In this document: in pieces, positions 1 to 64,000 of the stretch
Layout: each line of letters starts with the position of its first letter
Position numbering within the stretch: position 1 is the stretch's first letter
Source: Cladosporium halotolerans
Taxonomy: Eukaryota
Direction: 5' to 3'
NCBI RefSeq assembly: GCF_011745625.1
Contig: NW_027191460.1
Span: 372,001-436,000 of the forward strand
DNA: 64,000 nucleotides
Made by a program: the position numbers and the translations under genes
Notes under the pieces: model-generated
The model's database searches: none
What the model saw: only the letters and a program-made list of their open reading frames with translations
What the model was told of the DNA's origin: nothing

Positions 1-2
1 TA

Positions 3-2106
3 GGGAGCTTGCCGGCAAGCTCGTTGTCACTACCTCGTAGCCCACCGCGACCACTTGCCGGACAAGACAGCCAGGAAACCCTCGCGTATGAGAGGCAAGA
101 ATACCCGGAGACATCATCGCCGAACTTCATCGCCTTCAACTCGTCGAGTTCGCGTTCCCCAGACAGCCCGCTTCACAACGCGTCATCATTCGATTCCATT
201 CAAGGCCGTCTGAACAACGCCCACGCATACCGTCTTGACGACCTCTCCCCGGGCAGCTCTCCGAGGTCACACTACCGATCATCCTCCGCAGACTCTCTCC
301 CACCACTGCATGTGCCCAGGAGGCGCGAGCAAGAACAGCCCGAGGAACGTCCGCAGTCAATGGCGGCACCGGACAACATGGACTATGAGGAGATTGATTT
401 GGAGCCCTGGCCCCGGCAGCCATTCACCAGCCACCTGAGTACAATCGCAAGTGAGAGTGATAGGGCAATGTCACCGGCGCAGTTCAGTCATTTTTCAATG
501 GGTAGTGGTGTACTTACCATCGACGACGCGTGTAGCATTCCCATGTCAGCAGCGATGTCAAGGCATTCGGGCCACATGTCTCAGTTCTCGCAGTCGGGCC
601 ACCTTTCGCAGTTTTCCCTTGCCCGCCGAGCGAGCGAGCCAATGCAATCGCCGTCGCCGAAGTCATCGCCTCAGGTTACTCAGAGCAGTGGGGAGGATGC
701 CGGCGACATGACTTTGGGCATCTACCGTGCCGAAAGCGCAAAGCCTGAGCCGCTCTTCCGCGGTCGGAACGTGACGCCCGGCGGAGATGTTCGATACAAT
801 GGCCCGCTGCCGCCTTTACCGCCCATGCCTCATTCGAGAGAGGGAGACGAGAACGGGGACAGCCTCTCAGCGCTCTCAGCCCCATCGCTCAAGAAGAAAA
901 GATCTGGATATTCTATACGGGGACGGAGCAACAGTACGCCTTCTGGGAGCATTTCTCGGCACAACAGCGTCGTCAGCTATGTTGACAGCGAGCGGTGGAG
1001 CAGGAATAGCAGTGTATTCCCAGCATGGGCCAAGAACTTCTACGGCGGATACGCAGCTCTCTTGAGCGCCAGCAAAATCTCGCTATCAAACCCGCCCACT
1101 CCCCGGCCACGCGATGCGCAGGGCCACGTCCGGAGCCAAAGCCAATGGACCGAGCGCAGCATCACTTCCCGCCTTGGGACAGGATACAGCGAGATTGAGA
1201 ACGGCAGCCCGACAAGCAGCCACTTCCTCCCCTCCATCTTCCGCCCCCGGACACGCACTCTCGGCACGATGGACAGCGAAGCGCGCTCCTTCAAATTCGG
1301 CAGCAAGACCCCGAAGCGCAAACCCTCCAAATCCTCCGGTAGCATCAGCCGTACCGACTCCATGGCCATCACCGCCGACCCCTACCCCCCAGCCGACAAC
1401 GCCGGCGACCCCAGCGCCGAAACCCTCCCCTCTGGCCACCCCAAATACGGCAAGCTCAAAGACAACTCCTCCCCGCAGCCGCCCATGCCTCCCCTGCCAC
1501 GCAAATACTCCAAGCAGAAACTCTGGGACGAAATGTCCTTCCCGCGCCCCATGACCAAAGACCGCCTGTCGGACTTCAAGCTCAACCACAGCGACACCGA
1601 CCGCGCGGACGCAGAGAGCACCGGCCCCCACCTGCGCCCCAACGCCCACCGCGCCCCGCACGCGTACACCTGGCGCTCGCCCTCTTTCGTCGAGTCCCTC
1701 GACACCCTCTTCTCCTCCCGCGGCAACCGCCAGATCCTGCTCTTCGCCACGGGCTTTCTGTGCCCGCTGCTCTGGCTGCTCGGCGCGCTGCTGCCGCTGC
1801 CGCCGAGGCACGCGCGGGACGCGGAGGAGGCGGAGAAGGCGCTGCCGGGCGCGGCGGAGAGCGAGGACGATTTGAAGGCTGCGCTGGGCAGGCATCAGGT
1901 GGGGGACGCGAGGGCGAGGTGGGACGAGGAGAGAGCGTGGTTGAAGGCGAGGTGGTGGCGGACGCTGAACAGGGTGATGTGTTTTGTGGGCGTGGGGGTT
2001 GTTGCTGCTGTGGTGAGTTTGATGTGTTTGCTCTTCTTTGAGAGATGGATATGTGTGCTGACTCTGGCTTTAGATCGCTCTGGCTGTCATCGCTACGAGA
2101 CGATGA
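3..2106 (+). CDS. Ser/Pro-rich fungal protein with C-terminal transmembrane segments (5' end lies outside the window)
   Basis: Frame is open from the window edge. Long S/P-rich region, then hydrophobic segments (ILLFATGFLCPLLWLLGALLPL; VMCFVGVGVVAAV). Intron 2013-2073 (GTGAGT..GCTGAC..TAG) gives last exon IALAVIATRR* with TGA at 2104-2106. Confidence 0.75.
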
Positions 2107-2449
2107 TCGTTTGCCCTTACCGCTTGGTCCTCGACCCGCATCCCACGACCGTTCGTTCCGCCAGGCAGACCTTCTTCCGAAACACTCTCCCACCGCCAAC
2201 ACTGGGGCTGAACACGAAATCACCCCGCAAACCACAGAATCGCACCCAGCCTTTTCTCCCTCCTATCAACCGGCTCCGCCTCGCAAAGACGACGCACAGA
2301 CCGGACTCTCCATCGCTTCTCTTGGACTTCTTTCCCCCTCTTTACCCATCAATCTCTTTCTCTATTCTGCCAAAGTTCTCTTCGCCTTCTGGACGACGAG
2401 CGCTTTTCTTTTCTCATCTGCTTTTACATAATGATGATACCCACGGCTG

Positions 2450-2660
2450 CCTTTTCTTTTTCTCTTCTTTTCTTTCCCTTCATCTGTAATGTCTGCCCTT
2501 TTTTTTTCTTTTTTTCTTTCTTCTTTCTTCTTTTTCTACTTTTTCTTTGAGACGAACGCGGGAAAAAGAGCGACGTTGGATTTGGGGCTTGGGCGTTCGC
2601 GATCTTACGCTGTCTATTCCCTGAAGAATCTCTCTCTCTCTCTCTTTTTTTCTCTTAGTG
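2450..2660. repeat. Pyrimidine-rich low-complexity tract (poly-T runs and (CT)n microsatellite), probable 3' UTR
   Basis: Multiple T runs and tctctctctctctctct near 2629-2645. Confidence 0.7.
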
Positions 2661-3784
2661 TTTGCTGTTCAAAAGACCTACTCACTATTTTGTTTTTGTC
2701 TGCTTTTGCGTCGACTGGTCAAGTCTAGCCTAGCCTTTGCAGAGCTGAGAGGAGGAGGAATTTTCTCCCCTCAGTGAGCGAAGGAGGCAGGCTTGAGGAC
2801 TAGAAGGCGAGGGGAGGAGAGGTTCTTGGAGACGATACAGGAAGAGAAAAGAGTAGGGAGCGGATGTGGATGGATATAGTGAACAGATAAAGTCGATATG
2901 TGAGCGGAAGAGAAGACTCCGATCGTTCTGTCTACGCTCCAACCACGTTCTCTGCGTGCTTCTATCGTTTTGCGAGCGTCAGGTAGGTGAATGCAACTAA
3001 CGTCATTCACTCCCCCCGCGCCTCGGGCGCGCTCGATATTGATCAACAAAAATCTTTGAAAAATGGCCAAACTCGAGTCACAGAGTCGGCAATCTACTAG
3101 CGCCGGCTGGACCGTGGCCAATCAGCTGCTTCCCTGGGGCCGTTTCAGCTACGGAAAAGTTGTAAGTGAATGGATTATTTGTGACTCGGGTTTGATCGAT
3201 ATCGGATGGCCTGGCTGCGGGTGTGGCTTTGGGCGTGGGGGTTCGGCGCTGGCGCGCGAGCGGCGCGCGAAACGCGACTTCCTTCCTACCATGAATTGGA
3301 TGCCTATTGAATAGACAAAAGTTACCTACTCACATTCCCCGTATTTTCGCTCCCAAATCGCCCAAAACCCCTCGTGTTCTTAGTCCGGCATTGGCTCCAA
3401 TGGATCCGGCCCCTTATAGAGTTGAAGCCCCGTTCTCCTCCTTGGCAGCACACTATGTAACCCACGAACCCAACCTCGGACTCAACCACAGTCACATGCA
3501 GACCAGGAGATGCACAGCAGTAATCGTTAGATCATTAGGGTAGTAGGGACGTGCCATCTCATAGCATACTGTGGTCCGCGTAGGGCATCGACTCGAAGAC
3601 AGCTTACTACGCGCTCAAATCTCCCAAGATGACCTCTCGGGCAAGCAGACGCGACCTCTCTCGTACGATCGCCGCTCCGCCAAGCACGACAGCCTGGCGA
3701 CAAGGCATCCATGGCGCGCCTTTGCTTTCCTGGGCAAATTTCCGGGCTTGGGCTGCTGTCGCCCGACCTCGGCCAGCCGGGGGG

Positions 3785-3791
3785 TATAAAA
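3785..3791 (+). promoter_or_regulatory. Putative TATA box of the AMID-like gene
   Basis: TATAAAA about 90 nt upstream of ATG 3879. Confidence 0.5.
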
Positions 3792-3878
3792 CGGCGGGGA
3801 GATCTCATTTTCTTATCTGATCTTCCGCTTGATCTGATAATTTCCCATCGATAAAATACATTAAATCATCAACACAAC

Positions 3879-5328
3879 ATGGGATCGGTCGGAGTCGCGA
3901 CGCAGCCTTTCCGCGTGCTTATTGCGGGAGGCGCATACGGTGGTGTTTCTGCTGCGATCAATCTTTTGGATCTGTCGTTGGGCAGACCTGCGCGCCTCGA
4001 GCCGGACAAGGCGCCTGCCGAGGAGGCTCGTGGGGGCGTTCCGGTTAGGATTCATATCGTTGATGAACGGGATGGGTATTGTAAGATTGAAAGACCGAGT
4101 TGATAGAGTATGAACACTGATGTGACCAGATCACACAATCGGTTCGCCAATGGCTCTGTCATCACCAGAATACGCAAAGAAAGCCTGGAGGAAATACAAC
4201 GACATCGCCGCACTGCAACATCCAAACGTCCGCATCACACAAGGCAGTCTCACCAAAATCGACCCCGATCGCAAACTAGCCAGCATCAAACTCAGCACCG
4301 CCGACAGCGAGCCCCTCGAAGAGCCCTACGACTTCTTCATCGCCGCCACAGGCCTCCGCCGCGTCTGGCCCGTCGTGCCCCAATCCCTCACGAAAGAATC
4401 CTACCTCACCGAAACAGCCGGCCACATAGCCAACATCTCCGCCGCATCTCACGGCACCGTCATCATCGGCGGCGGCGCCGTCGGCATCGAAATGGCCGCC
4501 GAAACCAAACTCTACCACCCCTCCACAAAAGTCACCCTCGTGCACTCCCGCGCCAGCCTCCTCTCCTCCGAGCCCCTCCCCGACGAAACCAAAGACGCCG
4601 CCCTCACCGCCCTCCGCGACGCAGGCGTCGACGTCCTGCTCAGCCAGCGCGTAACCAGCACAGAGCCTAGTATCGGCCCGGACGGCCGCGCGCTGCAGAC
4701 TCTCACTCTGCAGGACGGCTCGCAGCTCGTAGCCAGCAACGTCATCAGCGCCATCTCCCGCAGCGTGCCCGCGACAGCCTACCTGCCCAAAGCAGCGCTC
4801 GACGCCGACGGGCTGGTCAAGATCGATCCTTTGTAAGTGCTCTCTCCCCCCTCTGCCCAGCCCAAACCAAACCCCGAACCAACCTAACAACACCAGTTTC
4901 AACTTCCTCCCCCTCCACCCGCACAACACCTCCCACCTCGCGATCGGCGACCTCGCCTCCTGGCCCGGCATCAAGCGCTGCGGCGCGGCGATCGCGATGG
5001 GCACGCGGGCCGCCGAGAACGTGTTCGCCCACGTGCTCTCTCAATGCCACGGGAAGCCGGTGGAGCTGCGAGAGTGGCCCGAGTATCCGGCTATGATTGG
5101 GCTGGCGGTGGGGAGGAAAGCGGTGGTTTATGATCCGCAGGGGGGCACGAAGTGCTCGGAGGAGATGATGAGGGTGTATTTTGGGGAGGATTTGGGGTTT
5201 CAGCGTGAGTGGTTATTTTCCCTTGGTTTTTTTTTCCCTCCTTGGTGGGGGGAGGGTGTGTGGATGTGTTGTGCTGACTTTTATTGGCAGAGTGTTGGGA
5301 TTATCAGAAGCTTGATGAGGGGTGGTGA
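3879..5328 (+). CDS. FAD/NAD(P)-dependent oxidoreductase, AIF/AMID (FSP1)-like
   Basis: Two Rossmann motifs (VLIAGGAYGG; VIIGGGAVGIE), IAATG and LAIGDL motifs. Introns 4081-4129, 4833-4896 and 5205-5290 splice in frame; stop TGA 5326-5328. Confidence 0.85.
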
Positions 5329-5499
5329 GGTTGGTTTGATGTTGACGACCGGAGATTGGGAAAGGTCAGGTCGGGAATGGGGACTTAGAGACGGGTTGAC
5401 GGGGCGATTGAAGGGCACCCCAAGGTATGAAAGCGAAGCGGCTGTGCTTGTGATAGAGAAACGAAAAATCCAATCTGTACACCCACGCGATATCTACAT

Positions 5500-7617
5500 C
5501 TACGGAAGCCTCACAGCCGAGCCCAGATTGAACTTCACCGGCTGGCCCGACATAGTCGCCCACATGATAAGAGGGTCGCTGCCGAGCTTGTCGCTGCTCG
5601 CGCTGCCACCGCTGCTCACACTGGCAGTACCCGGGAAGGTAACCGGGATAGGAACGCTGCAGGTGTTTCCATTAGTGGACACCGTGACGCCAGTGATGCT
5701 CTTGCCATCAGCCGAGTACGAATAGGTCAGCGCCGGCTTGCAGGCGTCGCGGGCCTCGCGGTCGAGGAAGACCTTGGCGATGTCGTCGTGCTTGAGCGTG
5801 ACAAGCGGCCAGTTGGTCAGGCGCACGAACTCCTGCACGACGGTCTCGACCCAGATCTGCAGCAGGGAGTTGACGGTCTGCGAGCCGACCTTGTAGGAGC
5901 CGACGCCAGTCGCGCGCATGTTGGCCTGGTGGAACATGTAGGGGTCCTTGCGCAGGCCGAGCAGGTAGCGGATCGTTGTGTCTTTCTCGAAGGTGAGCAG
6001 GTCGGCGAACTTGCCCGTGCCGCGGGAGTAGTCGGTCCACTCTTGGGTGGTGCAGGCCTGCGTGTCGCAGTCGTAGTAGATGGCGGTGGGCCAGCGTGGG
6101 ATGATGTTGAGGCCGGTCTGGCCGTTGGAAGCGACGGTGGAGTGGAGGAGGTAGTGGACGTTGGTGGGGTTCATGAGGACCGGGCGGCTGTTGTCGCCGA
6201 CGACGTTGGTGATGCCGTTGTCGAGCCAGGCCTTGATCACGTCGCCGTTGTGCATGCCGGTGATGGCAGGAGGGATGAGACCGGATGCAGAGAACTTGCC
6301 GGCGGAGATGCCGACTTGCTTCATCCAGGCTTGGTTGAAGAAGATCTCCCTACTAGCGTCGTGGTAGGTGGCGTTGTTGAGGTTCAAGTGAGTGAACGTG
6401 TGGGACAGATGTGCGAAGGCGTCACGGTTGGCCGCGGTCATGAACCACGTGGCCAGCTTGTCGAGCTTGCAGCAAGCGAGGGACCAGCTGTAGTTGACGA
6501 ACTCCGAGGGCCACATGTCGATGCCGGCTCCAGAGGGTTTCATGTACTCGAGATCGGGACTCACGATGGGAGAGTCGTAATAGACCGCATCGACGGGGAC
6601 GCAGGGATCGTTGTCAAGGAAATAGCCAGTGTTTGTTGAGTTGATAATGTCACCATTACCGTTGTGGCCAATCTCGACGAAGTAGTTCGATCCCGCGTTC
6701 AGACGGCTGTTGACGCTCTTCATCCAGCTGATGTGCGGCGAGAGATCGTTTGGCACAACTCTGTACGTCTTGCCGGCCGGGTAGTAGATGTCAGTGACGA
6801 GGTGCATGTCGTCGATCTGCGTGCCCAGGTAGACCTTCCTTGAGCCAGTGAACAGTCCTCGGGTGATCCAGTGGATATAAGCATGCTGAATAAAGTTGGA
6901 GGTAGCCGACCACTGGGTCGCAAAGCCGATGAAGAAGGCCATTTGCTCTCTACCGCTGAAGTTGTTGACAACACCAGCGACGCTGGACGATGCGAAGTTG
7001 CCACTCTTAGCAAACTGGGCAATCGCCCATGTCGTCTTGGTGTCGGCGACCTTCGCAGGGTAGTGATAGAGGTTCTTGGTGCTGACGGTTGCACCTGACT
7101 TCAGGTTTGCAGTGGCGAAGCTGGTGGTGTTGGTAAAGCTGAGCAACTGCTCAACGTTGTCACCGCAGCAGCCAACTGAGCCATCCGAAGCCGTCACAGC
7201 AGTCGTGCCAGTGGGAACATCAGGATATGTGTCCAGAAGAACCATGCGCACGCCAAACGCGAGCTGGTAGGCGTAGAGCGCGTTGTAATTATCTTGAGTA
7301 AGCGCACTGCGGTAACTGCCACCGTAGTTGTATGAAACATCAGCCAGGATGACAATGCCGCCGTAGTTGCCAGAGGTAGCCGTGGAATTGAGAGTCGGCA
7401 AAGTCACACCGGCTTGAGGAACGGAGACGAGCTGATAGGGGATACCGTAAGCATCGAAACCCGAGGTCGCCGAGTACGATGCATCTCCTTCAGCGGCGAG
7501 GATGAGGATGGTGCTGCTAACACTGCCGCCGGCAACAGCGGCGTTCGCCGTGCCAGCAACAGACGCCAAAGCTACAAAAGTAGCGGCGAGTTTGCGAAGC
7601 GTAGACATGGCAGGCAT
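5500..7617 (-). CDS. Secreted Agd3-like (CE18) polysaccharide deacetylase
   Basis: Intronless ORF with signal peptide (MPAMSTLRKLAATFVALASVAGTANA). Deacetylase metal motifs TQIDD and SHTFTH, plus PPAITG, VGDNSRP and YMFHQAN, as in galactosaminogalactan deacetylase Agd3. Confidence 0.8.
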   Translation of the reverse strand: MPAMSTLRKLAATFVALASVAGTANAAVAGGSVSSTILILAAEGDASYSATSGFDAYGIPYQLVSVPQAGVTLPTLNSTATSGNYGGIVILADVSYNYGGSYRSALTQDNYNALYAYQLAFGVRMVLLDTYPDVPTGTTAVTASDGSVGCCGDNVEQLLSFTNTTSFATANLKSGATVSTKNLYHYPAKVADTKTTWAIAQFAKSGNFASSSVAGVVNNFSGREQMAFFIGFATQWSATSNFIQHAYIHWITRGLFTGSRKVYLGTQIDDMHLVTDIYYPAGKTYRVVPNDLSPHISWMKSVNSRLNAGSNYFVEIGHNGNGDIINSTNTGYFLDNDPCVPVDAVYYDSPIVSPDLEYMKPSGAGIDMWPSEFVNYSWSLACCKLDKLATWFMTAANRDAFAHLSHTFTHLNLNNATYHDASREIFFNQAWMKQVGISAGKFSASGLIPPAITGMHNGDVIKAWLDNGITNVVGDNSRPVLMNPTNVHYLLHSTVASNGQTGLNIIPRWPTAIYYDCDTQACTTQEWTDYSRGTGKFADLLTFEKDTTIRYLLGLRKDPYMFHQANMRATGVGSYKVGSQTVNSLLQIWVETVVQEFVRLTNWPLVTLKHDDIAKVFLDREARDACKPALTYSYSADGKSITGVTVSTNGNTCSVPIPVTFPGTASVSSGGSASSDKLGSDPLIMWATMSGQPVKFNLGSAVRLP

Positions 7618-9710
7618 TGTACCCACTGAGAAGGGGGATTCGAGAAATAATGAACGAGATGGCAAAAGCCACGATCGAGCGGCCGTTGCGGGATCATATA
7701 TGGATAGTCTTCATGGCAGCCAGCCACGTTTTGCCGCGGCGGGACCTGCCCAATGTTGCATTGGGATGGTCTATTGGAAAGTCGACGCCCTTTACGGGCC
7801 AATTGGGTCAGGTCATGTCAAGAAAGGCTTGGTACTCACAAGCTCACACGGCTATATCGGCGACCAAAAGCGCCACAAAGCCTCAATGGAGTGGTGAATT
7901 CAGGGTCTCAGGGGCCGGGGCCTTCGTGAGTCGTCAGAAGACGGCCCATCTGCACACGGCTCGACCTCGAAGCGTATTTTCCATGTCTGTTCGGGAAGCT
8001 GAATTGCTTTTCCTGCTCAAAATCGGCGCTGTTGTGGTAGTTTGCAGCGGCACGGGACCTAGAATCGCCGGGAACCCTAAGGATAGTCACGAGAGACCCG
8101 CAAGTGCGCAAGCGGATGTTTCCATCGTGTCGCATTTTCCAAATGGGCTGGCGCTATAGGGAAGAGGCGGGGTGGGTCGCCACGAGATTGGCCGGCGAGG
8201 AAGCCTCGTCGAGTCTATACGAGGCGGAGGAATCGTAAAACTATGCTCCCTTGCATTATCAGAGGGGGACTTGCCTTTTCATCATTTCGCTAATGGCCGC
8301 GTTCATGCGATATTTCCACAGAGGATGTCACCTTTCCAAAGGGGTTCGGAGGAAGGCTGCAAATGGACGAGCAAGACGGACGGTTTGACGTGTGTCCTGT
8401 CCTGTTCAGCACCACGTGCAAAGACGGCGACCGCCCTGCCAAGAGCATGCCCCTACGGCGCATCAGCACACCAGCGCATCAGGCGACGCTGCCGTGGCTG
8501 CAAATTTGCTTCAAGCCTCGCAAGCCTCTCTGGAGAGGAGCTTTTCTCGACTGTGGGGGGTAAAACTCTCCGACCGGACGAGACTTTCGGCATTCGATTC
8601 TGCCACGACGGCTCGAGGGCGGAACGGGAGAGTGTACCTGCATCTCAGAGCCGTGCTGATGCTCCTCCGCACTTCTCCAGGCTTCCCGCGCAGGAGATCT
8701 TCATCTGCGGTCTGGATGCCTGATCACTAGTCATGTCCAAGATCAGTCTTTCGCGTGGCGATCTCGTTGGAGTAAACGCATCCGGGCGTGCGGCTGAAGG
8801 TCGTGCGTGATGGAATACTGTAATCAGGCGGGTGGTATTTTTAGGCATACTTTTAGGCGCTCGCTTACAAAGGGCTAGACGCGAAGCCGGGGCGACAAGC
8901 AGCAACGTGCTCCCCTGCGGTTGAGCGAGACGTTTGCGGAGTGATGAGTTCAGCGCCACTTCGCCATTTTCGTGCAGGCAAAGGGCCACGCGACATGAGA
9001 GAAAAATCAGGTAAGCTAGCCATGAGGGCTGGCCGGGTCTTGAATGCCAGCGGGAGGCTGCAGTCGACAGCTGCCAAACGCGTGTCAAATAGCACTTACC
9101 CCCATGCTCAGCAGGTACAGTAGCACGCCAAGATCATGTTATCATGCACGTCTCCGCAAGAAGCTGTCTGATGATCCTGATTCTTCATCAATTCTTGGCG
9201 GAAGGGTCCGAAGGCGAAGTTCTCAATTGCGTATTCGCATTGTCGTTGTTCTATCCGGCTGATGAGTAATCGCACGCATTCCAATCTTCCAGTTATTAGA
9301 AATCGGCGTCGGAACAATGGTTGCTCCGCAACACATGAGAGGCGAGATAGGCATCGTCCTCGGAATGGATTCCGTGAGATCATGCAGAAACGCGGTGGCA
9401 CCTTGTCAGCAGGCAAGGAGACGTGCATAAGCTTGCACAACTGTAAGATGTGCGTGACCTGCATTTTGGCATCCAGGCAGTGATTATCAAGCAACCTGGA
9501 ATCAATCAAACCACGAGAGATAGGTACGATAATCCTATCGCTTTCACCAGCGACTGCAGGCAGAGAGCAAGAATCGTATATTCCACGAATGAACCTCCTA
9601 AGAGATAATAGAAATACTCTGAACGTATTCAAAAACCCATCATCATTGTTTCCGGCCTTCCCCAATACTCGACTGATTACCTTGACATTGTATCAACCAC
9701 CCCAACCAAC

Positions 9711-10704
9711 ATGCCTGCGAAATTCGACCCAGATCGCGACATCCCTGACCTAAGCGGTAAAGTAATCGTTGTCACTGGCGGTATGAACCACCTCGAACTC
9801 ACGGCAAAGTGCAAGCCTAACAACATCTACAGGCAATGCCGGCCTCGGTGCAGAGACAGTCCGCAAACTCGCCGCCCACAACCCAGCCAGCATCTACCTC
9901 TGCGCCCGCAACCCATCCAGCGCCGAGTCCCTGATCACCGACATCAAATCCCACCACCCCACCGCCAACATCACCCCCATCAAACTCGACCTTTCCTCCC
10001 TCGAGAGCACCAAAGCCGCCGCCGCCTCCATCCTCGCCCAAACCCCCCGCCTCGACATCCTCTACAACAACGCCGGCATCGCCCTCACGCCCCCCGCCCT
10101 CACATCCGAAGGCTACGAAACCCAATTCGGCATCAACCACCTCGGCCACGCCCTCTTCACGCAACTCCTGCTCCCCACCCTCCTCAAAACCGCCTCCTCG
10201 TCCCCCAAGAACTCCGTCCGCATCATCTCCGTCTCCTCCACCCTGCACGCCCGCGCCTTCCCGCACGGCCTCCTCCTCGCCGAGGCCAAAACAGACATGG
10301 CCCCCCACCCCGCCGCTACCCGCTACGGGCACTCCAAGCTCGCCAACGTCCTGTTCGCGAAAGCGCTCGCCCGCCGCTACCCCGAGATCACCAGCGTCGC
10401 GCTGCACCCGGGCTTCGTCGACACGGAGATGAACCGCGGCAAGGCCGGCGGCGCGAAGTGGTTCAGCTTGCTGATAAGGAATATTGTCGGCTGGGTCGGG
10501 GTGTCGGTCGAGGAGGGCGCGAAGACGCAGCTTTGGTGTGCGGCTGCGGAGGGGGTGAGGAGTGGGGAGTATTATGAGCCTATCGGGGTTGTGAAGGCGG
10601 GGTCGAAGTGGGCGAGGGATGAGGGGTTGAGGGATGAGCTTTGGGAGTGGACGGGGAAGGAGTTGAGGGCTAATGGGGGGCCCGGGTGGCCGAAGGGTGA
10701 GTGA
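9711..10704 (+). CDS. Short-chain dehydrogenase/reductase (retinol dehydrogenase-like)
   Basis: IPDLSGKVIVVTG, intron 9781-9832, then GNAGLG; LDILYNNAGI, QFGINHLGH, YGHSK (YxxxK), LHPGFVDT. Confidence 0.9.
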
Positions 10705-10873
10705 GGTGGGATGGAGATGGGAGGGTGCGGAGTGTGATTGATTCGTTTTCTCTTTTTGTTGCGGATTTTACATACTCAGGTAACAGGGCGCGTTGGTGCT
10801 CTCTGCCGTTTTGCGCGCCCCAGTAGTCATAGCGTCTCGTGGTCTCGTACAGTCGTTACTCGTAATGAATCCA

Positions 10874-12241
10874 TCATCTCCCGGATGGCTCTACGCTGGA
10901 AATCTCCAATGCCATGCCGATTTTGCCCCTCTTTGCGAACACCGTCCGCGCCACGACCGCCACAGGTCCGTGCTCGTCTGCGGGAACGTCGGTCAGACGC
11001 ATCACTCGGCCTCTGAAGTCGATGGGCGAGAAGCCGCGGAACTCCTCATCTGGCTGGACGGGCTGCGGCGTGGGGGCTTGGCCAGTCCCGAATATTCCCT
11101 GCAATGCGGCCATCCCAGGTATCATGCCTACAGCGGCCGCGGCTGGTCCGACGACACCGCCTTGTGCGCCTTGCGGTGGTTGCGCTGCTGCAATCGGTGG
11201 CACTTCGGGGATGTTTCCTGTGAGGGCGGCGAAGTGTGTGTGGTGAACGCGACAAGAACAGATGATCTTCACAGAAGGTGGTGGGGGTGGGTGGCGCTTA
11301 GCGGCGAAGGTTTGATGCGCTTTGTGCAGGTGCAGCAGCCGTTCCTTGAAACTCCCCTCTTCTCTGGGGAAAGCGTCAGGGTTGGCTTCGAGGTATCGTT
11401 GGAAGTCCTCTTGGGTCGGAGGGGTGGAAGCTGGAAGCTCGGCAGCCTCGGCTGGGAAGAACACATGGCCGAGGCCTTTGAACAATTCATCCAGGCGCTG
11501 GTCTTCAGCCCAGTGACGGAGATTGGCTTCCACGGGCAGTCCGTGCTGCCATTTGTTGGTCTTGAAACGGATTACCAGATCCTTAAGGTTGGGAAAATCG
11601 GCTTTCAGACTGCGTTTAGGATCGGTGGAGGTGAAGTATGGCATCCAGAGCCGGATGTCCTGGGCTTTCACGTCCAGAGTCAAGTGGGTGGTCGTTCCGA
11701 TGGGCGAAGATATCGCGCGCACGAACATGTTTGCGTCGCTCGGATGTGAGAACGACATCCGGTTGGACATGTACAGCAAGTTCGTGGCCTCGGCGTAGAC
11801 CAGCTTGCAAGTGCGAAGGAGCTGAGGCGCCATATCCAAGGACCTCGATTCAGGCCGGTTCGGCCACTCGACGCACTCGCCGCCTCGAGCGGTCAAGCTG
11901 AAAAGGTAGATCCGATCCCTAATCTCTCGCGGCAGAGAGAAGAGCCTGCTCCTTGCGACGCTGTCCGGTAGCTCGCTGATATCCTCCAGTCGCCTTGTCC
12001 TTGCCATTTCCAAACCGGCTTCCGATTCCTCGTCCATAGTGCCTTGTCTTGTGGGCGCGCGGAACATGTGTGCGCCGCTGGTATTGCGCGAGTGTGAGTA
12101 GAACGGCGATGTGGGTGGATGTCCGGGTGAACCAAGTGCATCGGCCTGACTAATGTACGAAAGCGTGCGCGTGGAGAGGACCGACTCGCGCCAGGTGTAT
12201 GGGTCTGCAGGCGTGATCGGGGGTGGACGGTGGCCCGCCAT
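10874..12241 (-). CDS. Fungal protein with F-box-like motif
   Basis: Intronless ORF. SRLFSLPREIRDRIYLFSL (F-box-like) followed by PQLLRTCKLVYAEATNLLY, a common ascomycete arrangement. First ATG at 12241 (the ORF track start is GTG). Confidence 0.7.
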   Translation of the reverse strand: MAGHRPPPITPADPYTWRESVLSTRTLSYISQADALGSPGHPPTSPFYSHSRNTSGAHMFRAPTRQGTMDEESEAGLEMARTRRLEDISELPDSVARSRLFSLPREIRDRIYLFSLTARGGECVEWPNRPESRSLDMAPQLLRTCKLVYAEATNLLYMSNRMSFSHPSDANMFVRAISSPIGTTTHLTLDVKAQDIRLWMPYFTSTDPKRSLKADFPNLKDLVIRFKTNKWQHGLPVEANLRHWAEDQRLDELFKGLGHVFFPAEAAELPASTPPTQEDFQRYLEANPDAFPREEGSFKERLLHLHKAHQTFAAKRHPPPPPSVKIICSCRVHHTHFAALTGNIPEVPPIAAAQPPQGAQGGVVGPAAAAVGMIPGMAALQGIFGTGQAPTPQPVQPDEEFRGFSPIDFRGRVMRLTDVPADEHGPVAVVARTVFAKRGKIGMALEISSVEPSGR

Positions 12242-13806
12242 GGTGCGAGGATCGACGTCCACGTCGGGTTGAGAAGACGTTGGGTTTGCAGATGAGAAAA
12301 AAGAGTGTCGACGATCAAGACAGCCTCAGGCGTGAAGCCTGCGTTGACGCGCACCGCGTTTCACTGTTTGAAGTGAGGCTCGTGAGGTCAGCGCTCCAAC
12401 ATGCTAGCGCAGCCGACCCGCTGAAGCTTGGGAGCTCTGCGCAACATCTCTACTCTTGCCTGACGTATAAACTAAACATACATGAAACCGCTGGTACTAA
12501 GTGGCAGTCTTAATTCTGTCTAAGTTCGGAACGCTCAACGACCGCTTTTCGGTTCTGCTAACCGATCGGTTGACAATCATCACCCAGTCAGCCGCCCTCA
12601 CGAAACCCACTTCCATCGCCAACCTCGTCGGGTTTATTAGATGAGCCAATAGTCCGAGATAATTTACGGAATACTCCTTCCTTAAATAGCATGTCTTCAT
12701 GATTTATTGAAAATTACAGGTGCAAGACCGCATCTCAAAACATCGTGCCTCATGCCTAACCCTGGCGGCGGCAAATGACAATCTCTATGCGTTGGAGAGG
12801 TAATCAGGCCGCTCCAGGCGCAGACAGTGAGACTCACGAGGTCACCATTCTCAGACGTTCCACAAGAGTAAAGCTGTCGTTGCGTCTGCGGCAGACACTG
12901 CCACGTCAGAAACCTGCTCCCGCCTCTACAGCACCAACACACAGTGCTGTTGCACGCTTGTCGCAAGGGTTCACGAAACATGTGCGAGGAGGCAGCGCGA
13001 GACGTCAGCGGCGGTGAGGGGTGTGGCAACCAATACCAGAAAACAAGCTTGACACACGGGCGGGGATATTGCCTGTGATCGGGACAAGGATCAAGTCCAG
13101 CTTCTGGGGTTTCCTTCGCAAGATCCAGGGGTGCCTTTATTGACAAAGTGAAATCGTGCTCTTCGTATATCGAGAGCCGTGTGGATCACGGCTCACCGTG
13201 TAGGACAGTCGCGCTGTTATCAATCAAAGTCGCTATTAGGTGCTATTCTTATTGCCACCAGATGAATCTTGAAGATCACGCTGAAACAATAGAAAGCCAC
13301 TAGCAGTCGACCTCCGCAGCTCGGTGGCGAGGTTGATGAGCTGCGGCAATGTCCAATTCCACTGGCTTCCTCCGAGTAATCCCAGCATCTTCATCGTGAT
13401 TTGATTGCATGTGGTTGTAGTGATTCGAGCACAGCAACGTTGTGACCAGCTCCTTCACCATCGTTCTTCAGGTACCCCGAAGCGCGAACCCCTATCGCGG
13501 AGTATAATCGCTTAATTTAACACGAGCCGCAAGATGCATGCAGGGCGCAGGCGCCGTGGCTTTTTCTGATGTCATTGAGCTTGCGGGCCGCGACAACGGC
13601 TGCCATTCACGAAGCCAAGACACGGCTCGACGACACGACAAACCGCGCCTGCTCTGCGTTGTTTGCGGGCTCCTGTGGCACGACTCCTCACCTACTCCTC
13701 ACGTTCCCTAGTACGCTCGACTTGCTTCCCTGCTGGACGGGGGGACACGATATGCGCACACTTTAATACGAACAACCGACCGCGCAACAAGAGCCACAAT
13801 TCAACC

Positions 13807-16800
13807 ATGTCGGGGCAAGCAGCGCCAGACGCCTCGGACGTCGACACCAGCTCGTTCGAGGGATGGCTCAGCGCTTCTGCAGGAATAGCGACATCCGACG
13901 CCACACTCTCATGGGGAGGCTTGATTGCTGCTATTGCAACTGCATTCGTTACTGCAGGCATTCAGTTCACTGTCTTCGTTCTCCTGAGATGGCGTCTCAC
14001 ACGAATCTACCGGCCCAGAACCTACCTTGTCCCCGAGAAGGACCGCGTGCCTATTCCGCCGCACGGAATCATCGGCTGGATCAAACCTGTATTCAGCACA
14101 CCAAGTTTGCAGTTGATCCAGAAGTGCGGCCTCGACGCCTATTTCTTTCTCCGCTACTTGCGCATGCTGCTCAAGATCTTCGTGCCTATGGCCGTCATAA
14201 TCCTTCCTATTCTCCTCCCTATCAATCGGTACTCCGGCGCAGGCTCCGACGAACAGGGGCTGTACATCTTCACGATCGGAAACTTGGAAGACCGATACAC
14301 GAGCTCAAGATCGTGGGCACATCTCGTCTTGGCCGTCTGCTCGATCGTCTGGATTCTCTATGTGGTCTACGAAGAGCTTAGAGGCTATATAAGAGTGAGA
14401 CAGGCGTATCTCACTAGTCCTCAACACCGCATTCGCGCCTCCGCGACGACGGTGCTTGTCACCGGTATCCCCAAACGGTGGTTGACTGTTGAAGCACTCG
14501 ACGGCCTGTACGACGTATTTCCTGGCGGCATCCGCAATATCTGGATCAATCGCAATTACGACGAGCTTGCCGACAAAATCTCTAAGCGCGATAACATTGC
14601 GACATCGCTCGAAGAGGCGGAAACGAATTTGGTCAAGATGTGCCGCAACAAACATGAGAAGGCAGTCAAGAAGGCAAAGAAACAAAACAAAAAGAACGGT
14701 ACTGCGTCGGACGATAAGGATGGACAGGAGCTGTCTCCAATTCGCGATGGAACGCCAGCCGAGAAGGAACAGCAACCGCAAGACTCGTCTTTGACAAGGC
14801 CCGAGCCCCCGAGAATACCGACCAATGTCCTTCCGAGCACCTATACCGAATCGAATGGGCAATTACCAAATCCGCCAAAGACTACTTCATCGTACCAACC
14901 TCGTCCAAGCACGAAACGATCTGATGAGCAGCCGCTACGCGACAGTCACGAGACAGCAGTGGAAGCGATCACGAAGTCGACACACACACCAAAAGAGACC
15001 CCAGGACAAGACGTGGCTCGAAGCAAGTGGACAGACAAACTGTTATTTTGGCAGACGACTCCCACCGTACCAGCTGGCGGCTACCCTGAGGCTTTCAGCA
15101 AAGACTTTGACAACGATGAAGATGAAAGTGCAACATGGCGGAAATACATCCAACCTAAAGATCGTGAAACTATCCGCCTCCCGCTCGTCAGGCAAGACTG
15201 GTTCCCCGCACTGCCATTTGTCGGCCAGAAAGTTGACCGCATATATCACTGCCGCAGAGAACTTGCCAGACTCAATTCTGAGATCGAGGCTGATCAGGAG
15301 AATGCCGAAAACTTCCCTTACATGAACAGCGCGTTCATCCAGTTCAACCACCAAGTCGCAGCGCACATGGCATGTCAGGCCATCAGCCACCACGTCCCGC
15401 AACATATGGCGCCTCGGACTGTTGAAATCAGTCCGGACGACGTGCTCTGGGACAATATGTCCGTCAAATGGTGGGAACGATACATTCGTGTCGGCATAGT
15501 AGTTGCGATCGCTATTGCCCTTGTCATCCTTTACGCCATCCCGGTCGCTTTCACCTCGCTGCTCTCAAACATTGCGGTCCTTGCTGAGAAGATTCCTTGG
15601 CTCGCGTGGCTAGCTGATTTCCCGAAGGAAGCGAAAAGTATCATCCAGGGTGTTCTGCCTCCGATTCTGCTGTCTGTTCTGCTTCTTCTGGTCCCAATTA
15701 TCTTCAGGCTTCTGGTTAAGCTGCAGGGCGTACCCACTGGTAACTCGAGGGAGCTTGGAGTGCAGCAATGGTACTTTGTCTTTTTATTTATCCAGGTACG
15801 ATTCAATAACCCATCACTCGTGGATTACGCTAATTTTCCCGTACAGGTCTTTGTCGTCGTGACAATCAGTAACGGCTTGCTTCAATTTTTCGTCAACGCT
15901 GCCAACAACCTCGCAGGTGTCGCCCAAGACCTGGCCCAGAATGTTCCTAAGGCCTCATCATACTTCTTTCAGTACCTAATGCTCCGATCTTTGGCAAGTG
16001 CCACCGGTGAGCTTCTTCAAATCGGAACTCTGATTGTCTGGTTCTTGCTTGGCCCCATGCTCGACAGCACACCCAGGCAAAGATGGAAGAGACAGACGAC
16101 GCTTTCTCAAATCAAGTGGGGATCTTTCTTCCCGCCGTTCGCCAACTTCGCTGTCATTGGCATTGCATACTCTTGCGTCGCGCCTCTGATGCTGGTTTTC
16201 ATGCTCATCATCTTCGGCTTATTCTGGGTTGTCTACCGATACAACGTGCTGTACGTGTATCAGTTCAAGAATGATACTGGTGGTCTCCTTTTCCCTGTGG
16301 CTGTCTACCAGCTCTTCACCGGAGTGTACACCATGGAAGTCTTCCTCACGGCATGGTTTTTCGTGGCATCGGACGAGAACGGTGATCGCGCATGCATTCC
16401 CCAGGCTGTCATCACGATTGTCGTCCTTGTGCTGACGATAATCTACCACCGTATCGTGGCGACCACTTTCGACCCGCTCTGTCGTTATCTTCCTATCACT
16501 TTGGAGGATGATGCTGTCATCCGTGACGAAGAGTTCGCTCGTGCGCAGGCGGCTAAATGGGAGAGCAACGCCCCTGAGGAACCTCACGATGACAAAGCCG
16601 AGGCCAACTTCGAACACCAGCTGAGAGACCAGGAGAGGGAGGAGGAAGCCGGGGACGATGTGCCGCCTGAGCCAGTGGGAGCAGACTTGTCCAACGATCC
16701 AAAGTCTCGCCGGCCAAGCAAAGCAAGTAGGACCACAAGTGCACCATCTTCATCCTGGGCTAAGCGCGAGGAAGCTTCCAAGGGATGGCACAAGGCCGTC

Positions 16801-17244
16801 CAGCCCGTCAAGGGCGTCATCCACCTCACCGGCCGCGCGGAAAAGCGCGTTGAGCGAACCCTCGCAAATGCCACCGCAAAGGTCGACCACAACCTCTCGC
16901 GCGCCAACGGCGCTGAAAATTATGGTGGTGACGAAGAAGGCCAGCAGACCGTCGCGGACGTCCTCTTCGCCGGCATAGCAGACGAGCTCGAAGATCTCAC
17001 GCCGGACGAGAGGGACCTGCTCGTGCGCTACGCCTTCCAGCACTCCGCGCTGCGCGCCCGCAGGCCCGTCGTCTGGTTCCCCAAGGATGACTTGGGAGTC
17101 AGCGACGACGAGGTCCGCCGCGGCAAGGCCGTCAGCGAGTACGTCGCCATGAGCAACGAGGGCGCGGACTTGGATCGCAAGGGTAAAGTCACTTTCGACA
17201 AGAGCCCGCCCGACTTTAGCAACGTCGATTTGATTGCGCTTTGA
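13807..17244 (+). CDS. CSC1/OSCA/TMEM63 (DUF221, Rsn1/Phm7-like) calcium-permeable stress-gated channel
   Basis: IYRPRTYL, GLDAYFFLRYL, TVLVTGIP, SAFIQFN, PDDVLWDN, DTGGLLFP motifs and many TM segments. Probable in-frame intron 15796-15846. Confidence 0.92.
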   Translation: MSGQAAPDASDVDTSSFEGWLSASAGIATSDATLSWGGLIAAIATAFVTAGIQFTVFVLLRWRLTRIYRPRTYLVPEKDRVPIPPHGIIGWIKPVFSTPSLQLIQKCGLDAYFFLRYLRMLLKIFVPMAVIILPILLPINRYSGAGSDEQGLYIFTIGNLEDRYTSSRSWAHLVLAVCSIVWILYVVYEELRGYIRVRQAYLTSPQHRIRASATTVLVTGIPKRWLTVEALDGLYDVFPGGIRNIWINRNYDELADKISKRDNIATSLEEAETNLVKMCRNKHEKAVKKAKKQNKKNGTASDDKDGQELSPIRDGTPAEKEQQPQDSSLTRPEPPRIPTNVLPSTYTESNGQLPNPPKTTSSYQPRPSTKRSDEQPLRDSHETAVEAITKSTHTPKETPGQDVARSKWTDKLLFWQTTPTVPAGGYPEAFSKDFDNDEDESATWRKYIQPKDRETIRLPLVRQDWFPALPFVGQKVDRIYHCRRELARLNSEIEADQENAENFPYMNSAFIQFNHQVAAHMACQAISHHVPQHMAPRTVEISPDDVLWDNMSVKWWERYIRVGIVVAIAIALVILYAIPVAFTSLLSNIAVLAEKIPWLAWLADFPKEAKSIIQGVLPPILLSVLLLLVPIIFRLLVKLQGVPTGNSRELGVQQWYFVFLFIQVRFNNPSLVDYANFPVQVFVVVTISNGLLQFFVNAANNLAGVAQDLAQNVPKASSYFFQYLMLRSLASATGELLQIGTLIVWFLLGPMLDSTPRQRWKRQTTLSQIKWGSFFPPFANFAVIGIAYSCVAPLMLVFMLIIFGLFWVVYRYNVLYVYQFKNDTGGLLFPVAVYQLFTGVYTMEVFLTAWFFVASDENGDRACIPQAVITIVVLVLTIIYHRIVATTFDPLCRYLPITLEDDAVIRDEEFARAQAAKWESNAPEEPHDDKAEANFEHQLRDQEREEEAGDDVPPEPVGADLSNDPKSRRPSKASRTTSAPSSSWAKREEASKGWHKAVQPVKGVIHLTGRAEKRVERTLANATAKVDHNLSRANGAENYGGDEEGQQTVADVLFAGIADELEDLTPDERDLLVRYAFQHSALRARRPVVWFPKDDLGVSDDEVRRGKAVSEYVAMSNEGADLDRKGKVTFDKSPPDFSNVDLIAL

Positions 17245-17534
17245 TCGTTTTGGCGGAGAGGTTTGCTTCTTATACATTAGCATTCTGCACGAATGTGCTG
17301 CATATTGCATACTGCATAAGCATCAGCATTGGCATGGACTGGTCGATAGGTTTGCACTCTGCATGTCTGCCTACCTACTACGGTCCTTTGATTTCCTTAC
17401 ATAGCGGCGGCGTTTTGATATACCCGGGACATCCCATACCCTTGAATCCAATCCACTTTCTAATGATTATCGCCTTTCCCCACCGACCTTAGTCGTACCT
17501 TGACCTGAGGTAGCTCAACTCCTGCAACTAAAAC

Positions 17535-18689
17535 TCAGTCCGCCTGAAGATCTTCTAGACTCCTTGATTCGCGACGCGAAGCACCTGGTCTCTCGCTGAA
17601 ATCGAAGGTCGCATATATGGGCACATGATCACTCGTGCCCCGGTCCGCCGCTGTAGCCAGCATACCTGCTTCCACGCAGTTTGATGCCAGCGACGTCGAG
17701 CACAGGACCATGTCTACGCGGTCGCAGCTGTCGCCGAATGCTCTGCCACGTGGGTAATAAGAGTAGTCTTTCTTTTTAGGGTGCAGATGCCGGAACGTGT
17801 CTATCATCCCTAGACTGCGAGATTCGTTCTTACTGGATTCCTCGCCCTTATCGTTGCTGGAGATGTCGAGAAAGCGTCGGGAGAAGTCTTCTCGATTCAA
17901 TACGTGCTGATAGGGATGGGTGCGGAGATTCGGATGACCATCGACAGGCGCGCGCGCGATGTTGATGTCGCCAGCAACAATCACCTGGAACCCATCGTTC
18001 TCCAATGTGCCGATCTCAGCTTGCAGCAATCGATGGACCTCGAGTTTCCGCTCATGGCGCTTTCCCACGATCTCGCCAGTCACAGAGTCTTTGTACGGGT
18101 AGTCAGTCCCGTTGACCATATAGACGTTAAAGATCGCCAGCTTCGGCACGTCGAGCCCAGCCTTCGTCTCGATGACCGAAAACCTGCCCTCGGCATCCCA
18201 GTCGACAGTCCTCATTTGGGCGACGTACGAGTCAGCGAAGTCTTTCCGAACGATGCTGCAGACACCATAGACTTTGCGCCCGAAGCCCGTGGCGTTGTGT
18301 TTGTCATGCGGGAGGCAGAAGTGGCAGACGTAGTCCGGGTTAAACTCAGGCTCGGATGGCGGGCGCTTGATGGCGCGGGAGAGGGCATTTTGGGTTGGGG
18401 AGTCGGCGGGGTTGATTTTGATTTCTTGGAGGAAGAGGAGGGTCGGAAAATTGTGTCGGCGGAGGAAGTCTCGGAGGGAAGGTTGCTGGGGAGCGGAATT
18501 CGTGATGTTGGTGGCGCTGGTGTTTGAAGCGAAGAAAGACGTGATTGGTTTTTGTATGAAAGGCGATATGCCGTTTATATTCCAGCTGAATAGCCTCAGA
18601 GCCTCAGGCGATATGTCTCGATACTTTTTGACTTCTGCCTCTGCAACGCGGCGACGCTTCAAAGGTGGAGGCGATATCTCACGATCCAT
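17535..18689 (-). CDS. Exonuclease III / AP endonuclease (EEP superfamily)
   Basis: Catalytic motifs SWNING, LQEIK, EGR, NVY, GDINIA, IDTFR, RVD and SDHVP. N-terminal basic NLS-like PPLKRRR. Intronless. Confidence 0.9.
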   Translation of the reverse strand: MDREISPPPLKRRRVAEAEVKKYRDISPEALRLFSWNINGISPFIQKPITSFFASNTSATNITNSAPQQPSLRDFLRRHNFPTLLFLQEIKINPADSPTQNALSRAIKRPPSEPEFNPDYVCHFCLPHDKHNATGFGRKVYGVCSIVRKDFADSYVAQMRTVDWDAEGRFSVIETKAGLDVPKLAIFNVYMVNGTDYPYKDSVTGEIVGKRHERKLEVHRLLQAEIGTLENDGFQVIVAGDINIARAPVDGHPNLRTHPYQHVLNREDFSRRFLDISSNDKGEESSKNESRSLGMIDTFRHLHPKKKDYSYYPRGRAFGDSCDRVDMVLCSTSLASNCVEAGMLATAADRGTSDHVPIYATFDFSERPGASRRESRSLEDLQAD

Positions 18690-20055
18690 GTCGACAACGA
18701 ACAGATGGTTCTACATGAGATACTTGGGACACCGCTGCTGGGGCAAGATACACACACCAGAGGAATTATCTTATACCTTGTCTGGTGCATACGTTGTCAA
18801 CGCAAAGTTTAGTATAACGATTGAGAGTGGTGTGGTACCTACAGCCACTCTAACAAATGAAAGTACCTTGGGAACGCGATGCGTCCTCAGGCAGCGCCAA
18901 GCCTCTGGCCCCGGGTTGTGCCACCTGCCACCTGCCACCGCCACCCATTCTCGCTCCCTTGCCCTCGATAGCTCTCCGAATCTTGACGGTACTATCGTCA
19001 TTCACAACTGGATACATGGCACTGTCTTTCGGTTGGCCAAACTATATATGGAATAGAAGTCTGCACAGCAATCCGGGATATGACCCTTTGTCTTCGCGTA
19101 GCAGCAGCCGGGGACCCACGCCTGCCGAACGGCGCCGCTAGTATGGGTTAGAATGCATGACCGATGCTATACCTACCTTAGCTCGACAGAATCGCTTCAC
19201 GGTGCTGCCGTGGATCCTGTGGGATGGCATATCTTGGAAAAGACCATGTTCAGGCAGCAGATGGTCTGTACTAGCGTGTCTAATGGCAAGTATTGGCCCT
19301 TGTCAGCCCGCTCGCTTAAGTTCATATGGTCACGCTATTCCAAATACATGGAGTCGACGAGACCCGTGTTGATAGCTGCATGGTACCCACCTTGGTATAC
19401 AGCTGCGTTTTGCTGGAATACGCAGTTGCCAATCATACGTGCTGCCGTCCGACGTCTTGCCAAACCATCGCGATCAGGTCCGTGCGCCAGAACGACTCGC
19501 TGTCGAGATGCCGTGTGTGCAGCATTTCCGTTTTGCAGGGATGGCAACTCACCGTCTACGAGCACCGAAGCCATCTAAGGGGTGGTAACCACCTCAAGAA
19601 TATGAATCATTCTCATTGAAGCGGCGAATCACGGCGTCGGCATCTGCCACTTTCGGCTGGCCTCGTATCGTCTGCCGAAATCCACGATCAAACGGGCCGG
19701 TCACAAGGTTTGAAGATCGGATCTGACTTCCCGAAACACCAGATTCGACGCCAACTGCCGCGGCACCAATGATTCGCCATGCACTTGAAATCAGTCCCCG
19801 CAACTCCGAGGTAAGGTTGCTCAAGATCTGGACGACCGGGAACCCCCTACACCGCAATATGGCTTTCTTCCGGCGCCAATGTGCAGGACTTGCGTCTAAC
19901 AGGAACGTGGCTACGGGGCCTTATCCGGCCATCTTCAGGTTCCAAAGGATCCGAGCTTGGCGGAAGTTTGGATAAAGTAACATGTCTTCTCCTTCGAAAT
20001 CCTCTCGTCTTTCCTTCATTATCGATCTAACTTTGTCGAGCACGCGGACATCATC

Positions 20056-21714
20056 ATGGGTTCTCTAGGAGATACAGCCGTCGCAAACGGTCGTTCCGAT
20101 TCTACAGGAGTTTCCGTCACGGGTTCTCTGTCAAATACACTCGTCGCAAACAGTCATGCCGATTCTACAGAATTGTCGGTCAATGGAGTGCATTCAGCTG
20201 TGATGCACCGGTCCCTTCATCATGAGCCTTTGCTTGCCGTTTCTGCCAAGGGACATTATCTCCACCTCAGCAATGGACAAAAGGTCTACGACGCCACTGG
20301 CGGTGCAGCAGTTGCATGTCTGGGTGGTGACAATGCTCGGTATGCGAAATGTATTTCTGGTATGAGTCTTTACTGACGGCTTTCAGTGTTACGAAAGCTT
20401 TAGTGAACCAATTGACAGAAGGGGTATCATACTGTCATTCCTTGTTCTTTGCCACTGAAGCCGCAGAACAGCTCGCTTCCCATCTCATTCAGTCTACCAA
20501 CCACAAGATGGCGAGGGCTTTCTTCACATCAAGCGGCAGCGAAGCAGTCGAAGCAGCCCTCAAAATGGCGAGACAATATCACCTCGAAAAGAATCCGCCA
20601 GAACCTCAACGAATTCACTTCATCGGGAGGAAGCAGAGCTACCACGGCACCACGCTTGGTGCACTCGGTGCCGGCGGTCACCGCGCCCGTCGCGCAATCT
20701 ACGAGCCTATGCTCAGCGACAACTCCACTTTTGTCAGCCCTTGCTTCGCGTATCGCGGGAAAGCATGGCCCGAGGAGTCAGACTCGGCCTACGTATCACG
20801 GCTGGAAGAGGAGATAGAGGCTGAGTTCCAGCGTGTCGGGCCAGGCAAAGTTGCGGCGTTCATCGCGGAGCCAATCGTTGGCGCCGCTCTCGGCTGTGTC
20901 CCTTCCGTGGCTGGATACTTTGAAGCCGTACGCCGGATTTGCAACAAACATGGCGCTCTTTTGATCTTGGATGAGATCATGTGCGGGTCCGGACGAGTGG
21001 GTCCACGACCATCAGCTCGGTATCCGAAGCCATTACACGCATGGCAAGACCCTTCTGTTGGTATAGTCCCGGATCTCATGACCATGGGCAAAGGGCTTGG
21101 TGGAGGCTTCCAGCCGATCGCCGCTATGCTTGCCAACAACAGGGTTGTTGAAGTGTTGTCAAAAGGGACAGGATCGTTCAGCCACGGGCAGACCTATCAA
21201 GCCCACCCGTTGGCATGTCGAGCGGCCCTCGAGGTGCAAAGGATCATTCAGGAGGACGATCTTGTGAGCAACGTGCGAGCTCAAGGCAAATTGCTCGGAC
21301 GTCTCCTGCAAGACAAATTGTCCAAACACCCACACGTGGGCAATATCAGGGGCCAGGGATTGTTCTGGGGCATCGAATTTGTGGAAGACAAAGAAACAGG
21401 GTCTCCTTTTGATCCAGCCCGCAACGTGGCAATGGAGATCCATGAATTGGGTGAGTTGCATCGGTGGAACGTGTGGAGATTGTTTTCTACGATCGTATTC
21501 CTGGATCGGTCCATGTGCTAACATAATTAAAGGCATGCAAAGTCCTTTCAACATCAGCTTGTACCCCGGCACGGGTACCACAGATGGAGTCAAAGGCGAT
21601 CATATCCTGATTGCACCTGCGTACAACATCAAAGCCGAAGATGTACACATGATTGTCGAGACGACGGCGTCGATCATCAACGCCTTTTTCGGCACCGCCA
21701 GACAAGGAGAGTGA
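20056..21714 (+). CDS. PLP-dependent class III aminotransferase
   Basis: YDATGGAAVACLG, SGSEAVEAALK, SYHGTT, FIAEPIVG, LILDEIMCGSGR, PDLMTMGKGLGGG (PLP lysine), HGQTYQAHP. Introns 20340-20386 and 21451-21532. Confidence 0.92.
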
Positions 21715-23916
21715 ATGGTATGGCTTCCTTTCTCAATTCACGTTATTCATTAAGCCAGGGTTTCCGTGTCTCTCTATTCTTCATCTTTAATTGCCGGAGT
21801 ATCATATACACTTCATTTTCTAAATCTTCTTGGGTTTCGACTAAGTGAATTCAAGCAATATTCGCATGCGTATGAACATGCTTTCAGATCTCGCATTGAG
21901 AGGTTACGTGATATGGACGTGACTCCAGAATACGGTTTCTGTATCCCTTGCAGATACAGCAGGCACCCAGGTCGAATGGTCAGCCTGGAACTCACGGAAC
22001 GCCGCATTGTACCTCACGTGGCCCGGAAATCAGTCCCGACGGTAGAGGCAAGATCTAACGGTGCTGCAAGGACCGATGCGCAGATATCTAGCATGCGTGG
22101 TGCCTTATCTTAGCATATTGGCTTGTGTACACAGTGACATGATCCAGATCTCGGCGCGCACTGGGTGCTTCAACGATGCCGCGAGGTCGCAGCAAGACGC
22201 CGCCGTGCCACGCACCACGTGCATGGTGGCGTCTGCATTCGTCCCGTGTCCACATCCGCGGGTCGTCGGTTTCTTAGTACCGGGAAGATCTGCGCACGTC
22301 TCGCTCGACTCCGAGCCCTGGCATAACGTCGCATCGACAGCTGGACGCTAGCTCAAACCATGCTGTTCTGCGAGGCAGAGGATTGGTCTAGCCCTATTCG
22401 CTTCTTTAGGGCAGCGTCTGCGGTGTCGAGGGCTGAGACGCCAGCCAGGGCGTGCTTCTTGGGCTTGCATTGACAGGTCAAGGTGGAGAGGATCAGGCGG
22501 TGAACAGGCTATGCGGAAGAGATTCCACTTAGGCAACCCATCAACCCGCGTGTGACACGACTGAGTAATGATTTGGAAGCTTTGGTGCCACCCGCCTCCC
22601 TCGCGGCAAGCGACTCATTCTCAAACGATCCAACTTATTATGGCAGTCGAGATGGGGGAGACGATCTGCAGTCTTCGTTACAAGGCCAGACCCTGGTGGA
22701 TGCAGCCTCTCCTCGACACACCGCACATGAGCAACGTGTTGATACGGTAGTACCAGTAAGGCATCTCCCGGACCGCGTCCTTCGAGTGTCTCGTACCGAG
22801 CTACCGCACCCATCGCGCAGACTATCGTCTTGTTTCTCTCCCAGCCCCACGTGGTGTCACAACACCTAGCACCGCCGTTCCCAAACGTCCAAATATGAGC
22901 GGTCAAACACGCAGCCGCACCTGTACTAGGCTCTCTGCCGAGTCCCCCGCAAGCGAAGTCCTTGGATGTTCAAGGATCTGGAGGCACACGACCGGCCTGA
23001 ACATTCCTCCTTAGGCGAAAACATCGGCATGCCGAGCGGGCCGACCGAGAATGTGGAGATCTCCAACACACGGCGGGAAAGACACTGCACCTTGCCGCGA
23101 GATGCGCTGCCGTTAGCCGGGGGAGGTTCGCGAGGTGGCGTGGGCGATCTGCAGGTCTAGAAGCTCGCGGGGAGCGATGGACCGGGTCAGCCACATTCAA
23201 CATGGGACGAATAGGATGGGAAGGCGCTGGCTAAATCTGTATCCCTTGCGTCTTCAAGCGCAGTTGCTGCATGCTGACTTCGATGTGTGTTGCATGGCGG
23301 GCTCGCGTGTAGACGAAGTGCTTTACGAAATCGATCCTTGACTACAATGCGGTGATCGAGACGGGTATAGTATCCGCTATCTGACATGGGGTTCCATTGG
23401 TCACGCAAGGAAGCTCTTGCCGACCTGTCGACGGCCTCTTATCTTTCCGACCATTGAGTACCATCGTTCCACTTTGAGTATTGTAGTGAGATTCCTAAGT
23501 ACGCCCAGCCAAATGGGCATTATACAATCATGCCATGCTAGCAAGATGCAGCGCGATTGAAACCAAACTCCCTCACTATGCTGAATCGAACGATGCTGGG
23601 GTATGCCCTAGAGGAGATCACAGAGAAAGATTGTACACACTCATGGTCGAGCGTTCCATTGGAGTGCAATGGCACATGCAAGGAGCAAAGGTGCACAGAA
23701 TCCTTACGTGCTGAGGTAGATCTTCGATGCCCCCTTGAGATCGCCAACCCTTTTCACATGCATCGGCATGTTCAGGAAGTGTTTCCATGTCAATGTCCCT
23801 CTTTCGTCGACAGTCTCCAGAGCAAGCATCACGAGCTTGAATATGTCGCAACTGAATCATAGCCTCTGGCGTAGAGTTGTCTTTGCCGTCAATCAACATG
23901 TTCCTTTTTTCATTCA

Positions 23917-24910
23917 TTATTTCTTCTTCTTGTCTTTCCCCTTCTTCTGCCCACCAGCCGGCTCACCACCTCCACCACCGGCCATTCCAGCCAGACCGGG
24001 CGGCATACCAGGCATTCCACCGCCGCCTCCTTGCAGTTCCTTCATCATGTCCGCCATCATGTTGTCGCTCACACCTCCTCCGGGCAGCGCAGGCGAGTGC
24101 AGAGGGAGGATGCTGCCCATTTTGAAACCTCGGGGCACAGCCGGCGCGGGCACCTTGTTGTCTTTGGGCATAGGCAGGCCAGGCACGCGGAGCTTCAGGG
24201 GTGACTGTTCGTTGCTCGGGTGTGATTTCAAGTACGTCGCGACCATTTTGTAGAGGTGATGTTCTGTCTCCGGCGTTAGCTCTCCATCCTCTCAAACCCC
24301 AAACCCCAAAGTGCTCCCCCCACAAGAAAGACTCACTATTCGCAATCTTCGCCGTGACCGGCTTCCCCTCCTTCTTAACCAACACCCTCACTCTGCCCGG
24401 ATTCGCCCAGTCCTTCGGATGGCACTTGCTCGGCTCGAAGACAATCTGCAGCTGCACGCCGACCTGCGCGCCCACATGCTGCAGCGCATCCACCAGATCC
24501 CTCGCCAGCGGATTGCGCACCGCCAATTCCTTCCCAACCCTACGGCCGTCCTCGCGCGACCGCGAAGCGTCGAAGTACACCGGGTACAGGCACTGGTAGG
24601 CCTTGCTCTTCTCCTGCTGCTCGCGCTCGAGGCGCAGGCGCTCCTTCTGGTCCATCTGCGGCATGCCGCCGTTGCCGGAGAGCATCTGCTGCATGGCGGC
24701 CGGGTCGAGGCCGTTGCCGCCGAGCATCTGTTGCATTTGCGCCATCATGTCGGGCGAGGGCTGCTGTTGCTGTTGCTGTTGGGGGCGGGAGGGCGCTGGT
24801 TGAGATTCCTGGAGGGTTGTCTGGCCGGGGCGCGCGAAGTCGAAGGCGTCGAGGTCCATTTCTTCCGGGTCGGAGGCGTCGTCGACCTCTTCGATGCGTG
24901 GGTTTGACAT
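23917..24910 (-). CDS. SEC65: Signal recognition particle 19 kDa subunit (Sec65/SRP19)
   Basis: CLYPVYFDASRSREDGRRVGKELAVRNP and KCHPKDWANPGRVRV. Intron 24264-24336 joins IAN|KHHLYKMVA; basic C-terminal tail; poly-Q N-terminal extension. Confidence 0.92.
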
Positions 24911-26009
24911 GATGGGCTCGAGGTGGGTGTGCGGCTCAATTGAGCGGTCTGAAGGTGTAGTCTAGGGCCTTGGAATTGAAAAGTGGCTCGTTCAGAAGAA
25001 CACGTCCTTGAGCGCTCGTGAGATCGGTTTCTGTGTAAGGCGATGTGGTGAATCAGGTTAAGGTATGCGACTGGGCCACGGTGTTGTAAAGTCTCCCAAA
25101 CCCCAGACTCCAGCCCGCCGATTTGAAGGTCCCACCTTCCCAAAGCGAGCTGCCAAGGCAGGCAATCCATACACCCCACGTGAGTCCATGCCAGGTGATA
25201 ATAAAGGACTGTGGAAACAACAAGGAGCGCGAGGCTCCAGTAATCTTGGGTTTAGCTAGAAAATACTTTGTCTTGATGTAGAGTGCGAGCATCCCAACGC
25301 GCTCGCCGCACCCAAGACCTACAGACCTCCCAACCTCAGCCAACATCACATCACATCACCTTCATCACGCTCACCGAAGACACCCAAAAACTGAAAAGCG
25401 CACACGTTGAACAATCAAAGTTTCAGTTCCAGAAGCTACCAAACCCTAGTATCACCCCGCTATGCCACTTCACGCAAGAAGATAGACGTTTGTTCTCGTA
25501 GTAGATACTCCGTCTGTCGACACAACCCAAAAAAAACACACGACAAGGATTTCTCCCAGTAACCTTTCCCAATGCTTTAAAAAACGCCCCGATCTGTGCT
25601 TTCGCCATGCCAGTAAACGCCGCCCGAGCAGGCTTGTCCAGAGAGACAGACAGCAAGGGTGTGTGTATTTCGCTGTCGCCGCCGCTGGATTGGTTGATTG
25701 ATTGGATTGCTTTCCTTCCGTCCTTCCTTCCAGATGTTGCGCCCCGAATGAAGCGCCGGACCCGATGGGTATAGCGCGCCGATTCGTGCCATTCGTGAGA
25801 TGTGAGTTTCGTTATGCGGGATTTGGTGTTTTTGCGTCGCGGTCGTCAAGAAGGGATGATGATGGTGATGTGAAGTTCCCGCTGCCTGATAGTTCCTGGT
25901 AGCGGGCTGCAGAGTGTGATGGCTGGAGTAGAAAAAGTAGTAGTATGTGTCGGTTCGGTGTCGAATCAAGCGACGTCAGCGACGGCTTTCAGCGACAAGC
26001 TGGAGTCGA

Positions 26010-28418
26010 TCATCGCTTGTTCTCCACCCTCTCCTGGCCCTGGCCCCTCTCGTTCTCCAGCCGAATCCTTTCCCTCTCGACCCTGATCCTGCCCGCCTCC
26101 GTGCCGTCGTCCTCCACCAGCTCGCTGAACCAAGGGTGCTTCAGCGCCTCGCGCGCCGTGATGCGCTTCTTCGGGTCGTAGACGAAGATCCTTCTAAGCA
26201 GGTCGAGGAAGAGCTTGTTGAAGGGCGTGGTGGGCGGGATGATCTCCTCGAGGCGCTTCATGGCGCGGACGAACTTGCGGGATTGCCTGGGCGTGTCGGA
26301 GAAGGGGTAGGCGAGGCGGTTGTTCTTGAAGAAGCGCGCGGCGCTATTGCGGTCGCTGCGCTTGTTCTGCTTCATCACTTCGCGGATGAGGCTGCGGTCG
26401 ATTTCGTTGCCGGTGACGGCCTGGAGATATGTCAGCGATTTGAGCTAAAAGAAATTGACACGTGTGTTACAAACCTCCATCATGGCGAGGTGCTCTGCAC
26501 AATCATGAGTTTGGAACAGAGCATCGCCTGTCCAGCATTCGACAAGAATGCAGCCAAGGGACCAAAGATCGATAGGGTGATTCCATCCTGCAGGCACGTT
26601 AGCGGTTTGATACAGTTCTGATGGAACGCATGAAGACTCACCGATTCCAAGGATGATCTCCGGAGCTCTGTAGTGGCGTGTGCTCACCACAGAGCTGTGA
26701 TATTCGTCGTCGAAAGTCGCAGAACCAAAATCGATGAGGTTGATCTGCGGCGCAAGCAATACCCGCCTGAACTTAGCGCTTCTCGCTGTCAGTGTTGACG
26801 ATGAAGGAATATTCCTGTTGTATGTGAAGGTCTGATATGTGTGGTTGATAAGGAGAATGTTTTCTGGCTTGAGGTCGGTGTGGACCAGATTTAGGTCGTG
26901 TAAGAAGGCGATGGAGCCGAGAAGTTGTCTTGCAAAAGCTTGTATGTGTGAGCCGGGGAATGGTACGAAGCCGCCGGATTTCAGGAAGTCGAAGACGCTG
27001 AGGCCGAGGAGTGGTGTGACGATGCAGATGTGGCCTCGCCAGTCGAAGCAGTCCATGAGCTGAATGCAGCGGTTGCGGTTCTCGCTATCCGCCTGTCGAA
27101 GGGTTTGGAGAACACGGAGCTCTATGCGTGAAGCGTCACGATACTATTGGATCCGAATTAGATGGGTTCAGACTTAGGGATGGTCCTGAAAGTACCTTTG
27201 GCACCGCGCGGATGATCTTGACGGCGAACTCCCTGTTCTTGTTGTCGCGTGCTCGCACGACTTTGCCAAACGTGCCTTGGCCGAGCAGATTGACTAGATT
27301 GTATCTGTTGCCAATGCTACTGCCCTCTTGCACGATGTAGTGTCCGTCTTCGTCGTCAATCTTGTCGTTATTCTTGTAACGCTGTGGAACGTGTTAGCTT
27401 CGGTCAAATTCATCTTGTTCGTGACAGGATTGCTTACATCATGGAGCACAGGCACTGCCACCTCACGTTGCTTCTTGTGCTGCTTCGGCGGTGGGACATA
27501 TTCGCCATACTCAGCAAGGTACCCTCGCGGGCCAAGTCTCTCAACTTCTTGCTTCTTGCGTTCTTGTTCCGATGTCCTGGTCGTTCTCTTTCTCTTCTGT
27601 CCAGTCTGGGTAGGCTCCAGTCTGCTGCTGGTACTTGAACCCAGACTTGTGGGAGCGGTCGTGGTCTGAAGGCTTTCCGTAGACGTGCCATTGGAGTAGG
27701 AATACGGCGTTCTTGAGTCGCCATACGCCGGCACATCGGCAGCAGCGCCGTTCACGCGCCGCCGCTTGTCCACATGCTGAGAGGCTGGCGCATACGTGCC
27801 ATTGGTAGCCGAAGGTGCCGGCTGGGCCGCCTTTTGCGCCGTTGCTGGAGGAGCCGGGCTGTCGTCGTCGTGGATGGTGATGATCTCGGCCGGCGGTTTG
27901 CCGCCAAAGTATTCCACCCAGTCGACATCGCGCTTAGACCTGCGGCGCGCACGCTCAGAGGCGTCGGCACCGACGCTATCGTAGTGGTGTGCTTGCGGCA
28001 TCTGGTTCGATGCGGCCGCGGGAGCCGCACGTGATGAGGCGGCAGGCTCTGGATATGGCCTTGAGTGCTCGCCGGCGCGGCTGCCTCTGCGCCTCAAATC
28101 TTCATGCGAAGCTGGTTGTTGTGCGAGTCCGTTGGCGTAGGACGAGTATTCCGCTCCGCCTCTTGACTGGCTGTGTGTGTGGTTAGAATAGCCGTTGCTC
28201 ATACCGCTGTGAGGCCGCGGCGGCGGCGCAAACTGCTGAGTGTTGGAGATGTTGCTGGAGGTCCTGGCTGGTAGATTCTGGTAGTGACCGTTGCTGACGT
28301 TACTGGATGGCCTTGGAGGAGGTAGGTAGCGTTGGGTAGGACTGATGAGGTGACGCTGGCGGTAGTCCAGGCTGTAATGCGGTGCCGGCGCCTGGGTGAG
28401 TGTCTGCGGCGTGGACAT
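26010..28418 (-). CDS. Dual-specificity LAMMER protein kinase (CLK/Lkh1/Kns1 family)
   Basis: GQGTFGKV, AVKII, HTDLKPEN, DFG, STRHYRAPE and the EHLAMME signature. Introns 27382-27437, 27144-27195, 26588-26641 and 26421-26474. Confidence 0.95.
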
Positions 28419-30008
28419 GGCAATGTCTCAAAGCATCGGATCGGCGGCACGAGCTCGCTGCAGACCGTCAGATGCTCGAGGGAGGAGGGTAGGTGGAGGA
28501 GTGGCCGTGAATGTGAAAGTTGTGAGGTGAGAGGACGGGCCGGGGCTCGTCGTCGCCGGCGGGCTCGTTGGAGAGGTGCTCGCGCAAGCGGAGATGGAGC
28601 AGGGCTCTGGCGACGGTATATCGCGTCAACGGGGCTCCACGCGGTGCTGCGAAAGCGGAATTATGGCGATTGTGGGCTGGGCGGAGGGTGTAAGAGGCAA
28701 CAATCAGGTCGGCAAGGCGGTCGACGGCGAGGATGGGCGCGCAGGCCGTGACGGTGACGGTCACTAATTCACGCTCGGCGGGACTCGGCTGTGTGCAAGC
28801 TGGTTGGGCAGGACACAGACGCAGACAGACACTGTACAGACAGACGGCGCTGCAAACACGGGGCGGAAGGCGCACGTGCAAGCACAGCGTGCTGCTTTGA
28901 ACTATATCTTGCCACTACACTCACTACCTACGTTCACTTGTCCCCAACCGCAGGGCGAGACGAGCGGGCAGCCTCTGGCTCACTCGTCTGCCCTGCGCTG
29001 CGCTGCACTGCAAGCTTAGGGTTGCCCGGCGAAGCCACCACTCCGCATCGCGACCGAACGGCTACCTGTCGAAGGTCCTTCCCGTGCTAGTCAAATCCTG
29101 GGCAAGCTCTTCTTCACCCCAGCAGGCAATTGATTGACATTTGACGTCGCAATCGCGGGCTTTGGCGTGGCGATATCGACTGGTCCATGCGAGCGTTTGA
29201 TTGACGACAATTGATTGATTATTCACTGCCTCTTCACCCAGCCCGATCTACTGACATTCCTGCCTTTCTCCCACATGCACACAGGCAGCGTGACAGACGG
29301 GCGTGCCGCATCAGATCTCACCCGTCCCGTGCTCGAGCTGCCCGTGACGCTTTGGAGGACGTCGATCCAGCCGGCGTCTGAGCGTCCGTCGAATCGCGAC
29401 TCGCGCAGCGGGCACCGACTCTCCTCCACAAGCCGCCGCCGTTTTGCCAACGCCAGCCTCTGCCGCACGTCACCGCGACCTGCATCATCCCGGCCCCTGG
29501 GGATAGGGACAACAAACAAATAACAACACGTCTCTCCCCTGGCCGTAACGCCTGCTTACGGGCCGCGTCTCTCACATGTGAAGCCTGGCGTGCACTCACT
29601 CTTCCACTCTGTCGAAGCTATTTGAGGACAGGCGAGATGGAGGCGAGACTGAATCCTCAGGTGTTTCAAGCACGCACGTCTCAAGGCCACTCGCTTGCAG
29701 AGAGTGATATTCACCTGAGTCTATTGAGTATCCCTGCAGCACGTGTGTGCCTGGCAAGGATGTTGAGCGTCTGTTTTACACTTGTTTGCGCCAGACGATT
29801 CTTCCTGACGCGCGATCCTGCCATCACATGGCATTGGAGATCGGCAGACCAAAGGACGACGCTTGTAGGTCACTTCACATGCCGACAATGCCCGCCAACT
29901 CAGGTAAACCCTAGAACTTGCTCGAGCTCACATGAGCAAACTCGACCGCCACCTTGCCAGTCTGGAAGCCAAGGCTTATTAGATGCTTTGCGTCAGTTCG
30001 AATGGTGC

Positions 30009-30848
30009 TCATGACTTCCTCGCATTCGTTACACTACGTGGGACCATGTTGAGGGCAGACATGGAGCTGACAATGCTGTCCATGTCAACCTTGACCGGCG
30101 CAACCGGTGCTCCATATGGAAGGCTTCGAGTTGACCCTGACCGCTTCTTGCCTTTCCATTGTGGACTTGTCGGCGGCTGTGAGGTAGGTTGTGCGTCCTT
30201 TGACTGTGACGATGTCGTCGCGGATGCCGTTTTGAGGGGAGCTGTCGCTGGCGGACTGACAGAAGTCGCTTGGGTTGAGACGGTCGATGTGGTCTCATTG
30301 CTTCCTCTCCTTTCGCGGCTGCTTGCACGGTGACCCTTCTCGTCAATGCCGGCCCTCAGCATGCTACGCTTGCCATCGACGCCTGTGTTGACAACCAGGA
30401 AATCGTAGTTTCGAGGGAAGCCATGCTTGTCGACCAAATGACTCCTCCGCTTCTTCCAGTCGCTGCACACTTTCTCGCAACCTTCCACAAAGCAAGCGAA
30501 CGTTTTATCGCCACGCTCGCGCTGCGCGAAGACAATCGGATCGTGGTTTTCCGCGATGTGCAGCTCCAGGAATCGAGCCGTGGGGAAGTTGGCCTTGCAC
30601 TCGGAACAGCGATTGCTGTGGCTTTGCGTGTAGTGCGTTTCGTACTCGGGATAGGATGAGAAGGTCAACGGCCTGTGCGGTGGGAGGAGGCAACGCATGC
30701 TGGCTGTGTGGCTGGTAGTGTCGTCTAGCACCTGAGCATACTTGTGGGTGTGTCCGATGGGCTCTGCACTTGTGGATCGAGACTGTGCTGTCGCCGATAT
30801 TTCTTCGTCGCGAGAGGACACGGAAGCATCTCGAGAGCGTTTTGCCAT
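30009..30848 (-). CDS. C2H2 zinc-finger protein, ZNF511-like
   Basis: CSECKANFPTARFLELHIAENHD and FACFVEGCEKVCSDWKKRRSHLVDKHGFP fingers; intronless. Confidence 0.8.
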   Translation of the reverse strand: MAKRSRDASVSSRDEEISATAQSRSTSAEPIGHTHKYAQVLDDTTSHTASMRCLLPPHRPLTFSSYPEYETHYTQSHSNRCSECKANFPTARFLELHIAENHDPIVFAQRERGDKTFACFVEGCEKVCSDWKKRRSHLVDKHGFPRNYDFLVVNTGVDGKRSMLRAGIDEKGHRASSRERRGSNETTSTVSTQATSVSPPATAPLKTASATTSSQSKDAQPTSQPPTSPQWKGKKRSGSTRSLPYGAPVAPVKVDMDSIVSSMSALNMVPRSVTNARKS

Positions 30849-31537
30849 CCTTTTCAGAGGTGCGGTGAGCTGCAGAGTATCTGCATGCGCTAGAGGGTGG
30901 GCTTTGCAGTAGTATCAGCCGCGTTTGGAGACGAGACAGCCGCCGGCAATGATGTGAAGCGCGAAATCGCTGCTGGCCGGACACAGCAGTCACTGCAAGT
31001 GTGTCGCATCAAAAAAGCGGCATCCTAATCGTCGGGACGTGTTGTCGCATCATTTCTTCATTTCATCCAATTGTCTAGATCTACCAGTCGTGGGCGATCT
31101 CCCGACGCCGGCGGGCACTTTCCGAGGCTCCGAAAGGCAGTTGCAGCCACGAGGGAAAGTCAGCCCGCACTGACGCCGTCGGCCTTGCCAGACTTCCCTG
31201 CAACTCACACTCACTCACTCTTGTCGCCGCCAACAACGCTTCGCCAGCGCAGCGCGCCGCCGCAGATACACCACCACCTCTCTATACCGGCGAGGCTCTC
31301 TCTTCGCCACCCCCACCGCCCGCGGCAACGGCTCCCGCCGAGTCGCACACGATCAATCACCCCACCGTTATAGCGAGACACCCAAATGGCTCGCAACAGC
31401 ACTGCCTTTTATCCGACAAAGCACACCTTCACCTAACCGCCGATACTGCTCGGAGTCGGCACGTCCTACAGAGCGCGACCGCTAAACCGAGGCGCCTATG
31501 TTGTGCGCCACCTCACCTTGACCCTTCCATCATCAGC

Positions 31538-33992
31538 ATGGAGGATCTTCTCGCCAACGAGCGAGCCGCCGGAGAAAATGTTCAGGACTTGTTGAAGCGC
31601 CCGGAAGAGCCCATCCGCAGCCTCCTTGCTGCCTATGATTCTTACCGCAGCGCTTGCCAGGCTGTAGTCTTCACCGACTTCAACCTCGCTGAGAAAAATG
31701 AGGCGCGCCTCTGGAACGCACACGTTGAGGGCAAGAAGTACTTTTCGACCGAGCTCAAGCGTCTTCGCAAGCAGACGGGCAGTAACTCGCCCGTTGTGCA
31801 GACGCGCGCGCTCGCCGATTTGTACCTGAAGTGGATTCGCGCCAGCATCAGGTTCTACCGCGACCATGTTTACAAGTTGAGCACGGGTTTCGGGCTGCCC
31901 GAGCTGCAGGCAATCGCGCAACAAATCAAGCCGGATGCGGAGAATGGTGCTGCCACCGCTGACCTGCTCCCGTCGGACTTGCGCGAGAAAGTCTTGAATT
32001 CCTGTCATCAGACTTTGATTTACTTGGGCGACCTTTCGCGCTGGCGTGCATCGGAGAAGCTGGACAAGAAACCGGACTTTGGTCCAGCTCTCGGCTACTA
32101 TGGCCTCGCGTGCGCCATCCGCCCGACGTCCGGTATGGGCCAGCATCAATTGGCTGTCGTTGCGCTCGAGCAGCGGCACCACCTGCAGGCCATCTACCAT
32201 CTTTACCGCTCGATCTGCGTCGCCGAGCCTCACCCTAATGCTACCAAGAACCTCAAGATGCAATTTGAGAAGACGAATGCCGCTTGGGATAAGGGAGATT
32301 TGATTCAGAAAGGCTCTCCCAACGACCCGGAGGCCCCGAAGCGCGCTTTGATCGGCTGGTTTGTGCGCCTTCATAGCATGTGCTTCAAGGGCGAGAAGTT
32401 CCGCGGCTTCGACGAGTTGGAGCGCGAAGTAATGGGTCAGCTGTCGACAGAGCTGAAATTGCGCTCCCTCGGCTCAACGCTCACTCGCATGGTCCTGGTT
32501 AATATTGCAGCGCAACATATGTCAATCGAAAATTACAAAGGTAATATACACCATGTGTCTCCGCTGTTTTTGAGTGAAGCTGACCTTTGCTACAGTAAAA
32601 CAATCTGCGGAGAATGAGCATGCTTTCTATTCCTTTTTGCGAATCAACTTGCGCTTTTACACGACTCTGCTTGAGATACTCCAGGATGACTTGATTCAGG
32701 TCACTCGCGCGACTGCTAATCTGGACGACGTTGAACTGACGAACAAGATTCTTGTTGCTTCTGCCCGCGTTCTTCCATCTCTCCGCGTGTACAGCTGTTG
32801 GCTCTATCAGAACTATCAGCTCCTGCTAGGTCTGAAGTCTGATCCAACCTTGTCGGGCTCGATCGAGGGCTTTTGGAAAGCCTATGGACGAACGCTGGAT
32901 CTGGTCGCTTCTAATTTCACTATCTGGGAGCTCGAGAACTATTGCCCCGTTCCCTACATGCTCGAGGAGGACGTCAACACACTTGGGTTTCAACCCTTGA
33001 TCGACGAATCTGGCGGCAAGGCGAACAAAGTCTGGAAGCATATGCCTTCCGGAATCGCGAAGCCTCTTTTCAGCGATCGATCTGTCGTCCGTTTCTCTCC
33101 AGCGGAGGAAATGCTTTGCCGCATGTACGGATTCTTGGAGGATGGGCTATTCTTTGCGCACGATCTTGATGAATCCCCGATCAAGATCCAAGGCGACCGT
33201 GTGTTCTATGGTAACGGCCACGAAATTGAACAGCTTTTCATGCCGGCTACCATCAAGGAGCCCGTGAACAAGGCACCTGCCAAGCCGAAGCCAGCACCGG
33301 CAAACAAGCCCCTCAGCTACGCAAAGGCCGCTGCTAATGGCAAGACCCAAGCGTCGAAGCCCGTCGCTCCACCGACCCGCGCTCCGGCTTTTACCCAATC
33401 TCAATCACAAGGTACCCAAGACGCGCAGCTCAGCCGCATGGTCGACGACCTAGTGGACGATGACGAGGCTAAGGACCCCGTCACTCCTCCCCAGCAGTTC
33501 TCGACCAGCCCTGCCGTCGCGCAACCCAACGGTGACTGCGCGGTCGAGGCCACGCCGGAGTTCAGCAAGACAAACGGCGCCCCTTACCAACAACAGGCTC
33601 CCGTCGCCCGGCCTGGCAACAAGTACTCCTCGGTCTCTAGCCTCTGGCCAACTTCGCCCATCGTGCCTGCAACTGTTAGCCCTCCAACCCGCGCTTTTGG
33701 CTCTCTTGCTTCGCCGCCTCAGGATCGTGGCCACTCTCGCGTCGGCTCTGCGAATAGCATTCGCAGCCGCACGTCTCAGAACATCGGCGACTCCTGGAGC
33801 TCTCTCGAAGGCCTCCCGCAGGGCACCGGCATGGTCCCCGTGCAAGCCGCCAACGCACCGGCCTTGCCTGGTCTCGGCACGTACGGCGATGGCCAGCTTC
33901 TGTTCGGTGCCGGCGGCGGAATGTGGAGCTCTGCCCCCGGCGGCAGGAAGAGCTTTGGCGGCATGAGCCAGGACGGCGGATTCGGCGGTTGA
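31538..33992 (+). CDS. Est1/Ebs1/SMG7-like protein (14-3-3-like Est1 domain; telomerase or NMD factor)
   Basis: LIYLGDLSRWR, YYGLACAIRPTSGMGQHQLAVV, AIYHLYRSICVAEPHPNATKNL. Intron 32541-32595; low-complexity C-terminus and no PIN domain. Confidence 0.85.
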
Positions 33993-35178
33993 AGGGGAAA
34001 CGATCGCATGACGACTGTGTTGTGCTTTCTGAAGAAAATTTCCTCTAGCATTGAGCGACAAAAGCTCTGCCTCGTACACTCTGCGGTCAGGCTCTCTTCG
34101 CAGCCTCCGCCGCGCCACTGCCGCGTTCCGGCACAAATATCACCGATGCTCCCTGTTGGCAAGCATGGGTATCAGTCCGTGTGTTCACTGGATGCTGCTA
34201 CTACCCAAACCTTCTTCCCGGCACCCGCCAGGCGGGAGGTACGAAGGAGCTCAGAGAGAGACATCTGAACGGAGAAATGAGAGGAAAACGACGAAGGAAT
34301 GGTGTGCGAGTGGTGTTCAATGACAAGGTCTGATTTGATTAACGTTCGTTCGATTTGCCGGGCCAGCCTTTTGCGCGCCGGGTCACACTCTTTTGGTTTG
34401 CTGCGTTCTGCTCGAGGAGGAAATTGTGCTGAGAGCGCAGATGACAATCGTTGATGGGTCCGATCACGTTGCAGTTGTAGTAGAAGATTCATGATATATT
34501 CACGTATTTGAGAGTATCACTTAGGGGGGCTTTCAACGTCACAATTCAAAAGCGTCTCGATAAAAACGAAACTGCTCTATCAGATCTTCGGGGGACAAGC
34601 TCGTAAACTCAACCGAGTTCTACGGAAACCATGCCTTGCATTGCATACGTACAAGCGGGGCTCCTGGTGTGCGGACGCCGCCAGCCCATAACTTGGAAGG
34701 ACATCCACCCGTATCCGGATACCGGAGCTGCTGACTCCGTGAACGAGCGCAACATTAGGCTGTCGAACTCGGCGAGCTAAGGTAGCGAAAACTCACGGAT
34801 TTGCTGTGGCGTTTATGTCTGCGGTCGCGGCAGATGATCGCGGTTCGTATTCCCCTGGTTGAAAAAACGAATCTTTGAGGAACAACGGTAAGCATTATCG
34901 TCAAGGTCCCGTATATACACCGTTACAGGACTTGCGAGGAAATCTCTGTCTGACGAACCTATTGCCTTCAACGAAAATGCACCTTCCAGCCTTGTGAACT
35001 CATTCAGATTGCTGAAAACGGCAAAAGGCGATGCAGAAGACCCGACCTGGTCTTAGCTCGCAACTTGGACAATATACGATCCGTCGATTGTGGTGTAAGT
35101 ACAGTATGCGCTCTAATGCATGCACTAAGGACAAGACGTCCTCTCTCCGTTCTAGCGCAACATAAAGTTGTCTTTGCA

Positions 35179-35243
35179 GGCTAAAGGTTGATGACACAGC
35201 CTATCAGACTGATACATAGCAGCGGCATCTCGGGCCCTATAAA
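35179..35243 (+). promoter_or_regulatory. Putative XlnR site (GGCTAAA) and TATA box of the GH62 gene
   Basis: GGCTAAA at 35179-35185 and TATAAA at 35238-35243, upstream of ATG 35323. Confidence 0.55.
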
Positions 35244-35322
35244 GGCACGTCAGAACATTTGACGCCATTCTACTCTGACTATCTTCTCTCAGCCCTTCAC
35301 CCACCATTGACATCCGGTAATT

Positions 35323-36428
35323 ATGCGCTTCTTGCGACTTGCAGCCGTTGCTTGTGCCTCCCTCCTTTCGACGCTGGCCGCGACAGCGCCGACGAAGAGG
35401 GCACCCAACATCCAGAACACATTCAAATGGAGCTCAAGCGGGCCTTTGATCGGGCCCAAGAACGACGGCCGCAACATCAAGGGTATCAAAGATCCCTCCG
35501 TCGTCTTCTACAACGGCAAATACCACGTCTTCGCAAGCACTGCTGTTGCCTCCGGCTACAGCCTTGTGTACATGAGCTTCACCGATTTCAACCAAGCCGG
35601 CAACGCCCCGTTCGTCTACCTTGATCAGTCCGCCATCGGTACTGGCTACCGAGCCGCTCCCCAAGTCTTCTACTTCGCGCCACAGAAGCTGTGGTATCTC
35701 GTTTACCAAAACGGCAACGCAGCCTACTCAACCAATCCAGACATCAACAACCCCTACGGCTGGTCCGCGCCCAAGACCTTCTACAACGGCACCCCACAGA
35801 CCATCGCAAACGCGCTCAAGAACGGTGGCAATTGGTTCGTTTGATCCTCCAATCTCCCTTCATGCCAACACAACTCACTAACGCCTCCCCCAGGGTCGAC
35901 ATGTGGGTCATTTGCGACGCCAGCACCTGCCACCTCTTCTCCTCCGACGACAACGGGCACCTCTTCCGCTCGCAAACACCCCTCTCCGCCTTCCCCGCCG
36001 GCATGTCCGAGCCCGTCATCGCGCTCCAAGACTCCAAGTACGCCCTCTTCGAAGCCTCCAACGTCTACCGCATCGCCGGCACCTCGCCCGCGCAGTACCT
36101 CCTCCTCGTCGAAGCCTTCGCGTCCGACGGCAACCGCTACTTCCGCTCCTGGACGTCGAACGCCATCGGCGGCAGCTGGACGCCGCTGGCGGCGTCGGAG
36201 GGGAATCCGTTTGCGCGGAGCTCGAATGTGGTCTTTGACGGCACGCCGTGGACGAAGCATATCAGTCATGGGGAGGTTGTGAGGACGGTCGTGGATCAGA
36301 CGCTGACGATCTCGGGGTGCAAGCTGAGGTATCTGTATCAGGGGTTGGATCCGGCGGCGAATAACGGGGATTACAACTCGCAGCCTTGGAGGTTGGGGTT
36401 GTTGACGCAGACGAATTCGGCTTGTTGA
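35323..36428 (+). CDS. Secreted alpha-L-arabinofuranosidase, GH62
   Basis: Signal peptide; FKWSSSGPLI, IKDPSVV, YRAAPQVFYFAPQKLWYL, WVDMWVICD, LFEASNVY, ISHGE, YLYQG. Intron 35835-35893. Confidence 0.95.
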
Positions 36429-36802
36429 GGGTGGTTGTTTTGAGCGTTTGACGGGGTGGAGAGTGCGGATTGGTAGGTTCGAGATCGGAGGTGGGCTAGT
36501 TGTATGCGATGTTGCTGTTTGGATGGCCATACGTCGCGGCGCCATGGAAATGCTTGTCTGCTCTTGATCATGAATATGAGGCCCCGTGCCATGTTGCTGG
36601 TTTGAATACATTCTCCGAGCACGACGGTGGAGCACTTATGTTGCGGCTCCACACCCTCCTCGCACGCACAGGATGTTAGTGAAGTAATGTTCCACTGTCC
36701 ATTGTCCATTCGATCCAACAAGCAATGAATGTAACTCGAGAGTGGGACTGGTCACTAGCAGCAGAATGCTATGGTCTAACCAGCCCTTGCCCTCCCCCTC
36801 TG

Positions 36803-37108
36803 AAGTGAATTGCACGTCAACGACTCGATGGCACGTGCAGGGCACGTGCATGGCCGAATCGGGATTTATTTTAGACCCTTTTGCGGGACGATGGGCAACC
36901 CACTAGCGCCGTCGAGCCACCGGCCAATCAGCGCCTCCCGTGCTTTGCATGTAAGTGAATTGCATGTGAACGGCTCGATGGCACGTGCACAGCACGTGCA
37001 TGGCCTAATCGGGATTTATTTAGACCCTTTTGCGGGACGATGGGCAACCCACTAGCGCCGTCGAGCCACCGGCCAATCGGCGCCTCCCGTGCCATGCGTG
37101 TAAGTGAA
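36803..37108. repeat. Tandem direct duplication of a ~150-bp unit (about 92% identical by eye)
   Basis: Unit 1 36803-36952, unit 2 36953-37101, then a third AAGTGAA start at 37102. Core gacccttttgcgggacgatgggcaacccactagcgccgtcgagccaccggccaatc is identical in both units. Confidence 0.95.
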
Positions 37109-37206
37109 GTGATGATATTCGGTGGTTCAGCATTAGATCGGGTATGATATCTTCCCTCCATTGACAACGTTGTTGCGCTGATCCATCTATGCAATGACGG
37201 CCACCA

Positions 37207-38853
37207 TTAAAGCTCCACATCCTCTCCCCTGATCGCTCTCAACATGTCCTCGCCCTTAAGCGCGCCGGTCAAATTCTCATATCCGTCTTCGGTGATCAAA
37301 ATGTCGTCCTCGATCCGCACGCCGCCCACAGGCATGTAGCGCGCGAGCACCTCCTCGTCGATGAACCTCTTGTGCTGCGGGTCCTTCAGGTACACGGTGT
37401 CCAAGATGAACTTGTTGAAGTAAATCCCCGGCTCGACCGTGACGACATTCCCGGGCTCAAGAGGCGGCGATTCGATTGTGCAAGGCTTCATGGAAACCGA
37501 TTGTTTCAAGCCGAAATTATTCTCGATCCATCTCTCCGGAATCTCTAGGAACTGCGGCAAAGCCTGGCGTTGTAGAGCGTATTCCGCGGCGAAAGCGGCG
37601 TGCTGCCCAGCGAAGTCGAACTTCGCCCAGAAGCGCATCTCCTGCCCGGTCGGGGGCGGCATGTCGTGGACTTCGAGGCCGAGGTGGTGCCCGAGACCGT
37701 GCGGGAAGAAGGCGCGGTCGGTGCCCTGGTGGAAGATCTCCATGTGGTCGCCTTTCAGGATGCCGAGGTCGAGCAGGGCGTCGATGGCCATGTGCGTGGC
37801 AAGCCAGTTGGCATTGATGAAGCGCTTGCCAGGGCCTAGTGCTTTGATGCAGGCTTCCTGGATCGCCTCGACGGCTTTGTAGACGGTTTCGGATTCTTTG
37901 CTGGGCCAGTGGCCTGGGTTTTTGGCGTTGAGGGGCATTGTGCGGGTAATGTCGGCCGCGTACAGTTGCCATTCGCAGCTGGCGTCGATCAGGAGCACTT
38001 GCCTGTTGCCGAAGGCTTCGTTGTTATCGTTGTAGTGGAGGATGCCTGCATTGGGGCCGGAACCCACGATGGGACCGTAGGCTTGCTCTTTGGCGCCGTG
38101 AGTGATGCAGGTGCCCAGGAAGATCCCTTCTGCTTCGGGCTCGCTTTTCAGGTGTCGTAGATTTTTGAGGACTTCCAGGTGCGCTTTAGAAGAGATGTTG
38201 TTCGCTTTGCGTATCAGTGCTACCTCGTCTGCGTCCTTGACAGCGCGGCAGGCCTCCATCGCGTTCTTCAGAAGAAACGAATCCATTAATGAAGCCTGGA
38301 GGATGTCTTGCCTCTTCAGACACCAAATCTTCTGTGAGGCGCGCTTGTGGGCTTCAAGCATGAATGTGAGGCTTTCAGGGCGCCCCTCCCTCGTCGACGT
38401 AGCGGGAGTAAGGTATCGCGCCTCGTCAACATCGTACTTCTCCATGGCCTCCTCAGGTGTACTTCCTCTGCCATCATAGAAAATCCGTGCTGGGTCAGCA
38501 CGGGGCAGCCACAAGGTCAACTTGTCTTTGGCAATGTCGTAGGTCACTTTACAGTTGGGTTCATTGCATCCAGTGATATAGTAGAAGTATCGATCTTGCC
38601 GGAAGTGGCGGGCTTGATCAGAGTGGGCGTAATAGGCTTTGTGCTCGCCTTCCAACACTATCACTCCATCGGGGCTCTTGATGCCCTCGGCAATACGCCG
38701 AGCGTGTGATTTTGCAGGGTATTTTGAGATGCCATTATTACCACTGATACGAAACTCCGAACCAGCGGTGGATGCGTTAGGATTGGACCGCATGGCCGGT
38801 ATGACTATGTAGACGTACTCGTTTTCTGTAGGACTTGCGCACTTGATCACCAC
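37207..38853 (-). CDS. Xaa-Pro aminopeptidase (M24B, PepP-like); start uncertain
   Basis: KYPAKSHA, FRQDRYFYYITG; metal-ligand motifs LIDAS, YAADITRT, PHGLGHHLGLEVHD, TVEPGIYF, GGVRIEDD. Start is either ATG 38793 or an upstream exon (possible intron 38853-38904). Confidence 0.9.
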   Translation of the reverse strand: MVIKCASPTENEYVYIVIPAMRSNPNASTAGSEFRISGNNGISKYPAKSHARRIAEGIKSPDGVIVLEGEHKAYYAHSDQARHFRQDRYFYYITGCNEPNCKVTYDIAKDKLTLWLPRADPARIFYDGRGSTPEEAMEKYDVDEARYLTPATSTREGRPESLTFMLEAHKRASQKIWCLKRQDILQASLMDSFLLKNAMEACRAVKDADEVALIRKANNISSKAHLEVLKNLRHLKSEPEAEGIFLGTCITHGAKEQAYGPIVGSGPNAGILHYNDNNEAFGNRQVLLIDASCEWQLYAADITRTMPLNAKNPGHWPSKESETVYKAVEAIQEACIKALGPGKRFINANWLATHMAIDALLDLGILKGDHMEIFHQGTDRAFFPHGLGHHLGLEVHDMPPPTGQEMRFWAKFDFAGQHAAFAAEYALQRQALPQFLEIPERWIENNFGLKQSVSMKPCTIESPPLEPGNVVTVEPGIYFNKFILDTVYLKDPQHKRFIDEEVLARYMPVGGVRIEDDILITEDGYENLTGALKGEDMLRAIRGEDVEL

Positions 38854-39402
38854 TGAGAACGCCGGTAAAATAAAGTACGATTAGATCGAAAGGTGTAAGG
38901 GTACGTGAGGTTCGACAAGCGATGGACAGGCAGCCGCCGGCAGCTCTCCACTCTGCGCGCTCACGGCAGGGGTGCAGCTTGCAGTCCCAGCCTCCAGCTG
39001 GCTCGCCATTTGACGGGTGACGTCTGCGGCGGCACAACATCAACATCGCGCAGTTTCAGGCTCGCTTGCGGTATCGCCATCCACTGGCAGTCGCGCACCC
39101 AACTCGCTTAGATCCAGGTAATATCAGGCACCGCGCTTGCTGCACGCCAGCACTGCCATCGCTCGCCGCTGCCTTGGTGCATACCATGCCCGCGGGGCAG
39201 CATGTCATCGCGCGTGCACGTCGGCACCAAAAGCCATATCGGCGCAAGAAATGTAAGCGCTGTGAGGTTGACCATAACCTGCTTCCATTCGTTTCACCAT
39301 CGTTTTCAGCCATAATAATCCTGGAGTGATTCTGCAGCTGGTCTGCCGCCACTGTTCATGCTTTCCTGGCGCCGCTGCATCATTGATCAAAGCATATCGA
39401 TC

Positions 39403-40676
39403 ATGGCCATGCAAAATATGTTGTTCACATTCCTGATTGCGCTGTCGTCACTGGGTTACTGCTATGGCGAGCATCATATGAAATGGAAGGTCGAGAAGAG
39501 ACAGAACGCCCCCGCCAACATTCCTCTGATCGTGACGAACCAATGCCGTGAAACAATACATCCTGGCATCCTCACGCAAGCAGGCACTGGGCCATCGGAG
39601 AGCGGGTGAGTGAGATCCATCAATTGATCATACAGAAAGTCGGTCTGTCTGAGCATATGCTTACCAGCAACAGCTTCAAGCTCCCATCCGGTGAAAGCCA
39701 CAGACTCCACGTCTCACAGGACTGGCAGGGCCGTGTGTGGGGCCGAACAAACTGCAGCTTCAACGATGCCGGAGAATCAACAGGCAACGGTCGACAATGC
39801 ACAACCGGCGATTGCGGCCCTTTCCTGCAATGTAGGGGCGCAGGCGAGAACCCAACAACACTCGCAGAGTTCACCTTAGCCGGCGCGCACGACCTCTCCT
39901 ACTACGACATCAGCCTCGTCGACGGCTACAACCTACCCCTAGCCATCGTCCTCCTCGCCAATAGCAGAAGCGATGTCGACGACATCCCACCCAACCAAAC
40001 CAACCCTTCCTGCGTGGCCAGCGTGGGAAACCTAGGCCCCGCCAACTACAACCCCTACGGCAACTCCCAAAAGTTCCTCGGAACCAACGCCTCCTACCCC
40101 CTCCCCTTCAACCCCGCCACCGCCTCCAAAGTCTCGCAGTGGTGCCCGTGGGACCTGCAGGTCGCGCCGCCGGCGGCGCCCGGCGACGGCGTGTACCCGT
40201 ACCCGGACAGCAACGTGGCGCGGCCGGCGTTCAGCCCGTGCTACAGCGCGTGCGCCAAGTACAACGAGCCCGCGTACTGCTGCACGGGGAAGTACGACGG
40301 CCCTAGCAAGTGCTCGTCGAACTACTACTCCAAGGCCGCGAAGGCCATGTGCCCGGACGCCTACTCCTTCGCCTACGACGATCAGGACTCGACGTTTAGT
40401 GTGCCCGAGGGAGCGGGCTTCCAGGTCGTGCTGTGCCCGGGCGGGCTGAGCACGAATATTTTGGCGACGTCCAAGTGAGTTTTCTGCTTGCGTGACTTCA
40501 TCAAAACACTGGGATCATGTGCTAACGACTCATGCAGGGGATCCGGCGACGTCCAGCATTCAGGCCGTGCCGCAGACGCCGGACGAAACGTCTTCATGGC
40601 GGGAAAGGCACTGACTGACGGCATGGCGCTGAAAGCTATTGCGATCGGATCGCTCGGGCTCGCATTCATGATGTAG
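39403..40676 (+). CDS. Secreted thaumatin-like (PR-5) protein with hydrophobic C-terminal tail
   Basis: Signal peptide; WQGRVWGRTNCSF, CTTGDCG, TLAEFTL, YDISLVDGYNLP, CPDAYSFAYDD. Introns 39606-39673 and 40475-40537. Confidence 0.92.
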
Positions 40677-41183
40677 GAAGCGTGCTGCAAGCGGACACCT
40701 AGAGCTTGGGTAAACTGCAGATTTTGTCCGAGCGAGAGGGCTGACTGCGGAAGGGAACGTCCTAATGATTTGATATATTGCATTGCGAACAGCGCTGGAG
40801 CAGAAGCTCGCGCGGCTGTCGAAGCGTTTCCTATGTCTCTTTTACGTAGCTAATGGCTCCTGTACTCACCGCTGGCGGTCATAGAATGTTCACGTCCTCT
40901 GTAAATTGTCCGCTTTCAAGCCATCGGTCAACCTCTAGCTCTATATGCTCCTCCGAAAAGCATAGGCAATCTAGGCGGCTCTTGAGAACAGCTAGTCTTG
41001 GGAGCAAGAGTGGCACGCCATATCTTGACGCTTGAAAGTTGTTTCTCGCCAAACATGAAAGACCAGCTAGGTGATGCACGCCGTGGAAATGCATCGTTCG
41101 TCATCTCGTTACACATCTCTCGATCCTTCCTCAAATCAAACGCCAGGGTCGAATCTCCCCGGATGGGTATCGCTGCAAGGCCG

Positions 41184-42034
41184 CTAGAATTGATCTGTGA
41201 AGGAGCATGCCAGTCAGCATTTCATCGTCTCTGTGTTCGGAACGACGACTCTCATGAATCAAAACGCACCCAAAGTCATGCTCATAGACACGTCCGTGTT
41301 CTCCACCATCTTCGTGAACTCCTCGAAGCTGATCTTGCCGTCGCGGTCCTGGTCCGCCTCCATGATCGTCTTGTCCACAATCTGCAGAGCATAAAAGTCA
41401 GCCAAATCCCTCTACCCCTTATGATATCCATCTTTCATCCCCCAATGTATCAACGCACCTGCTGCAACTGCTGATCCTTCAAGTTGCTCCCGACCATCAT
41501 CTTGAGCACGATGAATAGCTCACCGTTGCTGATGTAGCCGTCGCGGTCGATGTCGTAGACCTTGAACGCGAACCGCAGCTTCTCCTCCTTGTTGCCCTTG
41601 CTGCTGAAGGCGCTCAGCCCGCTGACGAATTCCTGGAAGTCCACGTCGCCGCCGCCGTCCTCGTCGAAGATCGCGATCATGCGTGTTGCGAGGGGGTTGG
41701 AGGAGACCTGGGGGAGCTGCAGGAACTCTTCGCGCTCGATCGTGCCGGAGCCGTCCTGGGGGGGTCGGTGTTAGGTGGGTGGTGATTGCGTGGGGTTTAG
41801 AGGGATAAGAGAGGGCGAACCTTGTCCAGCTTCATGAAACGCTTGCGGAGTCTGTCCACTTCCTCACGATCGACTGTTCAGACACTCGTGGTCAGCTAGT
41901 GTCCTCTCTCCTTCAAGCCCCAGCCTGGTCTGAGGAGGCGGTCTGGTGCACGGCAGCAAGACGCCGGCAACGTTATGCTTACAATTGCTTCCCTGAACAA
42001 TGTTCTCCAGCATCTGTGAATTGGCGTTCCCCAT
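41184..42034 (-). CDS. CNB1: Calcineurin regulatory subunit B
   Basis: [11 protein letters not shown] (Gly2 myristoylation site); four EF hands ([36 protein letters not shown]); ends SMSMTLDQF*. Introns 41874-41982, 41756-41820, 41382-41458 and 41195-41269. Confidence 0.97.
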
Positions 42035-42308
42035 CTTCGAAAGTGTGTTAGCGGTGTTGGTGGGTTGTTTGTGTGTTTCGCGTACACCTCACCTACACTC
42101 GTATCCCACTTTCGAGGTTCCCCTCCAGGGCCCAGACGCGGAGGGCCTCAGGCTTGCAAGACCCCGGCCAGCTTGAAGCGCGCTGTCACGAGGCATGCGT
42201 CTCCGCTCGACACAACTCTCGAGCATTGGAATACTGTACAAACGAAGTACCAAAAAACCGTGCATTCACACAAACACTCGTCGACATACCCATCGAGTTC
42301 CCCTCACC

Positions 42309-42863
42309 ATGTCCGGCGCCCAAGACGCCGCCATCCAAGCGGCGGAAACTATCCAAAGCGCGCACATCATCGACTCCCCCAGCATCGAGCACGACATAAA
42401 CCCCTCGACCGCCGCGTCCGAGAAAGAGCCCGTCCGCCTCGACCGCTCGCCCTCTGTAGATGTTCTTTCCGACGTCGACGAGGACGAGGTGCCCTTGTCC
42501 GTGCTGCGGCCGGCGCCTCGCAAGCCGCAGATGCCTCCGCTCCCCGACCTGCGCTTCGAGCAGAGCTATCTGGCCAGTATCAGTACAGCGAGAGATTGGA
42601 AGGTCGTGACGTATATCACGATTAGGGATCAGGTTTGCAATGTTCTAGTGAGGGTGAGAAGGGATGGTTGGCTGACAAGGAGACAGGTGTTTATGCCCCT
42701 CGTGCAGGGTATGGCATGGACGCTCATCGTTTCTGGCTGGCGACACCTGAACCGCTCGTCCCAGTTTAAAGGCCAGAGTGTTGGTGCGAAGATCAGGAGG
42801 TGGTGGTGGGAGGTGAACAACTGGAAGCTCCCGGAGAAGACTGGCGGCCTCAAGCGTGCTTGA
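42309..42863 (+). CDS. Fungal DUF1770 family protein
   Basis: MPPLPDLRFEQSYLASI..ITIRDQV.MPLVQG..W motif. In-frame 54-nt intron 42633-42686. Confidence 0.75.
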   Translation: MSGAQDAAIQAAETIQSAHIIDSPSIEHDINPSTAASEKEPVRLDRSPSVDVLSDVDEDEVPLSVLRPAPRKPQMPPLPDLRFEQSYLASISTARDWKVVTYITIRDQVCNVLVRVRRDGWLTRRQVFMPLVQGMAWTLIVSGWRHLNRSSQFKGQSVGAKIRRWWWEVNNWKLPEKTGGLKRA

Positions 42864-44370
42864 AATGATACTGGAGATGGTTTCCTTTCTACATGGCTGG
42901 AGCGTGACTTGCCCCGGGCCTTGGAAGAGGCTCCCACCTTTTTAGGCCTGCATACCATGGGTGTACCATGAGTACGGGCTTCTAAGAGCGCAATGCAAGC
43001 TGGAGCCGGAAGCACCTCTACTGCTCGGACGTTGCTAGAGTGCCTCGCGAAGGTTGCGGGGACACTGATACCATGCTTCGAGGTTCTTCGAAGGATTCTC
43101 AGATGCTCGGCAATTCTCGGCCACTTCCTCTGATGCGCTCGCCGGCCGGACAAGGAATGAAAAGGGGTCCAGGCGTTCCGTGCATGCTAGCGTCAGCACG
43201 AGATGTCAGCTATGGGCAATAGCAGAACAGTCTGGTTTGGCTAAGTGGCGCAACGAAAGCTTCGCCCGGTCGAGAGCGACGGTCTGGAACAGATCACACG
43301 ACGGTCTCTACACATGCATACGCTGGCCAGCCGAACGGAGATCTACGAACGGGGATCTACCAGGTGTCAGCCCTGCTGCTGCAAGGCTGTGGATTGTCGC
43401 TAACGGTATTGGAGGAAGCAGGGACGCGATCTGGATATGGCTTATTGTGTGGGATCGTCACCGACGGGCGTGGCTATAGCGCGATGGCGTGCTCACAGTG
43501 CACCCTCGTTTCTGCATAGTCTCTAGGAATGAACGGACGAACCCAGTCGTGCATGCTTATCTCGACCTCATGTCGCGTGCCACCCCCCACGCGCCTCGTC
43601 GAAGTCTTGCTGCGCTGCTTTGTTGTTTACGGTAAGGTGGAGTCGTGACACTAACACCTGTGCACATATACCTGCGTCTCCGTACGCGGAACCCGTGACG
43701 TCCGTCGCAGTCTCATTCTGCCGCAGCCCCGGCGCGCCATGCCGGACTGTCCTCCGCGCCCGGGCGCACAGCTACCACGCCACTCACGCATCGCGATCCC
43801 AAGGACCGAGGAAAGCAACATCAGCGACACCGGCAATGCGCCGCGCTGTTGTGTCGTCATGCCGGGCGGCCACCCCGGCGACGCCTCAGGCGATGGAACA
43901 GGCTCGAATTCAATGCGACGACAGCCCGCGTCTCGCCCCGATCTGGGGCCCACGCCCGGCCCACTATTCGTCAGGGCACCCGTTGAGCGACTTCTACCAA
44001 CCAAGCACAGCGCCGCACGCCGACGTGCCCTGCCCGCTTGCATCCACCAGCCCGTTCGCCTACCCACGCTACCCTCCCACCCTTGCCGCTCACTCGCAGG
44101 GCCCAGCGCCATCAACGCTGCCGGACTAGTACTACTGCTCAGACGTGGAGATCACCTCCTCACTCTGACAACTCAATTCGTAACCGAGCTTGATAAATTG
44201 CCCTTGCAGAGCCTGCGCCGCGTCAACCTCACGCCTACTTCCACGTCGAAGTCTACCCTTCGCGGTCTTCGCTGCACTGCACACTACCAACTTCACAATC
44301 ACATTCACACAGCACCTCGAAGGCGGGCAAATCTTGAAATATCAGTACTGCCTTCAGCCGCTCATCGAAG

Positions 44371-45932
44371 ATGTCGGACAAGCCCATCTTCGTCGCCACC
44401 CACCCGCGAGCATGTTCGACGGCCTTTGAACGGGTACGCGAGCACCGACTTACCTGCCCTTGAAACCGGCCGTCGTTGGATCTCCTCCCGTGGGAGATGA
44501 CTGACGCAAACCACAGGTCTTCATGACCCGCCGCAACGACATGACATGTATCCACGAGCCTTTCGGCGACGCCTTCTACTTCGGACCCGAGCGTATGGGC
44601 ACTCGGTACGAGAACGACGAGAAGGCCAGAGAGGAGTCTGGTTTCGCCGATTCGACGTTCCAGACGATCCTTGACAGGATCGACAGCGAGAAGGAAGAGG
44701 TAAGCCCGGTGTCAGCCCTTTTATCGACTTTTCCATCGAGCCGCTGTTGGCCGTCGTTCATTATGTTGGTTTTTTCGCTATTTCGGTCGCTGTTTCTCGG
44801 TCATCCGTCGATTCCGACCGATGCGACCGTTGCGGGCTTCGTTCCGGCCGAACGGCAGACTGAGGGACGGTCAGCGGCAGCATCGTTTCAACGAGCACAG
44901 CATGGCTCCCACCATGACACACTCACGACTGCTTCATATCGCTCATTTCTTCAAAATCCTCGAATTTTGGTTCGGTGTCAGAAATTTCATGGGCATGAAA
45001 AACTGACCTTTTCCACCAGGGCAAACGTGTCTTCATCAAAGACATCACTCACTACCTCGTCCCGCCGAACAAGCAGTCCGCGCGCATCGCTCCTTCGCTG
45101 GGCATCCCCAAGCGTGGCGTCGGCACCAACGGCCAAAGCGGTGGCGAGAATGGCGAGGTCAAGGGCGAGACTGACTCCGGCATAATCATGCCAGACAGCC
45201 CGTCCAAGACCGCACCCTTCCCGTTTGACACCGCCTCCGAGCCTAACAACCCGTCGGTCATGCCGAGGGAGCTGCTCGAGAAGTTCCACTTCACCTTCCT
45301 TATCCGCCACCCACGCAACTCCATCCCTAGCTATTACCGCTGCTGCGTCCCGCCGCTCGTCGAGAAGACCGGTTTCAACGAGTTCATGCCAGAAGAGGCC
45401 GGCTACGACGAGCTCCGCCGCTTCTTCGACTACTGCAAGGACTCCGGGCTCGTCGGCCCCAAAATCTGCGGGCAGCAGAATGACGGCGCGGTCGCGGCGC
45501 CCGGCAGCCTGGAGATCTGCGTCATCGACGCCGACGACCTGCTCGACGACCCGGAGGGCATCCTGCGCCAGTACTGCGCGTCCGTCGGGCTCGAATTCAA
45601 CGCCAGCATGCTCAACTGGGACTCCGAGGAGGCGCACCAGCTGGCCAAGGACGCCTTCGAGAAGTGGAACGGCTTCCACGAGGACGCGATCAACTCGCGC
45701 GACCTGAAGCCCAGGGCGAGCGTAGGTCTTCCCGTCCCGGTGCGCTCCCCGGCCATCAAACAGCTGATAACCATCGCAGAAGAAAACGCCCAAGCCCGAC
45801 GATGTTTTGTTCGCCGAGTGGAAGGAGACGTACGGCGAGAAGGCCGCGTGCGTCATCCGCGACACCGTCGCCGCCAACGTCGCCGACTACGAGCACCTGA
45901 AGCAGTTCGCCATCAAGCCGCTGCGCGCTTGA
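44371..45932 (+). CDS. Sulfotransferase-like P-loop fold protein
   Basis: MSDKPIFVATHPRACSTAFER|VFMTRR..HEPFGDAFY, VFIKDI, TFLIRHP..SIPSYY, VIDADDLLDDPE. Introns 44434-44516, 44700-45019 and 45722-45779; stop TGA 45930-45932. Confidence 0.8.
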
Positions 45933-46872
45933 GCGAGAGATTCCAGTCTTTCGCTGGCGATGGGGTCATGTCGAGGTTGATGTCGCTGCCTCTGGACGGG
46001 TTTCTTTTGTCCGGATGTCATGCGAATGAAATGGGGAAGAATGCAACAAATAGTAACGACGATTGCAACGTACACGAAAGTAATGCTTCGAATGGAAAGG
46101 GAGTTTCGGACTTTCAGACGATGTGCGAGTGCGTCTTGTCTCGTTTCAGCACGCAATGCCACATCTGATGGCGTGCTTGCGGGATGTCCGCTTGTGATCC
46201 CGCGCTGATGAGTTCGGGCTCCCACGTGATGGCAGCCGGGACGGCGGCATGTCATGGTACTCGAAATAATGATGGAGTGTTTTGTGTTGCATCTGGCTAC
46301 CGGACGACACCTCTCGTTCCTATGGGACCTTTCGACTGGACGGCGAAATGCCAATGGCGCACACTTCGTTTCGCAGCCGACCGCACATCATTTGCTCTCG
46401 TCCACCTCACCCCTCACCTCGTCCCATAGAAGGCTTCGTTTGAGCTCCAACCGAACAATTGACACCAAACCTATACACACACACCCCGCCATTAACACTA
46501 CTCTTTCTCCACGAAGCATTCGTCAATTATCCAAATTAGATCACCAAATTGCCACCTCACCATCTCCAAGCGGGGCCTCGCAGAGGCCATGCGGGGCAAC
46601 GACCACAACGTCTTTGCATGAAGCATAAACGCAACCTTACTTTTTAGTGACCCAAATGGCCATTACGTCAATCCGGAAATCCCGGTAGCAGAGACACCAA
46701 GAATCAGTGTTCCCGCACGACAGCCAGCTCCAACTTCATACCTCTCCACGTACCTTGCCCAAACCTCCAACACAAACCGGCAAACCGCACCGCTCAGCGC
46801 ATCCCAAACACAACAAACCCCCTACCACCACCTCCCCCTCAAACCCCAACTCCCCAACCCAAAAACACAAAA

Positions 46873-47634
46873 ATGTCCCCCCCAACAACCCTCATCTACG
46901 GCGGCAGCGGCAAAGTCGCCCAGCACCTCATCCGGCACCTCCTCTCGCTCCCGCTCCCGCACAAAATCCACCCCATCGTCCGCTCCGCCTCGCAAACCCC
47001 CGCCCTCGCCGCCCTCGGCGCCCACCCCATCGTCCAAAGCATCGAGACCTCCTCCGCGGAAGCCATGGCGGCGACCATGCGCGCCACGCGCGCGACGGCG
47101 ATAATCTGGAGCGCGGGCGCCGGCGGCGGCGACCCCGCGCGCACGCGGGCGGTGGACTTCGAGGGCGCGGTGAGGTGCATGGACGCGGCGGCGCTGGCGG
47201 GCGTGAAGCGGTTTGTGATGGTCAGCGCGGTGGACGTGCGGGACCGAGAGGGCGGGGCGGAGCCCGAGTGGTATGATGAGGGGGACAGGGAGAGGAGTGC
47301 CGGGATGTGGGGGAAGATCGGGCCGTATATGGAGGCGAAGCTGGCGGCGGATAGGTCGCTGGTGGGGGAGAATGGGCGGCGGGGGTTGGAGTGGACGATT
47401 GTGAGGCCGGGGGGGTTGAGTGAGGAGAAGGGGACGGGGAGGGTGAGTGCGGGGAAGGTGCATATCCAGGCGCGGATTCCGAGGGAGGATGTTGCGGCGG
47501 TTGTGGTGGAGTGTCTTGGGAATGAGGGGACGGTGGGGTTGGCGTTTGATGTTGTGGGTGGGGAGACGGGGGTGAAGGAGGCGGTTAGGAAGGTGGTTGA
47601 GGGTAGGGAGGATACGTTTGAGGGGAGGTATTGA
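46873..47634 (+). CDS. NAD(P)-binding Rossmann protein (atypical SDR, YMR090W-like)
   Basis: LIYGGSGKVA, IIWSAGAGGG, AVDFEGA, YMEAKLAAD, WTIVRPGGL, IPREDVA; intronless. Confidence 0.88.
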   Translation: MSPPTTLIYGGSGKVAQHLIRHLLSLPLPHKIHPIVRSASQTPALAALGAHPIVQSIETSSAEAMAATMRATRATAIIWSAGAGGGDPARTRAVDFEGAVRCMDAAALAGVKRFVMVSAVDVRDREGGAEPEWYDEGDRERSAGMWGKIGPYMEAKLAADRSLVGENGRRGLEWTIVRPGGLSEEKGTGRVSAGKVHIQARIPREDVAAVVVECLGNEGTVGLAFDVVGGETGVKEAVRKVVEGREDTFEGRY

Positions 47635-47914
47635 GTGAGTGGGATAAGACTGGGGGTAAGTCTCTAGTTACAGGAAGCTATACAGAGAGGCCATTGAAGA
47701 GGAAAGAAGAGAGAAACTGAATTTACAAAGTGCCGTGACCCATTTGACGTGATTACAAGGGAAAGCGTAAACGCGGACGCCAGTCGCTAAACCCATCAGA
47801 AAACCATCAAGCATATCCGCCGCAAACCAGACGAGTACCTCCGAACAGACGGGTATACGTGCAAGGGAAAACGAGAAAGGAGAGAAAGGAGAAGTGCTCC
47901 ACCCGGAAGCGTCA

Positions 47915-50900
47915 TTAGTAACGTAGCTTGCCGACCAAGCCAAAAGTGTACGCCGTCTCGCGTTCCTAGAAGAAGCGTATTAGCAGGAGCTCTCACAGGC
48001 AGGGGGGATGTCACGAGAATACTCACCGACTTCATCTGCACCATATACACCTTCGCCCTCGCACTGTTCACACCACCCACAGCAGCAGCCTGGCCCACCT
48101 CGCCATTCGGGCCGACGTTATCCTCCCAAATCGAGACGGCAATGCCCGTCCTCGCGACCCTCTCGAAGCAGCTCTCGCCCAGCGTCGCATCGATCAGCGT
48201 CTCGCCCTTCGTCTTGCCGTTGACGATAATCCGCTTCTCCAGCCCCGTCATCCGCGGGTCCGCCGGCGCCTCCGGGTCCGGGCGCGGCGGGATCACGATC
48301 GTCATGCGCGCGGATCCCATGTCGCGCCACTTGGAGGCCGTCTCGCGCAGGTACAGGCGGATCTTCATGTTGGTGAGGCCGAGCGGCGTGCCTAGGCGGG
48401 GGTCGATGGCCATGGGAGTCGCGGCGCCGGAGGACAGCGAGTCAGAGTAGGTGCTACGCGTGCCGCCGCCCTCGCGCGAGGTGATGGTGCTCTTGGCGAT
48501 GTTGAAGAGGCGGTTGCCGCTGCCGCTGAAGCGGCGCAGGGCGGAGAAGGCGCTGTTCATCGTGCCGATGGAGGACTCGGTGCCGGCGGTGGACATGCGT
48601 CTGCTGCCCTTCGAGCGGTAGGTGCTGCCCTTCCTGGATCCGAGGTTCCACCAGCTGGGGCTTGTGCGGGCTTGGTTGCGGCGGTCCATGGCTTCGCCCC
48701 AGTTGCTTTGCTGCATGGGGCCACGTGCGTTCTGGAGAGCGATGTAGGTTGGGTTGTTGATGCGAGCGCGGTTGATCAAGAAGTATAGCTGCTCGCACTC
48801 ATCGCCATTTCGAGAGCGGAACATGACGTTGGCGCCCGGCTTATACAGTGAGTTGGCAGTGGGCGGCGAACGGATAGAGATGTCGAGTGCAGTACCACGG
48901 CGGAGCGGGACCAGAGGCGTGAGCTCAAGGGCGATGAGTGGCTTGACGCCTCGAGTAGACGGGCTCTTGTCTGGATCACCTGGTGCAGCTTGGGCTTGTG
49001 CAAGATCGAAGGCTTCAATAAGACCAGGTGTAACAACAACACAGCACTCATCAGGGTGCATGCTGTCCCACAACCCGCTGTCAACCCACGCGAAAATGGA
49101 CGCAACAGTAGTGGTGGCCTTGTCGTCGTACTCCGGCACAGTCCGATAAGGCGCTTGGGAAGCGGACTGCGACGGCGCCAAAGAGGGATCCGAAGGCGAA
49201 TATTGAGTATCCGGCGGGGATGGCTGGTTCATGGGCTTGTACCCGCCAAGATTCGGGAAAGTCTTGAGCTCGCCGACGGTAGACACCTGCTCGTCGATCT
49301 GGTCATGGTCCGCCGACGACTCCGACGTAACCGACTCTTCGTCTCCAGAGATCGAGTAATCGCTCTCGTCCGAGTACGACTCGCTTGTCGTAGATGGCTC
49401 GTACTCGTGTTTGAGCGGGGAAGAGGAGCGGCGAGCCTTCTTGAGGAAATTGGGCGTGAGGGAAGGCAGGATGCTGGATTTGAAGTTCGGCCGGTCTTGT
49501 TCGCGCGATCTCTCGTGGTTTTTGGGAGGCGTCTTCTTCTGCAGTTTTGCGGGTGCAGAAACCGGTTCATCTTCCGGAATCATGGACGCCGCGGGAGTTG
49601 ACTCTGTACGGCGGTGCGATGGGCGTCTCCTGGGCGTCTGCAGGGGCTGCGAATCCATCCTACGGTCTGTTGCGGTTGCAGGACGAGTGCGGTTGATTGT
49701 AGGCAGATCCAATGAAGGAACAGAAGAGGTCTGGCGGTGCAAAGCTGGTCGTCGCGAGCGAGGTTCGTATTCGTCGTCCGAGCCGCTCTCATCATCGGAG
49801 TTCGCTTGAGATGAGGGCAACCAGACAGAATAATCCTTCTTAGGCGTAGTGTATCCTGAGCTAGTGGTGTAGTCGGTCGTTGAGCGTGAAAGTATGCTCG
49901 GTGTGAAATCAGTCGTGGAGCGCGTGTAGCTGGTCTTCGGTCGTTCGTCGATGGAAGCAGTGTACATCGAGGTCGGTCTCGGCCTGTTGTCTTTCCGTTC
50001 CCAAGCGTACATTTCATCCTCTTCTCTAGTCTCCCTGGGAGGAGGAGACATGGGAGATGTCCGGTGCCGATGCGCCTTGGCCCTACGCAGCGGCGTGTTG
50101 ACAGGCTCGTCGTCTCCCATGACGCTGTTGATATCGCTACCATCCCAGATCGGAGCGGAAGACTTCGCACGCTCGCCAATCGGCACCTCCACGTCCTTCG
50201 CTTCAGGCTCAGGAGTAGGAGGGGCTGCCGGCAAAGCTCCAGACATGGTTGCAGTCTTCAGCATGTCGAAGCTGGACTTCTTGACCAAGCTCGGAGGCAC
50301 AGGAGACCCGGGCAACATGTCCAACCATTCATCCATTGTGTCAAGGTCCTCCGTCCGCAAAGACATGAGCTCGCTCCACTCCCTCCCACGAGCCTGATAT
50401 CCGCGCACCATGAGAACCAGCTCGCCGTCCTGCTTACCGGTTCGAACCGAAACCATGCTTGTCAAGACAGGCGGGAACAGCAGCCAGCGACCGGTGGTAG
50501 ACACTTCACAGAACAGCAGATCCGTCGCGCTGCCTCGCTTTGGCGCGTCGTCGCGAATGATGATTTCGATCTTGCAAGTCAGCTGCTGCCCGCTCGAGTG
50601 CCTCAGATCCATGTCGAAGTAGTCGCGGGCTCGCACGCATCTCGTCGGGTCGATGCGCACACCACTTAGCGGCGCCAGGCTGCGGAGATCTCGGGAGCGG
50701 GTTGGATCAATTGCTGCAGCCGACTCATCCTCTAGGCGTGCTCTTTCGTCGTTGGACCGGTTCCTAGCTTCTTGCACAAGACCCTGGTATCTTGTCGCCA
50801 TCTCTTGCGCGAGAGGCGATGGCTTAATAAGGTTGATGAACTTGAGGCTTCTGGCGAGATACTTCAGCCGGACCAGGGGTCTCTTGAGCAGGTAAGCCAC

Positions 50901-53096
50901 TTCAACACGCTCGCCGTCGCCTTGTCCTTCGCCCTTGGCCTTCGCGTCAGAACCCTTCTCTGCTCCTTCGGCAGGCGCGAGAGTCACCACGATATCCCCG
51001 AAGCCGAGTCGCCATGCTGACAGGTAGTCGTCGTAAATTTTCGCTGTACGCTGCGCCCAATTCACGAGATCTTGAGGGCTGTGCATGGGAATGCGTTTGT
51101 GCGATGTTTTCAACCTCTCGAGAGCGACGCCCATGTTGACGATTGGCTGTGTGACGGTCGGCTCATCTTTAGTCAGGCCGGTCGAAGTGTGGATTCTACC
51201 CGAGGCATCCTTTTGCGAGAGCACGCTTTGCAGCAGAACAGGGATGACGCCGTCAACGAGAGTCCGGAGTTCGCGTTGGTATTTCAATTCATCGGTGGTG
51301 ACTTCGCTCATCACGTCCGCCACATTCGCGGCGCCAGACCGGACTCGTTGCGTTCGGATGCTCCGCGCGGAGGTTATGCCTTTGTTTTCCGTGACCGGCA
51401 TGGAGAGGACAGAGATGAGGTCTGAGTGCTTTGTCAAGCCGCGTCTTTCCGATTGCTTGCGTCGGGGCCCATTGTCTTCGGCAGCCGTGCCGCGCATCTC
51501 TGATTGTGTGAGGGTGTCCATCGAGCCTACTTCTGAGATCGCATGGCCGCCTCTGGATCGTTGTCGCGAGGGACTGTCGTCTTCGTAAGTGACTGTAACA
51601 AAGTCCTGTGGTGAAGAATGATGGCGACCCCGGTCCTTCACTGGAGAGTGTGCGTTCCTACGAGCACCTCTGCGCTTTAGAGTCGGTGTCGATGCGCCCG
51701 AAGCCTCAGACTCATCTCCGACGGATCTTGGACTAGCACTTCTGGAGTCTACCCTTTCTGTGTGGATGCGGTCCAAACTCGGCTTAGATCTCTGTTTGTG
51801 ATCGGAGCGTTTCATAGGTTCGTCGTCCTTTCGAGGCGTTTTTCGAGGGGCCAGAGGCTGTGGTGTCAGAGCAGGCTCACTGAACGGATCCGAGGTAGAG
51901 GCAAGCCAGCCTTCGATGCGAGTGCCGAAAACTTTGGGGACATTAGGAACAATGAGCGGGGTCGGTTTGGGCTCGGTCTTGGGAGATGGGCGTTTGCGTT
52001 CCTCCGGCGTCTTCGCCCTCTGATGTGAAGAGCGTTTGGCATTGTCATCCGCGCGAAGTGATTTGCTCGAAGTCTTCTCCCGTGGCTCGGTTGCAGATTT
52101 CTTGATAGGCTCTTTCGAAGGTGGTGTGCTCGGAGTTGTGATGTCTGTTGAAGCGCTTTTGTGATCGAGCGAAACAAGGCTGCTACCCTCGGATATTGAC
52201 TTCTTTGGGTCGTCGCTGGTAGTCTTAGATCGAGGGCGTCGCTTGATGTAAACTTTGGTGCCACTGGTCTCATAATCCGGTGTTCCTTCTCTGTCGTCCC
52301 TCGATCTAGGCCTTGCATGTCCTTGTGAACTGATAGGTCGTCTGCGTACATGTTCCGGTTCAGGGTCGTCGTAAAAGTCGTGAACAGAGGGAGGCACTTT
52401 CAATCCAACATTGACCACACTTCGTCGGATAGTGATCGGTTTGGGTGGAGAGTCCTTCTCTGGCGTTGGCATCGAACTTTGGGGTTTCGAGGCAGATCGA
52501 TCTCTTCTCCAGTGTCCATCGCTGACCACGCGCTTCTTCGGTGTCGTTGCTGCCTTGATATCTGCATCAACCTCATGCTCTTGCGGAATTGTCTCAACCT
52601 GTGGTTTACTCCGTCTCCGTATCCAGGCCTTCCGCTCCAGATCTATGTCCTTCGATGTCTTTCGGGCATGCGCTGCTTTGGCGGCCGGCGTGGGCGATTT
52701 TGAAGGTAGAGGCACCACCATGATTTCTCCGTCCGCCTTCATCTCGGCGGTCGCATCCTCGTCGTCCTCCTCGTCAACCACTACCACTTCATCCACCGGC
52801 TCAGCAGCCTTTTTCACAGCCTTCTCTTCCTTCCCCGAGGCGCTCTTGTTTTGTTGTTCCGGCGCCACACCCCCACCAGCTTGGTTCCAGCCGAGGATCT
52901 TGTCCCTGAATTCTTGACTCTTGGATCGCGCCAACTTCTGCGCTAAGTCGCCGCTCTTCGCCGTCGCCTTCTTCGCGGCCATGGGGTTGTTGTCGGCATT
53001 GGGCGAGGGCATTGGCACCTGTGATCCCGGCCGTTGGCCCCAGTCAGCAAGCCTGGACAAAGCATCCTGCGCCCCGGGCGACGTGACATCAAACAT
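47915..53096 (-). CDS. Large fungal protein: disordered S/R/P-rich regions plus DH-like and PH-like domains
   Basis: About 1700-aa ORF. EVTTDELKYQRELRTLVDGVIP and YLLKRPLVRLKY resemble Dbl-homology conserved regions; WRDMGSARM is PH/RanBD-like. Intron 47966-48026 gives last exon ERETAYTFGLVGKLRY* (TAA 47915-47917). Confidence 0.75.
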
Positions 53097-54140
53097 GGCC
53101 AACGCGGGCCCGCCACGCGTCTCACTTGGGATGATGGCATTGTCGCAGTTGGCACACGAGATGGCTGGAGCGGCCCAGTTTTCGCGATGCGCTAGGAAAA
53201 GCTTCTACGTACCTGTGCCGACAGCTTCACGGCGAGGGTCCTGGCGAGGGCTGGCGCGGCCGGAGTGAAGACCGCGAGCTGGTCTTGCAGGTCGCTGAGC
53301 AGCTGTGCCTGGTGTCATACAGAGCCGGAGAGTCGCAGACCGCAGGCATCGCTACCGCTGCATGAGCACGGTCGCAGTCGGAGTCGTTGGGCGCTGCGGA
53401 GGCGATACCGGGCGGTTGCTATGGGCGCAGGGAAGGCTGACGCCTGACGGTGCACGGGGCAGGGTGGGTGTCTGAGGCGGGCGGGCGGGCGGTCGAGGGT
53501 CGAGGTCGAGGGTGGAGGAGGATGGTAGTGGTGATCGCGGACGTGCGTCTCGCCAGGTTCGAGTCAACGGGCGGGCGGGCGAACAATGGAATTGTTCGAC
53601 GGTGGTCAGCGTCGGCGTTCGGGAACAGCAGCTTGACGACGCCCGGGCGGAGCATCACAGGCTCAAGCAAAAGCAAGCGGGCGGCGCCTCTTGGTGTAAA
53701 CAATCGGGCCAGCTGCACGACAACCAGGCGCGCTAATCTCAACTGCCGATCCACTCTATCGCCTGCGCTGGCGGCGATCTGCAGCACTTCCACCAAGGGC
53801 ACCACCGTGCGCTCGCCTCCCCTACAATAATACCTTACACATCCTCCCACGCGGTGTGCCAGCGAGACACCATGTGTGCGTCGTGCCACCCTCGCGCGCA
53901 TCTGCTTCCATCGAGCTTCTGGCGCCGACCGCGATCTGCAGGCATGGCACGCTTGGTACTGTGAGAAATGCATACACGAGCGCTGCAGCTGACACTCCGC
54001 ACCCGATGTCCGACACTGACGCCTTGCGTCTGGAGTGCAGCAGGAAATCCTGTTTATTCCAATAACAATTCAAGATACTTTCGTCCGTCCCTGGCTCACC
54101 GCCTCAACAGGCCCAGCGCACGCACGCCGTCGCCAAACGA

Positions 54141-55861
54141 TCAAGCACACGCACTGTAGTCTTCCAGCCCGGTGTCCGGCACTCGTGCTTCGGGTAAGCA
54201 CAGAGCGACATCTTCGCCCTGCAAGCGAGTGAACACCCTCTCGTGCTCGCGCTGCAGCGGTACGTGTCAGCAGAGGCAGCCTGCGACTCCCTTGGCATTG
54301 AGATCCGACTCACCTTGGTCACTTTGATGAACTCGCGATAGATGCCATCCTTCATCATCTTGCGCTTGACCAGGTCTGACACGCCGCCGAGGAGCGCGGC
54401 GACGGTTGTCACTTTGCTGTCCCAGCTGACAAAACTCGACACGGCGGTGCCGTCTACTCTCTCGCTCTCCGTGCTCCCGTAAGGGTTCTGCATCTTTTTG
54501 CCGAGGACCATGTTCCTGGCGGCGATCAGTCCTGGCTGACTCAGCCTGTGATGACAACGAAGGACGACTTACCACCACCAGGCAAGACCAACGGCTCGGC
54601 CTCTCTTACCTTCGACGAGCACAGTCGGGAAGACGCTGTATGGCGTTATGACATCGAGCTCCTGCTCAGGCTGGAAAGATATACTCGGCACGCCAGCGTT
54701 CGAGATATAGCCAATGATCTCGCCACTGGAGTCCGTCACATTGTTGACCGAAGCATACATGCCGGGTATGCCCAGAGCCTTCGAGTTGCATGTCCGGACT
54801 CGCTCCGCGTTGGTGAAGATCCGCTTGACGATCGGCACGTCAAAATACGGCATCTCAAGAATCTTCCACTGCTCGTGCGAGGAGAACCAAAACCCCTTCT
54901 GCACTGTGATCGGTCCGACGCCATTCTCCTCATACTCGACACTCACCAGCTTCTCCCGCTTCCGAGTCCACAGCGCCTCCTTCTCCTTCTCCTCCAACCC
55001 GCCAAAGAAATACAGCCACCACGTCATCAACTCCCCCTCGTACGGATCATCCAACAACCCCGTCCCCTCACACTCATACCTCTGCCCCTCCGCATCCGGC
55101 GCCAGCCCTTGATCCAACGTCGCAACCGCACACACACCCCCCAACCCACCCCGATAAAACACCCTCGCCGCATTCCCCTTCGCATAATCCAACCAACCCT
55201 GCCAACCCCCCGCCAACTCCTCCTCCCCCCTCCTCTGCAACGCCTCCACAGCCCCATAAACAGCCCACAGCAACTCCCCATTGTCCAGCCCCGGCACGCG
55301 CCCCACCCAGTCCCCCGTCGGCTCCACCGCCTCAAACGTATTATTAAACCACGGCAGGAACCCCCCGAAGCCAGGAAACGTCGCGTTGAACTTCAGGTAG
55401 CTCTCCAGCTTGGCCCTCAGCAGCTCCTCCGCGACTTTGCCCGCTTCGCCCGGCGGCGCGTCGGGCGCCACGAACTGCGCCGCGTCCGCGGACCCCGCGA
55501 CCGCGCGCGCGAGCACCATCACGTGCAGGGCTTCTTTGCTCGCGGCGCTGAAGTTGTGGCGCCCGGCGCCGGAGGGGGCCGCGAGGCCCGTGAGAGGGTC
55601 GAGCAGGGTGCCGTCATAGGTGAGGCCGTTGGCGGCGTTGTAGCCGATGCCGGGCTGCGCGAAGCGTGCTTCCCAGTGCAGGAGAGCGTTGGTGAGGGTT
55701 TGGGGGTTGGCGAGGATGGAGGATTGGGTGTGGAGGGGGGCGAAGCGGCAGGGGGGTTTTGGTTGGGGTGGTGGTGGGGGTGCTGCTGCTGCTGATGATG
55801 ATGTGGTGGTTGCGAGGAGGGTGGGGAGGAGGAGGAGGAGGGTGGTGGGGAAGGGGGGCAT
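54141..55861 (-). CDS. Secreted endo-beta-1,2-glucanase-like protein (GH162-like)
   Basis: Signal peptide MPPFPTTLLLLLPTLLA; motifs HNFSAASKE, FPGFGGFLPWF, PGLDNGEL, DDPYEGEL, WFSSHEQWK, PYGSTES, VSWDSK. Introns 54516-54572 and 54252-54313; stop 54141-54143. Confidence 0.72.
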
Positions 55862-57150
55862 GGTTGGGGTTGTGTTTTGATGCAGGTAGGCGGATTTCGG
55901 GGGGATCTTTGATTTTTTTGTATCTCGTGGAATCACGACCGGGCTACATGCAGGACTACGTGGCGAAGTGCTCTTGTTTTATAAATGCCTTGGAGTCAAG
56001 GCAGCGAATCCATAGATTATGCTTCACCACTGCGGGGTTTGGCTCGCGGGTTGGCACCGAGGTTCGGGGAAATGATGATCGCAATGCAGATCCAAAGTGT
56101 TTGATGGTATGATAGCCGTAGCCTCTCCAGTATGAAGCCAGATGGAGGACACTGTAGTATATGATCCCAGCTCAATTCGCGTGCGGGTCACAGAGAGTCA
56201 TCGTCCGCGCTCATGATATTGGTGTCTCGATGAAGCGTTAATGAGGGTTGGGCAGAGTTTGAAGCAAGGCCAATATCCTCGTAGTAATCGTGTCTCATTC
56301 GATTAAATGATTCGGTAAGACAATGCGAATGCCGTCCAGGTTCATTGATTCTTAGAATATCTCTCCGTCCGTAGCCTGCTGAAAGTCATGGGCTTCCACC
56401 GAGTCTGAGCTGCTATCGGCCCTGCCCACAGGGGCAGCGTTCCGAACCCGACGTGGATACCCAAAAACACTTAGGTCGGAGCAAATTGCCTGGAAATTTC
56501 GTATGTCTCCCAGCGGGGGCTATGTAGATCAATACATCATACCTAGAGCATCTACACTGGTGATGGCTCTGAGTTTGGGGTTACGAGGGTTAGGGTTGGG
56601 GTAACGCTGGGGGCGCAACTTCGCCTCAAAAGCCAGGAACGAGACGAGACATTCATGGGAACTGACACTGCTGCTACGCGTCAATGTCAACCATTTGCTT
56701 GCGCTGAAGAATGGGACAGAAGGTGTTTAAGGTGAAGAAGTCATGACATCAAGTTACAATTCATTTCGAAGGCAGCTATGAAGCAGCCCAAGTATACACA
56801 TACACGAGACAAATCACAATGAGACTCACGAGGAACAACAGAATTTTTTTGTGAAGTTTTTGTGTCTCTGTCTCTGTCTCTTTATCATGATTCCATCGCC
56901 AATTGGCGGCGCGTGCTGTGGCTAATTATGTCTCAAGGAATGTATGCCATCACTCGAACAAGCTGCGTCGAGGCCCCCATCCACCCAGTTTTCCGTTCCC
57001 ATTCTATGTATTTGACCACCCTGTCTCGTGTGTGACGGATGGTAAGGAGAGTCATCGTGCTGCCCGGAAAGATGCACGATGGTGATTAAACTCCGTCACT
57101 TTTGTTGTTGCTGTTGTTGCTGTCGGGCGGAATCGCGAGGTGCGCGTTGT

Positions 57151-59634
57151 CTAGTTGTAGCTGGGAGGGCTGGAGGCGGAGGCGTCCTTGTCCTCGTCCT
57201 CGCAGTCGTCGGAGTCGGGCGAGGAGGCGTCGGCCTCGGTCGAGGTGCTCGCAGTGCCGTAGGACGACGGAGCGTTGCTGCCAGAAGAAGCGTCCGCGGT
57301 GGAAGAGGGGCTGGGGGCGGAGCTGGAGGAGTCAGAGTCGCTCCCGCTCGAGTAGCTGGAGGGAGCGTTGCTGCCAGAGGAAGCGTCCGCGGTGGAGGAC
57401 GGGCTGGGGGCGGAGCTGGAGTCGCTGCCAGAGTTGCCGCTCGAGTAGCTGGGGGGAGAGCTGCTGTTGTCGGGAGTGGAGGTCGAGGACGGGCTGGACT
57501 TGTCGCCGGAGGAAGCGTCAGCGGTGGAGGAAGGGCTGGAGGAAGAGGTGGACGAAGGCTTGGAGTCGTAGCTGCCACCAGCGCTGCCCTTTGCAGAGCC
57601 AGAACCGCTGGCCGAGCCCGAGCCCGAGCCAGATGCACCAGCCTCACCAGAGCCCTCGACGGAGCCAGAGCCAGAACCGCCAATGGAGCCTGAAGCCGAA
57701 CCGCTGGCATCACCGCCAACAGAGCCAGAGCCGGACGCCGAGCCGCTCGCATCGCCACCAACGGAGCCCGAGCCCGAGCCAGAAGCAGATCCAGAACCGC
57801 CAACCGAGCCAGATGCAGATCCGCTGGCACCGGCATCACCAGAAGCGTCAGCATCGCCGCCAGCGCTCACGCCGTCAACGAGAACGCCCTCAACCTTGCC
57901 CTGGTCCTTCTTGCCGAGAGAGCCGTAGAAGTCAGCGAGCGCGTCGCCGGAAAGCTTGCCGCCGGCGGCGCCCTTGAGCGCAGCCTCAAGCTCGCCCTGA
58001 CCCTTGCCAGAGAGTTCGCCGTTCAGCTTGTTGGCGGCATCAGCAGAAAGACCGGCGGAGAAGTCAATGCCAGCGCCAGCGGAGCCGCTCGCGGAGCCCT
58101 TCGCGCTGCCACCCGCCGAACCGCTCGCCGAACCGCTCGCGGAGCCGCTCGCACTGCCACCGAGGCCGAAACCGAGGTCAGCGGAGCCCTTCGCGTTGGC
58201 GCCGCTGGAGAGGTAGCCCTCGAGAGCGGTCTTGTCCTTGCCGGAGAGCTTGCCCTCGAGGTCAGCGAGGAAATCGGCCGAGCCGCTGCCCTTGATGCTG
58301 CCCTTGGCGCAGCCCTCGAGGAAAGCGCCGAGCTCGACCTTGCCCTTGCCGGAAAGCTTGCCGGCGAGGCCAGCGATGATGTCGAGGACACCCTTGGCGC
58401 CACCGCTGACGTCGACGTCGACGGAGCCGCCAGCCTTGAGAGACGCAGCGGCGTCGAGAACGGCACCGGCGAGGGCGTCGACCTCGACACCAGCAGCGGC
58501 AGAGCCCTTGCCGGAGAGGCCACCAAGGATCTCACCGAAAGCACCGGCCTTCGCGCCGATCGAGCCGGAAACGGAGCCGCTCGCGCCAGCGCTGCCCTTC
58601 AGGGCACCAGAGAGGACAGCCTGGTCGTCGGCGGAAAGGCCAGCGGCGAAGCTGATGAGAGCTGAGCCAGAAAGGGAGCCGCTGGCGGAGGCATCAAGGG
58701 CAGCGTCGAGAGCAGCCTGGCCCTTGGCGGAGAGCTTGCCAGAGATCTGACCTGCGACATCCGCAGAGAGAGAGGCGCTGGCGTCGATGCCGAGCTTGGC
58801 AGCGACACCAGCGTCAGCGCCAACGCCGCCAGAAACGGAGGCACCAGCGTTGAGCGCAGCGCCGATGATCTTCTTGTCCTTACCGGAGCAAGAAGCGTAG
58901 AAGTCGATGAGGGCCTCGCCGGAAAGAGAGCCGTCGGCGGAGGCCTCGAGGGCGGCCTTGAGAGCAGCCTGACCCTTAGCGGAGAGCTTGCCCTCGAGCT
59001 TGCCAGCCGCCTCAGCGCTGAGAGAAGCGTTGGCGCCGAGTCCAAGGCTGCCGTTGGCGCCAGCCTTCGCAGCGCCGTCAGCGTCAACGCTGCCGTTGGC
59101 CGCACCGTAGGCGTCCACAACGCCGTCGAGAGCGCCCTTGTCCTTGTGGCTGAGCTGGCCCTTGAGCTCGCCGATGAGCTTGCCGACACCGCCGGCCTTC
59201 AGGTCAGCAGTGACGTCGCCCTTGCCGTTCAGGCAAGACTCAAGAGCAGCCTGACCCTTGGCAGAGAGCTTGCCGAAGAGGTCAGTGATGAAGCCACCAG
59301 CAGCGCCTGCCTTGGCACCGAGAGCCGCACCAGCATCTCCAGACGCGCCGGCAGAGCCAGAAACGCCAGCCGAGCCGCCAATTCCAGCAGAACCGCTCGC
59401 GCCGGCATCACCGTGAACACCGGCGCTGCCGTGGCCACCGAGACCGAGGCCAGCGAGAAGGCTTCCAAGACCGCTGACATGTCCAGAAGCGGAACCACCA
59501 GCGGATCCGTGACCACCCAGACCAAGGAGGCCGAAAGTACGGCGCTCCAGACCGTTGCCGCCAGCAGCATGGTAGGTCGGGGCAGCAGAGGCGAGAGCCG
59601 CGAGGGCAGTGATGGTGTAGGCGTATCTGACCAT
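57151..59634 (-). CDS. Secreted Gly/Ser/Ala-rich repeat protein (probable cell wall or surface protein)
   Basis: 827-aa intronless ORF; signal peptide [17 protein letters not shown]; Kex2-like ERR; strong C/G third-position bias; TATA-like GTATATAA near 59826-59833 on the minus strand. Confidence 0.85.
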
Positions 59635-61188
59635 TTTGATTGATAAGTGGTTGTTAGAAATTAACGAAAAAGATTAAGTGTGTGTTTTGTTGGATTTGTT
59701 GTAAACGAGAGTGTGTCTTGCAAAGACAGCGAAGGAAATTGTTCAAAGAGATGTGTGCGTGATAAAGAGACGAGACGAGATGAGATGGAATGATCAGCAG
59801 CAAATACCGGGGAGAAGAAGTCACCTTATATACATGCTCGTGAGCATTTGTTGGGTGCATTGCAGCATTGACCTACGGATCGAAAGGGTGCGAGACGAGT
59901 CGTGCGAGGAATCCCTAGGCGTAAGCGATGCGCTTCTACCAAAAAGACGTTGGATTGTGAGACGACAGTTGTAGGAGATGACTAGTGGCCATGAGTCGCG
60001 ATGCAATGGAGGCTCAACACGGCCTCGGTACGCTCGGGTCGGCAGGGCTTGCGGGCTGTTTGAACTCGTGCAGGCGCAGCCTAGAGTCCTTGCGTCGAAG
60101 AGCGAGACACCATGTCATTGCCGTCAATCATGCCTAGTATGACCGAAGTGAAGACTTTGGCAAAGTGCAGATGATGTGCTGAGTGTCAAAAGGCTAGCGT
60201 GGTGATGGCATGCAGATCTGGAGTAGTCAGGTTCCGTCAGGTTTCGGGGACGACGATCTCTTCGCCGCGCACAGACAACACGGCCCAGGTGAAGACCAGA
60301 ATAGGTGGAGTTAGCCCATCGTGGACAGCCGTCACTGTTTAGCACGTTTCATACGGCCCAACTTTTCGGTGGCGCAGACAATAGCCTGTGCATAACTCCA
60401 AGTCCATGCTCAGATCACAAAAGGGGGTTCCAAAACAGTACCTTCGCCGTGCGGGCGCGGGAAGCACGGCAATAGGGCAAGGCGGCCTCCCGTCCATGCG
60501 ATTCACGTCTCGAAGACGGACTGCCGACGGCGTCATCCCCGTCCACAGCGTTGAATGCAAGTATGGGCCTGGATGCAAATGCTCAGACGACCAGCGAGTG
60601 CAACAGTGGTCGTCCGGAGATCCCCGGAAGCGAGACGGTGCGGCCAGCATATGCTTGGAATTCCGTGACATCAGAGTGTCTCTTCCAAGGCAAGAAGAGC
60701 CGGAGAGGGAGAGGAACAGGCCATCGACGTTCACTTGAGGGGGGCTCGGTGTGAGATGGAAGTCCTTCTATCTGCTAGGAGGTGTTGCGCGTCTGCGCGT
60801 GCAGCCAGGGGCGCGACTCAGGCAGTTGCGCACACTGCTGGTTCCTGAGTCTGCGATCTTTGACGCATGGCAAAGTCAATTAACAGAGGATGCCAGTCAT
60901 GGCGGCATGCATGAGCACGCGTGCAGGCGGAGACAAACGCGAGAACGATATTATTATTGTCGAGGCGGTGGTGTTCAGCACGCTGCAGAAGGCGTTCGCC
61001 GGCTCCCACTTGACCCCGCTTCGCCATCCTGCCGGCCTTTGGTCCACCTGTCACCTTCGCTGGGCCGAGCCGGGAGATGTGTGCATTTCTCCGTCCAGCC
61101 TGAAGTCAGTGACGAGAAGTGTATTATATTTCATGGGCAGCATCTTCGTCATACCTGTTCTGTCGTGATGACCAAAAAGAAGCCAACC

Positions 61189-63814
61189 ATGGCACAAGCC
61201 TTTCAATCCCAGCGGCTGTCTTCTGGCTGGTCTTTGAAACAGACCGATACCGAAGACTGGCTTCCTGTAGCCCGAGTTCCAACGAACGTGCATTTGGATC
61301 TGCTAGACCATGACAAGTACAGCGCGACTTGACGGATACAATTTTTTTTTTTATCAATCACTGACGATCCACATAGGATCAAGGACCCCTTCCTGGGATT
61401 TAACGAACTTGATTGCGAATGGGTGGCCACCAAGTCCTGGACCTACAGAGTGGATCTGCCTGAGGTCGCACAATCTGTCCACGGTGCAAAACACATCCTC
61501 GCTCTCGATGGTCTTGATACCTTCGCCACTGTAAGGCTCGACGGTGAAAAGATACTGGAAAGTGACAACATGTTCATATACCACCGCATCGATGTTACAG
61601 AAAAGCTCAAGCCAGGCAAAAAGAGCACGCTTGAGATCGACTTCAGACCCGCTTTGGCAGAGGCGCAGAAGATCAAAGATGCTCACCCAGAGCATAAGTG
61701 GGTAGGCTTCAATGGTGACATGGCCCGCTTAGCGGTGCGAAAAGCGCAATATCACTTGTGAGTGACTCGGAGTCACTCGTCACAACGTTCGTCACGCCGC
61801 TAACGAATTCAGCGGTTGGGATTGGGGCCCGGTCTTGAACACCTGTGGACCTTGGAAAGATGTTCGCTTGGAGACTTACTCCGCTCGCATTGGCGATCTG
61901 CATGTCGACTACGGTCTCGACCCTAACCTGACTCAAGTCAAGGGCACCATCAACGCAGTAGTAGAAGGTTCAGTTGGTGAGAAGGTGGAGTTCAAAGCGT
62001 CTCTCGACGGAAAAGAAGTCTTCCACGCTGTTGCCGATTTGGACGACAAACGTAGGGTACAAGTGGATTTCCAAGTCAACGACCCTCAGCTATGGTACCC
62101 GCACGGTTACGGACAGCAGCCACTATATACCGTGACCGCTACGGTGATCCAAGACGGCCATGAGCTGCACACAGTATCGCATCGCACTGGTTTCAGGCAG
62201 ACAGAGCTTGTCCAGCAACCAGATTCTGTTGGCAAGACCTTCTACTTCCGCGTAAATGGTGTCGATGTCTTTTGTGGAGGCTCAGACTGGATTCCAGCCG
62301 ACAGTTTCACTCCTAGAATCTCCGAAGATCGTTATAGAAAATGGCTCGAAATGATGGTCGACGGGTATCAAGTCATGATTCGAATTTGGGGTGGCGGCAT
62401 ATGGGAGGATGATGTCTTCTACGACATCTGCGACGAGCTCGGTGTCTTGGTATGGCAAGACTTCATGTTCGGCTGTGGCAATTATCCAGCATACCCAGAG
62501 ATTCTCAAGTCGATCGAGGCCGAGTGCGTCTGCCAGACCAAACGTCTCAGGCACCACCCCAGCATGGCCATCTACGCGGGCAACAACGAGGACTACCAAG
62601 TCCAAGAGCAATACAAACTGACCTACAACTACGAAGACAAGAACCCCTCCAACTGGCTCAAAACCGACTTTCCCGCCCGCTACATCTACGAAAAGCTGCT
62701 CCCAGACGTCGTCGCCGCGCACTCCCCCCACATCCCCTACCACCCGGGCTCGCCCTGGGGCGACGGCCTCGTCTCCTCCAACCCCACCGTCGGCGACATG
62801 CACCAGTGGAACGTGTGGCACGGCACGCAGGAGAAGTACCAGATCTTCGACACCCTCGGCGGCCGCTTCAACAGCGAGTTCGGCATGGAGGCCTTCCCGC
62901 ACATCGACACTATCCGCCACTATGTGACGGACGAGTCGCAGCTGTACCCGCAGAGCCACGTGCTGGACTTCCACAATAAGGCTGATGGCCACGAGCGCCG
63001 CATCGCGACGTACCTGGTCGAGAATTTCCGCACCGAGACGGACCTCGAGAAGTTCATCCATCTCACGCAGCTTAGCCAGGCTGAGGCGCTGATGTTCGGG
63101 TACCGCGGCTGGAGGCGGCAGTGGGGACAGGAGAGGTTCTGTGGTGGGGCGCTGGTCTGGCAGCTGAATGATTGCTGGCCGGTGACTTCGTGGTCGATTG
63201 TGGACTATTTCCGCCGCAAGAAGCCGGCGTACTATGCGATGCGCAGAGTGCTGGCGCCCATCGCGGTCGCAGTCAAGCGTGCGCATCATGATTGGAGTGT
63301 CGTGCACGCTCGGCCCGCGAAGACGAGCGACTATGAGATGTGGGTTGCGAGCAGCAAGACCGAAGAGCTCGTCGCGACTGTGGAGCTGAGGTACATTTCA
63401 ATTGCTACGGGCAAGGAGATCAAGCCTGCTGTGGTGAAGAAAGACGTGAAGATCGTCGCCAACGGCACGACGGACGTATTCAAGGGCACGATCGACAACA
63501 CTGCGGAGGAAGCCCACGTTCTGGCTGCGCGCATCTGGGTGGATGGCGAGATTGTGTCGCGAGACACCGATTGGCCGCAGCCTCTCAAGTACCTGGACTT
63601 CTCTGACCGTGGCGTCGAAGTTATTCCGGAAGGCAACACGATCAGAGTGAAGGCAGATCGTCCTACGAAGGGTCTGGTCTTCGAGGAAAGGCAAGGGGTG
63701 CTCGTGCACGACAGCGCGATTGACGTGGTACCGGGCGACGAGCAAGTGATCAAAGTGAGAGGACTAGGTCAGAATGACCAGGCACTGGAGTGGAGATATT
63801 TGGGAAAACCATAA
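61189..63814 (+). CDS. Beta-mannosidase, GH2 (no signal peptide; MndB-like)
   Basis: DGLDTFA, RKAQYH|FGWDWGP, GSDWIPADSF, MIRIWGGG, WQDFMFGC, GNNE (acid/base), FNSEFG (nucleophile), WQLNDCWP. Introns 61317-61376 and 61758-61812. Confidence 0.95.
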
Positions 63815-64000
63815 TGATATTAAAAACTGTTTGAAAGGTCTTCTCTATGGAAATACAATAGTCTGAACAGTCTGAGCGCGATGGTAACACCAGAAAAGAA
63901 AACATTTACATTCTGAAATTTCTGGCCGCTTCCGCAGTCTCCGCTGACACAAACTCAGTGGACAAGGTACTGTAATCGATGTCTCCATAGTCGTTGGTAG

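Follow-up and report, generated by a model that had tools for sequence, protein, structure and literature searches.

What produces the recurring switches in strand composition along 64,000 nt of the Cladosporium halotolerans genome (assembly GCF_011745625.1, contig NW_027191460.1, positions 372,001–436,000, forward strand)? In this whole stretch (hereafter, the window), a preliminary description had listed 12 centres at which the + strand passes from C/A-rich through a GC-dense core to G/T-rich, and had interpreted them as gene-independent foci about every 5 kb. Here, we denote this switch on the + strand as M→K and its opposite as K→M, with 300-nt arms, and use 200 shuffles within 1.5-kb blocks as the null; gene models are our own, from open frames, Pfam and tblastn. 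That interpretation is partly supported: the switches exist, and we consider it probable (about two chances in three) that each marks where a strand-composition polarity belonging to a single gene, or transcription unit, changes sign (its crossing point), with a cause that would be transcription-coupled.

The window has a G+C content of 57.0% and observed/expected ratios of 1.02 for CpG and 0.57 for TpA. Its (G+T−A−C) skew has a standard deviation of 0.154 in 300-nt windows, versus a binomial value of 0.058, and T tracks G (r = +0.29, n = 320 windows). Across the whole window, 11 M→K switches score at least 0.4, compared with a mean of 0.66 per shuffle, and eight score at least 0.5 (at 1738, 5051, 10458, 24582, 25626, 36166, 47104 and 55523); the highest reaches 0.77, whereas the maxima of the 200 shuffles averaged 0.41 and none exceeded 0.58. 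The claimed switch sites are therefore real, albeit not uniformly strong: seven of the 12 listed centres (1790, 4990, 10420, 24650, 36170, 47100 and 55480) lie within 300 nt of a switch scoring 0.5 or more, four (18330, 40170, 41640 and 62900) score only 0.33–0.44, and one (26150) scores only 0.21. The GC-dense core likewise holds at seven of the eight strongest switches (G+C 0.66–0.77) and fails at 25626 (0.51). K→M switches, which the preliminary description had not listed, are about as common as M→K switches (13 versus 11 at a threshold of 0.4; 20 versus 19 at 0.3).

One proposal was that the centres are replication origins, with an excess of G+T on the leading strand to each side. The C/A-rich to G/T-rich sign on the + strand matches that of an origin, as bacterial and human origin skew jumps share it; work by Touchon in 2005 is said to document the sign of such jumps. 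The scale, however, contradicts this proposal, because the arms span merely 0.3–0.9 kb and stop at gene boundaries, whereas bacterial jumps and human skew domains extend over tens to hundreds of kilobases. Moreover, 11 to 19 M→K switches in 64 kb, plus as many K→M switches, amount to a density far above any eukaryotic origin spacing known to us. The centres also lie inside coding sequences (CDSs), and the flip moves with the gene in other genomes. Scale and density together make origins very unlikely, to the point of being nearly negligible.

The skew is not caused by protein coding, as the preliminary description had rightly held: synonymous sites carry it most strongly, and predicted introns and UTR-like flanks have it too. 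When the 12 foci are pooled, fourfold sites have C at 0.75 and G at 0.13 at 40–80 codons upstream of the switch, and G at 0.64–0.66 and C at 0.20–0.27 at 0–80 codons downstream. From upstream to downstream, the C fraction of two-fold C/T sites falls from 0.91–0.94 to 0.53–0.69, and the G fraction of two-fold A/G sites rises from 0.36–0.48 to 0.87–0.90. All three predicted introns located in arms share the sign of their arm (skews of −0.53, −0.35 and +0.48), and the one outside all arms is neutral (+0.02). Fourfold and two-fold sites track the arm, as do predicted introns within it and UTR-like flanks, so the effect is not codon selection. In form, the skew is a strand-asymmetric transition bias, which on the + strand amounts to T→C plus G→A changes to one side of the switch and A→G plus C→T changes to the other.

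In eight genes, the pattern runs as follows. The first, G1 (1000–2106, + strand; open frame 3–2012, predicted intron 2013–2073, stop near 2106), is C/A-rich on the + strand from 1000 to 1738, switches at 1738–1764 (score 0.66, core G+C 0.72), and remains G/T-rich until its stop; its third-position skew goes from −0.80 to +0.70, and a K→M point lies at 2087, 19 nt from the stop. A pyridine nucleotide-disulphide oxidoreductase gene (4160–5416, + strand; score 0.69) is C/A-rich over 4160–5051, including its predicted intron at 4833–4896 (skew −0.53), and G/T-rich over 5051–5416, with K→M points at 4160 and 5416. The short-chain dehydrogenase gene (9600–10770, + strand; score 0.73) is C/A-rich over 9600–10458, with a predicted intron at 9781–9832 (skew −0.35), and G/T-rich over 10458–10770; C3 drops from 0.88 to 0.04, G3 climbs from 0.02 to 0.72, and the skew by deciles runs from −0.86 to +0.93. 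The SRP19 gene (23966–25088, − strand) has its + strand switch at 24582 (score 0.51, core G+C 0.67) and a K→M point at 25088, upstream of the gene. The GH62 gene (35300–36530, + strand) is C/A-rich up to a switch at 36166 (score 0.52; third-position score 1.12) and then G/T-rich until ~100 nt beyond its stop at 36428.

The strongest switch of all, at 47104 (score 0.77, core G+C 0.77), belongs to an NAD(P)-binding (UPF0659-like) gene on the + strand (46380–47658; CDS 46873–47634). The region from 46380 to 47104, 490 nt of which precede the ATG, is C/A-rich, and the remainder to 47658 is G/T-rich. Third-position skew goes from −0.76 to +1.00; T is at 0.00 in the third positions of the first 90 codons and C at 0.00–0.03 in those of the last 100. 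The adjoining 3' end of a RhoGEF-like gene (47658–49000, − strand; open frame 47799–53204) is C/A-rich on the + strand over 47800–48300 and G/T-rich over 48300–48900, with a third-position switch at codon 1612 of 1802 (score 0.82) and GC3 of 1.00 at codon 1560. Finally, the 5' part of a GH162 endo-beta-1,2-glucanase-like gene (54931–55920, − strand; ATG 55861, end near 54141; score 0.69) is C/A-rich on the + strand over 54931–55523 and G/T-rich over 55523–55920, with a third-position skew from −0.95 to +1.00; the ATG is 338 nt away from this switch, and the stop about 1380 nt.

These positions do not fit gene-independent foci. Nine of the 11 M→K switches of at least 0.4 fall within an annotated CDS (mean core G+C 0.645), a count that is not significant alone (P = 0.14), and eight of the 13 K→M switches of at least 0.4 (mean core G+C 0.549) lie within 130 nt of a CDS end, a distance that covers just 17% of the window (P = 4e-4). 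In 18 of 20 genes, the final 100 nt ahead of the stop are G/T-rich on the sense strand (P = 2e-4), and third-position skew rises from 5' to 3' in all eight short genes (mean −0.46 in the first decile and +0.50 in the last; rho 0.19–0.95). Averaged over 16 provisional ATGs (the first in-frame ATG, known to be internal in the dehydrogenase and EST1 genes), the sense strand is C/A-rich between −200 and +200. Skew beyond |0.25| occurs in 17.8% of 230 coding-like windows versus 6.1% of 179 noncoding-like windows, and four of the five noncoding-like windows above 0.3 adjoin CDS ends of focus genes.

In mammals, GC-skewed CpG-island promoters and terminators reportedly form R-loops, as Ginno and colleagues are said to have found in 2012 and 2013. 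Those islands resemble the present foci in their CpG-dense core, in a + strand that is C-rich to the left and G-rich to the right, and in a sense strand that is G-rich toward the 3' end; here, however, the centres lie in CDSs rather than promoters, and true 5' ends are C-rich, the opposite of mammals.

The concentration of K→M points at gene ends, and their lower G+C, would also be expected if these points, rather than the GC-rich centres, were the active sites, namely meiotic double-strand-break hotspots in nucleosome-free gene ends and, in a few cases, within long genes. Resected 3' single-stranded tails would lose C and A, which would leave the + strand G/T-rich to the left of a break and C/A-rich to its right, and M→K 'foci' would arise where tracts from two adjacent hotspots meet. 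The blocks, at 0.3–0.9 kb, are of resection-tract scale (about 0.8 kb in yeast). At three convergent gene pairs (5416, 10770 and 47658), skew is present on either side, and GC3 drops to minima of 0.35 at the K→M points inside the RhoGEF-like gene. The polarity, too, agrees with the signature of human hotspots, where, in the part of the report drawn on here, C>N and A>N changes affect the single strand, which is the forward strand to the left of the break (Hinch et al. 2023; PMC7615360), and many hotspots in the related genus Zymoseptoria are exonic, according to the portion used of that study (PMC5844332). Against this reading, promoter non-genic flanks are neutral (upstream of the GH162, oxidoreductase and GH62 genes) or weakly skewed (upstream of the dehydrogenase gene), no mirror skew block was found further upstream in the metagene of the 16 provisional ATGs, strong skew is rare in noncoding-like windows, and flanks of orthologous loci are mostly neutral. 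The same portion of the Zymoseptoria study describes hotspots as poorly conserved between species (PMC5844332), whereas the present pattern is conserved to as little as 45% protein identity. We therefore regard break hotspots at gene ends as unlikely.

The GC-rich centres themselves could instead be intragenic recombination or repair hotspots, in which GC-biased gene conversion would push third positions to G/C and error-prone repair synthesis outward from the break would make each new strand G/T-rich. GC3 does reach 0.95–1.00 at M→K centres, the two arms roughly mirror each other in composition (C3/A3 versus G3/T3), a width of about 1–1.3 kb and a spacing of a few kilobases suit hotspots, and exonic hotspots are known from Zymoseptoria in the cited portion (PMC5844332). 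Human break hotspots, as far as that source was used, are flanked by kilobase-scale, mirror-image asymmetry of C/A versus G/T mutagenesis around a point (PMC7615360). Their polarity, however, makes the + strand G/T-rich to the left of the break and thus matches K→M points located at gene ends, being the reverse of what a hotspot at a GC-rich centre needs. Moreover, the arms are unequal and clipped at gene ends (340 versus 860 nt in the dehydrogenase gene; 380 versus 720 nt in the GH162 gene), skew amplitude mostly increases as a gene end, not the crossing, is approached (as in the 5' arms of the NAD-binding, dehydrogenase and GH162 genes), the flip follows the gene in four other fungal genomes while the crossing shifts, and GC-biased conversion is weak or absent in Zymoseptoria, by the same partial account (PMC5844332). 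This reading is accordingly quite improbable.

The C3-to-G3/T3 flip of the NAD-binding gene is present in four distinct orthologous sequences from other fungi (L001, L002/L003, L008/L009 and L011; 45–68% identity), and is conserved to as little as 45% protein identity. Among eight fungal loci profiled together with their flanks (the partial locus L011 was left out), the flip is limited in five to the gene plus ~100 nt, with flanks mostly neutral; it thus stays with the gene in four other genomes despite different flanks. The crossing moves between about codon 88 and codon 140, and the flip is absent from L006, L007 and L010.

Such conservation would also be in line with selection on RNA or transcription, either through 3' avoidance of C, an adaptive hypothesis found in the part of McLean and Tirosh's paper used here (PMC3315797), or through an unstructured, C/A-rich 5' part. 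The restriction of the pattern to transcribed DNA agrees with this. Yet A/T flips together with G/C, introns follow their arm, and the amino-acid gradient of the protein is 0.35, compared with 0.12 ± 0.11 in 109 orthologues; the combination looks less like a tuned RNA property than like mutation pressure that drags protein composition along. The arms, furthermore, lack complementarity to one another (z within ±1 in six of seven; the GH162 value of 5.9 stems from low-complexity runs), and the same gene lacks the pattern in some fungal lineages, as above. Selection of this kind is hence quite unlikely.

Because the switches are tied to genes and CDS ends, short genes are graded, and the flip recurs in orthologues, we read the 'foci' as crossing points of a 5'-to-3' polarity in each gene. 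As the polarity is identical on either strand, both gene orientations give M→K inside the gene and K→M at its boundaries. The sense strand is C/A-rich from ~100–400 nt upstream of the ATG, then has nearly all third positions occupied by G/C, and finishes G/T-rich at or slightly beyond the stop codon; short genes have one sharp switch, and long genes are affected mostly in their last kilobase, plus weaker extra blocks. The probable cause is a transcription-coupled, strand-asymmetric substitution bias, the main component of which would be A:T→G:C, where the A belongs to the sense strand for the 3' block but to the template strand for the 5' block, accompanied by a weaker G:C→A:T component of the same polarity. 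In the sub-model that we prefer, each block would be the initiation-proximal zone of a putative transcript, one a sense transcript starting at the promoter and the other an antisense transcript starting at the 3' end, and the switch would mark the meeting point of the two zones.

Rather than a set of origins, this per-gene polarity represents a very pronounced version of a strand bias that earlier work had reported for fungal genes. In the part of the original paper considered here, which covers a dataset including filamentous ascomycetes, fungal coding strands favour C at the 5' end and through most of their length but G at the 3' end, most strongly at the stop codon; fourfold sites are affected, the bias reaches the promoter and 5' UTR, the other UTR and slightly past the stop, and amino-acid usage shifts (McLean and Tirosh 2011, BMC Genomics 12:638; PMC3315797). 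The 5' C and 3' G, the 3' maximum at the stop codon, the fourfold effect, the reach into the promoter and slightly past the stop, and the amino-acid shift are common to both. Their text, to the extent used, reports modest genome averages, whereas here the polarity is extreme and single genes are fully partitioned (C3 of 0.00 over 100 codons; skew from −0.95 to +1.00), the crossing falls on a GC3 peak, and long genes have several blocks. It also reports an A–T skew that is flat and goes with G, which counts against equating the two, since here the polarity is of keto/amino type: A follows C, T follows G, and the crossing also reverses the A/T skew. Plants and fungi have a GC skew (C>G) at transcription start sites (Fujimori et al. 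2005; PMC555766), which is similar in its C-rich sense strand near the gene start; the opening of that abstract concerns the start site only and describes neither a 3' reversal nor an A/T component.

Several observations count against the per-gene reading. A simple transcription-linked gradient, the alternative that the preliminary description had set against its own, comes close given the gene anchoring, yet the crossing does not keep a fixed relative position (0.20–0.82 of gene length). Three of the 13 K→M points lie deep inside genes, two of the 11 M→K switches lie outside annotated CDSs, the 3' flank of G1 is C-rich immediately past the stop, and three of 10 long genes (RSN1, ORF840 and DUF7730) have no G/T-rich last decile. 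The alternating blocks of the long RhoGEF-like gene (about codons 30, 880, 1270 and 1630) are not predicted by a simple two-end gradient, and the sub-model would require putative internal start sites there.

Weaker switches occur in four further genes. An endonuclease/exonuclease/phosphatase-family gene (17538–18710, − strand) has a weak one at 18289 (score 0.44, core G+C 0.59), and an ATG43-family gene (42079–42900, + strand) has one at 42455 (score 0.41), with a K→M point at 42079. Moderate switches are found at 40139 in a thaumatin-family gene (39657–40600, + strand; score 0.35), where C3 of 0.72 gives way to G3 of 0.46–0.62, and at 62911 inside a GH2 beta-mannosidase-like gene (62487–63400, + strand; score 0.36), where C3 of 0.74 gives way to G3 of 0.58. 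Additional weak M→K switches, e.g. near 48300 and 53100, are missing from the list of the preliminary description.

Across the 64-kb window, which is gene-dense and intron-poor (57.0% G+C, CpG observed/expected 1.02, TpA 0.57), the (G+T-A-C) skew of 300-nt windows has a standard deviation of 0.154, against a binomial expectation of 0.058. With 300-nt arms, switches of the + strand from C/A-rich to G/T-rich (hereafter M-to-K) number 11 at a strength of at least 0.4 and eight at a strength of at least 0.5, with a maximum of 0.77, whereas 200 shuffles inside 1.5-kb blocks gave a mean of 0.66 switches of at least 0.4 and none above 0.58. The switches noticed in the preliminary description are thus real, as are the CG-dense cores ascribed to them: G+C is 0.66–0.77 at the core of seven of the eight strongest, and GC3 at the centres is 0.95–1.00. 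A switch of 0.5 or stronger lies no more than 300 nt from seven of the 12 centres listed there, and four others have one of 0.33–0.44; the centre at 26150 reaches only 0.21. A switch at 2419, with a core G+C of 0.40, is caused by long T and CT tracts at 2380–2660, downstream of the + strand gene G1, and is unrelated to the GC-rich kind.

The opposite, K-to-M, switches match them in frequency, with 13 reaching 0.4 and 20 reaching 0.3, so that the window is tiled by alternating blocks, not dotted with foci of one type; their cores are lower in G+C (0.549, against 0.645 at M-to-K switches). That the centres are replication origins, as the preliminary description had proposed among other options, is very unlikely: the arms extend for 0.3–0.9 kb and are then ended by an opposite switch instead of continuing as a skew of many kilobases, and 11 M-to-K plus 13 K-to-M switches in 64 kb contradict that interpretation by their density.

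The skew extends, as originally claimed, to synonymous sites, introns, and untranslated regions, here fourfold and two-fold sites, predicted introns, and UTR-like flanks. At fourfold sites pooled over the 12 foci, C is 0.75 and G 0.13 upstream of the switch, and G is 0.64–0.66 and C 0.20–0.27 downstream of it. Over the same foci, the C fraction of two-fold C/T sites falls from 0.91–0.94 to 0.53–0.69, and the G fraction of two-fold A/G sites rises from 0.36–0.48 to 0.87–0.90. From these fractions it follows that, in each block, the main change affects one strand and is A:T to G:C, seen on the sense strand as T to C upstream of the switch and A to G downstream. A weaker G:C-to-A:T change shares this polarity. 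Third-position A and T move from 0.12–0.20 and 0.04–0.06 upstream to 0.04 and 0.10–0.26 downstream, and the (T-A) and (G-C) skews are correlated (r = +0.29, n = 320 windows).

Single genes can switch almost completely. In the NAD(P)-binding gene (46873–47634, + strand), the first 60 codons have C3 0.70–0.83, G3 0.07–0.20, and T3 0.00, and the last 100 have G3 0.62–0.87, T3 0.13–0.38, C3 0.00–0.03, and A3 0.00; in the GH162 (endo-beta-1,2-glucanase-like) gene on the − strand, third-position skew runs from −0.95 to +1.00. Codon positions 1 and 2 shift less (C from 0.29–0.33 to 0.19–0.21, G from 0.21–0.22 to 0.31–0.34), and the protein is nevertheless dragged along, with a keto-minus-amino gradient in amino-acid composition of 0.35 in the NAD-binding protein versus 0.12 ± 0.11 in 109 orthologues (those of 240–262 residues among 120 listed hits). 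Introns, predicted on the basis of splice motifs and a continuous frame, go along with the switch: all three that lie inside arms have the arm's sign (−0.53, −0.35, and +0.48), and one outside the arms is neutral. The arm's sign is also carried by the 5′ flank of the NAD-binding gene (46380–46872) and by the 3′ flanks of the short-chain dehydrogenase and GH62 genes, both on the + strand. Wrong-strand open frames are common in the skewed stretches. Codon or translational selection was considered as a cause and rejected, since 5′ blocks use A-ending Lys and Gln codons and UTR-like flanks and introns match the arm too; repeat-induced point mutation was rejected as well, TpA being depleted and the arms GC-rich.

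The reading of the centres as fixed bidirectional mutation or repair foci does not hold, since switch positions are tied to coding sequences and gene ends. The window contains about 21 genes on both strands, which we defined by Pfam matches on stop-to-stop frames, the gene models being our own predictions. Annotated coding sequence contains nine of 11 M-to-K switches, which fall at 0.20–0.82 of gene length. Eight of 13 K-to-M switches lie within 130 nt of the end of a coding sequence (P = 4e-4; such positions make up 17% of the window), a count that takes in two lying 19 and 34 nt inward of an end; eight of the 13 are wholly outside annotated coding sequence and three are well inside genes. 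In 18 of the 20 genes examined, the 100 nt that precede the stop codon are G/T-rich on the sense strand (P = 2e-4). Around 16 provisional ATGs, sense skew averages −0.13 to −0.18 (C/A-rich) from −200 to +200, and the same metagene has no mirror block farther upstream. All eight short genes or exons (up to 430 codons) have a rising third-position gradient, the decile mean going from −0.46 to +0.50; the 10 longer genes have a weakly C/A-type body with a dip in deciles 5–9 and, in seven, a positive last decile. Of 230 coding-like windows, 17.8% have an absolute skew above 0.25, compared with 6.1% of 179 noncoding-like ones, and four of the five noncoding-like windows with skew above 0.3 adjoin genes that carry a focus. 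The bias acts on transcribed DNA, whether coding or not, with gene ends as its anchors.

Because a C/A-rich block followed by a G/T-rich block is identical when read from either strand, a gene in either orientation gives an M-to-K switch inside and K-to-M switches at its ends; this symmetry is also why the centres had seemed to fall at the 3′ end, the middle, or the 5′ part of genes. A strictly 3′-anchored focus, suggested by the stop-codon metagene, was dropped, given the GH162 switch near the 5′ end and the internal blocks of long genes. The stop codon that ends the 469-codon GH162 frame falls in the GTAAGT donor site of an intron predicted at 54516–54572 (57 nt), and tblastn with full-length orthologues extends the gene as far as about 54141 and places another break near 54254–54281. 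Its Pro/Ala/Ser/Thr-rich N-terminus is encoded by low-complexity sequence (55753–55854) that appears to be length-variable, the contigs of other strains being cut or differing there. An inverted repeat between arms was sought by local alignment of the left arm with the reverse complement of the right, against within-arm shuffles; z was within ±1 in six of seven foci, and a palindrome was rejected. The exception, the GH162 focus (z = +5.9), owes its alignment to low-complexity runs. Nor does the alignment lend support to RNA pairing of one arm with the other.

For most of about 60 fungi, a polarity of this kind has been described in genome-wide averages: in the portion of that account available to us, the 5′ end and gene body are C-biased and the 3′ end G-biased, fourfold sites are affected, the skew reaches promoters and UTRs, and amino-acid usage is altered (McLean and Tirosh 2011, PMC3315797). 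The window presents a variant of that skew, matching its defining features: the polarity itself (18 of 20 gene ends, the ATG-region skew, and the eight short genes), the effect at fourfold sites and its spread beyond the coding region, and the shift in amino-acid usage (positions 1 and 2 and the NAD-binding protein). There are four departures. McLean and Tirosh describe the A-T skew, in the same portion, as flat along genes and going with G, and use this as an argument against deamination-type changes, whereas here it flips together with the G/C skew; unlike their averages, single genes here approach full amplitude; and, beyond their description, the crossing coincides with a GC3 peak and long genes carry several blocks. 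As causes, the part of their text consulted weighs mutational regimes that differ along the transcription unit against adaptive avoidance of C, without choosing between them. Here the effect can be read in single genes, whose silent sites change over about 100 codons from lacking G/T to lacking C/A. Literature searches within one library that linked the pattern in filamentous fungi to R-loops, or to GC3 and hotspots, returned nothing specific.

Beyond the one 64-kb window, our evidence comes from a single gene family compared between species. Among named proteins, the best relatives belong to dothideomycetes of the Cladosporium/Capnodiales group (71% identity to Cladosporium fusiforme, 65% to Recurvomyces). 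Scanning metagenome contigs with the NAD-binding protein alignment gave 80 loci, 13 of which were profiled. The flip from C3 to G3/T3 is shared by L001 (68% identity), L002 and L003 (61%), L008 and L009 (45%), and the partial L011. L004 and L005 have a weaker form, and among the 13 the flip is absent from the fungal L006, L007, and L010 (52–53%) and the bacterial-type L012 and L015. In L001, L002, L004, L008, and L009, the block pair extends from about 100 nt before the ATG to at most about 100 nt past the stop codon, with mostly neutral flanks beyond, and the crossing point in the orthologous loci shifts between about codons 88 and 140. The pattern therefore moves with the gene, is old, and is confined to some fungal lineages; its lack at 52–53% identity and presence at 45–68% mark it as a lineage-specific trait, which could be placed on a phylogeny. 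Since the same gene is without the pattern in related fungi, the contrast makes the cause testable. Such genes also break the stationarity assumption of codon-usage, dN/dS selection, and phylogenetic models.

We infer that the cause is a transcription-coupled, strand-asymmetric substitution bias. In the version that we prefer, each block would be the initiation-proximal zone of one transcript, the non-template strand being C/A-rich, a composition already known from fungal starts; the promoter would give rise to the sense transcript and the gene's 3′ end to an antisense one. This arrangement would account for two observations, the skew being largest near gene ends and both members of a convergent pair ending G/T-rich. 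It requires putative antisense starts at the 3′ K-to-M points and putative internal starts at the intragenic ones, such as those near 49000 and 54800. As to a putative R-loop-forming GC-skewed element, for which a G-rich non-template strand downstream of a transcription start and an RNA:DNA hybrid would be expected, the sense strand is G-rich in the 3′ blocks.

Alternatively, not transcription as such but break resection in nucleosome-free regions at both gene ends could have left the per-gene polarity as its footprint over the long term, which we consider improbable. K-to-M points would then be meiotic break hotspots, with a few further nucleosome-free regions inside long genes; the flanking 0.3–0.9 kb would hold single-strand damage asymmetry of the human type, and A-to-G changes would peak far from the break, giving a GC3 maximum where two tracts meet. 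If K-to-M points are the active sites, the geometry fits equally well, and non-genic flanks, in a small sample, are against it in being neutral. Were it true, sequence alone would suffice to read a recombination signature in the long-known C-skew of fungal and plant gene starts and G-skew of their gene ends. The K-to-M polarity is that of human hotspots, where C and A are lost on the 3′ tail, according to the available part of PMC7615360. By this single-species yardstick, a hotspot with GC-biased gene conversion at the GC-rich M-to-K centre, which would account for the local G+C and GC3 peak, has the wrong polarity, the left arm being C/A-rich on the + strand; nor would arms ending at gene ends be expected. 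In the related Zymoseptoria, moreover, hotspots are described as poorly conserved and GC-biased conversion as weak or absent in the part of PMC5844332 consulted.

One gene departs from the usual form: an 840-codon open frame of 64–70% G+C on the − strand (57154–59673), without a Pfam match, is G-rich at positions 1 and 2 and has almost only C or T at position 3 (A3 0.00–0.10); a clear C-to-G switch is lacking, and no other gene is C/A-rich over its last 100 nt. Contig sets of other strains (X4, X5, X10, and X15, all DNA) that cover 37001–57000 are about 2% diverged from the window, with 1513 difference rows, and X15 also covers intergenic bins. At 41270–41557, contig depth is about 640–700 in X4 (about 19 elsewhere) and 461 in X5 (about 10 elsewhere), and this segment is probably part of a multi-copy element. 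Searches of the window for tRNAs and, at the gathering threshold, for Rfam families gave no hits. Frames without a Pfam match at 7600–9700 adjoin a complete Agd3-type deacetylase gene on the − strand (5503–7710; E = 1e-168), with CBM87, deacetylase, and C-terminal domains, the family name of which refers to galactosaminogalactan deacetylation.
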